A program made the position numbers and the translations under genes. A DNA stretch of 64,000 nucleotides from Hemiscyllium ocellatum (taxonomy: Eukaryota), in the NCBI RefSeq assembly GCF_020745735.1, contig NC_083407.1, forward strand, positions 68,377,857 to 68,441,856. The letters run 5' to 3'. The notes under the pieces were generated by a model. The model saw only the letters and a program-made list of their open reading frames with translations. It was not told the origin of the DNA and did not search any database. Of this stretch, positions 1 to 64,000 are shown piece by piece. Numbering within the stretch: position 1 is the stretch's first letter; every line of letters starts with the position of its first letter.

Positions 1-333
1 TTTAGGAAGAAATAAAATAGAATTGATCAACTGTTTTCTGTTCGATAGCAAAAGTGTGCAGTTTCAAACTATCATCTAACCTTTAAACGTGTAGATTCAC
101 TGGGTGAGCCATGGACGCTGAGATTTGTTTTACAACGTGCACTACACATCAAGCAAAATTCAGTGACGGTTCTGAATAATTATATGTAAAGCAACCTTTA
201 GCATTTATTAAGATTTCACTGGAACTCCTTTTTGTATTTCGTTTCTTTACAAGCATGTCAAATAGTTCTTGAATGATTCCGTGAAAAATCAAAGGAGTCT
301 CAATGCGTTTTCACGTGTACTTCATGGGATTGT

Positions 334-348
334 CCACTAGGCGGTGCT
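334..348 (+). promoter_or_regulatory. Candidate CTCF site upstream of HoxD8
   Basis: CCACTAGGCGGTGCT resembles the CTCF core CCASYAGRKGGCRS; motif match only. Confidence 0.5.
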
Positions 349-2819
349 GTCGCTCCACTGTAACAATGTAAAAAACTGCAAATGAGAACAGATTCGCAGT
401 AAATCGGTTAGAAGAAAAGTCATAAGTTTTCATAGTCAGATCACATTTTGAAAACGTGAATAATGGTACTATCTGTAGCCTGGCTTTTTGGACTAATTTC
501 AAAGTACAAGCTTAACAATTATAATCTTAAATTAGAAAAAAACAAACGCTCTAAATCAAACGGATGTAAGCATTTAATCAATTCAAAATAAACGATTCCA
601 TATAACATTTTAGAAATTTATTACAAAATAGAGGCAAAGTGGAAACTTTCGACTTTAAACGACTTGCGTGAAGAATGTGAACGATTTTCTATTAAAATTC
701 ACATCGATTGCAACTATAACTTTCACAAGAACACACCATTTTGGCATCTGCATTCTCCTTTGTTGCAGTGATGCCCATTTCTCTAAACTATAAAATATGA
801 TGTTTGGGCAATAGATTGATGTTGTATGCTACTATCATAGTCATCTACGTTTTGGAGTGGGGTTCCAGAAGAAGGATTTCAGAGTTTTTTTTTCTTTTTC
901 ATTGCTTAATACACATCACTATTCGGTAACGAAAAGTGAAATTGTACAAGCGACTACAGAAATATCACTTCAAATGGATTGCATTTCCAGCTAATTTTAC
1001 GAAAGCGTATAATTCTCAAGCTTAACGGCGTAAGTTTCGATTCATTTTCTCGTGCATCCCAGTATCAAAACAGCAACGAAAAGGGGATTCGGCCTACGTT
1101 TAAAAAAAACGCTGGCCATCAGTTTTACCAGTTTCCCCTTGCAACGCTTCTTTTAAAATTATGTTCGAATCATTTTAATAAATTATGAGCAATTTGAACT
1201 ATTTGCAATAGTTACAGATTTGTTAAACACTCTCCCGTATGTCCCGGAGTAAATTGGCTCCATTTTAAAAAAAATATTTCGCAGAGAAAGAAATGAGGGC
1301 CTGGCGCAAAGGCTACATTTGTATCTAAGCAATGACTTTTGATGTATCTCCACAACAAAGAATATTTCCAAGATTTCGGCAAAAAAAACTTTGCTACCTT
1401 TTTTTTATTAGCACGTGTACTTAGCTGTTTGATATTAGGCTTGAACGCCGCTGTCCATTGCTTTATTGCGAATAATGCTGTACGCATTCATTTGTCGTTG
1501 ATGACTGCGGAATTATTTAGTTAATTCAACGTGGAGAACTCATCTTTCGGATTTCTGAGGCATTTTGTGACGATTAGACAAGGCGTTTTGTAATCCCTTC
1601 TGATAACACAGCAAAAAGGATGTAAACTGAAGCTTAAAGAACTCACACTGAAATTAGCGATTGGTATATGTGGACATTCCAATTTATGTTGCAGAATCTT
1701 GTTCAACACGTAAATTAATTTGCATGCTTTCTACAAAAAAAAGGACGAGGCGAGAGATTCTGCTCATAACATTTATCCTTCTTGTAAATGCGCTCAAATG
1801 AGGTGAGCATTTCAACAAGATGGATGTGGCCGAAGAGTAAATTTCCATGTATAAGTACGTACACGATATTCAATCTATTTATCGCGTTACCGATTAATGA
1901 GAATATTCCGTTCATTAAAAAGTGCGGGTTTGTCGGAGATTTTAGTGATAAATACGATCAGAATCTGTGATTATCATGCAATTTTAACAAGAAAACCTGA
2001 AGCTTTTAGTTGCAATTCATGGATAAATTCGTCAAATTAAATTAAAATTGTACAAATTGTGACTTTTTAGTTGGCTTTTTGATTTCAACAAATAAGTGAA
2101 GGGCTGCTGGGAGGAATACAGTTGCTATACGTTTTGGGCTCATTTTGAATGAACGTATTCTGAATTAATGGCAGTGCAAGGAGAATTTTTCTGTGCATCA
2201 GCCAATAAGGATATTTCTGGTGCTATTTCCCTGAAGCATTCTGGCGAGTTGAGACAGCCATCGAAGCGTGAGGAACAAAGTTCACCGGTGAATACAAGTT
2301 TAGCAGATCAAGGACTCTTTTCGTTTAAACTTTAAACACAGTCGTTTAAAAGGGGAAAATGGAATTCTTTTTATTCATGAACCATCAACAACTGAAGCTA
2401 ACCAGTTCGAGCACTGCACGCCTAGAATCTCAGGCTTGCTCTTCCTCCCGATGCTTAAGTTCTTGATCAACTATCAACCTCACACTGCAAACTTTGTATT
2501 TGCCTGGAGAACTAAGCTACTTTTCCTCGGCAATGACGTATGCCAGGGCTGAAATGATGGAAACTGTATTCACAGGCATGATTTTCATTAGCCAGTAATT
2601 AACCTCGAAGTTTAAGTTAAGTGAACCCATGTCTCTGAGGCAAGGGTAACTATTTCTCCACGTTCTTCGGAGAAGGGAGACTTCATAATCTGTATCAATG
2701 GCGCGAACATTTTTTAATAGCAAGGAACGCTTTGTTCAGCTGCTCCCAGATACCACCAATAAAATAAAGAATTATAGAAGGGTGTTAACCGTTCATATGG
2801 AAATTACAGACACATCTGC

Positions 2820-3000
2820 TTTATCAAATATAAAGATATATCTATTGGCATAAAGGGATAACTGCATAAATGTAGGGATATATATGTGTAATGATAAACA
2901 TATAGGTATGAATATAAATCTGCAAGTATAAATATGCATAAGTATGAATGTATATCTGTAAGTAGAATTATAAGTACAAATAAACATCTAAAAGTACAAG
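2820..3000. repeat. Degenerate AT-rich (TA/TG)n low-complexity tract
   Basis: Repeated tata/tatg/ataa units; generates spurious Y/I/H-rich ORFs. Confidence 0.6.
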
Positions 3001-3113
3001 CCGGAGAGGGACAGATTGACAGATTGGTGCAGATCCAACAAGATTTACAGAAACAGCCAATAAAAATAATCCCTGATCTTAATTCTAACTTTAGCCTTTT
3101 AGCCCTGTGGCTT

Positions 3114-3176
3114 CCCCCGCCAAACCCCCGCCCACACATACCCCAAACACCAAGCCCCCAAACCACCTCCACCCCC
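3114..3176 (-). repeat. C-rich tract (G-runs on the minus strand, potential G-quadruplex) upstream of HoxD8
   Basis: Several C4-C5 runs separated by short spacers. Confidence 0.5.
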
Positions 3177-3704
3177 TCATTTTTGACTATGTTTTGACCT
3201 TGAGACCAGTCTCACCTTGTTGTGCTCTAAAATCTAATTGCTGTGCTGTAACCAGGCCAGCTTCATTTCTCTTCAGTTGAGTGGCGCACGTATTTCATGT
3301 TTTCTGTGATGCGGCCCGCCTAATTGTAATGAGAGTGTGCTCAGTATATTAATCCGCATGTTATCTTTTTTTTCCGATCTCTATGCCCTCTACATTTTTT
3401 TGAGAAAAAAATATCATTTCCCAGCACAGACGTATTGCCCGCGAAAGCGGCAACTGTAAACGGCAGTCAACGATCTTCCCAGTTGGCTGAGAACTGATCT
3501 GCGGTTTCAAAGTGAAGCAGCCAAAGCAGTGAGGCAGTTGTGTACCTACAGTATTAGCGAGTATGTTCCACGGGGCATCAGTGCATACAGGACCTGCATT
3601 GCCATCATGAGCACTGTGTAGATCGGGGAACCCAATAACATCACTTCAGTGTTGTTTAACATTTATTTTGTTGATATCCATTGGCCATTCTAGAGTCTGC
3701 ACAG

Positions 3705-4658
3705 ATGAGTTCATATTTTGTTAATCCATTCTACTCCAAGTACAAACCAGGAGAAGCTCTGAGTCCCACTTACTACGACTGCCGGTTTCCACAAGACGTG
3801 ACCAGCAGACACGCTGTCGTCTATGGTCCCAGCAGCGGCGCAAGCTTCCAGCACCCAGCTCAAGTTCAAGATTTTTACCATCATGGGACATCTGCACTTC
3901 CTAATGCTGGCTTTCAACAGAATCCTTGTGGAATTACGTGTCATGGTGACCCCTCTAAATTTTACGGATACGATAACTTACAAAGACAGCAAATTTTTAC
4001 GACACAGCAAGAGGCCGATCTGGTACAATATCCTGACTGTAAATCGTCTAGCAGTAATATTGGCGAAGAACCAGAACACTTAAATCAGAACTCGTCTCCT
4101 ACTCAAATGTTTCCCTGGATGAGACCTCAAGGTTGGATATATTAGAATTAGCTTCCATCTCACGTTTTACTGCACAGTTATATCGCCAACGTGTTTTAAC
4201 GCGGTCTGTAATAGTCTTGTCTGCTTTTATAGCAACACTTTCTTTGTATGGCATTACCGTTCAAAAGCAGGCTTGTTGTTGTTCTTGTTGCTAGTCTGTC
4301 ATGATTTGCTTGTGTGCAATTTTCCAATATTTACTGTCTCTTGTGATTCTCGTGTTGTTTAGCAGCGCCCGGCAGACGCAGAGGAAGACAAACTTACAGC
4401 CGATTCCAAACCCTGGAGCTGGAAAAGGAATTTCTGTTCAATCCGTATCTGACACGAAAGCGAAGGATCGAGGTTTCACATGCTCTGGGACTGACAGAGA
4501 GGCAGGTGAAGATTTGGTTTCAAAATAGGAGAATGAAGTGGAAAAAGGAAAACAACAAGGACAAATTTCCAAGCTCTCGGAACGACGAGGAGGAGGAAGA
4601 GGTCAAAAAAGAACAGGAAGAGCCTGAGCAGGAGACAACAGAAAAAGAGACCAAGTAA
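3705..4658 (+). CDS. HOXD8: Homeobox protein Hox-D8; exon 1 3705-4131, exon 2 4363-4658 (alternative acceptor 4366); about 240 aa
   Basis: [14 protein letters not shown] start; FPWMRPQ hexapeptide; GT donor 4132; TAG/CAG acceptor; PG8 homeodomain [60 protein letters not shown] followed by NKDKFP and an acidic tail; TAA 4656-4658. The exon 2 coding frame is missing from the ORF track. Confidence 0.96.
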
Positions 4659-5049
4659 CTTTACCCCCTTTGGCCTCTAAGCAAAACGTCATTCAGTTTG
4701 TCCAAACTGCACTGTTAAACAGTGGTGAACAGAATGAATCTCCGGCACATTGATGGCAAGGTTAATGTAAACTGTCCACCTGTTTTTTTTAAAGTTCTTT
4801 AGAGCCTTAATTCGACATTATATCTCATGAATTCTCTGTGCATCATTTTGAACTTTTCAATCACACCTTGACAGATCAGCCATCATATAGAAATGTGCGG
4901 CTTCCCTTATTATAAGTGGCAAGTGGCAAAATCACAGAAGAAATCGCCATTTTGAATAAAGATTTTATTGCTTTTTAATACGTCGATAATATGAGATGGT
5001 ATCGTGATTGATTTAGTTTGTTGATTTTATTTAGCATTTTGTGATTATA

Positions 5050-5070
5050 CCCAACAACATGAACTGCCTA
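5050..5070 (+). promoter_or_regulatory. miR-196 target site in the HoxD8 3' UTR
   Basis: CCCAACAACATGAACTGCCTA is complementary to miR-196a (UAGGUAGUUUCAUGUUGUUGGG) with one G:U pair and a 1-nt bulge; same site type as in HOXB8. Confidence 0.9.
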
Positions 5071-5673
5071 ATAGAATGAATAATTCGGAATGTATTGCGA
5101 ACACACTTAATGATAGAGAAAAAAATGTGCACTTACGATGTGTCTTAATTACTGTGCGTGTGAAATAATTGGTGGTGTATTGCGGCTGGAAATTCTCAAC
5201 CATTACTTATCTCTGATACGCATATTATAAACACAAGCAAAAAAAATGTCAAGGTATTCCGCAGCAATAGTCACTTTTTAAGATGCTCGAATGTGATTAA
5301 ATTAATAAATGTTGATTAAATTTAATTGTGTACTTGTTTCATTTTCCGACGAGTATTCCAAAGCAACAAAAATGCTGTAAAGGAAAATCAATCTGGTCAT
5401 TTCGAGACCATCAGCAGAGATCACTGGTTTACCCTCTTGCCAGTTTTCTGCGGCTGCTTCTAGGCTGCTACTTTCCAGTGAAATCAGATGCACTTTATTT
5501 TTGTTTCTGTGTCTCTGTAGCCACAAGGTTCAGGCCTGTCATACAGCAGCGCGGCAGTTACATGGACGGAAAAGCCTGAAGATGGCGTAATGTAGTTATA
5601 AAAGTTAATGATATCGTCGATGATTAGAATATTAGTTTATCTATGCCCCAAGTTAAAAGTCTTTCCAGTGACT

Positions 5674-6918
5674 ATTGGTTAATGAGATCACATGCCTGGC
5701 TTATGTGTGGCTAAGCCGACGCTGTAAAAGTTAGTATTGGTGTTAAACTGCGGTCTACTGTACGCGTGTATCAGCAAATCTCGTAAAACCGACAATAAAA
5801 GTTCTAACACTACAAATCACTCAACAAACTGTGGACTTCTGGCTCCATTTTATTTTTCTCTGGTTTGAAGGCTGGGGAAGAAAGCAACATCTTTGGTTGC
5901 CTAATAACCTTCCAACATTTCGCGAATTTTTTTCCTTTATCAGCAATTACGCCAATTTAAATGTCAATAATATCAGTGGGCACGTTGCTTATAAACTTCA
6001 ACCTTAAGAATCGGGAATTTCGAATCTCCACCTTTGCGCAGGGAGATGAACAGCATGGCCAATCTGAAACAATAAAGACAAATTGATAAGAACAAACAGG
6101 AAACAATTAGAGGGGAAAATGCAAACGTTGTGTTTCAAATGTGAACAAACAATTAAAAGACCTTGTTTATTTTTAAAACTAAAAATAGCACTCTGCATTT
6201 TGTGGCGAGTTCGAGAATCCACTGAGATAATACAAACATCTCTGATTTTCGAAACAACTTCAGACTTGTAATTGAATGGAATTCTCTGTGTTAATAACTC
6301 AAAGTCATACGACCGCAATATCCTCACTGTATCAGGTATAGTCAGATATGAAGCAACAATTAATTAATTGAAGATAGAGATTTGAGCAGTTGGGGAATCC
6401 CAGTTTTGGAGCTGTATATTGGTAATTTTACACATTTGAATGTTAATTGCATTATGTTTTATTTTAATGCAAATAAAATTTGTATCCTATTTTAAATAGC
6501 AAACTAGCTATCCGATTGCAATATAGCAATCATTTTACAGAATAAATCGACTCTAAATAAATTGGAACAGACTTATTTTTAATTGCATTTTCGAACAGGA
6601 GAGGATCATATTTGTCCAAAATTAAGTATTTCTTGACTGTCTTTCACATATTACCAGGATTGTTTTAAATGTGTGCATGATTTTTCTACGATGTTCAATT
6701 TCATCAAAAAACCACAAATTTTGAAGTTCAACAAATCAGTGTGAAACAGGCTATATATGTATATTTTTAAATGCTATTCTGCATTTGCTCCAATTGCAAA
6801 TTGAATCATCAAATCCCCATACCAGCGATCAGGAAGGGATTGTACAATGACGGTAGAACGGGTCTTATCAAGTATTTAGATTAGCAAAGAAGAATCGCAA
6901 GTTTTCACTGAACGAATT
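5674..6918 (+). pseudogene. Putative decayed HoxD7 (promoter, 5' UTR, ATG>GTG at 5831, donor 6336, homeobox fragments 6827-6918)
   Basis: 5737-5833 closely follows the HOXB7-type 5' UTR (AATCTCGTAAAACCGACA.TAAAA...CTACAAATCA...CAAA.T-ATG) as recalled. 6873-6899 reads YLD*QRRIA versus YLTRRRRIE, and 6907-6918 reads TERI versus TERQI. Lies in the collinear position. Confidence 0.7.
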
Positions 6919-8184
6919 GTGCACACAATGGCGAGGCTTGTGGGTGGAATTAATACTTTGAAACGGGCATTGCTTCTGAATTGTTGCTTACAATTCCCGG
7001 TCAATTTGGGTCTCGAATAAAATCGCTATCGAAATTCCTCCCCCATCCAGTCTCCAAACCCAGAAAGACTTTTCCAGTTGTCCTGTTGAAAGTTTTATTA
7101 ATAATGCATGTTATTTTGATGTAACCTTGATAATAGTCTTATCATTTTCATAAATTAAAAATGAGAACTCGTCCCGATTCTGGTGATACCGTTTTGGATT
7201 TTCACCGTAAGATCACTTCAAAACACCGCAGCAAAGACAGCCTCGTGCTAGCCCTTCTCTAGAGTTAAATCAGCGGTAAGCATGGGATAATAGAGAAACT
7301 TGGAAAGCAAATATCTAGCAGACATGCTTTCCTTCTAATGCTCGAAGTTCCCGTGCATGCAACACGGTGAAACCGTAATTACCGAACCCGCTCACGGACA
7401 TTGAAGGAAAAATATACCGAACCAACTGATTCAAATGCTTGCATTCACGCCTAATCTGTTAACGCAGCGCCGAAGCTATTTTAGCCGATTAAGCCAAATC
7501 TTATGAAGCACGAGAATTTATAATGCCCATTTTCTCCCCACAGTGGACACACGAGGACTTTAATGCCGTGCTCCATGTCATTCGGCCCCTACATATGCAT
7601 CTATTTACTGTTCTGTTCTGACCTGTGCAAAATGCATCGTACAAAGCTTCGAATAAGATACAACTTTCCTTGAGATTTTGATTGTTATTGGAAGGAAGGA
7701 CGGAAGGCGCCGCAGTTTTGTTGCGTATTTTACAGACGCTTTTGCTTAGTTTATTTTGCTTTCTACTTTTAATTAGATCTTATTGAATGGAATGAGAAAG
7801 TCGGGAGGAAACGAAAATAAGTTTTCTAATACGTAACTGGCAGCAGTATATATTCTTGGTATTACCGCTTTATTATGTTTTTGACGAGATTTAATTTCAA
7901 AAATGCCCATGTCTTCACTTGATACATCTATTGGATGTATTAAAGAAGTAGCGATTAACAAACAAATTGTAACGATTTGTTTGCTGCACTATAGAATGCG
8001 CCCCGCATTGGTTGATATTCCACTTGATGTTGTCGCGGTATTTCCGCTGATATAGTTAGTTAAGACGTTCGTTACAATACATATTGTAACAAATAGCTGT
8101 AGCAAAGAACTCGTTAAAGGGAACATGGCGCTTGCTAGCTATACTTGTGAAATCCGCAAGGAATTGCTGCGAATTCCTTTTTGT

Positions 8185-8290
8185 TTGAAGAAAATTTACA
8201 ACTTTGTAATGGACCTTTTACGACGGAGCCCGTGATCCTATTGGCTGACATTGGTCATGTGAATCTAGTAACTGCGTTCATGGCCTTTTC
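8185..8290 (+). promoter_or_regulatory. Conserved Hox8/7-6 intergenic element (resembles the four-cluster sequence); probable promoter of a non-coding first exon ending at donor 8658
   Basis: TTTACAACTTTGTAATGGACCTTTTACGAC, inverted CCAAT at 8240, E-box CATGTG at 8256; GG|GTAAGT donor at 8658. Confidence 0.65.
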
Positions 8291-11200
8291 ATGATTTCCC
8301 TTGTGAATATTTCACTGCATTCCGCTGCTAACTCGTCTCAAATCGTCTTTTCTGTCAGTATCTCCTCTTGCCTGCTTTTGTCGTTGGTATTTGACGCCAG
8401 CTGCTTGCAAAAAAAGGAGACTTTCTGCTGTATTCGCAGTGTCCAGTCCTTTTCCGTACAACTGTGAGGAAGTCATTCGTCTCATGCTGGGATTCAGCAA
8501 CCTAATCACTCTCACAGAGCTCTGACGTCTGTTTACAGTCTTCCATTTACCCTTCAATTTTCGCCTTACCTTTTTCAAGTTATTTTATTGATCGAAAAAG
8601 TAGAAATGGAATACAATATCAGGCTGGTGACTGTATTGGGGAAGCGCCCTAACCCGGGTAAGTGCTATGCTGTTTTAGCTCTGCTGTTGCAAATCATATT
8701 GCTGTAAATGGAAAGCCGGAAAAAGGCGTTTGTTTCATTCGCTGGATTCTGGGGAACTGTTTCTGAGATGGTGCGCTATTGAAGCTAAATGACCCCAGCA
8801 CGGGTTTGAAAACGGTCCGAACGAAGCAGGTCCAGGTGGTCACTGGAATTCATATGGCGGCTGTGGCGCAGATTAATTAAATATTTATTTCCCGCAATAG
8901 AACGGAGTGCTATGATTCGTGGCTGTCTTTGAAATGAAGGCTTCGCCACACACAGCTGATATGTTTTCATATGATCCAGAGCAGAGATGAATCAGAATGT
9001 GTAGCGTTGTAGTAGGATAATTAGTAGTGCTATTGCAAATTGCGCGACTTGGGTTTTTTTTTCCGGGAGCTAATGATTGGCGGTTTCAGTTTGTTTCTGT
9101 CTGCTATTTTGCATACAAGGATATGTGTTGAACGTCATCTGTAATAAGAATTAGGTGCAGAGATGAATGATATGCATTGCCTTAATCCTAATAATTCCGT
9201 GCAGCAATCACAGAAGCGATCAGAATTTTGGAGATGTGTTTAACCAGCATTTTAAATGATGTCTGACCACGTGACGGAACTTTGCACAAATGAGTGATAC
9301 TCTTCCAATAAGTGCCCTGCAATAGATAGCGGACTGTGCTCTCAATATACTTGTAATGAACAGGGGATCAGGAAAAATTTCTAACTGCGTCTATATTTGC
9401 AATGTTTAAAATATTAGCAGCTCAACCATCCGGTGATTAATTTCCCGCAAGTTGTCCCCAAATTGGATAGCACATTTTATTAAAACTGTAGGGTCTTCAT
9501 GCGGGAAATGTTTTTAGTTCGGAACCAACAGCTCCAGTCCATGTTAAGTGAATTCACAATGCAAAACAGAATGATCACCAAAAATCGTGGAATTCCTTTA
9601 CTTTGTTGTGGAAGTTTTTCTCATTATTAGCGATTTAACTGCAAAATCTTGCTGCAGACGTATACCTAGAAAGGTGGAAGGGGGTGGTTGTGTGTGCGAG
9701 ATATTGTCATCAGGAGATGAGCTGATCATATATCATTTCTGCAATTTCCCTCGGCAATTATTTGTATGTATTTTTTCCAATTATTAAATATTCGGAGAGG
9801 ATTGCTTAAATTGTTTTTGACTGTACATCAAAATTGCACTCATTTGAAATGTATGCTTATATTCATAATTTGAAAATTGATTTGTCTTTCAATCTTCTTT
9901 TAGTGAAAACGGATTAAACGACTATAGTTTGACCATCCATTTTGTGCATAGTTATAGCGATCTTGATTTGTTGTGCATCTGTCGCCTATTTGTATATGAA
10001 AATAGTATTAAACACCGAACAAAATGTCTGTCTATCTATCTAACGTATGGACCAACAGACATATTGTGAAAGTGAAAGCGAGGCTGTTCAAAATGAAGCT
10101 AGAATCAAAGAGTGTGCATCGATAGCGTAACATGCGCAATTTCATCATAGTCTTTATAACGTTGTGAATGTTTCTATATTAAGTATTGACGTTTTTTAGT
10201 CAAAACTCACAAACAGCAATGTACGTGCACTCGAATTCTATCAGTTTTGAAGTTTTAGTATTATTTTAGCTATTGGCAAAGCACTTGCAGGTTTACCCTA
10301 ATTTTCAAGCAATATTTGACAGTAATTCTGTTCATAATACCTTTTGTTTAATTCTCAATGCATCGCCCATCTTCATTCCAATTTGTCAGGCAATTATTTT
10401 ACAGACTTTGAAAATCAAGCATTATTTGCCTCCATTAAATAATTAAATGAGATAAGGTTGTTCAGGTATAATTTTCGTTAAAATAAAGCTGATTTTTCGG
10501 AGTTACGTGACTATTACACTCTGCACTTTTTACAATGTATGAACAGACTGAAAAGTGATTTCGCAGATTTTTCTTAATCATTCGTAATTTAGCATGAACA
10601 CATGGAAAAAGAAAACTGAGCAACAGTAATGTCACTGTAATTAAAATTACCAGAAAGCGGATATTTGTTATTCAGTTCATTTTCTAGTTTTAGAATCGAA
10701 TTATTTAATTTTTGTTATTATGCGTCATGTCGTCGTGGTTTTGCTAAACCGACTAAAGTACGCAACAGGCACCGTTGTATCTGTCTCTGTGTGTATACCT
10801 ATGTGTGTGTGAATATCTGCCTATCTGTTCGCTTGTATGTGTAATTCATACTAAGTGTCCAATTGTGCATTTAGAAACGCTACCCGAAAAAGTTTTGCTC
10901 ATATTACATCTTCGGTACCAGCCATGCTCAAAAATAATTTCCAAATGATTTCAGCATAATAGCAAAATATTAGAATCAATAATTTCAATGAAACATGTTT
11001 CATTTAACTTCTGCAACAAAAGGTGGTCTGATTCCCAATGCCAGTTCGCATTAAACCATTTATTGCACTGCTTTTATATTGGCATCTCGTTGTGAAAGTA
11101 AGTAAATCTTAATGCAAACACTTCGCACAGATTCGAGGGAAATGGTCTATTGCAATCTCAAAGACAATTCGATCCTCGTAGTTTTGGCAAACCAACGAAT

Positions 11201-12313
11201 TTCCAGAACGCGATCTTCTAAATTTTGTCATAAGGGAGACGCACTGGAAAATGACAATCAACAAAAATGAATTAGTATGTGATGCACGCAATAATTTATA
11301 CTTTCCATTGTCAGAGCATAATTCACAATCGTGCCTGGTGAAAGGGTAAAATATTTGACTGTTGGGTATTCTATTTCAAAAGTTTCAAGAGTACAAATAT
11401 TCGGTAAAGTAGAAAAAAAATCGTTGTAGTCAGCAGCAAAAAGCCATTCTATTCCATAACGTGTACTGTAAGAACGGCCTGATTTGTTAGTGCAGGACAA
11501 AGACAGTATTTCTGTTACCGACTGTCACATGGCTGCCGCAGCCTTAGATTTACGAGCTTTAGACAGAGTCAGTTGGACAGTGTCGCAACTCTGTTCTTCG
11601 AACAGAATTGCAAGGGTGCACAAATCAAACTTCACAAAGGATAAATAAAACCATCCCCATAGTCTGGCATTTTATTTAAAATGCACTTGTTAAAATATTA
11701 TATTTTGACTTCTTAAGCTATAAATTGTAATCCATGATTGATCTGGAATCAATGCACTTTTAATGAAGGCCTATGCAGTTCCACCTTGAAACCGGGGCCT
11801 AGAATAAATACCTGGGGTCTTTGTGGGTTGATGTTGTATCCTGGCATGGATTGCACGGGCTGTGATTACAAACTACAATAATATTTCCATTGAAACTTGC
11901 TTAGACTTCAATTAATTGGTAATACTTTAGCCCTTCAATTCTTAAAAGCTCGGGTGTAATAAGTAAAAGTAACTCAATTCTCCAGCGCTGCAAGTTGTCA
12001 GGGTAAATAACATCTAAATGTTCCTGCGATAGAAAGGAAATCAAATTCTGTACGGTTTTGTATGAGAAACTAGTATGTGTGGGTGGGGCGGTCAAAACAT
12101 AAACCCGAAGAACCCTATTTTGTTGCTAACCGATGCACTGACTAATCTGTAGGAACACCCTTTTTTTGCCAAGAAAAAGAAACAAAGCATTGATGTACTC
12201 CACCTGTTTGAAAGATTACTGCCATTCTGAGCGGATCTTTGTAAGAAGTCCTGCAAGGCCCGCATTATCACGGTCGATGTTTGACACCTTTGTCCTTCAT
12301 TATCAACTCCTTT

Positions 12314-13152
12314 ACAAATCGCAATCTAAAATTTATACGCAGCCTATTCGTCAAACCGAAAAAGAAAAATCTTGATTACAAATACTGCATTTATTTCTCG
12401 GTTCGTTTCCTTGCCGTTCTGGCTGGTTCAGATTGTTTGGATCTGCGTGGCAGAGAACGATAACAGAGCAAAATTGGAGCCTACACGATATCATTTGGAA
12501 ATCTGTATATATTTACCCGAAGGCCATCTTTCCACAATTAAATTTGTTTTAATTCCATCAGCACCTACACAGGATTATGCATCAGGTATCAGAGTTTTAG
12601 ATATATGCCTCCATCTAAGTAAAACATAGATTGTACAAGGGACAACTGTAGTAACGTTCACGAGGAATTCCGCGGCGAAAATAGAAATAAACCCTATACC
12701 ACGCCCGCTTAGCTTCTTAGTCGATTCTGGTTGGTTTCAGGGTCGACTTAACCAGTCACAAAATAAAATACCATGTTGGTCTGTTTCTTTTTAAAAAAAA
12801 GATCCCCAATCATAACAGACAACACACAATTATCCAGAAACAGGAATTTCATGGGCAAATTGTGGGATTGCCTGGACAAACTAATGGGAAACTTTGTGAA
12901 TGCGCAGTGTATGTAGATATCAACGTAATGTGGAAATAGCTGTGCGCTGTGTTCTACGAAAACGACATTGTAATCGTTATAGGTGTTGAAACCCGGGCTG
13001 TGTGTGTAAGTGAGGGAAGGCTGCCTCTGTATCCTATACAGGGATAAGCTGTCTTTCAGGAAAACGAACTTTCCCTAAATTGTTGCCTAAAAGGAAGAGA
13101 AGTTAAACATCCTAAACCTTGGACTAAAAATCAGAGTCGGATATCGAGAAGA
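12314..13152 (+). pseudogene. Putative decayed HoxD6 (start remnant 12337-12358; linker and homeobox remnant 12997-13152)
   Basis: ACAAATC...ACGCAGCCTATTCGTCAAACCG resembles ACAAATC...ATGAGTTCCTATTTCGTCAACCCG (MSSYFVNP). 12997-13024 reads AVCVSEG..GC versus HoxA6 AVYGSHGRRGR. 13060-13146 reads ENELSLNCCLKGR---EVKHPKPWTKNQSRIS versus [32 protein letters not shown]. Confidence 0.7.
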
Positions 13153-13675
13153 TTTACTTGTTATTTATTTCCATTTATGCAGTTCGCCACAAGCAAATCA
13201 TTCTTTTCAACCAACATCAAGCTAAAGGATTAAATACATGATTAATACGAAATAAACGTTTTAAATTGAATTGAATTTAAAACGTTAATTGTGTTACAAA
13301 ATATTTTGAATTATTAAGGTGTAATGCTGAATAACAAACGGATCAGATCAACGTCTGTAGTTTCTTAATATTGTACCTATCGTCAGCACAAACCAATTCC
13401 ACAAATTACTTTACATATGCATTATACACAAACCTATACACTTACAAACTTACTAAACAGGAAATTTTTACTCGCATACACATTTTGTGTCTGTGTTCCT
13501 GTATATGTCGTCAGTTAAATAAAATCGAATTTCAGGTAACAGAAATCAGCTTTCATACCCAAGGTTTAACAGGGTTTTAAGTGTGAACCATTTTACAAAT
13601 AAACCTATATGGAAAATAGGTTGCAAAGTGTGAACCTATATAAAGTGCTGATGTGAATCTGGCTTTCCTCATGTT

Positions 13676-13694
13676 TGCCAGCAGGGGGCGCTAC
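13676..13694 (+). promoter_or_regulatory. CTCF site at the Hox5|6 boundary position
   Basis: TGCCAGCAGGGGGCGCTAC is a consensus CTCF motif about 250 bp upstream of the HoxD5 ATG. Confidence 0.85.
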
Positions 13695-13729
13695 AGGATC
13701 ATGCTGGCTAAATCATAGCAAGTATTCTC

Positions 13730-13830
13730 ACTGCATGAATTACCCCCAGGGTCAGGCACAAGAATTTACGACTGGTCAACAAAAGCACGTGATCTAAACT
13801 TGTGCCCCATATTTGGTTGCATACGTAGAA
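13730..13830 (+). promoter_or_regulatory. Conserved paralogue-5 proximal promoter
   Basis: GAATTACC...AATTTACGACTGGTCAACAAAAGCACGTGAT block typical of Hox5 promoters; E-box 13786-13791; CArG-type CCATATTTGG 13807-13816. Confidence 0.75.
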
Positions 13831-13937
13831 AGCAGAGAAATGACATGTGCCTTTTATTTCCATATTTCATTATATATCGCTCGGTCTAGTGCCGAATAAA
13901 CGTCTAAGAACCACAAATCAAAACCCGTTAAAGGCAG

Positions 13938-15060
<1,123 letters not shown>

Positions 15061-16584
15061 CCTGTTTCATCCTAATTCTGGCTATACAATATTACTGTCC
15101 AGATGATCTTTTAAGTTGCAATAGGAAAGGTTGTTTGGCCACATTAGGTACTCCTCTATGAGATGCGTTTATTAATACGTTGTTCTCATATGGGTACAAC
15201 GTCTTGCTATCAATTTACCAAGAAAAGAATACAATTTATCAGTTGTCACCAACAGATGTTAAATCATGTTTTTATACATTGATGGTAATGGCCATGCCTA
15301 AATTTAGATTATAAGAGAAAGAGCGAGAAAGGGGTCAAACGACTTAATGTAGCCAAGCAAGCCATTTATCTCTTGAGAACAGAATGAAGTTGTGCTGTAT
15401 ATCTGGTTTCTGAACAAACGAATCCCATACCGGAATAGAGCTTCGCTAAGATTTTAAATTAATAATATTTTATAAACTTAGATGAATATTGTTCCTGTCA
15501 TCTCTTTTTACATCAAACTTTCTTTTGTTTGATTTTGCCTTGGAATGTTTATGGCACGAGTGTTGCTGTGGTCCCAGGTATATATGTCTTGTATATTCTG
15601 TACAGATATAATGTCTGAATGTCTGACTTTGTCCTATGTACATGAAATAAGTGAGTTTCTTTTTGCCTACATTGAAATAAAGTCAGTTTTATCAATAAAT
15701 ATTTCACCTGGCGTTTGAACTCTAATGATGTGTAAAAAGGCGGACAATTGGTTTCTTGTGAAAAGACAAAAAGCCATTCACTTTCTCATTTTACACCTAT
15801 TCGGTTTGACACCCAAGTTCTCCGAACACTAGCCCCAATGCTTCAGAACTCATAAAAGTTCCTTGGGTTGAACCGTCTTTCAATTTTTTCTGAATTAGAA
15901 AAAAACATTATTGTTGGCAAGAACTGATGGTCGAGTTCATACTATTCCAATAACTTTATTTAATTAAAGAATATGACTCATACTTCAGAAACTCGGCAGC
16001 TCGACTACAAACACGTCAAATGTCCAAAGATAATTTCACAGATTTTACTGAATGGAAGAATAATTCGAGTTTGTTTTTATTAATGGATGTTGACATAAAT
16101 ACTTAGGAAAGTGATGCCGCAATTTATAGGACGTATTGCATAAATTATGTTACTTATAAGAAGGATTTGCAGCAGTATCCATTGCATAGAATAATTTTCC
16201 ATGCTAACTTTTCTGAGAATATTTGTGTTCCGAAAAGCAGAAGGAAATAATAAGCCGTCGAAGCGACAGAAATAGGGAAACAAAGTCATAGGTAGCAGCA
16301 ACTGTAAAAAGACTTGTTTCTCCATTCTCAGTCCACCTATATCTATTTCACTGTAAGTTAGAAGCTATCAGTCACGTATATTTGTAGGGTATTTGCACTT
16401 ACCAAATCGTCTAGATCCCCTTGGCTGCATAAGAACTACTGTCCATATTGCGTATTAAAGTAAGGGCAGCTTATTCTCCAAGGCACGCTTCGTCTGGGTG
16501 CTCAGACGTTTGGCTTTATATTAGTGGGAGAGCATTTCGATGAACCTGACTGTCTTTAGTGAATAAAAGTTTTAAAGTTTAAGG

Positions 16585-16850
16585 GTTATTTATAGGGACG
16601 CCACAGAGCAACGTCCTGACTGGCTACGGAGGGGCACGTGATGTCATTAAACTTTGTTTTATGGTTTGGGAGTTGACAAGCCAAAATATAATTCACATCA
16701 TATATTAGGTTAAGAGCAGACAAGTGCAGATGGTTAGTGTTTTTGAGAGGGTCCGTGGAAAGTGACACCAAGAAGCAAGCTGTCCTGTTCCACGGTTATG
16801 ACTTGGTAGTGTTCTCGTGTCCTGGTACTTTCGCACTGGAAAAACCGCAA
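16585..16850 (+). promoter_or_regulatory. Conserved Hox5-4 intergenic distal promoter and probable non-coding first exon (donor 16851)
   Basis: ACTGGCT-N-GGGGCACGTGATGTCATTAAACTTTGTTTTATGGTTTGGGAGTTGACAAGCC block; CAA|GTAAGT donor at 16851; positionally like the distal Hoxd4 promoter whose transcripts span miR-10b. Confidence 0.65.
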
Positions 16851-19800
16851 GTAAGTTATTTCTAATCGGGAAAAGAGCAAGTGAACGCATGACACCTGAT
16901 GTCATTCGAAGCTCTTGGGCGCATGCACAATTTCTAGGCCAGCCAAAAAAACCAAAATCACAACGCAACGTGAGTTCAGTTTCAACAACTAGCAGTTACA
17001 CGATACATGTTCAATTAGGGAAATTATATCACAATATTCTTAACAAAATATACTTTATATATGTTCTAAAATTTCTAATTATAAGTTCAAATTTATAATC
17101 ATAAACAACGTGTTTTATTATTCTTTTTAACTACTAATTGAAAAATGCAGAAATAAACTATAGTTTTTATCTAACCCTTCAAGCAAGTATAAGTAGAATT
17201 CTTTATTTTTAGAAAAAAGACCTTGTGCTGCACGATCACGTCTGGTAGATATATAATTTTCTTAGGCCAGCTTTGTGTTGTTCCTGCATAAATGTACGAG
17301 ATGAATTGAAAATCTGTTTGGGAAATGTAACCTGATGTGAGAAATAATTCTGCAAGTTTAAAGAAGAGTAAGACAATGTTTGCATATTCTTTGCCGATCT
17401 TCCTCTATATTAATTTGCTGAGATTGTACGACATTTTCAAAGCATTTGTCCGGTTATAGATGCCGCAAATTCGTCCACAGTCACGCAGATTTTCTAACTG
17501 GTCTGATTCCGAACAAATTGGACTAGAAATATAACACAATGGCTAACAATATTCGGCTTAAAGTACTTTTTAAAAAGGAATAAAGTTCTAATGTTTTTTT
17601 TAAAAAAGTTGCAAATCAACTATTCAATATGAGAAGCGCTGTAATAAGAGCACACTGCAATCGGCGAGATCTTGTTCGAAATTCTCAAGGAACCCCTTTT
17701 TATGTCCCGCAGAAATGAGATGTCTCCATGAACCAGCCGTGTTAATTGTTTTTGTTATATAACGACAACAGCTATGACCAGATGTTATTTGAAACATAGA
17801 ATGACATTGCAAGGTTTAAAATTGTTTGAGAGGGCGGACTAGAAATTCAGAAGCAGTGGAAGACGGGATCTGAAATCTGAATTTTCACTCAAAAATTTTT
17901 TTTTTTAGAAAAAATTAAACATGACAGGGGGCTGGTTCTGCCCAAACAGTTGAGTCGAAGGACGTGTAGTTTAAAAAAGTGAAATTGTGGGCAGTACAGC
18001 CAGAAGGAATTCGGATTTGTTTTGTTTTAAATGATAGTTTCGCCCTTTTAACCTAATTTAGTTGAATTGATCACTACGTAATTTAAAATAAAATAAAAAT
18101 GAAGATGTAGAAATTCTTCGAAGTTAGAGAAGTTGGAGTGGCAGCAGAGTGAAAACAATTTCTGCTTTAAATGTTCAATAACACGGCAACTGACGAGGAT
18201 ACCAAACCGAACACTGAGAAAAGGGACATGCCAAGATAAACGAGAAAATATTTGAGAATGGATTACTACCCACACAGGACTTTTTTATTAATGTCGCTTT
18301 TCATTACAGATCGATATTTTAAGCTTACGGATGTATTGTAAAAGTTCAATGAGTGGTCACGTTAACTTATGAACGGTTTAAATGTGCATTCTCAGATGCC
18401 ATTAACAGCTACGACTACGTAAAGGCAATGTTGAAATTGCAGTTTACCTCGAATACATGACAGTACATGCCATTTTAAGTGCTTAAGCAACTTGGAAAAA
18501 AAACTGGTAATGTCAAGTTAATTAGTAGGCCAAAAACAAATGATCGATTGTTGTTTGAAATGCTGCATGTAAAAATACAGATCTGCTTTTGTAAAGGTTT
18601 TTTTTGTGGAGCAAAATGAAAATATTTACCCTTGAAAATAATGTAATGAAGAACTCATGGCGGTTACAGTACTTCAGTTTATTTATGAGTAGCTTGGATA
18701 AGAAAGCCCACGTGTTTATATGTGTATTGAACTCCATCTTTAATGTATGGTTCACTTAATATTAACTGTTGAATTTTTTAAAATTTTATTACAGATATGG
18801 CAGAATGGAGGAAGATCTTTCGTAAGTAATTGTGCTACCTCATAAATCGTGACGAATAATTGGACGCGGTTAATTGTTTCGAATGTGGTTTGTATGGAAA
18901 ATGATTTGGTCACATCATGTGTCTAAATGGGAGCAGTAACCTGGATTCTAACATGGTCCTAGATACAAGTGTGTGTAACTTAACGGTCTTTACGATTCTC
19001 TGTTTAATTTGTACAACGGCATAGAAGAAATGATGTTGCATTCAATTTTCCTGAAAGGAACAAGATTCTTATACATACAGCATAAATTCAGATAAAATAT
19101 AATCGTGTTTAAGTCTTACTGTGATAGTGTCGATCCACAGCCAGATTTAGTTGGCTTGTTATTTTGAACTGGTGATGCTCAACACAGCGCCTCCCAGTGC
19201 AAGGCTGTATTTCCAAAAGGTCATTTGGAGGAAAATTATTGTTTCGGTTTTAATAACATCTGTAAAATCACTTTGTCGAGTGACGTGGCAGTAATTAAGT
19301 CAGATATTTAAAGTGTACTCCTTTAGAGCCAACAGAGGCGTGTAGACAACAGCAAATTCCAAACTCTACAGATGTAATATCACAGCCACTATAAACATGT
19401 AGGTCAACAGCAAGTCTTATGGCTGCCAGTTCATCAAATAAACTGTTCAGCTAACTAAACCAGGGCATTCCTTCTCGTGGACTATATCGGCTAGGCCTAC
19501 GATTTCATATTGCTTTTTGTAATGGTTGACCAATTAATAAAATAATAGTTTATTAAAAGTTCATATTGCTCATTGTAACATTTTGCTACTTTTTAAATGA
19601 AGGTAGGTTTCAGTATTTCGTTGTTGTTTGGTTAGACATGAGTGATTTAGTTAATAAAATGGCGTATTAATATGTTCACAAATATAATGTGACGCTAATA
19701 TTTTAAAACTGCATATTTAAAGAAAATCTGACAATATCAGAGTAACCAAAACCGAGAAAGCCCCACATCAAATTAGGCAGGTTAAAGACCTCTGCTTTCA

Positions 19801-20577
19801 AATGGACAGTAAAACCTCCTCAGTCAAGTTACAATTTAGCTATCAAAAGCCAGTAATAGAGATGTTTATATCCTGTCTCTTCCACGTCAGGAACTGTCAA
19901 TGTTTCTTTTCACCTTAGGTCTACTATTGCTTCGTCACCTTAACTAATTATAATCACTGCTAGGATATTAAATTCAGACATTTACAGATTCCAGTCCATC
20001 TTTACACATAATATCCGATACTATTTTCCCTCCAAGTAACGGCCTCAATAAGTCACGAGATAAACGTCAAACAAGGACTCACTTTAAATAGCTCCAGATA
20101 ATGTTTAACCGGTATTCGTAAAGCAATGGGCCAGCGCAATGGATCCTTCGTTTCAGCACGAAGTTTTACAATGCGAATCTTTAGGCGTTGATAAGTAATC
20201 AACAGTAATTGCTACTGAAAAGCAAAACAGTCTTGCTTATGCTCTGCGGACCTCTGCAAGAAAATGACTTTCTGGGTCACCAGAAAGGTGAACTTTTTAA
20301 AAATCCAATTTGGTTTTTTTAAATTGTTGTACGTATACGTAGGAAGGCCTTTAGCAGACTCATGACAATAATAGCGTTCATTGAACCACTGAATCTATGA
20401 ATAAATATAGGGTTCACTTCCCAAACACTTACTTTGCATTGACATTCTCTAGGTCAAAATCTGGAAGATCAAAAGTCGCAGCACTTGTGTGGGCAGTTAA
20501 AAAAAGAGGTGAATTTTAATCGGGTTTGTTCATCAATAACTCTTTGGCATTGACCTGTCTGAACGAGTCGAGCAGTA

Positions 20578-20594
20578 AGGTGAAATGCAGGTCA
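20578..20594 (+). promoter_or_regulatory. DR5 RARE 5' of HoxD4
   Basis: AGGTGA-aatgc-AGGTCA matches the known Hoxd4 upstream RARE; about 3 kb 5' of the ATG. Confidence 0.9.
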
Positions 20595-22230
20595 CAGCGT
20601 CTAACAAATATTAAAATGCGTAGTACCAATCAGCTTCACAATGTGCGATAATTTGAACTGTAAAGGGAATTGGCTTTCGAAATATCGGCTGGTGCAACGA
20701 TATCTGGGATTTTCCTTGCAAAAAGGCTTTTAAAAGCAGAATTCACTGCTGGTGCATTCGTTGGCGTCACTGGTTGTGGAAAACAGTTTAGCTCTTTTCT
20801 TCCCTAATGCACTGGGGTAAACGAAAAAAAATCACAGGTAAATAAGATTAAACTTTTAGCGAGGTTATTTTTTCTCTCTCTTGCAAAGATAAAATAATCT
20901 AAACAGCAACTTATTTAAGGCTGATGTATAGATTTGAACGTTTGCAGAGGGTCATTTTTGTTCTACAATAAAACGTAGATAAACCGAGACCTTTGTTGTT
21001 CTCGATAGAAACAGCAGCTAAATAAGGAACTGAACATACCCATTTACTGTCAGAAAGTACAGTTTCAACGTTACTTTGTTAATCAGCGTATCTCAAAATA
21101 TTTAGGTGAAATCTTTGTACTGTTGAATACATTTACTCTTTTTTTTCGTTGGCGCACGTTTATAATTATTCCCAGCCTGTTTCGCAAGTGCCCTTTTTTT
21201 TACAAAAAGCACAGCAAGAATGTAAGAAGAGGATTACAGTAAACCTAGCTAAACAGTTAGTTCGGCAAGATTCACACACTTAGAAAAGGTCAGCGTGTGA
21301 CACTCGCTAAAGTGAAAATAATAATGCAACTTTCCGATGTGTTTGTAAATGATTTCAGTCTGACCCCGTGCCCTTCAGCCTTTAACACACAACGCGGTGG
21401 CACTGCAGGGACATTGGGGAGAGCAAAGTAAGGAACCTACAATGCACTCGAGTTTAGAAACCACCTTAGACGTGTGAGGCAAAGGGAGTCCTGATTAGTT
21501 GGCAGATTAAATTATATTTTCTGTTCTTGCATATGGCGAACCAACTGACTTGTGTTAATTAGATGTGGAAGCATACTGCTGGCAGTATTATTTGATCCAG
21601 CTCCCAGGAAATGGTAGAGATTAGAATAGAACAAACAATCGTTATTTTCCTGGGCTGCTATCACTTTATGGAAGGAGCAATAAGTGGAAAACACTTCGAA
21701 ATAAACCAATATTTGTGCTCCCATGTATAACTTGATTAGATTTAGGAATTGTTTAGGCCGGGCGATATTTGTTATAACATCCTGCGGTTTGTTAGTGGTG
21801 AGTTCAAATTATTAGCATCTGGAGCAATTATTGATTCACGCTGGGGCACTTAGTAATGTTAGCTGGAGCGGATCGGTACAAACTGTTTCCTATAAAATCT
21901 CTCTGAAATACGCAGGGTTCATAAACACAGTAACAAATAATAACTTCTGCCTTGTAGACTGTATACACAAGCCCGCTCTGCACGCTGATTCATATTGCTG
22001 CCACTGCCGAACATAGAAATGTTTGTTACCACCTATTAAAAATAAAAGAACGACTTCTGTTATTTTTCAATGGCTAAACAGTTAAGTAGTTTAACAAGCG
22101 CTTTGTCTGGAATTTGCTTGCTTAGCTATTGATAGTAGACCACAATTAACTCTTTGGAGTTCGCTTGCAAGTGCAATCTTTTAAAGCACTTTCCCTTGTT
22201 GTAATTAGTCACCGAATTTGTTTGTAACCC

Positions 22231-22312
22231 GTCGTCTATATATACCCTGTAGAACCGAATTTGTGTGATGTTTCGGTCACAGATTCGTTTCTAGGGGAGT
22301 CTATGGTCGATG
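22231..22312 (+). ncRNA. MIR10B: pre-miR-10 (miR-10b type); 5p mature 22243-22265, 3p about 22279-22300
   Basis: TACCCTGTAGAACCGAATTTGTG is exactly miR-10b-5p; complementary arm ACAGATTCGTTTCTAGGGGAGT; canonical position 5' of Hox4. Confidence 0.97.
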
Positions 22313-23529
22313 CCAACACTACGAAAATCAGCAATTTGCTCTTCGTGGGTTTTACTGCTTCGACTGATTTAGTTCTAAGTAGGACTGAGTAATTGGATTA
22401 AGAATGGCCTTTTTTTGGGTTTTGAATCCAGTTTTCAATATTGAGTGAGCTTTTAGATCTCGCCGCTCAGTTTTGAATGGCTTATTTTGGCTCCCCTTCG
22501 CAATCGAACTGCGATGTTTAACGTGTTGATTTACTGATCATTAGTCGTTTCTAAACTTCCGGATTTACTCTCCGGAAATCTAAGATTACACAAACTTAAG
22601 TATTTCTTTCTCAATGCTGCCCGTTTCCATGGCGATGGCGATAAATTATCTACAAAGATTGGCCTATGGTTTCGTATGGCGTTTGACTAGCTTACGATGC
22701 TTTTGAATTAAATCGGATCAAAATACATTGAAGGTCAAAAGATAAAATTCGAATTATACATCTTACAAACTGAATAGTTAGTTGCTGCGTTAATTTAGAA
22801 AGATCATAGATGTGCGTGAATGTCAGAGGAGAAAAACAAATTGTGAAGAAATTGGAGCGAAAACATTGGAGGCTATCAGATATAAAACTTATATCCTACT
22901 TTGCAGATTTTTAAACTTTCAGAGCAAAGAGCGTTGATCTTGCAATGTCCTTAAGCAACATGTGCAAAGTGTTTTTCTGTGTTAAATGGAGCTTTGTTCT
23001 AATTTTATCGGAGTAGACTATGTTTGTCTTTGAATAACTTTGTCCAGAAGACTTCTTTGCATCGGTAATAGTTGTAATTATTTTCCTCAGCTCCGTTATT
23101 CTTTTTGTTGTCTAACGGGATGCTTCCTTTGTCACCCTGCGTACGCTGGATTGCCGGCCGTTTCTCCAAGTTCCCTCGCTATTGTCACGTTGTTCTCGGG
23201 AGAAAACAACAACAAAAAATACAAAGACGCCGAATGCATTCTCTATCCTTGATTTATTTGAAAAGCGGCAAGGAATGGTGGAAATTCTCTTTTGACAAAA
23301 GAACAAATTACCTGAGCAATATTCGGGCGCTCAGTGAGTGGTCATTATTCTCTCCAAATGGAAACCTCTATTGCATGCATTCTTCGGAATCTATTTGAAA
23401 TACTTAGTGACTGCTGGAAAAAAAACCAAAGACGTTGCAGTTTATAATTTATTTTTAAATCAAGGCTTTCTGGATGAAGTTTGTAAAAAATTGTCATTAG
23501 CTGTTTCCTTATCCGGGAATCGGGCCCGA

Positions 23530-23657
23530 CCTCGCCATTGGCTCGTACAGTCACATGGGTGACTAACTTTATTCAGTTGACAGCAAGTAGGAGGGCTTTA
23601 TGGAACGGGAAAAAAGACAACTCGAGAAAAATTAGTATTTTCCACCTTCAGAAATTA
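23530..23657 (+). promoter_or_regulatory. Conserved HoxD4 proximal promoter and 5' leader
   Basis: ATTGG 23537 plus CACATG 23552; CTAACTTTATTCAGTTGACAGCAAGTAGGAGGG...CCTTCAGAAATTAATG is typical of Hox4 leaders. Confidence 0.75.
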
Positions 23658-24797
23658 ATGACCATGAGTTCGTATTTGATGAACACTAAATATGTGGATC
23701 CCAAATTTCCTCCTTGCGAGGAATATTCGCAAAATAACTACATACCTGACCACTGCCCAGAGTATTACAGTCAGTCGCAGGATTCTGATTTTCAGCACCA
23801 AGGAATCTATCCACGGTCAAACTACAGCGGCCAGTCGTACAGCTGCAGCAACGCTCGGGGCTCTCCAGTGCAGCAAAGGGGTCATGTGCAGGCACAGCCC
23901 GCTCCTCAGAGCCACCTCACAGGGCAGGGGGAGCCAGTTGCACCGCTCCAAGTGTCCATAGGCCGGCCCTGCAGCCAGCAGCAACATAATTCAAAGAACC
24001 AAAACGGCGCAGCAACCAAACAGCCAGCAGTGGTTTATCCTTGGATGAAGAAAATCCACGTTAACACGGGTAAGGACCACTTTTTTTTTTGGTTTTCGCT
24101 CCCCTGCTGCATCGCTTTCCCTGACAAATATTTGCGACCCATTGATATAGGTCTACCGTAAATAACTCCTTCAAGAAAGGATTTATGAGCGGTTTTTAAA
24201 AAGACCGGCAATTACACCCATCATAAATTTTTATTGCTGAGGAAATAGGCCGCTGGCCATGTGGCTGACTCCATGTGAAAACTCGAGCCTGGGATTAACA
24301 GGGACATGTTAGATCTTCAATTCCGAAAGAACTTTAAAGTGATCCTTAATAACATATTTCAACTTCTTGCTAGAGGCACTGTTCCAGTGCAGTGTGGGTG
24401 CAGACATTGTATTTAGGACTGTATGGTGAAAGCATTTGAAAAACTTTAGGTCCAGCTTTGAATGGTTTTTGAATTGTTTTGTTTTTCAGTGAACCCTAAT
24501 TATACAGGAGGAGAACCAAAACGTTCACGAACTGCCTACACAAGGCAGCAGGTTTTAGAACTCGAAAAGGAATTCCATTTTAACAGGTATCTGACAAGAC
24601 GACGTCGTATTGAAATAGCCCACACTTTGTGTCTTTCCGAACGCCAGATCAAAATTTGGTTTCAAAACAGAAGAATGAAGTGGAAAAAAGATCACAAACT
24701 GCCTAATACAAAGACCAGGTCCTCTGGTTCTTCTACTTCCAATCAACAGTTACAAACTGTTTCCAAGGACCAACAAACAGACCTCACAAGTTTATAG
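23658..24797 (+). CDS. HOXD4: Homeobox protein Hox-D4; exon 1 23658-24069, exon 2 24490-24797; about 239 aa
   Basis: [23 protein letters not shown]; [11 protein letters not shown]; G|GTAAG donor; homeodomain [66 protein letters not shown]; D4-like C-terminus [10 protein letters not shown]. Confidence 0.96.
24176..24237 (+). promoter_or_regulatory. Conserved Hox4 intronic element (HB-1 type homeodomain/Cdx site cluster)
   Basis: GGATTTATGA...GGCAATTACACCCATCATAAATTTTTATTGC in the first half of the intron. Confidence 0.7.
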
Positions 24798-27270
24798 AAG
24801 GACATCCTATAAATGGCTCCTTAAGTGTATATAATGAGACATTTCCAGGCAGAAATTGCATGTACCGATAACATGGCTTGTAGGTGCTTTCCTGCTGATT
24901 TTTAATGGCATTGAAGGGACTTTGTCTTGTGCCTCACTTTTGTTCTCAAATGTAGCAAATGAAACAAAAAGGAGAAAGTCACCCTAGCTGCAGCTGAAAT
25001 CATTGCGACTCTAGTCAGTGGCTATTTTTATCACACAGCACACCTTAGTAACCTTAACAAGTGCGAGGCACTAAGTGGTGAAGACATGGTGAGGTGTACA
25101 CTTCAGGAAGGTACATGTGTAGTCTGCTAGCATGAAAATGAAAGGCTGCGACGCTTGTTCATGGTCTTTTTTTTATTTTATAATGAAGGCCCAGTGATTT
25201 GTTGTGGTAATTTGTGGTTTCCACAACTATTTTTGCTTGTAATGTGTATTTTTGCGATTCCATCTCTTTGTGTATATTGTGTTGATATTCGAGATTTATA
25301 GTGATCAAGAATTAGACAGTGTTTTGTGGTTTCTTTATTTAAAATGAGAAAATGGTATTTGTAATTGTGCTGCTGGATGGATTATTGTTACAAGCCTACA
25401 ATGCAAGATTGCGTACATTTTTATGTTCAAAAACGATACCAAAATTAGTTCGTGCTACTAAAATTCAAAAAAATAAATTTAGTAGTAATAAGCTGAATAG
25501 CGTGAGTAGTTTTCCTTTTTTGGTATCGGGACATGTTTTCTTATATATGAGAACAGCTTATGTTGCGAGGCAGACGTGAACAAATGTCATGAAAAGAGAC
25601 CTTACATAAAAGAATGCAGAATCCTAAAAAAAACGAGGGATCTGCAATTCTGTGCCAAATATGTATAGATACAAACCGATGTTTACTAGAGCAACATTTC
25701 TGAAAGAGAAATGGGCTCAGATAAATATTACAACAGTAGTGTTCAGGGTGCATGTTAAACTCTTTTCTCGGTTTGTTGGTTGATAAATGAGTAAGTTGGT
25801 TACACCAATCTGTGAACGTTTAGTATTACAAGTGGGAATGTGTTTCCTTTCGATTTTCTCCAGAACGGATGAGCGAACAACAATACGACAAGGTACATAG
25901 TTTAGAAACAGAAACGGTCGACACCATGTGTATTTTGCTTTGTGAAAGCACTATTCGTTTTTCCAATCTATTAATCTGTAAAGACACACTGGTGGTTGAT
26001 TTAGAGGGGCAAGGACAATAGCCGAGAGGCTCTTCAATTAGGCAATTTACACCTAAACACAAATTACTGAAGATATTTTGATTCTAGCAGTTTTAAGGAA
26101 GCTAATGTTGTTACAACCAGACGAAACGAGTCAGAACTTCCTGAAATACAAGATTGCATGTGCTGTGCCAACATTCTCACGATATCAATCAGAGACACAC
26201 TGGTATGTCATGGAGATTCAGCATTCAGTTCCTTTATACAATGTTGTAAAACGGTCAATCATTGCAGAGTATCCAGATGTTTAAACGCAATGAAGTGCTC
26301 ATTGAGTGTCACTAAGGAAGAGCTCATTAGATAGTCCAAGTGCAGTACTATTTCCATAATAAAATTACCCCCATAAGCTAAATAGGAAAATATATTCCAA
26401 ATGCTCACGAAGCCAACGTGGGAACACTTAATGTCAGGTTCCGTGAGGGGCTGCCCAGCCTTTGGATGTATAGCTTCGTCAAAATAAAGCGCTTATTTTT
26501 TTCTCTAATTTCTGAGAGCATCAGAGCAAACAAGGGGAGCGATATTGTGTTTAAGTTTTATTGCAGTGAAAGGTTATCTCCTCACAAAATAGTAGATTCT
26601 CGAACAATTTAAATGCTTTAGATTTAGCCCGTTTAATTTCTGTAAAATTGGAGGTTTCGAGGGGGGAAAAGATGGCTGGTATCCACAATATTGCCTTAAA
26701 ACCATTAAAGCCATTGGTAAAATGTATATGTGGAGGGAAGAAGTCCGGAGGGGTTCGGGCTAATGGCCTATCTAATCCGCTAAAAGGAAACCGAGCCAAA
26801 GCAATTCTCAGGAAATCATTATTCGCAATCATGCAGCAATTTAGAGGGCAATGCCAGGATTCCGTCAAAATGCATGAAGAAAATCTATTTCCTAGGAATT
26901 TCGATGCTCAACTCGATTTCGTAACATTCAGTAACAAAGAAAGTTGGCGGTGCAGCTCCTTTTCCTGTTCCTTCACTGACCTGCAAGCTTGCAGCTGGCT
27001 TAGCTGGATATGGTCTGCTTGAAAAGGCGAATTCCATGATTCTTTGTTCTTTATAGGATAAGCCGTGTAGTTCTCAGACTTGCACATGACATTACTATAA
27101 TATATCCACGTCTTGATATTATAAATGAGTGATATTCTCTATACCATTTAAATCATTGTCTCCAGTACAAAACGCTAAGGTTCACGCGTAGCAAGATGTC
27201 CTTTTCTGACGCCTTCATGTTGAGAAGCTGAAAAGGTATTTTACTGAAGTTCGGCTAAACTGTAGGAACA

Positions 27271-27287
27271 GGTTCACCAAAAGGACA
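27271..27287 (+). promoter_or_regulatory. DR5 RARE of the HoxD4 3' neural enhancer
   Basis: GGTTCA-ccaaa-AGGACA has the half-site pair of the Hox4 3' neural-enhancer RARE; further TGACCT half-sites at 27327 and 27342. Confidence 0.85.
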
Positions 27288-28799
27288 AATTTTCTATTCG
27301 ATTAGCTGTATTTCAGCCTGGAGGACTGACCTCTAAACCCTTGACCTTTTGGACTCATTCCTACCCTTCGCCTTTTCTATGTGTTTTAACACAGACAACA
27401 TCTAGTTAAAGCCAGTTGAAATAGTTTCTCACGTATGAACTACTCCAATTTCTGCAGGGACAAGTTTTGCGGCTATTCTTGGGCGATAATATAGTATTAT
27501 GCTACTATGGTGTCTCTAAACTCGATTTCTATTACACCCGTCCCCCCACCTTTACAGGAGCGACACTACAACCGTTACCAACATTTTATCTCAAATGTTG
27601 GAGCAAGGAATTTGTTGATTTGTTCAGCTTCAAACTTCGCTTAATTTTAGCACAATATGCTTTTGCTGTATTTTCCTTGCTGCACGAATAAAAACAGCAT
27701 TCAAAAACACTTCCATTCATCTCCCAACATTCCCATTAAATTATTTCTCCAAAATTGCACACAAACGTACTTTGTCACATTTAGTGATATATTTAAAATA
27801 CTTGAAATAATGTTGACATTTGTGCTGAATAATGGTCTATGATGTTTGTCAAATCAGAATTGAATTCTGTTCATGCCAACTAAATTTTATGGCAACATGC
27901 AGAACAACAAAACAAATAAAAGTGAAACAAAAAATCAAGGTATTCAGTTGCTCTCAAACACTATTGCATCCTTTTTATGAGTAAAGGCTGCATAATATTT
28001 TTCCATTATTCATTAAGTAAAGAAGGCACATTCTCAAACCAAATAGACACAGTTTCCTATCATTTTTGTGTTTTGGTCTGACCTGTGTTAATGCTAAACT
28101 ATAATTCATAATCATCTCTCTCCCTCAAAGAATCCGCAGTGTCTTCAATGAAAATTGGGTAGAACAGTTTTCTTTCTGTTTACAATACCCCAGGAAAAGA
28201 GAAACTAAAATAACTTCTTAATATTTTGCAATATTTCATAAAACTGCACTGATTGAATTTGAGATTCAGTATGTGAGAACAGCCAAAATAAGGAACAATT
28301 AATCAGCTGCGTATGTTGCCTTTTCCAAGGTACAAACTAAATTATCTGAACATATATATGCTCAAAGAGGCTGTAAGCAGTATATGACTTTGACTTTTGT
28401 ATAACACCTATCTCCTTGAAAAGCAGTCGACTTTAAACCGCAGTTATCAACAAGGTCAATTGACAATGTCTCATATTCATGTAGCCATGTAATTTATCAA
28501 TATTTAAACCAGCCAGCCACACACATTAGTGTATGTACTGGTTACAAATTATAATTCAAATGTTTTAAATTCAAAAGCTTAATTATTTTCAAGTTTTTTC
28601 ACTATATAATTTGTCACAAATATTGAGTACATAGATATGGGAAACATAGAACATAAAAGTCAACAACATCATGATTTCTGAACTGTTATATCATTCAAAA
28701 TTCATAACGTCACATATAATATCAATCACAATCAATCAACGTGCATATTTATATCCATCGATGCACTGCTCCCATGGCCACGTAAAACTCCTATATCTA

Positions 28800-29005
28800 A
28801 CTATATGCTGTGTATATGCATGTCTTTTATTCTTAGCATGCTCATAATTTCATCAGTGTACATACATGCATATATGCCTATGTGCATGTGCACATGCATG
28901 GATATTTTGCATGTATATTTACATGCATGTATGAATGAATATGTCTATATGTTTGCGTGTGTGTTTGCGATAATGTACATGTGTATGTTCTTACGTCTGT
29001 GCACA
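28800..29005. repeat. Degenerate alternating purine-pyrimidine tract (TGCA/TA/TG)n
   Basis: catacatgcatatatgcctatgtgcatgtgcacatgcatg...; source of a spurious 79-aa M/C/Y/H ORF. Confidence 0.7.
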
Positions 29006-31077
29006 TCTAAGAGCAACAGACATGCATTATTTGACTTTCTATGAAACAATTTTAATATTTAGTTTTATTGAAGAAATCCGAATGAACTTAAACTCAAACG
29101 AGTAACATTCGCTGCATTTTTATTGTTGTCTATAACCCGCCTGGTTACTTCGTTTCTTGTGTAGAAAGAGAAACGGCTGAATGGAAGGCAAAGAGTCAAT
29201 GCGACCATGCCATAGGCTGGTCATTCAAAATGGGACAAAGCTGATGCAACCCAACGCTACTAAACAGCCATATTTGTTAGTCCTTTCTTTTAGAATTTTA
29301 AAACATATTTGCCAAGCTAATGTTTCTCAAATGATAAAGAATTTTACATTTTAAGGTTATGTCCAGAGGAGGTGGTAGGATTTTATGTATCCTTTTATAT
29401 TTGATTCGGCCACGTGATTTACTAAATAATTAATGCAGTACGTCCCGAAAGAAACACGGCGTCGTCATTAATCGGCCAAGCAAAGGACTCTATCACACTT
29501 GAAAAGTGAACAGATCCCAAGAATATTATATACAAATGGTCCGCTATTTCACTTTCCTGTTGTAGTTCGTTGCAAGAAACTGAAAAATGGAAGCTTGGTA
29601 GGTAAACAATTTTAGTTTTGTTTCTGCTAAGATAGCAAATGAATGTAACTGTCATATATATTTGATGAATAGCGCCCTTTGCTTCTTACTTTGTGCTACC
29701 AGGCGACAGTCATAAGTTGTAGTAGGCAGATATACTGACCTTCTATTCGGATTAGCTTTAACAATTTGGAGCAACTATGATAAACTTCAGATGCAGAAAT
29801 GTGTAACGGCTGCATTTTGGAGAAAGGGGTAAATGTTAGTAAGACTGCGGTGAGGTTATTATTAAGGCGTAGTTGAGTGTAATGAAATGGCGTAGATTTT
29901 ACGGTTTACTTGTGCTTTATTGCAAACAATGCCGGCTGTCATGGCATCTGCTGCCTATTTGTACACAGCGAAATAGAGGCCTGAGCATTGTTGAATACCA
30001 CGAGTCATATATTTTGTTTTCTTTGAGAGGTACTGGAAAGTCTGTAAAGGAGATTCCACAAGGACAATTGCAGGTACTCACGTCTACAGAAACTAGGTTG
30101 ATGAGCGCTTTGTGTTTTTTTAGTCGATGTTTTGCTTCAAAAGATGAAACAAATGTCTTCTTTGAACACACGGGTATTTCCAAATCCCCCCAAAAAGCTA
30201 GTGTTGCTTTCTTATAAGCTGTTAAATTATGATCCACAAAGCTAGAAGAACGTGCTTGACCCGTTTAAAGAATAAATGGTTATGATTTCTACCCAGATTA
30301 AGACCAAGTTATAATTTCACCAATAGTACATTTTATAATGTAACAAAGTGGCACAATGCTGATTTGTTCAATTGAGGTCAGTTCAGAATAGGGAGGTATA
30401 TCTCACATACATGATATAGGTAACTGAAGACAATAAAGCCCAAGAATGATTAATCTTGTTATTGTTGGCCGTTTCAGTGACGTGAAAAAAGTTTTAGTTT
30501 TAGGGTAAAGCCCGAAAATAAATCCTAAGTAAGCATTTGAAGTTGGAGCAATGAGCAGTGAGACTTTAACGTACATTACAATATAGCGTTTTAGTGACAG
30601 ATCTTGACAGCTCGGTTCCTAAATCTTTTTCGATAGGTGTACTATAAGCTACATAAGTTACTCTGGTAAATAAAAATATTTTTGAAAAAGGATTTGATCA
30701 CCTTGTTTGGCGATATTTTACGATATGAACGTCGGCATTTATTGCTTCCGTTGCTTTTGTCACAAAACACTTCTGGAAATTGAATTTGTTTCGTTGTCAC
30801 GTGTGTAAAGTCGACGTTCGTTTCCTTTTTTAATAAATTATGCATTAAAACAATAACCTATTAATTCAGTTATTCACCGATGACAAATGCAGCGCTGCTT
30901 TACTGATGACAAAGCTATGGTTGTGCCGCCAAGTTACTTTCTTTTCTACTCTCACGTCAACTCAATCTCGTTTACCGTTAAATTCTAATCCAGCAAAGAA
31001 CTAGGCAGACAAAAATCAATGAACACACTTTAATTATAACTTTTTCATTAAATCAAAATAAAGTATTATGTTTTGTT

Positions 31078-31102
31078 GGGGGGGGGGGGGAGGGGAGGGG
31101 GG
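31078..31102 (+). repeat. Poly-G tract, potential G-quadruplex
   Basis: G13-A-G4-A-G6. Confidence 0.75.
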
Positions 31103-32719
31103 TCAACAATTTTCCACTTTGTTATAAATCACTGCGAGAAATTCCTGAAAGGGTGAAAGGCTGCCGAGACCAGGCGAGGATTGTAAATCTCTCCCTTTTA
31201 TTGCTTCATGAACATATGCTGCGGTGGAAGATGTCTTCAGATCCCCATTTGATTATATTCCCCGTAAAGTTGGGTTCCCACAGTGACAAGCATTAGCACA
31301 TAGTTGCTTCATCTTAGTCTCCTCGTAAAATTATCAGAGAAGGTATAACTTGCCATAATAAAATGGTCTATTTACACTTTTGGGATCAACAATACCAGAA
31401 CAGAAATTACTTCAAAGTCACAAACATGGATAATTTGAACGATATAAAAGATTTATCTTCTTTACGAGAGCCCACAACAATCTGTGTTACGAAAAATGTC
31501 AGAAGACAAAGATTCAAAATTACTCAACATCGGTTTGGGGAGAAAGCAATGCTTTAGCTAAACAGTGAGTAGTAACTCGTATTTTCTTTTAAATAATTTA
31601 TAATGCAGTAATTGCAAAGCAATATTTTTATAACGACCATACAAGCCACAGAGGGTAAAGTAATTTAGATAAATGTTGCGTTAAGCCAGCGCTAGGTGCA
31701 ATAAGGTCATGCATTACTGTCAATAGAAATGTTTTTTATTGCTATTAAATTACAGGCAAATGTTTCAGATATTAAGAACAGTTGGAGGTAACATTTAACA
31801 GAAACATTCAGCAACTCGATAGAATTTCACTAAAAATTAATTTTCGCTAACCAAAAAATTATATTTCAACAAAACATTTGAGAAAGAAAAGTACAAAATA
31901 AACACGGAGGCATCACTCAACAATTTTCAAACGCCGCTTTGGTGAAAAAAAATCTCTAACCAGACAATTGGCTCTGGTAATTTAAGTTGCTTCTCCTGAA
32001 AGGAAAAAGGAAAATATCACGTTAATTCCTAGTCCACAGACATCACTTTTATTGCATAAAACGGCAGTCCCAAACGATGATTAATTTGCCCTTCTAGAAA
32101 AGAAACAGATTCAGTTTCACAGAACTAGTTTCTATTGCAGAATTTAATTTCTTTAACGGCTTCTATCAACTAATTCAAATTCTAAGCAGGATAAATGTAA
32201 CGTCCTGCTCCTTCGACGGATTTTAATGAGCTCACCCCCAAAACATATAACCTAAGTATATGGTTGGTGTAATTTCGATATCTATTTTATCATTCTGTTC
32301 TAAGTTTTTGTGTTGGTTTTGAAAACCATTGATGTAACTTCTGTTTTCAAAACTCTAAACGATGTTAAATGTTTTATACGTACGTTGTCTGCGATATATG
32401 TATTCACAAATTCCGATTCTATCAAACTAAACTTCTTTTGATTAAATGAATGAGTGCAATAATCAACACAATATACTAGAAGGAATGCTTAGCAACAGAC
32501 AGCATATAGGCAATGAAATGGCAAAAAAAATACAAATCTATTGTTCAGTTTAGCGAACGTAGCGCTACTCTGAAAAAAAAACACTGCCTCACGATGTGTT
32601 TTATTCAAGTAAAGAATACTGAATTTTCACTCAGCTCTTCGTTGGTGCTAATGTAAGAAGTGACTCGAAACACCGTTCAATCCATATTAAATAGATGTTA
32701 GTGAGGTAGCGCTGGATCA

Positions 32720-33155
32720 ACTTACTGGCTCAATCAGAACAATCTGGTAACACAGATCACGTGAACAAATATGCCTGTATCTTAAGGCAGTGCCTATATT
32801 TTCTGATTATAAAAGGTATCCGTTGCACTATAAAATTCATAAATTGCAACTTTTTAAAGGAATATCTACTGGTTTATAAATACCAATTGTTCGTTGGATG
32901 TTCGATTATAAAGTATCGGTTTAGATTTAAAAGCTAAAGCATTACTGGACACCGTTTTTATTGGTAGTTGTCCCTGAGACCGAAGCCATTTCTATCGGGA
33001 ATAGCGTCTGCATTTGGTATCGAAATGTCTGTAAAACCGCAAGATCTGGTTTAAGGCAGCATTGTCTCCAGACAAACGGCAGAGGATGTTATTCGCAGCT
33101 GCAGGCTAAGAAATTGAGTTTGAGAAGCATAGATTTATGATAAATTGACACACAG
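32720..33155 (+). promoter_or_regulatory. Distal HoxD3 promoter and probable non-coding exon 1 (donor 33156)
   Basis: TCACGTGAACAAATATGC...TAAGGCAGTGCCTATATT...GATTATAAAAGG block resembles conserved Hox3 distal promoters; TATA-like TATAAAA; CAG|GTAAG donor at 33156. Confidence 0.7.
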
Positions 33156-36100
33156 GTAAGCAATGGTATGGTAAAATGCAACCTTTAGCAGAAGGTTTGG
33201 ATAATGCCTTCAGCAAGAGGGCATATTATTCATGCCAAATTATATGAAATTCTGATACAAACTAGTGTATTCTTTCTATTTCCGTGGAACAACCACAAAC
33301 TGGTTTTGGAGCAAAGTATGACGCTTTATAGAGAGAAAAAAACATTGCTCTTCCACGAAAGTGCGCAATTTGAGAAAGGTTAGATCGGACAAACTAAAGC
33401 AGTCCCAGATTTGTCTTGTGGCTGTGTTTTAGCTGATTCTGCGGTTTTATGTAAAAGGAAAACGAAATAAAAAGGCATAGAAACCCAGGGAACTTTTCAA
33501 ACTGTCACTAGCAAACTTAGATCGTAAATCACATTAATTTGTTGTCTCTAGCTTATCGTCAGGCTGCAGTCCTCTTTGATTTATGCGTTTCAGAAATATA
33601 TTGCAGGCTAAAGTTATTGCGGCAGCCCGTATAAATTATTTCTCAATTAATGTTATTTTCTTTCAAGGAAAACAATTTGTGATTTTCTAGGAAGTAAGTA
33701 TATCCGTATTTTTAAATACATTAAATATCGAATATTACATTCATAACAAACGTGTCAGGAGATCGTCTCCAATGGCTCAGGTTCAATATTTTTCCAGTTA
33801 TCTACTTCGCCGTTAACCACGTTAGGTAAATCCTGTTAAACGAAATCGTCTCCTTTCTCCCAACTCCTGGTGTCTAGGCGACCGTTTTAGTGGAATCTTA
33901 ACGTTAATAGTTAACTTGTTTTTTTCTCCTCCAGTTCTAAAAACGCTTTAAATAATTCTTCATTAACTGTTCCAAACAGAGTAACTGCATTATTTTCCAA
34001 ATTAAAAGCATAAAAATTCCCACTTTATGCATATTTCACCGTTATTACTGTAACGCTTTGGTCTGACTGTAGCCTGTGTGATCGGCAGTGGGATCAAAGT
34101 TGCTTCTTTATGAAATTGCATTAAAGTTAGTATAACAAGACTATCATTCGCTGTAATTTTAATGATCATTATTGAGGACTTCTCATTTATTTTTCAATTA
34201 AAATATGTATGTATAACTTGTCCAAACTCACGAGTGTTTCTTACAGATTTGGACATTTTAGTAGCATGTCCACAGGTATAAAAAATAGGTTTGCAATGTG
34301 CATATGTGCTTTGTTCGGTCCAAAAAAAAACTTTTGAGGCGAGCATTTTTCATTACTGTATGCCTCGAAGCTGCTGGGCTGCCATGTTAGTCAGCTGAAT
34401 CCAATTACTCTGAGTAGCATTTCATTTTGCTCGATGGGGCCACTCACTTATAAATTCACGTAAAATTTCAATAAACCTCCCTGCAGCTCCCGTCATGATA
34501 TCTTTTAACATTTATTTATAGTGTGGCTTTAGAATATTTACCCCCCTGAAAGAGAAGTCCAAACTTTTCAGGCACCATATACAGTAATCGCCTTGGGCTC
34601 ACAGACGGAGTGTCCTCCACAATGGTTTGGCAGACAGTAAGCGCGAATCCATTCCAAACTTTTTCTACCTAAACTAGTTTGGGAGTTTAGGAACATGGCG
34701 AAATAAAAGTTTTCAAAACTTATCGGCGTAGCCACTCTGTCAACAAGGTTTACATGGGTAGCCTACTCATACTCAGGGACGGAGTGTGAGAGGTCTCTTC
34801 CAACGCTGCGAAATCAATAAGATGTTTAAAAACTTACCATCCAGGTCATTGCTGAGCAGACCTGAGCTATCAGTGACTGTTTGAAAGCAACCAAGTGTTT
34901 AAAGCTTGTCGACTGCGTTCGCTTTCCTTGGAAAATCGCGAGTTTGCTCTGCAAATTCTTAACTTAATTCCGGTCATTACAGAGAAATAAAAGATTTTAA
35001 CTTGACGTATGGCCACGTGAATACATTACAAACATTCTGGTGGGAGGCATCAGACCGAGGACGCGATGTCTTGCCGACTGTGATTTGGATCCTCTTCTAA
35101 CTTCAAATTATATCGACACAAGTTGGTGAGACTAGTTTGTAAAGTGCTGTGTCTTAGTGGGCTTAAAGACGGATAGAAAGGCCATGGTGAAATTGTGTGA
35201 TGGGTTGTATTGTGAGGTAGTAGAGGCGCTTCCGTTGGTTGTTCATTAAGTGGTGAGTTATTGCTGTACAAGCCAAAGGTCATTTCAAAGGCTTATGATT
35301 CTTATATATTGTCAGCTAATGACGGGAATTTCTTTGTCCATCTGATCTGCCGCAGTTGCTGTTTTTCTTAAATGCATTTACAAATTTAAGCATGTGCTTT
35401 GAATAGGTATAACGTTGACAAAAACGCAGTTTCTGTCTGACTTCAGCTTCCCTTCACCTTCCATCTGTTTCTTGCACATTGATTTGGAGTTTGCAGCCTG
35501 TCTGGAGATGCCAGCGGGGCTGTATTATTGCATTTTAGCCCCCATTTTGCATAACCAAGCTCTTTATTGCGAACATTATGATCAAGTTTGATCGATATAA
35601 AATATTACATGATGTTTGGTATCCCAATGACAAAGCATAACCGCCTGTCAATATAATACATTATTCATGAGCTTCATATATGGCGCCAGGGCTTTTCTTC
35701 CAAACCTCCATATTTGTATTGTTATGTGAGTTTGCTATAAAATATTCGGCAGAGGTGATGGTTTGTCTTTAAAAGCATGTATTTAAACGACATCAAGAAA
35801 ATAAAGAATTACTTATTTTATATTGTGAAGGTTGTTGATGTTAGTTTTTGCAGTCATTTCGAAAAAAAAAGTCTGAATGCATGATATAATATTGTGGTTC
35901 TTATTTAATACTCCGTTTGGGCTCAGGTTCCATTAAAAGGCCACTGCAGAACGATCTATTTTCTTACCAAGTGCAGTAGGCCTCAAAATATCATGTTCAT
36001 TGGGTAATAAGGCCACCCTTGAGGCACATTTCTGGTATTTTAAATGGAAGTTCCTATTCCAAATGCTCGTTGCTATTAATAGATTTATGCTTCCGCAATA

Positions 36101-38959
36101 ACAATTTGAGTTATGAAAATCGCTTCAAATAAATGATTTGTTGTGTTCAAATTCTCGGGAGGCATTCTTCACGAAATCCTGATTTTTACTGATTTTAAAT
36201 ACATTTCATCCCTTCCTCTTTCCCTTATTTCATTTTAATTTCACTTGATAATGCAACTCACTTCGTTAAGCACAGAACCCTGCTATTTAATACCATTGAT
36301 TTTCTAATTTCTGAGGCATTGAAAGTTTTTTTTTAAATCACGAAGTCATTAGATTAAAACTCACGAGGAAACTGTTTTTTTCTGACATTTTAATGTAAAT
36401 AATAAATCAAATACATTTTGGGCAGAACAAGAATGGATCTGCACGGCCTGTTCAAAGTTCCTTTCATTTCTTTGTTTGATAGGAGCCAAAAAACGACCTA
36501 AAATATACAGGATATAGAGAAATAGCATTAGTGAATGAGAAAATATTTAATTACATTTTCTGTTTTCAGAACAAAGCCAGTGCCTTCTGGTCAATCTGGA
36601 CAGATTCCAAGCCCAAGCCAAGCAAAAGCACATAGAAAATTTCTGTGCGGTGAGTTTTTATACTTTCCATTTTTTTAAAGCTGTTGGACTCACTATGGTC
36701 AATAAGTAACTGAGATTCGTTCACGTTTTCATATTTTAAAGACCGGAACACAGGTACCAAAATTGAAACACAGTTCTCGAATGTGATCCATGGTTTCTTC
36801 AGTTGCGCCCATTCCCGTGCTAGCCGCCCGTGAGTTTGTCTCTACCCTGTGCTAGAACCAAGGCTTTTGTAAAGTAACCCGTAATTCCGGCAATTTGGTC
36901 GGCATCTGATTGCAGAACAGAGGCCTTCAACGGAATCGATGCGATTGAAAACGGGAGGGAATGAAATGTTAGTTAAACTAATCGCTTTATGGACAGTCTT
37001 CATGCACTCTTCAAAAAGGCATGTTTGTAAATATGGATGACTGTGTGAGATTCGTTCAAACAAAAAGTCGGTAATATTTTTAGAGTATTAAACATTATTC
37101 GTTTGAGCCTGTGATATTCCGCCAACTGCTTCTATTTCAGTTCTTTCAAAATCATTTTTCAATCCAGCTGAGTTTCAACCTTATAAACTGTGTTTGTTTC
37201 CATTCCTTTTCCTTTTCTAACTCGTACCAGGCTTCACCAAGAGATCGACATAATTGTTCTGACCAAATATCTAGTTTGTAAGTTAATTGTTCATACACTT
37301 GTGTTACATTTCTGTGAAAATCACAAGATGAAATGTAATTTGAGGCAGGAATCGCACAACTCATGCAACTTTTATCATCGACAGTAAACGTGTTTATCCC
37401 ATTTTGGAAGGAATAAAATAACTTACGTTGAAAGTAAGTTAGCAGCTGAAACCTGGTGATCATTAATTTAATGATGAGATCCTGTTGCCTTTCTTGTAAT
37501 CCTGGATTATTTTTCCAGAGACTCCAGGAAATTGCAGCAGAAGGCAAATCATTCCAATTTAAAGCGAAGTTTCCAACGCCTATGGTTTAGGAACTAACCG
37601 CAAACCAAAAGATATTGAATTATCCAAGTTGCAATCTGAACAGATGTGGATATCCAACCAGAAATCTGAGCCAGAACTGATCCTCTAAGTTTAAACATAA
37701 TTAGCATTGCTATGTCCCCACAATATTCTACTTCTTCTCGTGAGCTATAGCCGAAGATGATATACATTTCAGTAGGGTTTTTAACGACACATATATAATC
37801 AAACAAGTTAATCAAGCATTTGTAGACTTAGAAAATAGCTGAAATATTTATCACTAATAACTTTAAATTGGACACTCCAACCAGACACTAAGCCGGAAGA
37901 GAAAAGCGGTTTTCTCCCCCTTTCCCTCAGCTTCATACCTGAAATCAAATCTTTGATTTCATATTTGACTCCCAGCTAATGTTTATCCACGGCAATTCTC
38001 AGTTCTTCCCGCTCGAGCCATGTGCTTCTGCTGAATGTGAGAAGCTTCTGGTCTGATCCGTAATTCAAAATCCCTGGCAACTTTCAATGGTTTATATAAA
38101 ATCCTGCAAGTGCTGGCGAAACGCCTTGTTGATAAGAAACTTGCCGAGTATGGACATTCTTTTTCAGGACTTTCCTCCTACGCTGTAGCTGTTTTACACT
38201 TCTGAAGATAGCAAGTCTTTGGAAAGTGTTTTTCTTTTCATTCTGTAGTGAAGCGTTTACGACCGTAGCACTAGCAGTCATAAATTTTGCGCAGCCCACA
38301 ATGACAGGTGCATTGATATTCACTGTGAGGGCTCTAGCTTCTTGCTAACGAACTGCCCACCTTTAGAGATGCTTTCTAAATTGTTAGGCTACTCTGCTAA
38401 TATTTAAGTGAAAAATAAACAAATAAATGAATGATTTGACTAACAGTTAAAAAGACAGAAACCATTTCTCAGTGGTCTGGCCTCGGACAAATAAAACAGG
38501 ACAAATGGCATAGCATTGTGAGCCATTACATGGAGTGGGGGTGGGGAGAGACATAACAATCCATATAGTTATGCCTGCCTTTTTAAAAGCAGTTTACCTT
38601 TTCCAACGCCTTTTGTAGACGAGCTTAAAATCTGCGACACTGAAAAACTGAATTATAATACATTGATTTCAATCCTTTCATGGTGCATGCGGTACCAATA
38701 TCCTGTTCGTAATAGCAGTTTTCGTCATTAAGATTTGTCATTGATGTTGCTCAAAAGTACTTAATAATTTGCTTTTTTTCGCCATGTGTCCCGTGATTTT
38801 GGATAATATATTTGGAAATACCAAAGTGGGGATGATGGTCCATAACAAGGTGTTACTTATCAAATCTTTGTATTACGTCTCGCACCCTTGCATTTAGAAA
38901 ACATGTAAGGTAAGAAAGATCTGAAAGATGAACGCAGAAACAGTTGACCATTGTCCAAA

Positions 38960-39003
38960 TGATTTATGGCCCATGGCTGCGATTTAAGTTCAAGCAGAGT
39001 TCA
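38960..39003 (+). promoter_or_regulatory. PBX-HOX site plus DR5 RARE upstream of HoxD3
   Basis: TGATTTATGG at 38960-38969; AGTTCA-agcag-AGTTCA at 38987-39003, matching the Hox3 upstream RARE type. Confidence 0.8.
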
Positions 39004-39214
39004 CAAGCAGTTGGAGTTTCTGAACCAGATCTGCCGCTTCACCACAACCTTTCCACAATGCTTTCATATTAATGTTAGTTTTGATATTCTGAAGATAGCG
39101 CCTTCAAATCCATTGCAAGTTGGGAGGCTGGCTGCAGTGGCGGAGGTTCAGATCCCATGGCAGTAAATAATACTGAGTTACTCTCTTATCTCTTACATAT
39201 AGCACAGATTAGAT

Positions 39215-39245
39215 GGGCGGGGGTGGGGTGGGGGGAGGTGGGGGG
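39215..39245 (+). repeat. G-run tract, potential G-quadruplex
   Basis: Five runs of three or more G with 1-4 nt spacers. Confidence 0.65.
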
Positions 39246-41453
39246 AACAGAGATGTAATTAAAATTCAGATAACTAAGCAAAGGACTGCAATGTACTAAC
39301 AATTTTATTAAAACGGCAAAATGGATCGAAATGAATTCAGGATAACAGAAGAAGACAAAATATACGACACACAACGAGAACAAAACAGTTAGAACAGAAA
39401 AGAAAAACATTGACTTGTTTCTAAAAGGAACAGCTGAAATGTGCACGTGTGCCTGACTGCAACTTTGGAGGCCGCAGATCATAAACCTCATATTTCATTA
39501 GAATGTCAAGTCTTGTATGGCTGAAGGCTTTTTCTAAATGAATAGAAAATCTATTTGTGACGTGATATAGTATCTAGATAAGTCACACGTCCAATGGCTA
39601 TGATGGTTTCTACAGCAATATGTGTTATTTAAATAATGTTGCAGATTAAATATTATATATAGAACACTGACCAATCACTTTCTTGTAATTTCAAGTATAT
39701 TTCACAGTAGGTTATTTTAATACACCTTTTGATCATTTAATTACAGACACAAACAATTTCCGACTTTAAGATATATCTTAGGGAACCTAATTTGGACTAC
39801 AAGATACCATGCCACAATCAAAATATCTTGGCTTTTTTGGCGGGACCCCCCACCTCATGCAGACGTGGACTTGTTGGGAACGCTACTCGCAATGTTAATG
39901 CGAACTTGTAAAAGTCTTTGATGAGAGATTGGTTGAAGTAAAATGCATTTTTTTTGTCAAAATAAAGTCACAAATGAATAAGGAATATTTAGGAAGTTGG
40001 TATTAGGGTCTCAAAACAAATAAATCTATACAGAAATAAATTAGAAAATATGAACATTTAAACAGTTTGTGTGCTATCACGTATTTGAACAGCTGTTGCC
40101 ACAGCCAAAGAGCTTGATCTGCGTTGTTTCAAAACAATTGTAATATTATGAACGTTTATTGACGTTAAGAGAGGTTCTGTTAGCAAAGACTAAACCTGCA
40201 CTCATTCGCTGCTTCTTTTGGATTCAGTTTAGGTTAGTTTGACTTTTTTTCTGTCGTACATGTTCCAAAAAGATCATCACATCCAGTTACATGTGCTATT
40301 TTGTTGCAGACTGGTGCCTAAACAAAAGCCGATGTAAGCAGCAGAATGCAGATGTAAAATGCTGACTTGCTCATTTCTCTGTTTTAATTCGAACAAAAAG
40401 ATTGAATAGGTGCTAGTTATACTTTAACTACTTTGCCTGCCCGCTGTCATAAAACAGAAAGATATAACAGAAAGCAGCAGATTCGCTTCACACAAACCTC
40501 TCTTACGTTGAAGAGAAAGAAGGCAACAATGGCGAGGGAACACTTCGTTGGTTTTTCACCTTTTGGAACTGGCCCGATCCATCATGTCCTGTGTAACACT
40601 GTCTAGATCACAGAATAAAACGGTCTGTACCCACAGCAAATGCTGTAGGCAAATAAGCCGCCTGTGACTATGGTATTTTCGTTCTTTTTAAGAAGGGTCT
40701 TTTTGTTTTTCATCATTATATAAGTGGCCTCAACCAGTGAAGCCATCTGGAATAGCACTGTGTGTCCCACCGAAGTCCACTTACATCAAGAATCACTGGG
40801 ACATGTTAAGCGTTTTTGACTTCCAGTGTTGTAGAATAGTAAAACTACAGTGTAAAGCTGATTGTTATCTATATGCTGTGAAATATTTCAGATGATGGAG
40901 ACATTTTATTTCATGTCTGGTATGCAATTACTTATTGTCAAACATCAAAAATAGCGTATTTATGAAGAAAGAATTCCATCTGGTAGGCATTAATCGATTA
41001 GTAATGTATTATGTATTTAAATATTAGTAAACTCCAATGAAGTGTAATGAAAGAGCAAGAAGTCGAACTATAAATGTTTCCAACAATTTGTTTTCAATAA
41101 TCATTTCAAGACTGCATTCACAATTTGAAATTAATTTCTCGGAAATCAAGAAAGCATCAAAATGTAAAATAAGTTGTATTATAAAAGTCTTCCAGAAGTT
41201 GTTCAATAATTTATTCTGAATTTCAGTAACTTATTAATAGTCCCGTAAGGTCAATCACAGATTTGCAGAAGGAGGGGAAACCTATTCTTCTAACAACGTA
41301 TAATGGGACTTTATGGATTGGATGCGACTTTTATGTTGTACACTCTGAATTAGGAGTTCCTAATGTTTTACATTATTGTCTTTTGCCTCGTTAACTAAAG
41401 GACTGCTGCAGACTTGTGATTGGTGGAATAGTGTCACGTGATCGAAAGTGTCA

Positions 41454-44400
41454 ATGCTCTTCGATAAGGGTGTCAAGACCCTATCATTTCGAAATAGCGA
41501 GATGCAAAAAGCGACTTACTACGACAACTCCGGAATATTCGCCGGTTACTCCTACCAAAAGGCTAATGCATACAGCTACAGTTCTAGCCATCAGGCCTAC
41601 CCGCCATCTTCCGTTGAAAATGATTATCAAAGCTCGACGTGCCCCATTCAGACATCTAATGTCAGAGTCCCAAACCATAAACCCACCGATATTAATGGCA
41701 ACTGTATGAGAACAAGCGGCAGCCAGGGCACTGCCCAGCCCCCAAGCATGAATGAGCCACAGCAGCCACCTCCTTTACCACCCTCACCCAATGCAAGCAA
41801 CACCTCAACACAGAAAAGAACCAAGTCATTGTCAAATTCTTCCACCAGCCCAGCTGCTACTCTCACGAAGCAAATCTTTCCATGGATGAAAGAATCTCGT
41901 CAAAATGCCAAGCAGAAAAACAACTGCACAGTTGCAGGTATCCTTCAGCCCTTCGCTTTTTAGATTTTGAATCACGTATTTTGATAATTAAGCAGGAAGG
42001 TTACCAAAACAGTGCACTTAAGTAAGACCATTGCCACCAGTCTGCACAATTTGGAACCGCACTGTGACTCCGTAATTAACACTGCTGCCTCATAGTGCCA
42101 GCGACCCGCGTTCGACTCCATCTACATGACTGTGTGAAGTTTGTACATTCTCCCCATGTTTGCGTGGGTTTCCTCTGGGTGCTCCGCTTTCCTGTCACAG
42201 TCCAAAGATGTGCAGTTTAGTTGGATTGGCCATGTTAAATTGACCATAGTGTCCAGGGATGTTCAGGCTAGGTGAATTATTCATTGGGAATACAGGGTTG
42301 CAGGGAGATGAAATCGGGATAAGTCTGGGCGGATGCCCTTCGGGCAAAGGGGGATGTAGGTGCTGACTCGATGGGTCGAATGGCCTGCTTCCACACTGTA
42401 GAGAATTCTATGATTTATTGCCGTCCATAAGATTGTTGGAGAGAGTTAAGGATCATGACATTTTCAGGGCATCTTCTCAACATTTTGGTGATAATTTATG
42501 AGACATTGAATACTAAGTTACTGCTCTGGGAAGAAAACGAATATCTGAAATATTCGGTTGACTCATCTCTTTCATGCTTAAATATCATGCAACTAAATTG
42601 TAAAAGATGTAATTCTCGCATTTAATCCAAATTAGCTTACTTTTTTCACACTGGACTTTGTTATCAACAGAGTAGAGACTAAGAAAATAGAGTTATTTCA
42701 AAACTTTGTTGGTATCTCACTTAAATATAATTAATTTAGTTGTTCTGATTTCAGTTTATTCTCTCCCTCAGTTACATTTCCTGCAAGTACAGAACTTCGA
42801 GCACCAATGACCTTCAACCCCAGTTTTAAGGTGAAAACAACAAATACTGGAAATCACAACGGGTCAGACAGCATCCATGGAGAGAGAGCAGGCTAACGTT
42901 TCGAGTCTCGATGACACTGCGTCAGAGCTCACTTCCGCTGTGATCTCCAGCATTTGTTGCTTTCAGTACAGATTCCAGCATCTGCAGTAATTTGTTCCTC
43001 CAGTTCTAAGGTAGAGAACCTCACAAATTAGACTAAATACAAAGTCATATAATCATGCAGCACGGGAACAGACCTTTTGGTCCAACTCGTCCGCGTCGCC
43101 ACATATCTTATCCCATTTGCTAGTATTTAGCCATGTCCCTCTAAGTCCTTCATACTCATGTACCCATCCAGATGCCCTTTAAATGCTGTAATTACGTTCA
43201 CCTCCCCAGGCAGCTCGTTCCATACACGCACCACCCTCTGCGTGAAAAGTCTGCCTCTTAGGTTCTTTCTAAATCGTTCTCCGTTCACCTTAAACCGAAG
43301 TACTATAGTTTTGGACTACCCTACCCTGGGAAAAAAGATCTTGGCTATCCATTCCATCCATACCTCTCATGATTTTACGAACCTCTATGGTTATTTTTCA
43401 TTTAAATAGATTCAGGTGAAATGCTTGTTTTATTTTGTTAGTGAAACTTCCGGTGGAAACTCCGAAAAACCAGTCCATAAATTATGAATTCATGAATTAG
43501 GAAAGAGCACTAACAGCCAATACCAAAAGAAAATAAATGACGTACGTGAACGAGCGCCTTTCGAGTCTAGGACGGCGTAAAAAAAACCTTGCCAATGATT
43601 TAATTAAGAAGTGTCGTCAAATGCTTACTTGAGTGTTATTGTAGTTATAGCACATTTCTGTCTGCCATCGACATGTTACCCTTCAGATAGTAACGTATGT
43701 CTTTATATTCAAATAGCCCGGGGAAAGCAAAATAGTAACAGAATCCCTTTGCAGTTATTTCACTAGTTCAGAGTCAAGATAATATGCAGTGGGGTTTCTA
43801 GGCTGGGCGTGCTTGTTTCCAGGTTTATTTTATCGGAACCAACATACTGTTTTCATTTTGTAGGTGACAATTGTGAGGATAAAAGTCCACCAGGTCCATC
43901 TTCCAAGAGAGTCCGTACTGCCTACACCAGCGCACAACTCGTGGAATTGGAAAAGGAATTCCATTTTAATCGTTACTTGTGCCGTCCTCGGCGAGTTGAA
44001 ATGGCAAATTTATTAAACCTGACTGAACGCCAGATTAAAATCTGGTTCCAGAACAGAAGAATGAAATATAAAAAAGACCAAAAATCCAAAGGAATCATGC
44101 ATTCCCCTGTTGGACAGTCTCCAGAGAGAAGTCCACTTTTGAACGCGCAAAATAATATTGGATTCTCAAGTCAGCTCCCTACTGTCAACAGTCTGAGTTA
44201 CGAAGCTCCTTCGCCAACATCATTCACCAAATCCCAACAAAATATGTATGGTTTGGCTGCGTACACTGCTCCACATAGTAGCTGCCTACCCCAGCAAAAA
44301 AGGTACCCAGGCACAGAGTATGATCATCACACTCTGCAGGGCAATGGTAGTTTTACCAATCATAACTTGCAGGGCAGCCCTGTATATGTTGGAGGGAACT

Positions 44401-44612
44401 TTGTTGATTCAATGCCAGCTTCTGGTCCCATGTTCAACCTTAGCCATCTTCCTCATCCTTCATCAGCTACTGTGGACTATAGCTGTGCTGCTCAAATACC
44501 GGGCAATCATCATCATGGACCTTGTGATCCCCATCCTACATATACAGATCTGACTCCTCATCACACATCTCAGGGAAGAATTCAAGAAGCGCCCAAACTA
44601 ACACATCTGTAA
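41454..44612 (+). CDS. HOXD3: Homeobox protein Hox-D3; coding exon 41454-41937 (second ATG 41502), exon 43864-44612; about 410 aa
   Basis: D3-type N-terminal extension MLFDKG...[11 protein letters not shown]; [13 protein letters not shown]; homeodomain [61 protein letters not shown]; PG3 C-terminus [13 protein letters not shown]; phase-1 GT-AG intron. Confidence 0.96.
42058..42415 (+). mobile_element. tRNA-derived V-SINE (HE1-like) in the HoxD3 intron
   Basis: tRNA-like head (actgctgcctcatagtgccagcgacccgcgttcgactcc), V-domain (ttctccccatgtttgcgtgggtttcctctgggtgctcc...tccaaagatgtgc), LINE-derived tail (gatgggtcgaatggcctgcttccacactgta...ttctatgat). Confidence 0.88.
42833..42999. mobile_element. 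Short Penelope-type fold-back insertion with a 13-bp target-site duplication
   Basis: Inverted arms 42833-42862 and 42935-42964; TSD CCAGTT(T/C)TAAGGT at 42820-42832 and 43000-43012; degenerate hammerhead-like motif on the minus strand (CTGACGC...GAAACGTTA). Confidence 0.75.
43044..43388 (-). mobile_element. CR1-clade LINE 3' fragment in the HoxD3 intron
   Basis: The minus strand encodes [13 protein letters not shown], the CR1 ORF2 C-terminal motif, followed by a typical 3' tail. Confidence 0.85.
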
Positions 44613-47512
44613 TGGGCTAGAACGGTTTGCCAAGCGATGTCACTTCGCTTTTTTATTACCTCATTTGTATCAAATATTCTCCTGCTATCAGACTGCCACA
44701 GTATTTGTCCACCATTCACTTTCTACCTGTTACATTGCTTTCCTGTATTCATTTAAGGGTCTACACGTCGACCATGCCTTTCGTTAAGATCCTAGCGTAA
44801 TGCAGAATGCAAATAGAGGAAGAATTGCTTGAAATAGGTGCTCTTAAAGGTAAGACATAATGAAGTCAGTCTTCAGCAACCCTTCTTAATGTGGAATTTA
44901 AAAGACTGGTAATTCTAAACTCCACTTTGGTGGATTCTGACCGTAACTGATCTAACTACCCAGAACTTCAGCTCTGGACTTCTCAGTAATGAACGAACTG
45001 AATTGAGCATCAATAATATGTATTTATTATTTTAAGTCGAAAAGAAAAGAAGATTTTTCTATTACTTATTTATCCTCGTCTTAATGTATTTATGTGAGAT
45101 TTATAGATCTTATACAATCTGACTTTAACCTGTTTGATCCATGTCTGTTACAATCATATTTCTTCCCTTTAGTAAACCTGGGTTGAAACTAGATGAGAGG
45201 ATAGTTTTTTTGAGCAGTTGTATCAGTGGCTGGTGTTTTTAGATTATATAAGGGTTATCTCTGAAAGCAAATTGTAAGTTATGATTGTAGTACATCAAAA
45301 AATATGTGACACTACACAATAGACGACACATTTCTATAAGAATACTTTATTTCAATTGTCTGGTACTATTCCAAAAGATATTTAGAATAAAAATGTGTTC
45401 TTTGAATAAACCCGGAGCCTTTATTTATAAATGCATATGCACCATTCCAGCTGTATGCTTCGCCATCTTGTCTCCTCACTTCTCATTAATACAAGACAAG
45501 CTGACTCCAGCCAATGACTGGAGATGTTCGGCAGAGCTGTGGTCTGATTAAATATATATTATATATGCAAAACAATATATTGCATTTTCTAATGATATGT
45601 TGAAATAATATGAAAAACGTTTGCGACGCTTTTGTATTGTGCTCACCATTATAAGATATAAAACGTAAAGAATCAGGCATATAGAATAATGAAAAGGAAA
45701 AGGCTGGGGTGGGGAGCAATTGTGTAAGTTAGATCGCGATGAAATGTAGTCACCTAGCAAGAGATAAATAAAATAGAGCAAACTAGGATGCATTTTAACT
45801 GATATTATCCATTATTACTTGGTTTGTTTTTTCTCTAAGTTAACGGTCGTTGGAATGTAATATTTCCATTGATAGACATTTAAGGAAAAAGTTAACAGCT
45901 TTTGTTTTCAAAATACACGAAGAACAATCAATCCAATAAAAAAGAGTCAGCATTGCCATAGCAGTTATCTGATAAACACAGGAATAAATCCAAAAATAAA
46001 TCTCAATCTGTTACCGTTATCTTATGAAGACGTCAACACTATTATGTAGAAAACCGTGTTCCGAAGTGCCCCAGTGTCAGGTGCCTGCGACAGGGAGCCT
46101 GGTCCCAGGCATTAGTTGCTGTCTCTCTCCACAGCAGCAGCCCGCAACCCCGACACATGCGGCGCCATTTTGTTTGACAAATAAAGCAGGGGCGCTGAAA
46201 GCCTTCTGGCAACAAAGATATCTCCAAGCCGTCGAAAGTAATGTCATTATTTGAAATAAGGAAGTGGGCCTGAGGGTATCTGAAAACCTCAACAGCTTGA
46301 CGAAGACCACAATCTAAGGTTTTGTTGACGGTTTTAGAGCTTGAAGTCAGCGTACCACTTATAATTTCTCCTCAGTGTAAACTCCTGATTTACTAAAAAT
46401 TCCTGACCATAAGCAAATGCTAAATATGAACGAAGAATTGTTCTAATGCCCCGCACACAGCTTCTTTGATTGTTGCTATTTTAAAGATGCCCATTATGAA
46501 CGCCAACGCCGCAAAGTGGTACAGAACCTTGTTTTGTTAGTACACCACCCACTCGTCAAGGAATGCAAAATGTTGTCTTTCGAATCAGACAGAAGGAGAA
46601 AAAAGTCTAACGCATCAATTCTATGTAGGCCAGAGACCAACTAGCTAGTATTACAAAAAGAAATATAATGATGCATTTTAACTGGGGTTTAATGTTTGTT
46701 AATCGCAAACATTTTGTATTATGTGAGCAGAGCAAAATAGCAAATATTGTGTTTACTAATTTGCCAATAACAGATTACAGAAAGAGCAGCCTTTAGGTTT
46801 TAAACGTCAAGTAACTCACATTCGATGCTCTAAAATGCGGAAAGTTCATAAGTCACAACAGCTGTGCTCAAGGAGAATCCGCGAGATGTTACTTCGCAAA
46901 TATTTAAATCATTGGCTTGTGGGTGTTTATGAAGTCAACAAATAACATATGAACAGGGAGTCATTTGTAAACAGGGCGTGCTGATCCAGATGGAGAAAGT
47001 GAGATGCTACTTGTTCAGAGTGCAAAAAATACACTCCAAGCCATTTCTGAGGGGGTGGAGTTGTAAAAAGTTTACAATATCTGTTTATATTCATGTTAAA
47101 ATCCAGGGACCGTCTGAAAATGATCCTGTTCTACTTGGCATTGGGCCTCGCTGCCAGCTCCTACTGTCCAGGGTGCTGCTCTGACCACAGCTTGTATTCA
47201 TTCTTCCACACCGTAGAACCTTGCGATGATTGTCACAGCTCCGAAGATTAATTGATTTGTCGTTCATTACTCCACGCTACACATATGTAGGCAGGAATCT
47301 AGACTTGAGTGTTCTTTTCTTCTCAGGGCTAAAACCACCCACCAAGTGATGCAGGATGCTTTGTAATAGTACTGTACACTTGCTATCTTGTAGAAATGAC
47401 TTTGTACTACTTCACAGTATAAACATGGCCTGGAGACCACAGGGAAATGCTGCCTACACCTTTATATATTTTATTTCAGAATCATTCAGAAAGCCAGTCG
47501 TATTTTCCACCC

Positions 47513-47545
47513 TTGTCATTGGTTAATGCGATCATGTGACGATAA
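47513..47545 (+). promoter_or_regulatory. HoxD2 proximal promoter (inverted CCAAT + E-box)
   Basis: ATTGG 47518-47522 and CATGTG 47533-47538, about 170 bp before the ATG. Confidence 0.65.
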
Positions 47546-47701
47546 AATCAGCCTCATCTCAACATCGTGTCTGTGTATTCAATAGACATAGTTTAATAAT
47601 AGCACGGTCCCTTAACGTTTGTAATCAGTACATTATATAAATATACATTTTCAAAGAAACTATTTAATAAGCAATTTTCTACCGATTCTGCCTGGGCAGA
47701 A

Positions 47702-49194
47702 ATGAACAACGAGTTTGAGAGAGAGGTTGGTTTTATCAATAGTGAACCATCGCTTGCCGAGTGCCTGACATCCTTTCCTCCTGTTGGCGAGACATTTCAA
47801 AGTTCATCAATCAAGAACTCGACGCTTTCACATTCGACACTGATTCCTCCTCCTTTTGAGCAGAGCTTCAGAAGCTTGGACCATGGTAACACAAACCAAA
47901 ATGAGAAAACGCACACTTCAAAAAGCATTGGTCGGGCCACGTTAGGGGACAAACCTCTGGAATATCCGTGGATGAGAGAAAAGAAAAGCCACAAGAAAAA
48001 ACCTGTCCAAGCAACGGGATCATTCTCATCTTGTTCTTCTAATGAAGGTCAGGTCCATCATATATTTCATTACTTTTTTTTAGGGGGGGAGCGGAGGTCG
48101 TGGTCATATTTGGTGAGCAGAGAATATTTTTTATAAAGGATTACATTTTAAAGCAGTAATAAATGTTTCATTGACTGAAAGATGTCAGACCTGAAAAACG
48201 CACATACCCCAACTATATTCAAAACGTAAACAGTGCTTGCTGGAGCCTACAGAACTCCAGGTATTCTGTGAGTATCAATGACCTGCACATAAGCAAATTC
48301 CAGACATCTGTATCTGTTTTCAGTTGCCCTGCTGGGCCATTTTCTGCTGGAAGCCTTTTGTGTCTAGGAGGCGGCCATTTTATGTTGCTGGATTATTCGC
48401 AAAGATTTGTGATAACTTATCGAAACTTTCCCCTCCTTACTGCAGAAAACGAAGAGGTTAATGAGCCGGACAGTGGGAGCCCTTTTGACAGCTCCAGGAG
48501 ACTACGAACCACTTACACCAACACTCAGTTGTTGGAGCTGGAAAAGGAGTTTCATTATAATCGCTACCTTTGCAGACCACGGAGGGTAGAAATCGCAGCT
48601 CTTCTCGATCTAACAGAAAGGCAAGTCAAAGTCTGGTTTCAGAACAGACGCATGAAACACAAGAGACAAACTCGATTCAAACAAAGCCAAAACACCGATT
48701 CAAAGCGCCATTTTGCTAACAGTGTTAATCAGAATGGGTTTTCCACAAGAGGCTTTGCTGAGACACCTGTAAATAAAACTTTGAATTCGTTAGAGAGCGA
48801 CAAAAATGCTGAGCAAGATATTAGCGATTCTGCTCATCAAGATACATTAAGTGATATCAGCAGTGACCTGCTCACTGTTATTGGCACTTCTCTGATCTGC
48901 ACCGAGGAAACCCATTGTCATTATTTCCCCCAGAGCTCAGATGAAACTGACTCCCTGCTACCTATGCTGAAAAACTGCTCGGCTGGAACAAGTCCTAGCA
49001 GTCCTGAGAGTTTCAGCATCCCATCTCTGGAGGATTTAGACAAAATTACAATCGAACCACGTCTAGATCTGATAGACGAATTACCTCAACTATCTTTGTT
49101 GGAAAACGAGGACACACTAGTTATTCCATCCAACGTATTTGACTTTATAAGTGACAATTTTAACTCCACCGATTTTCAGCAATTGCAGTTTTAG
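47702..49194 (+). CDS. HOXD2: Homeobox protein Hox-D2; exon 1 47702-48047, exon 2 48446-49194; about 364 aa
   Basis: [25 protein letters not shown] (PG2 N-terminus); EYPWMREKK; G|GTCAGG donor and CAG acceptor in phase 1; homeodomain [59 protein letters not shown]; C-terminus DFQQLQF. Confidence 0.92.
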
Positions 49195-52100
49195 ATCGAC
49201 ATCCAATTCACGCGCACATAAGCACTGTTGATATTCTTTAACAGTGATAATTCCAAGAACTATATTACTAAATGGAAAGTCATGGCATTTGTTACATGCC
49301 TACAGATCCTAGAATTTAAGGATCTCCTGCTCATGTGTTCATTCTGCTATGAATCAAATGAAACGAGTCCTGAGAAATTTCATGAAGTGCAAAAAATAAA
49401 GTATTTTCAGTATTTTATTTTAAATAAGGTGAATATTTCAAATATTTACAGATTTTCAAAAACTAATTACACATCTTTAAAATACAATTTATAAAATAGC
49501 TTTGTGTAAAAAATATGAGTTAGCGTGAAAATATGCAAGGAAAGGTAAACATCCAGACACTGCTGATTGCATTCAATTCAATAGTTGAATTGTCTTCGTC
49601 CAAAGTTCCAATCAGCAATATTCCTAGAAAATAAAACAAAAAGATAATCAGCAACCAAACAACACAAGTGATAATAATACCAAGTGAATAAAAACGATTG
49701 CTTATGTCAAAATGTCATTATATACAGGGATATATTGGTTGTCATGGAAAGTGTATTATTAAATTATAGATCATCTTCCACGATTTTCCAACAATGCCTG
49801 CAAACTATTTAATGCTTTAAGAAAATATGGTTTTGATAAACAATAAGACTGGATTTCTCAAACTACGCCATGGGTTTTACTTAAGTTTAAATACTAAAAT
49901 AATTTCAAATATTTAATTAGCTGACATGGAAATTGAAAAGGGAGGCCAACAGGACTGATTATTCACACCCAGAAAAATCAAATTGATCGTTTTTCAGAAA
50001 CTCAGTCATTACAGAAATGGAAAAACTGGTACTAATCACAAGCACACGATGGATGTCATAATTCGGCTGAGGCATAAACCCATAAAAGACGCCATTTTGT
50101 TCAGTCGAATCAAATCCGGGAGCTGAATAAATCAGTGCATTTATATCCTATTTAGAGGAGTTGGAAGGAAGAAAATATCTCTAGCTGCAGCGTTCGAACA
50201 CGGGCGCGGTGGCGAGACCGGTGATGTTATAACTACATCATAAAATATAACAGATCGAGTAATGATGGCCGCTTGAAACACGTATATTTACAATTTTATT
50301 CTACTTGGATTTTATTTAGAAATTCACAATAGGTTATCACTAGCTGTGAAATATTAAGACCCAAAACAATTCGACTAGAATTAGATAGGATATCTGTGTA
50401 AAATTGTCAGCTGCGAAAGATGTTTAAAATCAAGCACATGCTGATGGAAAATTTATTGATATTTAGTTTATATTTACCAGATGACAAGTACTTCATCATG
50501 AAAAAAGTTCCGAATGAATAAATAACTAACTGTAGCAACTGAATAGAGTTAAATGTAATCTGTTGCATAAGATCTATCCTGCTAAACAATTGGCTGCAAT
50601 TTGATCTAAAAGTTCTTGTATTTTAAACCACTTAGCAATTGGATTCACGATGCGGTGAAATCTATTGAGCATGTTATTGCCTTTAAATGGCATATAGAAG
50701 AGAAATAAAATGCATCACAATCTAACCCAGAAATTCACGAGTTCCTTCGAAGGCAAGATGCAATTTATCTTTCTGTTTCATTAAGGGGAATACATGTGCT
50801 TTCCAAACATTTACTTAAGTCTGCTTGCAGCGTCATCAAACAAAGAATAACACTCTATTTTGAAAGAAGTACCTCTATTTCCCTTACACACCCACGCAAA
50901 TTGTGTTAGCAGTTGTTTTTATTGTGTCAGACAAGGATATGTTTCAAAACGCCTAAGTTCCACGTTTGTAATGCCCAATAAATATTTAATTTTTGAATTT
51001 TTTTATTTTATGTACTTCATTTGCAGGGAAAATAGCGTAGTGTGAACTTTCTAAACGTAACTGTCTGCTTTGTTAACATGAGACAAGACAGTGCACTTTA
51101 TGTGCAAAGGCTAGAGGAGTCCTTGCTTTGTCGTTTCGCATTTCAAGATTAAGTGCTGTAATATTAAAATTCCAACGTTTGTATTAGATTTGGTTATTTA
51201 CATGGCGATCTTAAAGCACTTTAGTTCGCATATTCACTCGGATAGTACTATTGAAATTATTAGTTCAGAACATTTTGGTTTAAATCTGTGCAAGAAAAAT
51301 CCAGATCTCGTTTTGAATGCTATACCGAAAATAAGGAACAATTTTCTATTTAGTTATTTATACTAGTCGGCCTCCTTGCCGCTTTATGTTTGCATTCTGA
51401 GGCCTGTCGAATAAGTTATAAGTTCACGTAGTTCTTTCTGCAATTTCATGTGTTGTATTATGGTGCTGCTATGGTGAGGTCATGCCTTCACAATTCAATC
51501 ATAATAACAAGTGACATTTTGACCTTGCATAAATTATGACGTTTATACTATTTCTATTAATACAAAATATTGCACGTTTTCCAAATATTTGAAGCATTCA
51601 GCCGTAAAGGAAGGGTAGGTTTTGTGTTTGTTGTTCCTAGTAATAACCAGCAGCTCTCCAGGAACACTTGAGTAAAGGATCACGTGGTAGCAAGATCAGT
51701 CATCATATTTCATGTTTATGTGAGCAACTGCCTGATATATTTACAGCCAATATTTCCGTTCATTTTGCAAAAGTGATGGCTGCAAAAGTGCAATTGTAAA
51801 TGAAAAGGAAAGCTCATTTGGAATTTGAAACAACGCACGAACAAACAGGGAGTTTTGCTGAAAGACTTGCAGCTCTGTCTGGACGCATAGCTGTCAGTGG
51901 GGTATTGTTAAGAGTTCATCAATCATGAAATCTGCACTTTTCCCTCGACAGCAGTTCCTCCCTCTTTAAGGCAAGCCAAGGCCAGCTGGGATCCCTCCAG
52001 CAACCGCTGCCAAGGCGGACAAATGCAAAAGCGAATCACACACCAGTCTAATCACACCACAGACGATACCTCCTGTATGACTAACCTTCGAGAAATCTGG

Positions 52101-55100
52101 AGTCTAACTGCGATCCCTCGTTACTGCTCGTTAAAGAGGGTAAAACGTTTCAAGGGCACCAGAAATCTTGGCTCAGCTGAGAATGCTATGTGTGCTTAAA
52201 TTATTGTCATGTATGACTGCATTTGTGGTATTGGGTCATTTACGTTAACCTTTTAAAATATGTCACTAATAGATGTGTTTTCAGGAATCCCTAACGTATA
52301 AAACCTCGTACATTATATTTTATTTACAACCCACTTTTGCTCTGGTCGATCCACAGACCAGTTAATGGTGAGCTAATCTAGTCGCTTGCACAGTTGGTTC
52401 AGTGCAATCTCTCTATTTTTTGAATGCACTTCCGTGCTGTTGCTCGACAAAGGTTCAGCTCTATTTGCGAATGTAGAACGGCTAATGGCAACTCGCACCA
52501 AAACAAAATGCAGGAAACGCGCAGTCAGTTCAAAACAAACCTGAGACTGGTGACAACTTTCAAAAAATGGAAAACAGTCCTGGTACTTTTCTCGATAATT
52601 GATTTTGAGTCCGCCCCTGTCACTTTCAGAGATTGAAGGCCATCGTCATCACCACCATCACTGACCCCCACTACTCCCGCTCCACCACCCCCAACCGCCC
52701 CATACATCCCGGTCAACATATTACAAGGCTAAGATGGAAGCTAACCTTATGAAAAGCTGGGTTCTAAGCAAGGCACTGTACAAAATTTCAGATATAGATA
52801 GTGCACAAGATACAGCATTAAATAGTCCTAAGAAACCATAGGTTAATCCTGATGTTTATTTGGAAGACGTTGCCCCAGAATCATTGGCTAGTTGCTGCTA
52901 GGACAGCCAGGTCCGGTTTTCTCAAGATTCTTGATGATCCAACATGCAAATCGATAAGGTTTTACTGAAGTGAACATATGAAAGTACCGTGTCGTACAAA
53001 TGCAGAAACACGTTCCGATTTGGAAATGGTTCCGCACTCTACTGCAATGACTCCACATATTCGACTAAAACAAGTCTGCAGTATTCTTCTGACCGTTTAC
53101 ACGAGGCTATCTTCAATCATATGCCCCTGAACAGGTTAAACCACATCATCTACTTTCAGAGCTGATTGCACCTCGAAGAATAGTCGAGTGCTGACAAAAG
53201 TTACGAAATATACGAGTCAGAAACCGTCCATTCTTTACAAAAAACATAGTTAAGTGTGATGAACTTAAATTGCTAAATAATCAGTTAAATTGCACGGAAG
53301 TATTGCGTGCAACTGTCAAAAGAAAACAATATTCCAATCAAATTCTTTCATTATTTCAAAATGGAATCCATGAACTTCAGAAGAAATTGTGGAAACTGAA
53401 ATGTGTTGATTTTGTATTTATAAACTCCACGTAAACAAACACAATGATAATTCACAAAGCTTTGTAATTTTCTAATTAGAAACCATAATGTGTTATATTA
53501 TACAAGTTCGCATATGGAAAGCTTACTATATTCATTCAGTAATTTTGTGTTCTATGTTTAGGCCATTGTTTAGATTGTGATACCAGTGAAATGAACAGGT
53601 ATTTCATTTATATTACTATTCCAGGCAGTAGCTCATCTGATCGGTCACTAATGATTGATATTGCATTTGAAAGAAGTGGATTATATCCCATATAGCTATA
53701 ACAAAGTTTGGTACTTTCTACCAATTTCTAATTTCTAATTTTAAGAAATCTGGTAAATAGGACTCAATATTAGTAGATTGTGATTAAACAGAAACATAAA
53801 TTGTGCAATGACCAATTATTTTTAAAATATTGCTGTTAACACGTTATTCGAAAAAGGATATGCCAGATTTATGATTTAGTATACATCTTTTAAAGTAAAA
53901 ACTGCAAAGATATGTTAACAAAATAAGACAAATATGAAGTCAATAGGAAGGCCCGATGCAAATGCTGAATGGTATATGCAGGAATTTAGTCATTTGCAAA
54001 TTCCGCGGCAACTGTATGCTTTCAAAGTCTTTAAACTCACTTCCCCCTGAATTATACATAACATAGCTTTACAAGATCAGATTAAAACTGCTGACCGCAA
54101 AATGAACAAGGCAGGTTTTTATATGAGCAACAGAAAAGCAACTGGAATGTCATTACTCAAACCCTCTCTTAAGATTTAGTTGCGAGGAAAGTAAAGTGTA
54201 AACTCAAATTGATGCTAACTTAAAAAAGGTACAATGAGAAGTATTCACTTGTAGATACACAGACAGACAGAAAGTGCTAATCAAAAGATAGGCAAAATAG
54301 ACACGTTGTGCTGTAGGTAGATGGGTTTTAGATTCCGAACGTGAAATACCGAATATATATTATCTGCTCTTTATATGAATGGAGAAACTTCGTTCAAACG
54401 ACTCTAATTCTATGTTTTACCAAATGAACGAGTTAATGACACGGCACCTAACAAGCTGCTGATATGAATTTGACTGCACACTGCCCCTGGCGATTAAACA
54501 GAGCAAGTCGTCTTGTGCTATATACACTCACATCAACTGACTTTGAGTTAGAGCTTCGTTACTGAGTGTTCTGACAGGTAAATGACTCTGAGTCAACCGT
54601 CATCACGGAAATAGACTAGGGGAAAATATTCACAAACCCAATAGCCAAACGATTCAAATACTTCGATTTGCTTATAAATTTCCCGAAGCACTTGTAATTG
54701 TTCAGTTCGCGATTTCATTTATCAGACTTTGCATTTTGGCCTTAACGAAAGTGATATGTCGCAGTTCGTATGGTCTCACCATTTAACTTTATTCTGTAGC
54801 ATGACATAGAGGGATGTACACACCAGGACAAATGACTTGAGAATGGGTGGTGAAATAAACAACCCAGTCATCAACGCGTTTACCTTTTGTGTCAGCCATT
54901 TGTGTTAAAAAGTTAGTTGAAATATGTTGATTCCTGATGTAAGCATATTTCTGGTAGTTTACAACGTCCGGTGTTATTAACGAAAGTTGACAGGTTGCCG
55001 ATTATAAAGGAAGGAAGCTCTATATTCTTTATATCCCTGTCAAGGGGACGGTCAGCCTTCTCTAGTTGTTTAAAGAGGGTTCAACGGGTCTGATGGTAGG

Positions 55101-55265
55101 ATTTCTAAAGTCACAAGTACACCGTACAGGCAATTGTACTTTGGACGTTTATTAACACTTCGAAATTTTAACGATGTCATAAACATATCACTTTATGTAA
55201 CTATATACTTCATGGACCTGGTTATTATGCCAGTTAGTATGATTTTACAGAAAAATAGCACATAA

Positions 55266-55406
55266 CTGTGTTCTGGGAAGGGTCACCGGGCCCGACACGT
55301 TAACTCTGATTTCTCTTCACAGATGCTGCCAAACCTGCTGAGTTTTTTCCAGCAACTTATGTTTTGTTTCCGATTTACAGTATCCGCAGTTCCTTCGTTT
55401 TTTTTT
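55266..55406 (+). mobile_element. Penelope-type short repeat with a degenerate hammerhead core, 0.7 kb upstream of HoxD1
   Basis: ttctgggaagggtcaccgggcccgacacgttaactctg...cagatgctgccaaacctgctgag...ccagca resembles abundant elasmobranch Penelope-derived repeats (from recall). Confidence 0.7.
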
Positions 55407-55927
55407 AAAGAAGCAAGGCTGTTTGCTGGCGGTGCTTTCCAAACTGCACACGCAGGGATAGAGGTAGTGCAATGCTATAAACTCAACTTCAGAGACCATT
55501 TGCTTTGTTATTTCACGCTGTGTTCATTCTAGATTTCCTGGTGCTGTAATTATTGTAACTAATTCAGTGGAGCTTGTCACGATTGTACTCCTCCCACCCC
55601 TCCCCCTTTCGTGATCGTTCTAACGTAAACTAACCAAGTCTACTGACAGAAGACTGCGTGCTTTACTGTAAGCGCCACGATCACACAACTCAAGTCTCAC
55701 ATTTTTCCGCGGCGGTTACACTCCGCCCACACTCAAAGCGACTATCTTACCTTAGGACGGGCTATCGGAGGATCGTTCGCTGTATGAGTAACGTTAGTGA
55801 ATGCCTCTGCGGGATGTGCTGATGATGTGATCTCAGTGGAAGGTGAGCACTGGAAGAGTCCACTCCTCTCCGTGGATCAGCAAGGAACTCCGGACGCCAT
55901 GGCATCGCGCTGGCGACGGCCGCTCTG

Positions 55928-55970
55928 ATTGGGTGGCTGGAGCCACGTGCCTGCCTTGGTCTATATTAGG
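55928..55970 (+). promoter_or_regulatory. HoxD1 core promoter (inverted CCAAT, E-box, TATA-like)
   Basis: ATTGG 55928, CACGTG 55944, TATATTA 55962. Confidence 0.7.
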
Positions 55971-56081
55971 AATATTTACTTCCTTTGCGAAGGAAGTGAA
56001 AAATCTGCTATGGTGATCAGGGGTAGACAGCAATCAACTAAAGCAACGCATCTTATTCTGCTGCAGCCCGTCATTGGAAGA

Positions 56082-57389
56082 ATGAACTCTTATTTAGAAT
56101 ACATTCCTAGCACAGACATTCTGACGTTTACGCCTAAGTTCTGTCACAGTAATCCTCCAGCAGTCTCCCTGCAGCAGTGCTTCGGACAAGGTCGGTATGT
56201 TTCAGCTGAGCCAGTAGATGATCCATCTCCCACCCCACCTCACCTTCATCAGTCGGCGCCTGCTACTCTCGAACTTTCCTATGACTCCTCTCCATCTGCA
56301 GATGTGCACTTCTTACCCCAGAGCAACGTCGGCTATGACTTTCCTTATGCTGCTAACCAGGAGCAGGATGACACTGGGGAACTGCTCCCATACATCACCT
56401 CTGTTTACTCAGGAAGCGCCTCTTTTCCGCTCACTGCGCGCCAACACGAATACAACAATGTCTTTGTTGAGCAGGAACAACACCAAACCTATGGCAAGGA
56501 GTTCCCAAACTTTTACCCTGGGCATTATCAGAGTCTGTCGACGTCTCAGAGCAGATACCTAAGGTCGGAGTCTCCTACAGGACAGAAAATCGCTGCAGCA
56601 AATACCTTTGAGTGGATGAAAGTGAAGCGAAATCCTCCAAAAACAGGTCAGTATATTATCTCGGAAACCTGAGCTGAAAGTGGAAAACTAAATCCATACG
56701 CCTTTTAAAGTTCTCCAAAACAGTTTTTTAAAATTTAACCCTTTCATTGACAGAGCTTCATTATGTTAATAGTGCCCTGCAAGTTTAAACTACTGTTTGA
56801 ATAATTTCACCTAACGTCTTTCCATTCCCAGTCACATGATCCCTATTATGTATGTTTCGCCAATATCATGGATAATTGAATCATATTCGATGCCGCTTTC
56901 AAGAGTGTGTTGGTGGGAGTGGGGTTGGGTAGTAATACTGTGAGGGGAATGAGCTAACCAACTTTTCTGCACTCCATCAGAATACAGTGCCTAACTATTG
57001 TGTGCCCTTTTGTAGCTAAAGCAACTGACTATGGGATCCCCAGCTCACCCAGCACAGCTCGTACAAACTTTACTACCAAACAGTTGACGGAACTGGAGAA
57101 GGAATTTCATTTTAATAAATACTTGACACGAGCCAGACGGGTGGAAATAGCGAACGTACTACAACTCAGTGAAACCCAGGTGAAGATTTGGTTCCAGAAC
57201 AGGAGGATGAAACAAAAGAAAAGGGAGAGAGAAGGTTTTCTTGCCAATTTGGCTGCTGTGAACTCTACTCAGGATTCACTTTTTACAGAAAGTTCGGATA
57301 AATCGGACACTGCCTCACCTTTGCCTTCCCCATCAACAAAAAAATCATCAGAAAATCTAAACTTTGTTGAGCCGAAGCAAATGCTTTGA
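56082..57389 (+). CDS. HOXD1: Homeobox protein Hox-D1; exon 1 56082-56646, exon 2 57016-57389; about 312 aa
   Basis: MNSYLEY start; [15 protein letters not shown] hexapeptide; labial-class homeodomain [58 protein letters not shown]; AATAAA at 58174. Confidence 0.95.
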
Positions 57390-60300
57390 GGGATTGGGCC
57401 TTAACTTTCATCAATTTTTTGACCGAAAATGCTGGAATCATTTAGCACCTGACCAAAGTTTCACCTTTATTACAATGTTGGCACGTGATGCAAACTCGGT
57501 TGTTTGTATATATTGGTTTGAGGTGACTAAGTTCTGTAAAAATATTAATCTAGACTCAATTGTTTGGCCAAAGTTTCTACTTTGACCTGCAATGTGTATC
57601 AACACAAATGGAATTGACAGTTACTTGCAAAGGCGGAACACAATCTATCACTCAACTAGTGTGAAAAGACTTTCTTTTCTTAATACGTTTGCACAAGCAT
57701 TAGGCAGCCTTTATAAAGTCTCAACAACAGCAAGCTTCCACAATGTGGAGCAGGTCTTTCCTCTACATACTGCCTTGCTGAGACTTCTACTTGCGCAAAG
57801 GAAATTGTTTACATGTACTGTATTTTTTAATTGATTTATGTGTGATGACATTGACGAATGTAATGTAGCATGTTCGACATAGCTCCTCAATGAGTGGAGT
57901 TTGCACAATTATGCCTCAGGTTGAAAGGTTGTGGTTGCTGCAATGTAACACTGTGCCTATCTAGCATTCTTTCACTGGTAAATATGTTACTTGGCTACTC
58001 TACCTCTGTGTTAATTACCATTGTGTATTCAAGACTAGTCATGTCGCATTCAGCTGTATAATGAAATAATTTAAATCTTTTAATTTAATCTTATGATCGG
58101 AAACGTTTGTCAGCTTCAGTAATTCTGATTGTTCGATATAAAGTCCAATGGTAATGATGTATAAATGCCGTGGAATAAAATATATCAGAATATATCAATC
58201 ACTTGAAAATCTCTCGAATTTTCTGTAAGTGCACTGAATTGGATTCAAGAGTTTGATCAGGACATCTGCTTTGATCTGGAAAGTGCATCAAGAAAACTTT
58301 TTATCTGTGCAGTGCAAATATGGTTGAGTCAACCAGTGTAAAATCAATTCCATAGACTGGTGCAGAAAACAAGCAAGAAGGACACTTTCTGTTTTCAACA
58401 AACTCTTGATCATTCTCTATAATTTTAGTTCAATCAGCAGTAATTTTATATTTCATGATTTTATAAACTATGTTATCAAAATATGTCTGAAGTCGAAATG
58501 GGGGACTTTAACTTTTTTTTCTTTTATTGTCATTTTTGTTACTACAGTTACATCAATAATAATGTTTGAAGAATATACTTACTGTCAGCTCTCCTCTGAA
58601 GCCAGGAAGAATGGGCCTTTGCATTATTAACAAGTTATAATGAGTCCATTTGGAATACACATCTTTACTCAGCAACTTTCTACCTAATGATCGATACAAG
58701 AGAGGGAATACATTCATTCAGCTTCCTAATCAATTGAACCAAAGATGTTCGTATTTCAGAGGCGTGTGCTCAATAATGAATTCTGCAACTATACGCTAGC
58801 GAGCTAAATGGATCTTATATATAACGCGTATCTTTAGACATAAACATAAAGTATCTCTCATTGGCATTGCACAAGGAAGTGAGTCACACAGTGATGGTGC
58901 TGTTAAAAAAAAGTATCTACATCATTCCATTAAGACAACCAAAATGCCCAGACAGCTGCTCAATCAGAAACATCATGGCTGTCTAATTTGTCAATCGCAA
59001 TATCAGTTAAAAATGACTTCCCATATTTAACCTCTGATCATTCCCTCTGGCGACTTGCAATATTGCACTAATGTCAGCTAGTTTACAGGCTAACTGCAGA
59101 CATAAACGTGATGCTTTTTTGTACTGATTTAAGGCTTGAGTAACGTTAAATTTAACACAACGATTTAATCAGCCAAATTAATTTTTGTTTCATATCACCT
59201 TGGTAGCTTAATTCGTGTTTATAATAATAAAATAATAATTTCAAGCAGCCACTTACTGATTTAATGGCTGTGAAAAGAAATGGCAAAAGACCATATTTGT
59301 AGAGTATTATGAGCTCGGGATTCCTCTTCCCGCTCTGCAGTTATGAGCGCAGATCAAAAACACAAAATGTTGCACAAAAAAGTCAGTATGTTTTAAAATA
59401 TGCAGATTATGTTAAAACGTGCTTTGCGAAGCATCGTTATGAACAATAGAAATAAAATATATGCAAACCCCTATCTTTAGGCTACTCGTTGTTTCCAAAA
59501 TTGTTAATTTTTGTAAGGCAAGGAAAGGGTACCATTAACGACACAAGACGAACCACTTCAATTTTGATAATCTCTTGGGTTTGGGAGTTTGCTTTCTTGC
59601 TTTTGTGCATCACCACTAACTGGAGAATCGCCACTCGGAATGTCAGTACATATTCCAGATCAACTCCGGGTTGTCAAATTCAACAAAGCGGAGCAACACA
59701 AATGAGCATGCTGATATTTTTCTCTCAAACGTTTGGGCCATTTGGTCCTAACAACTTAGTGTTAATTACTGTCCGGCTAAAACAACACACAATACTGGCC
59801 GAGAAGCGGTATTTCAAAGAATTGCTGGTCGTAAAATTTACAATGGTCTCCTTGGGAATCAGCTCGGAGATCTTTGAAATGGAATCCACAATTCTTTGAT
59901 GATGGCGCGCAGTGGACAACCGTACTGCACCGTGCCCAGAGAGAGAAAGAAACGTTTTATCTGATGTTTATTTTGTTTTTCGATAGTGACACATACTTCT
60001 TGCAAGCCAGGAGACCAGTTTAAAAATTGGACATTTTCAACAGTATGAATAAGTAATGCTAGGTTACGCCTCGGGAAATGGCACATCCTGGTGCGATTGC
60101 ATGTTATAAACTTGCAGGTCTTTTGTCTTGTCCCGAGTTGTTGGGCGCCTATTGTTCGCTTTTATGTTATCATACCTCTGATCCCAGTAGTGATTATTAC
60201 CCAAAGCCCCTGAAGACGTAGGGGGAATGCCAGGGATTTTATTATTACAATACAAAAACTGTTCGTAACTGTGACTGTATTGTAAGGGTCACAATAGTCG

Positions 60301-60432
60301 TTTGCACTTGTTTGATATTCAGTTTTACTTCTGCCCTGAGCGGAAGGACTATTCAATATTTACTCTGTCTGAAAGGGGTTGTGGAAGGGTGAACCGTAAC
60401 AGGCATCCCACCGATCCCACCCCCAAGCACCA

Positions 60433-60449
60433 GGTTCACTGAAAGTTCA
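60433..60449 (+). promoter_or_regulatory. DR5 RARE 3' of HoxD1
   Basis: GGTTCA-ctgaa-AGTTCA; one base from the Hoxa1 3' RARE (GGTTCAccgaaAGTTCA), including the 5' CA flank. Confidence 0.85.
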
Positions 60450-61173
60450 TGAGAGAACCAAAACGATCTGGATCGATCCCTAGGCGTCTGCCATTTCTTT
60501 TGCGATCAATGTATTAGTAAAGATGTTTCAATATCAGACGTGAAATATCTGTATGAGCTTTCCCACCAACTTGCTTTACATGTTTGAAGTCATAAATTAA
60601 GGCAAGCTTGTCTTCATATAGAATTAAAGTTCAAAGCTCATTGTAGCACGGAATGTATGAATATTTAACGTCACTTTATGACTGACGACCAATTAATATA
60701 CCAGCAAAACCTAATGGCAAATAATAAGAACGTACCGCTGATGGGTATTCGCTGTTACCCGTTATTCAGTTTTATTTGTTCGCTGTAGCATTTTTCTCTA
60801 AAACTTGCATATTTAAAGATTAACTAGGCTGTTAGATTGATAGATCAACTTCTGAGTTTCGTTTTTGTGGAAAAAAAATCATACACATATGTGGTAAGCG
60901 TTTTGGAGCAGGGAAAACATCCTTTTTTGTTTGTCTCCAGTGACATTTTTACCCAGTGTCACGTAGAAAGCATGCTGTAGGAAGTAAAGTTCTATGCTCC
61001 AAGACTGTAAAAACAATCATAAAACCATTCGAAAGCAGAATTATCCGTTTTGTTTAAAATGCGCCAGTTTACCCGAGAAATGTGTAACGAATATCACCAT
61101 TAGTTGGGCATTTTCGGGTGCGAACAAAACAGCCAGAAAAGCCAGTTCGAATAAGCCAGTGATGATGCAGAGT

Positions 61174-61414
61174 CATGATTTGGAGATGCCGATGTTGGAC
61201 TGGGGTGTACAAAGTTAAAAATCACACAACACCAGGTTATAGTCCAACAGGTTTAATTGGAAGCACTAGCTTTCAGAGCGACGCTCCTTCAGGTGATAGT
61301 GGAGGGCTCGATCGTAATACAGAATTTATCACCTGATGAAGGAGCGTCGCTCCGAAAGCTAGTGTGCTTCCAATTAAACCTGTTGGACTATAACCTGGTG
61401 CTGTGTGATTTTTA
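61174..61414. mobile_element. Penelope-type fold-back insertion with about 85-bp inverted arms and a 12-bp TSD
   Basis: Arms 61215-61298 and 61327-61415 are near-perfect reverse complements; TSD ATGATG(C/T)AGAGT at 61162-61173 and 61415-61426. Confidence 0.85.
61330..61364 (+). ncRNA. Minimal type-I hammerhead ribozyme motif within the Penelope-type repeat
   Basis: CAC-CTGATGA-A-GGAGC(GTC)GCTCC-GAAA-GC-TA-GTG: both catalytic boxes, stem II, palindromic AGCT stem III and CAC/GTG stem I. Confidence 0.7.
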
Positions 61415-64000
61415 ATGATGTAGAGTGGTAGCATTTCATTGGCTCTCCCCTATTTTAACACGCGGATTATTCAGATGCTGAATGTTGACGAATAACGTTT
61501 GTCTCCTGTTTATTTTGGTATTTACTAACACTGTAGCTGTCACCGGATGAAGGCACTCTTTGAATAATTAGTTATTTCATCGGGCTGTCCGGTGAGAATT
61601 TTGACGTACAGTCACAATACGTAAATTCAGGAGGCCGGAAATTCAAATTGTTGACACAACATCAAATCGTAACTAAATAAGTGAGAAATTATACAACTAA
61701 ATATGTTAAAAGTTGTTTGACATATACACTTTGCATCCTTCTAGCAAACTGAGGTATTTCAATCCCACCAATTTCGCGCTACCTATCGCACCAATCTGTA
61801 GTTTACAGCCGATAACAAGACTGAATGAAAGCGTTTCATTATCTTGCCTTCCATCATACAGATGTATAGCATCGTAGTGCCGACACTACGGCTTTAGTTC
61901 ACGGTTACACAATGTAATCCGATGTAAAGAGAATTGCTCCTGATACGACTCTTGATATTTCCGACCATTCCCTTTTGCAGCACAGTAGTCACCTTGTATG
62001 TTTAATAGGATTGACAATGGAACTTACATATTGACACTTGCTACATGTGGTGGTTGGCGTATTTATTCGTTATACAGTGAATAGATTGGCAGCTATCCAA
62101 TTTCAATGTTGTGTGACCATTTCAGTTAATTTAACAATTTGCTTTCGACTTGCAGCTCTGTCTTTGGTATCGCTTTCTTAAATAAAAAGAAGTCAGCCAC
62201 AAGGAAACAAGGGGTCAACCTTCGCCAATTAGCGCGACATCAATTAGCTTCCAATGAAGTTGTGTCAGATTATAGCCAATTAGATTTTTGAAATAGAGAG
62301 TCTGCAAACAGAACTGAGGTGAGTTTAAATTTGGTCAGCAGGACCAGCAAGTCGAAAATTCACATTGTCACATTAACTCTGTTCCATATGATAACAACTC
62401 TGTGCATGTGTTTCGTTAAGTCGCTCAATTTCACCCTTTGAAACATGAACTCATTTGCATGGGGCTTACTAGTGGCAAGAAACACCCCTTGACATTGTGT
62501 ATATTTTGGGTTAAGAATTGAGTTATAAGTGGACTACTATACTCTGCTCATCCTGCAAATGTTCAACATTTGCATCTCCGGCATCTCCAAATCATCCTGC
62601 AAATGGGTTGCTTAAAGAAATCCATCGCCATTTCTTCTGGTCGGCTGTTAAATTTTGGATTTGTTCTGCAGACATTAACCACGAAGAAAGTGACCAGTTA
62701 ATCTGTCAGGACTGTGACAAGCTTCATTTGTTATCGGCAGGTTGCATTGTAGCAACTCAGTAGCAAGAGTTAATTGCAGTATCCTCTGCTGCTGGGATTA
62801 GTTAAAATGTGATTCAGTATGAACAGAAACAGCACAATAAAGATGAACATCTTTGCATGAAAATTCAAAGTAATTCAACTTAAAAGCGTGCACTAACAAA
62901 CACAGTTCTGACTAGGCAGAATTTGTTAGCTCTGGTGAACGACTGATGCCAATGGTAGATTAAATGAGTCATTGTGTCAAATCAGCATATTTAATAATTA
63001 ATTAAGTTCGATAAATCTGAAGAATGTAGAACATAAAATACAGGGTAGAAAAACTGATTAGTATTCTAAACGTGATGAAATTGGTAAGTAAAGTTTGGCA
63101 GCGTAGTTATATTCAGTGTAAACATTTTCTATAGGAAGTGCTTGGATTTTATATGGGATAATTTAAATCAAGTACATTCCGATCAGTGTGGATTAATCCA
63201 AACATGACCTGCATCAATAAGTGCACCGTAACTATGTTGCTCCCGGCAATCAGCGAAATGCCTGCTAAACAAAAAATGATAAGCTTCACGTTCCCATTCT
63301 CCTTTTGTAGAGGAATGCGTTAACGTTCGATTTGCCAGGGGTTAGATGGCACAAGCCTCCTGACTGATCAATATGTTTTACAAAGTCATCAGAAAATCAC
63401 TGCATGCCTTGTATATGCCGCTCTGATACAAACTTTCAAAGCTCTAGTTAACAGACAGTCATAAGCGTAGATTACAAAGCTTCTGCGCGATCCCAGCACG
63501 TATTTTAAAAATAATGAAATAATCGCAATTTCTTATGTGATCCGACCTATTCGAACCACAGAGAAATTCTTTAATGGTGGAAGAGACACTACCCTTCCTC
63601 TGATCTCTGGCCTATTATGAGTTCTACCAAAATACCCCAGCGCACCGTTAAAGTATAAGAAGATTTCGGAAACAATGGTTTCATAATTTCAGGAGCGAAA
63701 TGAATGTTTAGGGTCGAAAATAAAATCATTTTTGGAGTAAAGGAGGCGAACAATATCCGATCTACTTGACATTTCATGCGCAGTTTTAAATCATCTCTCT
63801 TGTCTCCTTTCAGAGCAAGTAATGGTGAACGTCTGCTTATTTGAATAATCATAATACAATTCATTTCCAAATTGACAGACATGAAACAACTACTCGTATT
63901 TATTTTACTCAACGATTCCCATTTGGGGTCTACAAATTATTTTGAATTATGTAGGTAGTATTAAATGAGGTGTTATCCCCAACTACAATACAAACAGACT

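Follow-up and report, generated by a model that had tools for sequence, protein, structure and literature searches.

What lies between Hoxd8 and Hoxd5 in a shark HoxD cluster: a probable regulatory skeleton left by the loss of Hoxd7 and Hoxd6

The D8-D5 gap and the sequences compared

The 64-kb window, by which we mean the whole stretch of DNA analysed, is a shark HoxD cluster running from D8 to D1 on the + strand. The homeobox exon of Hoxd8 (4365-4658, + strand), identified by translation and by its matches to D8 proteins, ends with the D8 stop codon at 4658, and the ATG of D5 is at 13938, giving the gap of 4659-13937 with which we are concerned. Comparisons within HoxD were with whale shark, electric ray and gar, and for the other clusters we used whale-shark and chimaera B7, tortoise A7, and chimaera HoxC.

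The conserved 3' flank of Hoxd8

The first part of the gap (4659-5914, + strand) is probably the 3'UTR of Hoxd8, with poly(A) signals. It is 94% identical to whale shark and 77% identical to electric ray, the figures for the next stretch of spacer being 79% and 45% respectively. There is a miR-196-type site at 5050-5071, and the 3' flank of chimaera B8 matches 5049-5070 at 95.7%. For 5330-5815, 27% of the sampled words are present in one same-species run, a weak observation in that the RNA nature of the run is a guess.

A relic of the Hoxd7 leader

At the far end of this flank is a 97-bp segment (5737-5833, + strand) that aligns with the 5'UTR of Hox paralogue 7 from position -94 to the start codon, and on these alignments we take it to be a molecular fossil of the Hoxd7 5'UTR, its start codon gone. 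We refer to it as the psi7 relic. The start-codon position (5831-5833) is GTG in the window, GTA in whale shark and GAA in ray, so that the codon has been lost from each of the three elasmobranch HoxD copies, all of which have kept the relic itself. The alignment score is 32 with the whale-shark B7 5'UTR (shuffles 11.3 +/- 1.5), 27 with chimaera B7 and 29 with tortoise A7, while 15 other Hox 5' regions score 13 or less, and the homology is thus specific to paralogue 7. For paralogue-7 5'UTRs the segment is the unique best match on either strand of the 64-kb window. It is also where Hox7 would be expected, 3' of Hox8 and 5' of the element that lies between Hox7 and Hox6, and is collinear on the + strand, 1.17 kb 3' of the D8 stop codon as against 1.54-1.58 kb for B7.

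It could be argued that the whole layout is illusory and that the similarities in the gap are chance matches or convergent promoter motifs, as the blastn E-values of the relic are individually modest (0.005, 0.24 and 0.07), and short motifs such as TTTACGAC and CACGTGA are common to Hox promoters. However the statistics exclude chance. The local-alignment z-score of the relic is about 13, the similarity is confined to one paralogue group and is collinear in position and strand, in each of three comparators the alignment breaks off precisely at the start codon, ray HoxD yielded the relic independently with a score of 28 where shuffles reached no more than 17, and E-values for the promoter element discussed below are as low as 7e-40. 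We give the argument practically no credence.

With regard to present function, the relic includes an AATAAA (5795-5800, + strand) that the three elasmobranch HoxD copies share and that A7 and B7 lack. This hexamer is a candidate distal poly(A) signal of Hoxd8. Since this AATAAA has been gained and is followed by a U/GU-rich stretch, Hoxd8 transcripts may now use the relic as their distal end or poly(A) region, a tentative assignment that we put at somewhat less than an even chance.

Another possibility, which we consider rather unlikely, is that it is a control element bound by transcription factors and not a Hoxd8 3' end, with TCGTAAAACCGACA and ACAAATCAC as candidate Cdx/Hox-type sites. Its target would then be either Hoxd8 or the distal promoter downstream, and it would have been a cis-element all along, the overlap with the Hox7 leader being incidental. 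The columns that are invariant over A7, B7 and the three HoxD copies do concentrate in two short motifs, and identity to ray is higher in the relic (0.84) than in the D8 flank around it (0.70-0.77), both as expected of such an element. However the relic was not detected in the gar HoxD or chimaera HoxC spacers, in both of which the distal promoter persists, and use as a 3' end is favoured both by an AATAAA peculiar to HoxD and by the fact that the relic directly continues the conserved D8 flank. Its absence from gar HoxD and chimaera HoxC also means that the function, whichever it is, is not universal.

The relic appears to be a new observation; the distal promoter and the CTCF site described below are of known kinds. 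The relic may be the first direct sequence evidence that HoxD7 existed, preserved as a recruited end of the Hoxd8 transcript, and is a rare physical trace of a gene lost in every living jawed vertebrate.

Searches for coding remains of Hoxd7 and Hoxd6

An earlier note on this DNA had proposed pseudogenes of both D7 and D6 in the gap, with recognisable coding traces. The proposal for D7 stands only for the leader. DNA and protein searches of the gap with B7, B6, A6 and the Hox exons of the window gave matches at chance level only, and no D7 coding remains in the form of an N-terminal motif, hexapeptide or homeobox with lesions were found in the gap. The score was at shuffle level for 5834-6400 against B7 exon 1 and for 5834-8040 against the B7 homeobox exon. 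In tblastn searches of the gap the B6 and B7 exon proteins gave E-values of at least 0.03, the best being on the wrong strand, and the D8, D5, D4, D3, D2 and D1 exons of the window gave nothing below E 0.3. The proposed body of the D7 pseudogene (5915-6918) has no coding trace, and is part of a region (5915-8031) that evolves at the background rate.

In the case of D6, we found no pseudogene of any kind. A6 and B6 have in common a 128-bp 5' block (score 62), but against the window this block scores 14-15, which is shuffle level, and it is thus absent; searches of the gap with Hox6 exons were also negative. Two candidates were rejected. The first is a 26-bp match to B6 exon 1 at 12156-12181 (score 18, shuffle maximum 17), which consists of low-complexity runs of T and A and is lost at the orthologous place in whale shark. 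The second is a homeobox-like frame at 13425-13535 (E 0.65) in CA-rich low-complexity sequence, the B6 homeobox exon being at shuffle level against that part of the gap. By these comparisons the gap retains no recognisable D7 coding sequence, nor D6 in any form.

A probable distal promoter and putative leader exon

The earlier note had also described a conserved element at 8185-8290, and this proves to be real and larger. The core is at 8172-8322 (+ strand), within an elasmobranch-conserved block (8032-8962, + strand) that would comprise the promoter core, a leader exon and the start of an intron. Identity of the core is 99% with whale shark and 90% with ray, and its motifs include AATTTACAAC, TTTACGAC, ATTGG (a CCAAT box), GGTCATGTGA and ATGATTTCCC. 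A TATA-like sequence, AATATTT or GTATATT, comes after ATGATTTCCC, which is invariant, and the core itself has AATATTT.

Matches to the core are collinear and in the same orientation in every cluster compared. They are 1.8-1.9 kb 3' of B7 in HoxB (E 5e-16 and 4e-17), 2.17 kb 3' of A7 in the tortoise A7-A6 interval (E 9e-7), between C8 and C6 in chimaera HoxC (score 60, shuffle maximum 18) and 2.2 kb 3' of D8 in gar HoxD (78% identity, E 7e-40). Judged by this homology the element is in all four Hox clusters, including HoxC and HoxD where there is no Hox7, and its presence in gar HoxD and chimaera HoxC indicates that it has been kept since before the gnathostome crown. A promoter in all four clusters suggests that long multi-gene Hox transcripts originated before the cluster duplications.

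The position, and the homology to the tortoise A7-A6 element, suggest that 8172-8322 is the counterpart of the mouse Hoxa promoter "D2". Transcription from D2 starts about 2.3 kb 3' of Hoxa7 (Coulombe et al. 2010, PMC2868907), in a conserved region of about 500 bp with a 160-bp core, and the transcripts are long, spliced over several genes, and reach Hoxa5, Hoxa6 and Hoxa3 (PMC2868907). The shark element resembles D2 (PMC2868907) in being a conserved block of about 500 bp with a core of about 160 bp some 2 kb 3' of Hox7, and would also resemble it in a candidate TATA-like box and a putative leader exon spliced over a multi-kb intron; further, the tortoise element to which its core is homologous is at exactly the position of D2. 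It differs in that Hox7 and Hox6 are gone, leaving the promoter 3.5 kb 3' of D8, and in its probable targets, which are predicted to be D5, D4 and D3.

Three paralogous conserved non-coding regions are reported among Hox clusters (Matsunami et al. 2010, as cited in PMC3595034). As those regions are described in PMC3595034, the distal element is like them in that each of the four clusters has retained a copy from the two rounds of genome duplication onwards. The psi7 relic is unlike them, for it persists in HoxD alone and not in all four clusters.

Downstream of the core we place a putative non-coding leader exon (8335-8657, + strand, the 5' end being approximate), which is 93% identical to whale shark and 76% to ray and has a conserved ATG at 8606. 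It is followed by a consensus 5' splice site, GTAAGT after GG (8658-8663, + strand), and whale shark and electric ray have exactly the same donor, GGTAAGT, as the window. The gar donor, GGGTAAGT, is at about the same distance past the core anchor (343 bp, against 365 bp in the window). In Hypanus a 444-aa Hoxd3-like gene model begins 5379 bp 5' of D5, that is in the leader region. The conserved donor and the Hypanus gene model are indirect indications that the putative leader exon may be spliced to downstream Hox genes. We propose that 8172-8322 and about 8335-8657 are the HoxD copy of an ancient promoter and leader exon situated just 3' of Hox7, the promoter in this cluster most likely feeding Hoxd3, Hoxd4 and Hoxd5. 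The conserved block ends with a TAAT-rich stretch of intron (ATTAATTAAATATTTAT; 8828-8962, + strand), 69% identical to ray, that is possibly a homeodomain-binding enhancer.

The CTCF motif and the Hoxd5 promoter

The gap ends with two features. The first is a CTCF core motif, CCAGCAGGGGGCGCT, at 13678-13692 on the + strand, an exact match to the consensus CCASYAGRKGGCRSY and the only match in the 64 kb at up to one mismatch, with 0.08 expected by chance. It is 246 bp 5' of the D5 ATG and faces the 3' end of the cluster, and the CTCF site that had been proposed 5' of D5 is thus confirmed as a motif. It is kept at 14 of 15 positions in whale shark and, weakened, at 12 of 15 in electric ray. The second is the proximal promoter and 5'UTR of Hoxd5 (TTTACGAC ... 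CACGTGAT; 13693-13937, + strand), placed by the conservation of the enclosing block (13646-13937), whose identity is 95% with whale shark and 88% with ray.

In mouse there are 3'-oriented CTCF sites at Hoxa5|6, Hoxc5|6 and Hoxd4|8 (PMC8837555, PMC10335938). We suggest that 13678-13692 is the counterpart of these boundaries, the first 3'-facing CTCF site, and it is predicted to insulate an early D1-D5 domain from D8 and beyond. As in mammalian HoxD CBS1 (Hoxd4|8), Hoxa5|6 and Hoxc5|6, the consensus is on the transcribed strand and 3'-facing (PMC10335938, PMC8837555), and as in CBS1 and the 5|6 sites it is the most 3' CTCF site of the cluster, immediately 5' of paralogue 5. It differs from the mammalian sites in being a candidate, and in that the motif is degenerate in electric ray. 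CBS1 is between d8 and d4 in mammals because D5 has been lost there, whereas the shark site is just before D5.

What selection kept, and the loss of Hoxd7 and Hoxd6

The earlier note had read the gap as 8 - psi7 - element - psi6 - CTCF - 5, in the manner of intact HoxA and HoxB clusters. With psi6 removed and psi7 reduced to its leader, the order and orientation of four of the five items, namely D8, leader, element and CTCF site before D5, hold good, and so does the resemblance to HoxA and HoxB, as there are collinear paralogous blocks in the same orientation (the relic with B7 and A7, the core with HoxA and HoxB). Block by block, shark and ray are 84-90% identical in the pieces that survive and 45% identical in the flanking spacer, which shows that they have been kept by purifying selection and not by slow neutral decay. 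We conclude, with a probability of about 0.75, that the D8-D5 spacer is a regulatory skeleton that remained after Hoxd7 and Hoxd6 were lost, selection having kept the working parts.

The earlier note had instead inferred that D7 and D6 were lost in situ through point mutations, leaving coding traces, which would imply either that neutral decay was very slow or that the loss in cartilaginous fishes came late and was possibly independent. In its favour there is a paralogue-7 fossil in shark and ray HoxD that is undetected in gar HoxD, and sharks do evolve slowly, even unconstrained spacer being 79-82% identical to whale shark. However unconstrained spacer is already unalignable between shark and ray (0.45), so nothing neutral could survive from before the crown, and the negative exon searches, the absence of the A6/B6 block and the two rejected candidates largely refute the inference as far as coding traces are concerned. 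Nor does the spacing support pure point decay without deletion. The psi7 start position and the element are 2.3 kb apart, as against 3.75-4.05 kb in intact clusters, which is 1.4-1.7 kb short of an intact Hox7 unit, and the element is 5.6 kb from D5, where an intact Hox6 would take up about 4.5 kb of spacer in addition to its own length. We regard decay in place as very improbable.

The survivors, being non-coding and under selection, cannot be used to date the loss of the genes, and a late or independent loss of D6 and D7 in cartilaginous fishes is not supported. One version is that Hoxd7 was still working in the cartilaginous-fish stem, its loss there being separate from that in bony vertebrates. 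If true this would explain why a paralogue-7 leader is found only in elasmobranch HoxD and not in gar HoxD or chimaera HoxC, which have likewise lost Hox7. We think this version improbable. The D8-D5 gap shows what selection kept and not when the genes died, and the dating of the loss of D6 and D7 stays unrevised. Under the skeleton reading it offers a concrete map of what is preserved upon Hox gene loss, namely a multi-gene promoter, an insulator site and a recycled leader.

Relics of Hox pseudogenes are known elsewhere, in particular psi-HoxA7 in pufferfishes and the psi-Hox14 genes in sharks, which keep recognisable, disabled reading frames. The psi7 relic is like them in being the remains of a lost member at its collinear position, and differs in that it is only about 97 bp of 5'UTR, surviving by constraint.

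The D8-D5 spacer

From open reading frames and their translations the order of Hox genes on the + strand of the window is 8, 5, 4, 3, 2, 1. Protein searches name the first two as Hox-D8 and Hox-D5, with whale shark having the closest D5 (93%), and D8 identical at 238 of 239 residues to the Chiloscyllium/Rhincodon protein. Gene order and protein matches thus identify the window as a shark HoxD cluster. A mir-10 precursor at 22236-22307 (+) (Rfam RF00104, 69.5 bits) is 1.36 kb upstream of where D4 translation starts, the place expected for mir-10b. The stop codon of the D8 homeobox exon ends at 4658 and the ATG of D5 is at 13938, and the interval treated in the earlier note is exactly the spacer between them. 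For comparison we used the HoxD clusters of whale shark (L001), the electric ray Narcine (L002) and gar (L005), the HoxB clusters of whale shark (L003) and chimaera (L004), tortoise HoxA (L006) and chimaera HoxC (L007).

Block-wise identity was scored on a three-way HoxD alignment, and values are given for the window against whale shark and ray respectively. Identity is 0.94 and 0.77 in the D8 3' flank (4659-5736), 0.95 and 0.84 in the psi7 relic (5737-5833), 0.99 and 0.90 in a promoter core (8172-8322), 0.93 and 0.76 in a putative leader exon (8323-8657), and 0.95 and 0.88 for the CTCF site with the D5 promoter (13646-13937). The remaining spacer gives 0.79 and 0.45 (5915-8031) and 0.82 and 0.45 (8963-13645), so that between shark and ray unconstrained spacer is already beyond alignment. 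Constraint in the D8-D5 spacer is limited to four islands.

A putative distal promoter element and its possible transcripts

The earlier note had picked out a conserved element at 8185-8290, and this holds up: it is enclosed by the core at 8172-8322, which has homologues in HoxA, HoxB, HoxC and gar HoxD. In HoxB the matches are 1.82 kb 3' of B7 in whale shark (L003 16634-16769, E 5e-16), and 1.93 kb 3' of B7 and 4.6 kb 5' of B6 in chimaera (L004 14055-14202, E 4e-17). The tortoise HoxA match is 2.17 kb 3' of A7 (L006 13753-13900, E 9e-7), that in gar HoxD 2.2 kb 3' of D8 (L005 13145-13353, 78% identity, E 7e-40), and that in chimaera HoxC 5.9 kb 3' of C8 (L007 17003-17161, score 60, shuffle maximum 18). 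Invariant in the alignment of these cores are AATTTACAAC, TTTA(C/T)GA, a CCAAT box, GGTCATGTG, ATGATTTCCC and a TATA-like box.

In mouse, promoter D2 was mapped about 2.3 kb 3' of Hoxa7, within a conserved region of about 500 bp whose core measures 160 bp and which contains a TATA box; it starts long transcripts that extend to Hoxa5, Hoxa6 and Hoxa3, with splicing across 4.6 kb (Coulombe et al., PMC2868907). Its position, and its homology to the tortoise HoxA copy, identify the window element as the HoxD paralogue of D2. The chimaera HoxC copy sits between C8 and C6, and D2-type elements thus exist in all four clusters. Judged by its homologues, the promoter element already existed before bony and cartilaginous fishes diverged.

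The sequence GGTAAGT at 8657-8663 does not vary among shark, whale shark and ray, and is in line with a splice donor ending a leader exon; gar has GGGTAAGT at a closely similar distance, 343 bp from the core as against 365 bp in the window. An ATG at 8606 (+), 52 nt before the donor, is also conserved in the same three elasmobranchs. In the stingray Hypanus a gene model for a 444-aa Hoxd3-like protein begins 5379 bp 5' of D5, in the region of the D2-type element. This model may start at the equivalent of the ATG at 8606, in which case it would stand for an isoform with a longer N-terminus or for a reading frame upstream. Another Hypanus gene model, for a 289-aa metaxin-like product (Tom37/GST domains), begins exactly where the Hoxd3-like model does. 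The shared start suggests that these models depict read-through or chimeric transcripts, initiated at the distal promoter and extending out of the cluster. Just within the putative intron is a second block conserved in elasmobranchs, 8828-8962 (+), with many TAAT cores (GCAGATTAATTAAATATTTATTTCC), a possible cluster of auto- or cross-regulatory homeodomain sites.

A leader relic of Hoxd7

With regard to the "ghost HoxD7" proposed for 5674-6918, a leader block stands and the coding part does not. By blastn 5769-5820 matches whale-shark HoxB directly 5' of the B7 start codon, and local alignment widens the match to 5737-5833, equivalent to B7 -94 to +3 (score 32, shuffles 11.3 +/- 1.5). The same block scores 27 with chimaera B7 and 29 with tortoise A7, while none of 15 other Hox genes exceeds 13 in its 5' region; when both strands of the whole 64 kb are searched with the leader of B7 or A7, it is the unique best match. 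It is also kept in ray HoxD (score 28, shuffle maximum 17). In a six-way alignment with TCGTAAAACCGACA and ACAAATCAC as invariant motifs, similarity stops exactly at the start codon, which is ATG in A7 and B7 but reads GTG, GTA and GAA in HoxD (window, whale shark and electric ray). 3' of this codon neither B7 exon 1 nor the homeobox exon gave a match, nothing was found for psi7 at the protein level, and conservation is at background level. The psi7 relic is therefore real, though what it preserves is a leader and not the remains of a decaying coding sequence. It was not found in gar HoxD or chimaera HoxC.

At 5795-5800, where A7 and B7 have ACTGAA, all three HoxD copies have AATAAA with a U/GU-rich run after it, and the block adjoins the conserved D8 flank. 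From these features the relic might now serve the 3' end of Hoxd8. Within the flank, CCCAACAACATGAACTGCCTAA at 5050-5071 (+) matches the chimaera B8 3' flank (L004 8812-8834, 95.7%). It corresponds to the site of near-perfect complementarity to miR-196 in HOXB8, with one base deleted in the window.

Hox6 and the predicted CTCF site

A 128-bp block just 5' of the start codon is common to A6 and B6 (score 62), but neither this block nor the Hox6 exons gave anything above shuffle level in 8621-13677. Two stretches, 12156-12181 and 13425-13535, were examined as Hox6 traces and rejected. In the window it is 5.6 kb from the element to D5, whereas in intact clusters it is 4.4-4.6 kb to Hox6 alone, and sequence has therefore been lost. 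Of the layout in the earlier note, D8, psi7 leader, D2-type promoter, CTCF and D5 do mirror intact clusters, and psi6 has to be removed. The note also read recognisable coding traces as a sign of very slow neutral decay, or else of a later loss in cartilaginous fishes. Such traces are not real, as DNA and protein searches gave nothing above chance level, and since the survivors are constrained regulatory parts they are silent on slow neutral decay or late loss.

For the CTCF site reported 5' of D5 the motif is confirmed as CCAGCAGGGGGCGCT at 13678-13692 (+), the sole match in the window with at most one mismatch (0.08 expected); whale shark keeps 14 of the 15 positions and electric ray 12. Motif direction is read by the convergent rule, under which the shark motif points to the 3' end of the cluster. 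In mouse the first 3'-facing CTCF sites are at Hoxa5|6, Hoxc5|6 and Hoxd4|8, and HoxD CBS1 has been shown to act as the Hox timer's first barrier (PMC8837555, PMC10335938). The shark differs from the mouse Hoxd4|8 case in still having D5, so its motif is in the 5|6 position. The shark Hoxd5 promoter stretch, 13693-13937, directly follows the motif, and one idea is that a mouse feature in Rekaik et al. could be its counterpart, a promoter left behind when Hoxd5 was lost.

Follow-up and report, generated by a model that had tools for sequence, protein, structure and literature searches.

Between HoxD8 and HoxD5 of the shark Hemiscyllium ocellatum lies a short conserved element (5672-5833, plus strand) that is very probably what remains of HoxD7, namely its proximal promoter and 5' UTR, kept in cartilaginous fishes by purifying selection that predates the split of chimaera and elasmobranchs, while the coding exons were erased. 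We know of no HoxD7 in any jawed vertebrate, and HoxC7 is likewise missing from the known gnathostome gene set. Coordinates are those of the window, the whole stretch of 64,000 nucleotides that was analysed. The element, referred to here as the ghost, is found 1.17 kb past the HoxD8 stop, close to the figure of about 1 kb given by the initial annotation, and 8.1 kb ahead of the HoxD5 ATG. That annotation had proposed a PG7 promoter and 5' UTR under constraint in the HoxD7 slot, followed by recognisable eroded coding parts. The first proposal was borne out by a PG7-specific match conserved in sharks, skates and chimaera and the second was not, and on sequence evidence the ghost is a real promoter/leader relic rather than a recognisable pseudogene.

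The window contains six homeoboxes, all on the plus strand (Hox8, 5, 4, 3, 2 and 1). The Hox8 gene was located by its homeobox and first exon at 3705-4658, with the stop at about 4656-4658, and the Hox5 gene in the same way at 13938-15060, also on the plus strand. The first exon of Hox8 is 97% identical to shark and ray proteins named Hox-D8, and that of Hox5 matched only cartilaginous-fish proteins named Hox-D5. From this order and these best matches we identify the window as a shark HoxD cluster with an 8-5-4-3-2-1 gene content, which is the known arrangement in cartilaginous fishes. HoxD2, D5 and D14 are confined to this group (PMC5054437). A mir-10 precursor was also detected on the plus strand upstream of HoxD4 (22236-22307; Rfam 69.5 bits, E 1.7e-15), in the place expected for mir-10b.

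All parts of the ghost are described on the plus strand. The promoter homologue (5674-5736) holds an inverted CCAAT box, ATTGG (5674-5678), the E-box TCACATG (5688-5694, with CACATG itself at 5689-5694) and a second E-box position (5701-5707), which reads TATGTG in the window; the remaining cartilaginous fishes have CATGTG there, and Hox7 genes have CACGTG. It is 81-88% identical among cartilaginous fishes and 48-52% identical to HoxA7, the same level as HoxA7 against HoxB7. The 5' UTR (leader) homologue (5737-5830) starts with TTGGTGTTAAACTG at 5737 and runs through TATCA, CTCGTAAAACCGACA, CAATAAA, TACAAATCAC and CAAACT. Its core CTCGTAAAACCGACA (5780-5794) is shared with Hox7 leaders; TCGTAAA (5781-5787) and, 12 nt from it, CAATAAA (5793-5799) are part of the invariant core. 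The ancestral start-codon position (5831-5833) is GTG in the window, and beyond it a tail of falling conservation (5834-6108), without similarity to Hox7, may be regulatory flanking DNA or the remainder of a first exon that is non-coding. Identity in this tail is 62-70% over +1 to +124 and then 31-63%, and the blastn blocks end at 6108 between shark and skate and at 5954 with Callorhinchus.

Upstream, a further conserved block (5559-5673) carries many TAAT/ATGATTAG-type homeodomain-like sites and is 83% identical in catshark, 75% in skate and 65% in Callorhinchus; it does not resemble the DNA upstream of Hox7 genes to a significant degree, the HoxA7 blastn alignments beginning at 5672. A YY1-like AAGATGGCG at 5579 had been listed as preceding the leader. 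It is indeed present in this block, but it is not deeply conserved: only sharks keep it, skate and chimaera lack it, and nothing equivalent precedes the three Hox7 genes. The strings quoted in the initial annotation (AAGATGGCG, ATTGG, CACATG, TTGGTGTTAAACTG, CTCGTAAAACCGACA, GTG and the 'coding' strings) were all located where it had placed them.

Since the earlier comparison relied on the HOXB7 leader as quoted in the initial annotation, we retrieved true Hox7 loci: HoxB8-HoxB7 from Chiloscyllium and Hemiscyllium, HoxB8-B7-B6 from Callorhinchus and HoxA9-A7-A6 from Heptranchias. The shark HoxB7 leader reads TTGGTGTAAATCTGG...TATATCACCGTACCTCGTAAAACCGACACTGAAACGTCCCGGCCTACAAATCACCAGCCAAATT-ATG, and the quoted version turned out to be essentially right, being matched by Chiloscyllium HoxB7, Callorhinchus HoxB7 and Heptranchias HoxA7. 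The leader core also corresponds to a published HoxB7 5' UTR primer, CTCGTAAAACCGACACTAAAACG (PMC3038165). When the 9.3 kb gap between HoxD8 and HoxD5 was compared with 4.4 kb of the HoxB7 locus by blastn (word 7), the sole significant match joined 5737-5833 to the HoxB7 leader (E 5e-8), and the remaining matches had E values of at least 0.15. Against HoxA7, 5672-5839 aligned to -167..+6 (E 2e-11). Smith-Waterman scores for the 250 nt before 5833 were 40 against HoxA7 and 32 and 27 against HoxB7, compared with a shuffled mean of about 10 (sd 1.4), equivalent to z values of 23, 16 and 12, respectively. The upstream regions of ten Hox8, Hox6, Hox5 and Hox4 genes scored at chance level (9-14, z -0.8 to 3.3).

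Profile searches gave the same result. An HMM built from three true Hox7 sequences, with no ghost included, found one match per cartilaginous-fish HoxD locus, at the promoter/leader, and no others in the 239 kb searched with nhmmer (E 1.4e-11 in the window and 1.2e-20 in Callorhinchus); conversely, the matches of a ghost-only HMM were limited to Hox7 5' ends in HoxA and HoxB loci. Both the PG7 profile and the word-7 blastn with shuffled controls had been proposed in the initial annotation, and the latter was significant for the promoter/leader only. In the multiple alignment, ATTGG, two E-boxes, TTGGTGTwAA, TATATCA, CTCGTAAAACCGACA, ACAAATCAC and the start-codon position follow one another collinearly, and among ghost, HoxA7 and HoxB7 there is little or no variation in ATTGG and in the cores of both E-boxes. 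These alignments demonstrate that the homology of 5672-5833 is PG7-specific and that it stays collinear all the way from the CCAAT box to the former start codon. ATTGG and CACATG are short and common, and a chance or convergent clustering of such transcription-factor motifs, without common descent, might be invoked for them; it has practically no prospect of accounting for a match of about 160 nt in the same order and spacing, with Hox7-only profile E values of 1e-11 to 1e-20, a single match per locus in 239 kb and none among the ten other Hox upstream regions.

The leader homologue is 67-70% identical to the HoxA7 leader and 63-68% identical to that of HoxB7, whereas HoxA7 and HoxB7 are 79-81% identical to each other. 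Because HoxA7 and HoxB7 are closer to each other than to the ghost, an old duplicate fits these values and a late copy, in which a HoxA7 or HoxB7 5' end was brought into HoxD by gene conversion or transposition, does not. Nothing specific speaks for such a copy, which was considered only since Hox leaders resemble each other, and we regard it as extremely unlikely: the ghost is about equidistant from HoxA7 and HoxB7 and farther from either than they are from one another, it occupies the orthologous position in elasmobranchs and chimaera, and its spacing after Hox8 fits the HoxB layout, which is comparable in Chiloscyllium and Callorhinchus (1.59 kb from the HoxB8 stop to HoxB7, against 1.17 kb here). 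As for an old PG7 duplicate, the ghost lies in the slot between the PG8 and PG6/5 genes, on their strand, and has a PG7-specific promoter and leader. Elsewhere in the window, at 12348-12385, TCGTCAAACCGAAA and, after 15 nt, TACAAATAC are arranged as in the PG7 leader core, at a level short of significance (E 1.9 with nhmmer and 0.29 with blastn); no second match to this exact motif was present in the catshark or skate loci.

Conservation was assessed in HoxD8 loci that included 10 kb of flanking DNA, from catsharks (three loci), skates (two loci), a gar and a frog, and in the 10 kb upstream of Callorhinchus HoxD5. The ghost was found at the equivalent place and in the same orientation in every cartilaginous fish sampled (sharks, catsharks, skates and Callorhinchus). 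In the leader homologue, shark, catshark, skate and chimaera share 79 of the 94 bases without change, and identity to the window is 95% in catshark, 90% in skate and 86% in Callorhinchus; exactly at the old start codon it falls from 86-95% to 62-70%. Between shark and skate the ghost forms a peak of 80-92% identity (5559-5858), and the rest of the gap between HoxD8 and HoxD5 is mostly unalignable between lineages. Shark and chimaera have 94.7% identity in the living HoxB7 leader, and the ghost leader, at 86-95% between lineages, changes about as slowly. These identities demonstrate strong purifying selection on the ghost in cartilaginous fishes, from which we infer that it still functions. Neither a conserved RNA fold (RNAalifold consensus of -3.85 kcal/mol with 12 pairs, mostly invariant) nor an Rfam match (4600-9000, E up to 1) was found, so the constraint lies at the level of the primary sequence, as would the inferred function.

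The wider search across lineages that had been suggested thus recovered the ghost in sharks, skates and chimaera, and not in gar. In the one gar and one frog sampled, neither motif scans nor an nhmmer search set to maximum sensitivity found it within 10 kb after HoxD8, which gives a contrast between cartilaginous fishes, which retain HoxD5 and the ghost, and the sampled gar and frog, which are without the ghost. The frog locus (Rhinophrynus dorsalis, L013 10001-17856) has its HoxD8 homeobox exon about 7 kb after exon 1, an unusually long intron for a Hox8 gene.

Downstream of the leader the picture is different, and homology and constraint both end at the old boundary between UTR and coding sequence, so a pseudogene reading is unsupported. 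The initial annotation had placed a GTG where the start codon should be. The position is right, as the homology ends there, but the GTG itself is not kept: the triplet is GTG in the window, GCG in catshark and GAA in skate, and it is ATG only in Callorhinchus, where it opens a frame of about 97 codons without likeness to Hox. In four lineages, comparison of +1 to +450 with three Hox7 first exons gave no trace of exon 1 (MSS..YY N-terminus, FRIYPWM hexapeptide, splice donor), with nucleotide z values of -1.2 to 1.7, and the first 120 nt or so past the old start contained no visible conserved splice donor. In the same four lineages, three-frame BLOSUM62 comparison of 2.2 kb with HoxB7 exons 1 and 2 gave best scores that were equalled by 36-74 of 100 shuffles, and a homeobox nhmmer profile built from 11 central homeoboxes found nothing better than E 2.2 in the 4700-13900 gap. 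Inside the window's own gap the best match of this profile was at 13058-13093 (E 18), and the search thus lends no support to a decayed homeobox kept in register at 12314-13152.

These results bear on the fuller version of the ghost gene, in which pieces of exon 1 (6314-6338, read as RIYP..SG plus donor) and of the homeobox (6823-6918, read as DRKR, YLD*QRRIA and TERI) would still be recognisable. The strings do exist, in the expected order past the leader, yet we consider this version very unlikely, given that nucleotide, protein and homeobox-profile scores in the four lineages match shuffled DNA and that the positions are not conserved. The 50-nt bin containing 6314-6338 is 62% identical in catshark and 56% in skate, which is background, and without an exon 1 signal this candidate was rejected as a chance resemblance. 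The second was rejected likewise, with no profile match and a shuffle-level protein score: 6823-6918 is 38-52% identical and falls inside 6625-7092, which cannot be aligned even between shark and catshark. The homeobox register, which had been claimed for YLD*QRRIA, is also off (42 nt from DRKR to YL where 81 are expected, and 34 nt from YL to TERQ where 51 are expected), and the best-scoring protein matches lie elsewhere.

A further alternative is that the ghost belongs to HoxD8, as an extended 3' UTR or downstream regulatory sequence, and that its likeness to Hox7 stems from an ancestral functional overlap between Hox8 3' and Hox7 5' ends and not from an independent promoter. The ghost does lie only about 200-300 nt past the HoxD8 polyadenylation region, putative RNA runs contain parts of both regions, and the end of the 3' UTR (5273-5345) is also similar to sequence immediately ahead of the HoxA7 promoter. 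Against this, an mRNA contig of skate HoxD8 stops at a point equivalent to about 5358, directly past its ATTAATAAA signal, which places the ghost outside the main HoxD8 transcript; identity dips to 56-64% (5359-5558) between the HoxD8 3' UTR peak and the ghost peak; and the homology takes in the CCAAT and E-box promoter motifs, which extend beyond transcribed sequence. On balance we judge the HoxD8 explanation unlikely, and retain that of a HoxD7 promoter and leader. The HoxD8 3' UTR (4909-5358) is itself extremely conserved, at up to 96% per 50-nt bin among shark, catshark and skate. The resemblance at its end, which includes the ATTAATAAATGTTG polyadenylation region, is to Heptranchias L010 9784-9857, 219-292 nt before the HoxA7 ATG (Smith-Waterman score 23, with shuffles reaching at most 20; blastn E 0.001). 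One possible source is the 3' end of the lost HoxA8, of which this would be a relic; another is an old element common to Hox8 3' and Hox7 5' ends. HoxB8 showed no similarity of this kind.

On the HoxD5 side of the gap there is another deeply conserved element (7963-8919), which aligns to skates, to Callorhinchus (8060-8750) and to gar (8125-8356, 74%) and carries a Hox-promoter-like cluster of ATTGG, ATTGG and CATGTG at about 8250-8272. An alternative first coding exon of HoxD5 with a GT donor was recognised within it at 8606-8659; it matches the alternative N-terminus of isoform X3 of Mustelus HoxD5 (MEYNIQLVTILGKRLEPG). In one catshark locus (L008) a gene call with a homeodomain product of 259 residues begins at 15096, a long way ahead of the HoxD5 ATG, and is presumed to be the equivalent of 8606-8659. 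We also considered the ghost as a distal HoxD5 promoter, and this candidate was weakened: as exon 8606-8659 has its own, nearer promoter-like element at about 8250, the ghost need not serve HoxD5 in this way.

With regard to function, ATTGG and the E-box are site types of NF-Y and USF-1. According to the title of Meccia et al. 2003, NF-Y, YY1, Sp1 and USF-1 reportedly regulate HOXB7 expression. PMC3976385 cites that study, and in PMC5896879 TCGTAAA and CAATAAA are given as the two optimal CDX2/HOXB13 sites. Because ATTGG and the E-boxes are kept and TCGTAAA and CAATAAA both occur in the core, we favour a Cdx/posterior-Hox-responsive promoter-proximal module as the probable identity of the ghost. 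By these motif matches, it would recruit NF-Y- and USF-type factors together with Cdx and posterior Hox proteins, and would then serve either as the start of a sense non-coding or leader transcript or as a regulatory element shared by HoxD8 and HoxD5-D3. Such a shared regulatory or transcript-start role would explain how the ghost outlived its own coding sequence. Three sequencing runs guessed to be RNA, two of them from a related species, contained 0.21-0.36 of the sampled words of 5540-6140, a hint of transcription for which HoxD8 read-through, unspliced RNA or DNA carry-over are alternatives.

Extending this idea, the Hox7 promoter/leader may have been an autonomous cis-regulatory module (a Cdx/posterior-Hox-responsive element or a sense-transcript start for the central HoxD genes) that never depended on the Hox7 protein, was needed for HoxD8 and/or HoxD5-D3 since before the split of chimaera and elasmobranchs, and was lost in bony vertebrates together with HoxD5. 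We put this forward tentatively, as a possibility that has somewhat less than an even chance of being correct. If it is true, the extreme conservation of the HOXA7/HOXB7 leader in all vertebrates would largely reflect regulatory constraint on the DNA and not translational control.

Compared with known systems, the ghost shares with the HoxA7 and HoxB7 promoters and 5' UTRs its motif order, strand and distance after Hox8. Unlike them, it lacks a downstream ORF, hexapeptide, intron signals and homeobox, the elasmobranch ghosts lack a start codon, and CAATAAA, the second Cdx/Hox13-type site, stands where HoxA7 and HoxB7 have CACTGAA. It also resembles the paralogous conserved non-coding elements of Hox clusters, of which an example is that of Matsunami et al. 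2010 (as cited in PMC3595034). These are likewise non-coding and conserved both across species and across the paralogous clusters that arose by genome duplication, and the ghost, too, is conserved above its flanks without a conserved reading frame and has significant similarity to its paralogues. In contrast to such elements, it would be the core promoter and leader of a vanished gene, and among the sampled lineages it is present only in cartilaginous fishes. The hoxb7a pseudogene of the cichlid Astatotilapia burtoni also reflects the loss of a PG7 gene from a Hox cluster, but its coding sequence is nearly intact, with one stop, and the pseudogene is only a few million years old (PMC2080641), whereas the coding sequence of the ghost is erased, only the regulatory 5' end is left, and the loss would be older than the split of chimaera and elasmobranchs.

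What appears to be new here is a paralogous conserved non-coding element that can be traced to the orphaned promoter/leader of a lost Hox gene. We found no description of the ghost in the literature on HoxD7 relics or on intergenic elements between HoxD8 and HoxD4, and an earlier mention in Ravi et al. 2009 or Kim et al. 2000 is possible. As a relic, it would be a physical trace of a former HoxD7 in the HoxD cluster, and would indicate that regulatory DNA can outlast its gene and that the constraint on a Hox 5' end is separable from that on the protein. Although small (about 300 bp), it bears on the shared regulatory elements that hold Hox clusters together. For the living HOXA7 and HOXB7 genes, it suggests that the invariant leader core containing TCGTAAA may be a response element at the level of DNA.

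Finally, the annotated start of Heptranchias HoxA7 (designated 'LOW QUALITY PROTEIN', L010 10001-10450) falls within the conserved leader, and the true MSSSYYVN ATG is at 10076. Its YPWM lies in another frame, and exon 1 therefore contains a frameshift, either in the assembly or in the gene.

Follow-up and report, generated by a model that had tools for sequence, protein, structure and literature searches.

A described counterpart of the element reported here lies in the human HOXB4 promoter, which contains the elements HxRE-1 (ATTGGCT) and HxRE-2 (CACGTG). The HxRE-2 probe covered -129 to -149, and mutagenesis showed that loss of ATTGGCT costs 60-90% of activity and loss of CACGTG 90-98% (Giannola et al. 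2000, PMC2193192). MITF was recovered on this E-box by yeast one-hybrid and gel shift, but the promoter was activated by USF-1 and USF-2 and not by MITF (PMC2193192). An NF-Y/USF complex was also reported at the HOXB4 promoter (Zhu et al. 2003, cited in PMC3675019). Co-occupancy by NF-Y and USF1/2, and dependence of promoter activity on both boxes, are known from human HOXB4 only. This published work deals with HOXB4 in blood cells and does not cover the whole cluster. It was reportedly extended to the HOX4 paralogues in a 2005 paper.

A similar composite is known from human ChIP-seq data, where the E-box lies 5' of the CCAAT box, read in the CCAAT sense, at 10-12 bp (Fleming et al. 2013; Dolfini et al. 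2016; PMC3730095, PMC4889920). At USF1- and MAX-bound sites the E-box is at -12/-11 from CCAAT in an orientation-specific manner (PMC3730095). Distal Hox promoters have also been described. In mouse, the D2 start site of Hoxa5 falls in a conserved, TATA-box-containing block of 160 bp, at 2.3 kb on the 3' side of Hoxa7 and at 4.5 kb on the 5' side of Hoxa6 exon 1 (Coulombe et al. 2010, PMC2868907). The mouse Hoxd4 P2 promoter drives pri-miR-10b and a long Hoxd3 transcript, and a zebrafish transcript starts downstream of hoxb5a (Phua et al. 2011, PMC3185001).

An initial annotation of the HoxD cluster of the shark Hemiscyllium ocellatum had claimed a cluster-wide promoter grammar, in which an inverted CCAAT box is followed by an E-box at 10-11 bp in nine places. 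Here, this claim was followed up in the same DNA, in the HoxA and HoxB clusters and in other species. The kind of element is known, being NF-Y/USF-type and proven at human HOXB4; its cluster-wide distribution appears to be new.

Materials and methods

The window is a 64,000-nt stretch of the forward strand of contig NC_083407.1 (68,377,857-68,441,856; GCF_020745735.1). The composite pattern was ATTGG, ACTGG or TCTGG, a spacer of k bp, and CACGTG, CACATG or CATGTG, with k scanned from 0 to 30 on both strands. HoxA and HoxB were out-of-sample loci that were not used in defining the pattern. Seven ~21-kb loci (~150 kb) came from whale shark, chimaera, gar, bowfin, tinamou and turtle.

Results

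The composite is enriched at one spacing and on one strand

The composites are enriched, specific in strand and spacing, and conserved across paralogues and jawed vertebrates. All nine combinations of pentamer, spacer and E-box were found where the initial annotation had placed them, as seen in Table 1. The + strand of the window contained five matches at k = 10 and four at k = 11, compared to three for the remaining spacers (0 to 30) combined. Only one match was present on the - strand at any k from 0 to 30. First-order Markov simulations predicted 0.21 sense-strand matches at k = 10-11 versus the nine observed (Poisson P about 2e-12).

The enrichment also held outside the window. HoxA and HoxB of the same genome had 9 and 8 sense-strand matches at k = 10-11 versus 0.37 and 0.35 expected. 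The seven loci from other species gave 20 sense-strand matches at these spacers and none on the antisense strand, with six sense-strand matches across the other 24 spacers combined. The strict form, ATTGG-N10/11-CACGTG, has 1068 copies on both strands of the 3.98-Gb genome; seven of them, all on the sense strand, are in the 264 kb examined, where the genome-wide rate predicts 0.07. Other E-box types showed no peak at 10-11 bp.

The nine-copy grammar stood for eight sites, which are conserved, and probably does not extend to the one at 32743. TCTGG is not a CCAAT box. The flanks of this site show no similarity to the sole comparable HoxA match, and BLAST found no counterpart in HoxA or HoxB. 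Since there is no paralogue and about one chance match is expected across 264 kb, the site is probably noise and was dropped from the system.

Table 1. Composites and associated features in the HoxD window (positions are those of the window).
Feature	Position	Strand	Remarks
Ghost D7 (relic group-7) promoter composite, ATTGG-N10-CACATG	5674..5694	+	Same class at A7 and B7; kept in whale shark
Group-7 5'UTR blocks after the ghost-D7 composite	5737-5748, 5780-5794, 5812-5820 (span 5737..5820)	+	Three-way alignment with A7 and B7
i7-6 composite (between groups 7 and 6), ATTGG-N11-CATGTG	8240..8261	+	Copies in HoxA and HoxB
D5 composite, ACTGG-N10-CACGTG	13771..13791	+	167 bp upstream of D5 ATG (13938)
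3p5 composite (3' of group 5), ACTGG-N11-CACGTG	16619..16640	+	1559 bp 3' of D5 stop
mir-10 precursor, between the 3p5 composite and D4	22236..22307	+	Rfam RF00104, 69.5 bits
D4 composite, ATTGG-N10-CACATG	23537..23557	+	121 bp upstream of D4 ATG (23658)
TCTGG-N10-CACGTG, probable chance match	32743..32763	+	No paralogous counterpart
D3 composite, ATTGG-N11-CACGTG	41419..41440	+	83 bp upstream of D3 ATG (41502)
D2 composite, ATTGG-N10-CATGTG	47518..47538	+	184 bp upstream of D2 ATG (47702)
D1 composite, ATTGG-N11-CACGTG	55928..55949	+	154 bp upstream of D1 ATG (56082)
Decayed look-alike of the group-6 variant, GTTGG...CTGATCTGCGG	3482..3504	+	~220 bp upstream of D8 ATG; by-eye comparison with A6 and B6

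Selection acts on the boxes and not on the spacer

Eight positions carry the composite in HoxA, HoxB and HoxD alike: the proximal promoters of groups 1, 2, 3, 4, 5 and 7, the i7-6 site and a site ~1.6 kb 3' of group 5 (3p5). All 24 conserved shark sites have a 10- or 11-bp spacer and the same relative orientation. In groups 1-5 and 7 of the three clusters, the composite is 83-208 bp upstream of the ATG in 17 of 17 genes. Between paralogues, 120 of 120 pentamer bases and 142 of 144 E-box bases are identical (99-100% for the boxes), compared to 93 of 191 spacer bases (49%) and ~50% of the 10-bp flanks. Eight of the nine HoxD sites are under selection, and the selected parts are the boxes rather than the spacer.

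Different paralogue groups have nothing in common beyond the two boxes, and subtypes follow the groups. N10 with CACATG is found in groups 4 and 7, ACTGG in group 5, N11 with CATGTG in group 2 (N10 at D2) and at i7-6, and N12 with CAGCTG in group 6. The 29-bp block around the D5 composite occurs three times and no more in the 3.98-Gb genome, at A5, B5 and D5, each time with zero mismatches. The A3 and B3 copies have a second, forward CCAAT 10 bp past the E-box. A/T-rich, TATA-like elements lie 15-30 bp beyond the E-box.

No clear copy had been noted at D8 or at the ghost of D6, and we likewise found no intact composite at D8; what had been missed is the group-6 variant at A6 and B6, ATTGG-N12-CAG[C/A]TG. 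The HoxD gap contains no detectable relic of this variant. The seven genes of groups 8-11 have no sense-strand copy nearby in the sequence examined, and at A9 the composite is present but flipped.

The D4-type composite also occurs at A4, B4, whale shark D4 and gar A4, with the pentamer at -121 in D4, -119 in A4, -131 in B4 and -121 in gar A4. This arrangement is the element that was mutated in human HOXB4: the copies at shark A4, B4 and D4 have an equivalent location, with 119-131 bp between them and the ATG downstream, and the order and orientation of the boxes are the same. The E-box differs, since the shark group-4 copies have CACATG instead of CACGTG, whereas gar A4 has CACGTG.

Three positions lie outside the promoters of present HoxD genes

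The ghost-D7 composite corresponds to copies at A7 (L007:6144-6164:-) and B7 (L013:5321-5341:+). The old start ATG has become GTG, and MAFFT alignment with A7 and B7 shows group-7 5'UTR blocks retained downstream. A spacer sequence common to the ghost-D7 and D2 copies, pointed out previously, is present but not ancestral, because it is missing in A7, B7, A2 and B2 and the whale shark ghost D7 differs at one base.

When the i7-6 block was searched against the whole genome with BLAST, the copies in HoxB (E 2e-12) and HoxA (E 3e-9) were the only matches. In HoxD, the genes of both flanking groups, 7 and 6, are lost. The composite is kept in HoxD of whale shark and in HoxA of chimaera, gar and tinamou. 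In shark HoxA it is 2687 bp past the A7 stop and 5294 bp ahead of the A6 ATG. This resembles mouse Hoxa5 D2 in relative position (~2.3-2.7 kb past group 7, ~4.5-5.3 kb ahead of group 6), and both have a conserved block with a TATA-like element, which at i7-6 is a run ~30 bp beyond the E-box. The match is by position; the D2 report makes no mention of a CCAAT/E-box composite (PMC2868907), and the shark HoxD copy differs in having no adjoining group-7 or group-6 gene. A tinamou A6 gene model begins 213 bp after the tinamou i7-6 composite and, in stingray, gene models start within the gap between D8 and D5, at 5.4 kb upstream of D5. Sequencing runs were uninformative: same-organism runs guessed to be RNA contained next to none of 5500-11499 or 5730-6930, and runs from a related organism had a uniform ~0.23 share of words, resembling divergent DNA.

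From the 3p5 composite it is 5.6 kb downstream to mir-10 and 7.0 kb to the D4 ATG. Its paralogous copies are 1615 bp (HoxA) and 1586 bp (HoxB) past the group-5 stop, and the HoxB copy was found by BLAST at E 1e-8. Both the 3p5 and D5 composites are kept in whale shark, chimaera, gar and tinamou. By position alone, 3p5 resembles the mouse Hoxd4 P2 promoter, which is also kilobases upstream of group 4 and upstream of mir-10, and the zebrafish transcript whose start lies downstream of hoxb5a, in both cases immediately beyond the place of group 5 (Phua et al. 2011, PMC3185001). HoxB has a mir-10 at the equivalent relative place, but HoxA has none downstream of its 3p5 copy. Therefore, the element is not simply a microRNA promoter. 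The proposal that the composite marks non-coding start sites is supported as far as position goes, in that two sites fit known distal promoters, Hoxa5 D2 and Hoxd4 P2.

The module is kept, with drift, in other vertebrates

At A2, chimaera, bowfin and turtle retain the composite together with its flanks. A1 shows turnover between lineages, with the strict form in turtle, ACTGG/CACATG in bowfin and CACGCG in chimaera. Drift was seen in the first E-box of gar A7, the E-box of chimaera A1 and both boxes of bowfin A1. In one lamprey Hox4 locus, the sole match in 28 kb is at -655 from the ATG, with 0.004 expected within 1 kb upstream; the other lamprey Hox4 locus has none within 10 kb upstream.

Discussion

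We consider it probable, at roughly 70%, that all but one of the nine sites represent a single conserved, promoter-proximal module of the NF-Y/USF type. The module consists of an inverted CCAAT box and, 10-11 bp downstream in the sense direction, a class-B E-box that is mostly T-flanked (TCACGTG, TCACATG or TCATGTG). NF-Y would contact the CCAAT box through the minor groove and a USF-type bHLH-leucine-zipper dimer the E-box through the major groove. The spacing had been described as one helical turn, which is correct for the edge-to-edge spacer, but the boxes are 15.5-16.5 bp apart from centre to centre. This offset of ~1.5 turns would put NF-Y and the USF-type dimer on the same face of the DNA, where they may bind cooperatively as for human HOXB4. 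NF-Y could open closed chromatin and USF could bring in an H3K4 methyltransferase, so that the pair would act as a constitutive platform holding the promoter competent. Spatial pattern would come from enhancers, retinoic-acid elements and Polycomb. Transcription is predicted to start ~40-80 bp downstream of the E-box, past the TATA-like elements. In mouse P19 cells, 1 kb upstream of the Hoxd4 ATG had no promoter activity (PMC3185001) and, therefore, there may be contexts in which at least one proximal copy has no promoter function.

A chance or compositional artefact of loose motif definitions is the least credible alternative. Three pentamers, three E-boxes and two spacers were picked post hoc, and site 32743 does resemble chance. 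For the other eight sites this explanation is already refuted by the P value in the window, by replication out of sample in HoxA, HoxB and the seven loci from other species, and by boxes that are kept while spacers vary freely. Another possible explanation is that the sites are real and selected but work through a pair other than NF-Y and USF. The E-box could be read by MITF/TFE, MAX/MNT/MLX or CLOCK-type factors and the pentamer by another factor, at least at the ACTGG sites. NF-Y requires all five CCAAT bases and, compared to CACGTG, both CACATG and CATGTG are weaker sites for USF; they are also of the MITF/TFE type. ACTGG (CCAGT) is present at six of the 24 shark sites, namely group 5 and 3' of group 5, and at these positions in every species examined (chimaera, gar, tinamou and whale shark). 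For these six sites one has to postulate either a different factor or weak NF-Y binding aided by USF. TCATGTG and TCACATG resemble the M-box, the HOXB4 E-box yielded MITF (PMC2193192), and MAX is stereo-positioned with NF-Y as USF is (PMC3730095). On the other hand, USF-1 and USF-2, and not MITF, activated HOXB4, and a perfect ATTGG, in flanks compatible with NF-Y, is present at 18 of the 24 sites. All 24 have a pyrimidine two positions ahead of the pentamer, as NF-Y prefers, and the E-boxes, all CACGTG, CACATG or CATGTG, are preceded by T in 19 of 24, a USF-type preference. At the level of sequence, the geometry matches the published NF-Y/USF arrangement, in which a class-B E-box is on the 5' side of the CCAAT box at a fixed ~10-12 bp, although coordinate conventions in the NF-Y papers leave ~2 bp of uncertainty in comparing this with 10-11 bp here. 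This is the spacing reported for NF-Y with USF or MAX, and we find a different working pair improbable. The Hox copies do differ from the human composites in their CACATG and CATGTG E-boxes and six ACTGG pentamers; also, many human ones are in LTR12 repeats, while the Hox ones are single-copy, >450 Myr old and at developmental promoters. From this analysis, we infer NF-Y and USF as the likely binders, along with their cooperativity and the start-site positions.

The orphan HoxD copies at 5674 and 8240 may no longer be promoters. They may be kept in some other role, such as that of an enhancer, a boundary, a chromatin-opening element or a site through which Polycomb/Trithorax act on nearby genes. 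In HoxD they are not followed by any coding gene, GTG now stands at the former D7 start, and the same-organism runs guessed to be RNA had next to none of this region. NF-Y and USF1 were also reported at enhancers and in unmodified chromatin (PMC3730095). This seems rather unlikely, though somewhat less so than a different pair of factors. The conserved group-7 5'UTR blocks are easier to account for if the stretch is still transcribed, the HoxA i7-6 copy is at the position of a proven mouse promoter, and stingray gene models start inside the D8-D5 gap.

The claim of an ancestral module was supported, as each of the eight positions is common to HoxA, HoxB and HoxD and, therefore, predates the Hox cluster duplications. 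Its proposed inheritance through tandem duplication has a close competitor. Before the clusters were duplicated, several promoters of the single ancestral cluster could each have independently recruited a generic NF-Y/USF module, and we give this not quite an even chance. In human cells, unrelated NF-Y sites across the genome commonly have this geometry (PMC3730095, PMC4889920), paralogue groups have only the two boxes in common, and subtypes of spacer, E-box and pentamer differ by group. The module is also present at two non-genic promoters, is flipped at A9 and is absent from groups 8, 10 and 11. Against this, the 17 genes of groups 1-5 and 7 have similar ATG distances and the same orientation, and the strict form could occur in at most ~5% of genes genome-wide (1068 copies versus an assumed ~20,000 genes). 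Promoter flanks are not expected to be alignable beyond 550 Myr, so the missing flank similarity is weak evidence. The data fit independent recruitment and tandem duplication equally well.

Cluster-wide use of this element and its survival where the gene is long dead do not appear to have been described earlier. We tentatively suggest that vertebrate Hox clusters share an NF-Y/USF-type "promoter licence" from before the duplications, with the promoters themselves as selected units. Apart from a flipped copy at A9, the licence might be limited to the half of the cluster with groups 1-7. After losing D7 and D6, HoxD might have retained the promoter of group 7, along with its 5'UTR, and the distal 7-6 promoter for at least 450 Myr; long transcripts that feed downstream genes or mir-10, or anchoring of stepwise cluster opening, could be the reason. 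Work on Hox regulation centres on enhancers, retinoic-acid elements, CTCF boundaries and Polycomb, and promoters are usually taken as passive. If the suggestion is true, one deeply conserved grammar would serve all anterior and central Hox genes and not the posterior ones examined. It would provide a handle on differing competence and timing between the halves of the cluster, on enhancer sharing among adjacent promoters and on intergenic "orphan" promoters that outlast their genes.

Enrichment of the composite in three Hox clusters

The window contains the D8-to-D1 portion of the HoxD cluster (C7:68377857-68441856), with every gene on the + strand. The initial annotation had claimed nine composites, in which an inverted CCAAT pentamer (ATTGG or ACTGG, with TCTGG at one site) is followed after 10-11 bp by an E-box (CACGTG, CACATG or CATGTG), and had proposed an ancestral promoter module. 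All nine strings were found, with their claimed spacers, at 5674, 8240, 13771, 16619, 23537, 32743, 41419, 47518 and 55928. On the + strand, this pattern gave five matches at spacer 10 and four at spacer 11, and the remaining spacers from 0 to 30 summed to three. The - strand gave one match in total over spacers 0-30. The proposed enrichment over background was seen as 9 observed composites in the window compared to 0.21 expected from first-order Markov simulations (P ~2e-12).

Since the pattern had been defined post hoc on the window, it was tested on HoxA and HoxB, sequence that had played no part in defining it. We took 100 kb of HoxA (contig C5, genes A11-A1) and 100 kb of HoxB (contig C110, B10-B1) from the same genome. 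HoxA had 9 and HoxB had 8 sense-strand matches at spacers 10-11, compared to 0.37 and 0.35 expected, and the spacing profile was equally sharp. The strict form, ATTGG-N10/11-CACGTG, has 1068 copies genome-wide (3.98 Gb), a rate that predicts 0.07 copies in the 264 kb examined; seven were observed, all on the sense strand. The strict form is present in 7/17 genes of Hox groups 1-5 and 7; with a gene total of ~20,000 assumed, it would occur in at most about 1/20 of genes, even if all genomic copies were at promoters. ATTGG-N14/15-CACGTG served as the off-spacing genome control. This control was swamped by a repeat family and, therefore, the genome-wide excess at 10-11 bp is bounded only, not measured. 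The family is dispersed, with some two thousand or more copies that carry ATTGGAGGGCATCTTTAACCACGTG, and swamps spacer-14 motif counts genome-wide.

Positional classes of the composite

The composites of the three clusters sort into eight common positional classes (coordinates of genes and related features are tabulated below). In six of them, the pentamer lies 83-208 bp 5' of the ATG, in the proximal promoters of groups 1, 2, 3, 4 and 5 in HoxA, HoxB and HoxD, and of group 7 in HoxA and HoxB. All the genes of groups 1-5 and 7 in the three clusters (17/17) have a composite. The other two classes are non-genic, one between groups 7 and 6 (i7-6) and one just 3' of group 5 (3p5). The nine-site system holds for eight sites, which fall in these common classes, but 32743 (TCTGG) is without counterpart. 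Its flanks are unlike those of the sole comparable HoxA match and BLAST found no counterpart; since about one chance match is also expected in 264 kb, this site was set aside.

No sense-strand copy was found near the genes of groups 8-11 (D8, B8, A9, B9, A10, B10 and A11; the upstream sequence was read directly for D8, B8 and A9). The initial annotation had seen no clear copy at D8 or at the lost D6, and we agree on both. D8 has only a decayed look-alike, and no group-6 promoter relic was found in the HoxD gap, where nothing in 8300-13900 resembles the A6 or B6 promoters. A group-6 variant had been overlooked, ATTGG-N12-CAGCTG or ATTGG-N12-CAGATG, about 150 bp 5' of A6 and B6. A conserved GGTTATATT...GCTGCTGTC block follows its E-box, and the variant is retained from shark to bird. 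At A9, the module is flipped relative to the gene (CACGTG, N10 spacer, forward CCAAT). A B9 counterpart was not found; among the posterior-group genes examined, A9 alone has the module.

Coordinates of genes and composite-related features (L, fetched locus; other positions are in the window)
Feature	Location	Strand	Remark
D8	ATG 3705	+	
D5	ATG 13938	+	
D4	ATG 23658	+	
D3	ATG 41502	+	
D2	ATG 47702	+	
D1	ATG 56082	+	
mir-10 precursor	22236-22307		
Decayed look-alike composite at D8	3482-3504		
Group-7 5'UTR blocks kept at ghost D7	5737-5748, 5780-5794, 5812-5820		aligned with A7, B7
i7-6, HoxD	8240		
i7-6, HoxA	L007:1636-1657		
i7-6, HoxB	L013:9471-9492		
Group-6 variant	L006:6491-6513	minus	
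Group-6 variant	L014:4106-4128	plus	
Group-6 variant, further loci	L022 6940, L023 7080, L024 5846		
A9 flipped composite	L008:5038-5058	gene sense, minus strand of locus	137 bp 5' of A9 ATG

The site at 5674 falls in the group-7 class. Alignment with A7 and B7 showed that the composite and three 5'UTR blocks are kept at this relic promoter (ghost D7) and that the former start codon is GTG. In group-7 promoters, a second TCACGTG lies six bases past the first E-box (L007:6144-6164 and L013:5321-5341, ~12 bp downstream); at ghost D7 it has decayed to TTATGTG. The spacer likeness claimed between ghost D7 and D2 was confirmed, with 9/10 bases identical (5679-5688 vs 47523-47532), but it is not ancestral: it is missing from A7, B7, A2 and B2, and the whale-shark ghost D7 has one base different. 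Both spacers contain TTAATG. A homeodomain site gained convergently could explain the likeness, as could conversion within HoxD or chance. Run searches with 5500-11499 and 5730-6930 were uninformative: same-organism runs guessed to be RNA contained about none of the words. Related-organism runs held a uniform ~0.23 share of the words, which is best read as divergent DNA rather than expression.

Conservation of the boxes and their subtypes

Among same-class paralogue pairs, 120/120 pentamer bases and 142/144 E-box bases were identical, compared to 93/191 spacer bases; the 10-bp flanks on both sides were about 50% identical. By these identities, selection acts on the boxes and the distance between them. 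The subtype is likewise particular to the class. Groups 4 and 7 have CACATG after an N10 spacer, group 2 and i7-6 have CATGTG after N11 (N10 in the D2 copy), groups 1 and 3 have CACGTG, and group 5 and 3p5 combine ACTGG with CACGTG. The base preceding the E-box is T in 19/24 sites, and a pyrimidine lies two positions 5' of the pentamer in 24/24, agreeing with the NF-Y consensus.

Further motifs lie next to several composites. The group-5 promoter (window 13765-13816) packs four elements within ~50 bp, made up of a posterior-Hox/Cdx-like TTTACGAC site that adjoins the pentamer, the composite itself, and a perfect CArG box (CCATATTTGG) 15 bp past the E-box. The genome (3.98 Gb) contains the 29-bp group-5 core exactly three times, once each at A5, B5 and D5. 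A3 and B3 (L003:2103-2124, L018:2869-2889) carry a second, forward CCAAT 10 bp past the E-box, forming a CCAAT-E-box-CCAAT palindrome, and A2 and B2 (L002:3695-3716, L018:9480-9501) carry a second CCAAT 14 bp past it. This second CCAAT is lost at D3, and none was seen at D2.

The two non-genic classes

The i7-6 composites lie 1.9-2.7 kb past the group-7 stop and 4.8-5.3 kb ahead of the group-6 ATG. Whole-genome BLAST with the HoxD copy matched only the HoxB (E 2e-12) and HoxA (E 3e-9) copies. In mouse, the start of the Hoxa5 distal promoter D2 is 2.3 kb past Hoxa7 and 4.5 kb ahead of Hoxa6 exon 1; D2 lies within a vertebrate-conserved 160-bp block with a TATA box, and has promoter activity in transgenic embryos (PMC2868907). 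The shark i7-6 resembles it in position, rather than by alignment, and in a TATA-like run ~30 bp past the E-box. The tinamou A6 gene model starts 213 bp downstream of the tinamou i7-6 composite.

The 3p5 composite lies 1559, 1615 and 1586 bp past the group-5 stop in HoxD, HoxA and HoxB, respectively, and BLAST confirms the HoxB copy. By position rather than by alignment, it matches the mouse Hoxd4 promoter P2 and the place where a zebrafish transcript starts downstream of hoxb5a, covering mir-10c, hoxb4a and hoxb3a (PMC3185001). mir-10 lies downstream of 3p5 in HoxB and is absent there in HoxA and, thus, 3p5 is not simply a microRNA promoter. Past the 3p5 E-box (window 16641-16700 and the equivalents in L006 and L015), GTCATTAAA, TTTTATGG and GTTGACAA are kept in the three clusters. 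They look like homeodomain/Cdx and TALE-type sites, and are similar to the TTGACAG motif conserved past the group-4 composite.

At the HoxD5 locus of the stingray Hypanus sabinus, NCBI gene models start 5.4 kb 5' of D5 (annotation only). These models extend past the locus; one has a 444-aa homeodomain product and another a 289-aa product with metaxin-type domains. The models suggest that very long units of read-through transcription span the 3' HoxD cluster.

The composite in other species

Orthologue loci were picked with the shark D5, A5 and A1 first exons, giving seven loci of about 150 kb in all. At spacers 10-11 they had 20 sense-strand matches and 0 antisense. Whale-shark HoxD keeps 5/5 composites, from ghost D7 to D4. 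HoxA of chimaera, gar and tinamou keeps i7-6, the group-6 variant, A5 and 3p5, with A4 additionally kept in gar, and the A2 composite and its flanks are kept in chimaera, bowfin and turtle. HoxA1 exon 1 of this shark and its counterpart in the bamboo shark Chiloscyllium have 98% identity. Turnover was also seen: the first E-box of gar A7 is CACAAG and the second, TCACGTGA, is the surviving one, the chimaera A1 E-box is CACGCG, and bowfin A1 has ACTGG with CACATG. No record was found for HoxD5 of chimaera or zebra shark.

The comparison with lamprey gave a divided result. In the Lampetra Hox4 locus, one ATTGG-N11-CACATG lies at -655 relative to the ATG; it is the only match in 28 kb, against an expectation of 0.004 for the 1 kb upstream, but the one Petromyzon Hox4 locus has no composite in 10 kb upstream. 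In Petromyzon, the 16-kb intron and the sequence 5' of the ATG are dense in simple repeats, and a tandem repeat produces spurious motif pairs, 39 at spacer 1 and 35 at spacer 18. The proximal promoter there may have been shifted away or destroyed by the simple repeats. Protein searches for Hox relatives found lamprey, clam, scorpion, tick and Ciona, and did not find amphioxus.

Likeness to NF-Y/USF elements

The spacing had been described as one helical turn, which is true edge to edge, but centre to centre it is 15.5-16.5 bp, or ~1.5 turns. NF-YA recognizes its site through the minor groove, bHLH proteins theirs through the major groove; at this distance, both factors would therefore lie on the same DNA face. 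NF-Y requires the CCAAT pentamer, and the six ACTGG sites (group 5 and 3p5) are without it.

Human ChIP-seq placed the E-box, orientation-specifically, at -12/-11 relative to the first C of CCAAT at USF1- and MAX-bound, not MYC-bound, sites (PMC3730095), and the distance was later given as 10-12 bp (PMC4889920). In the CCAAT sense, the Hox E-boxes end at -11 or -12, which fits these papers within their coordinate conventions. The composite geometry is that of the published NF-Y/USF arrangement, with these as the putative factors at the shark sites. The group-4 copy has been studied in the human HOXB4 promoter, whose activity fell by 60-90% on mutating ATTGGCT and by 90-98% on mutating CACGTG (PMC2193192). 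NF-Y on the first box, complexed with USF, is reported in later work cited in PMC3675019. This mutagenesis and the reported complex support the NF-Y/USF composite that the initial annotation had named at HOXB4. In mouse P19 cells, 1 kb 5' of the Hoxd4 ATG was without promoter activity (PMC3185001).

Origin and novelty of the distribution

Since the eight positions are common to HoxA, HoxB and HoxD, each predates the cluster duplications and was already in the single cluster. How the composite reached these positions is about evenly balanced between independent recruitment, promoter by promoter, and inheritance by copying along with the genes during early cluster growth. Recruitment accords with the two boxes being all that different groups have in common, with the subtypes that differ between groups, and with the flipped module at A9.

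This kind of element is already known and its group-4 member is proven. In the open literature, with older Hox footprinting papers and most subscription journals outside its scope, we found only the HOXB4 work and no cluster-wide description: no account of the composite across groups 1-7, at the two distal promoters, or surviving at dead-gene HoxD positions. What appears new is the distribution of a known element, which extends over groups 1-7, two distal promoters, and HoxD positions whose genes are dead.
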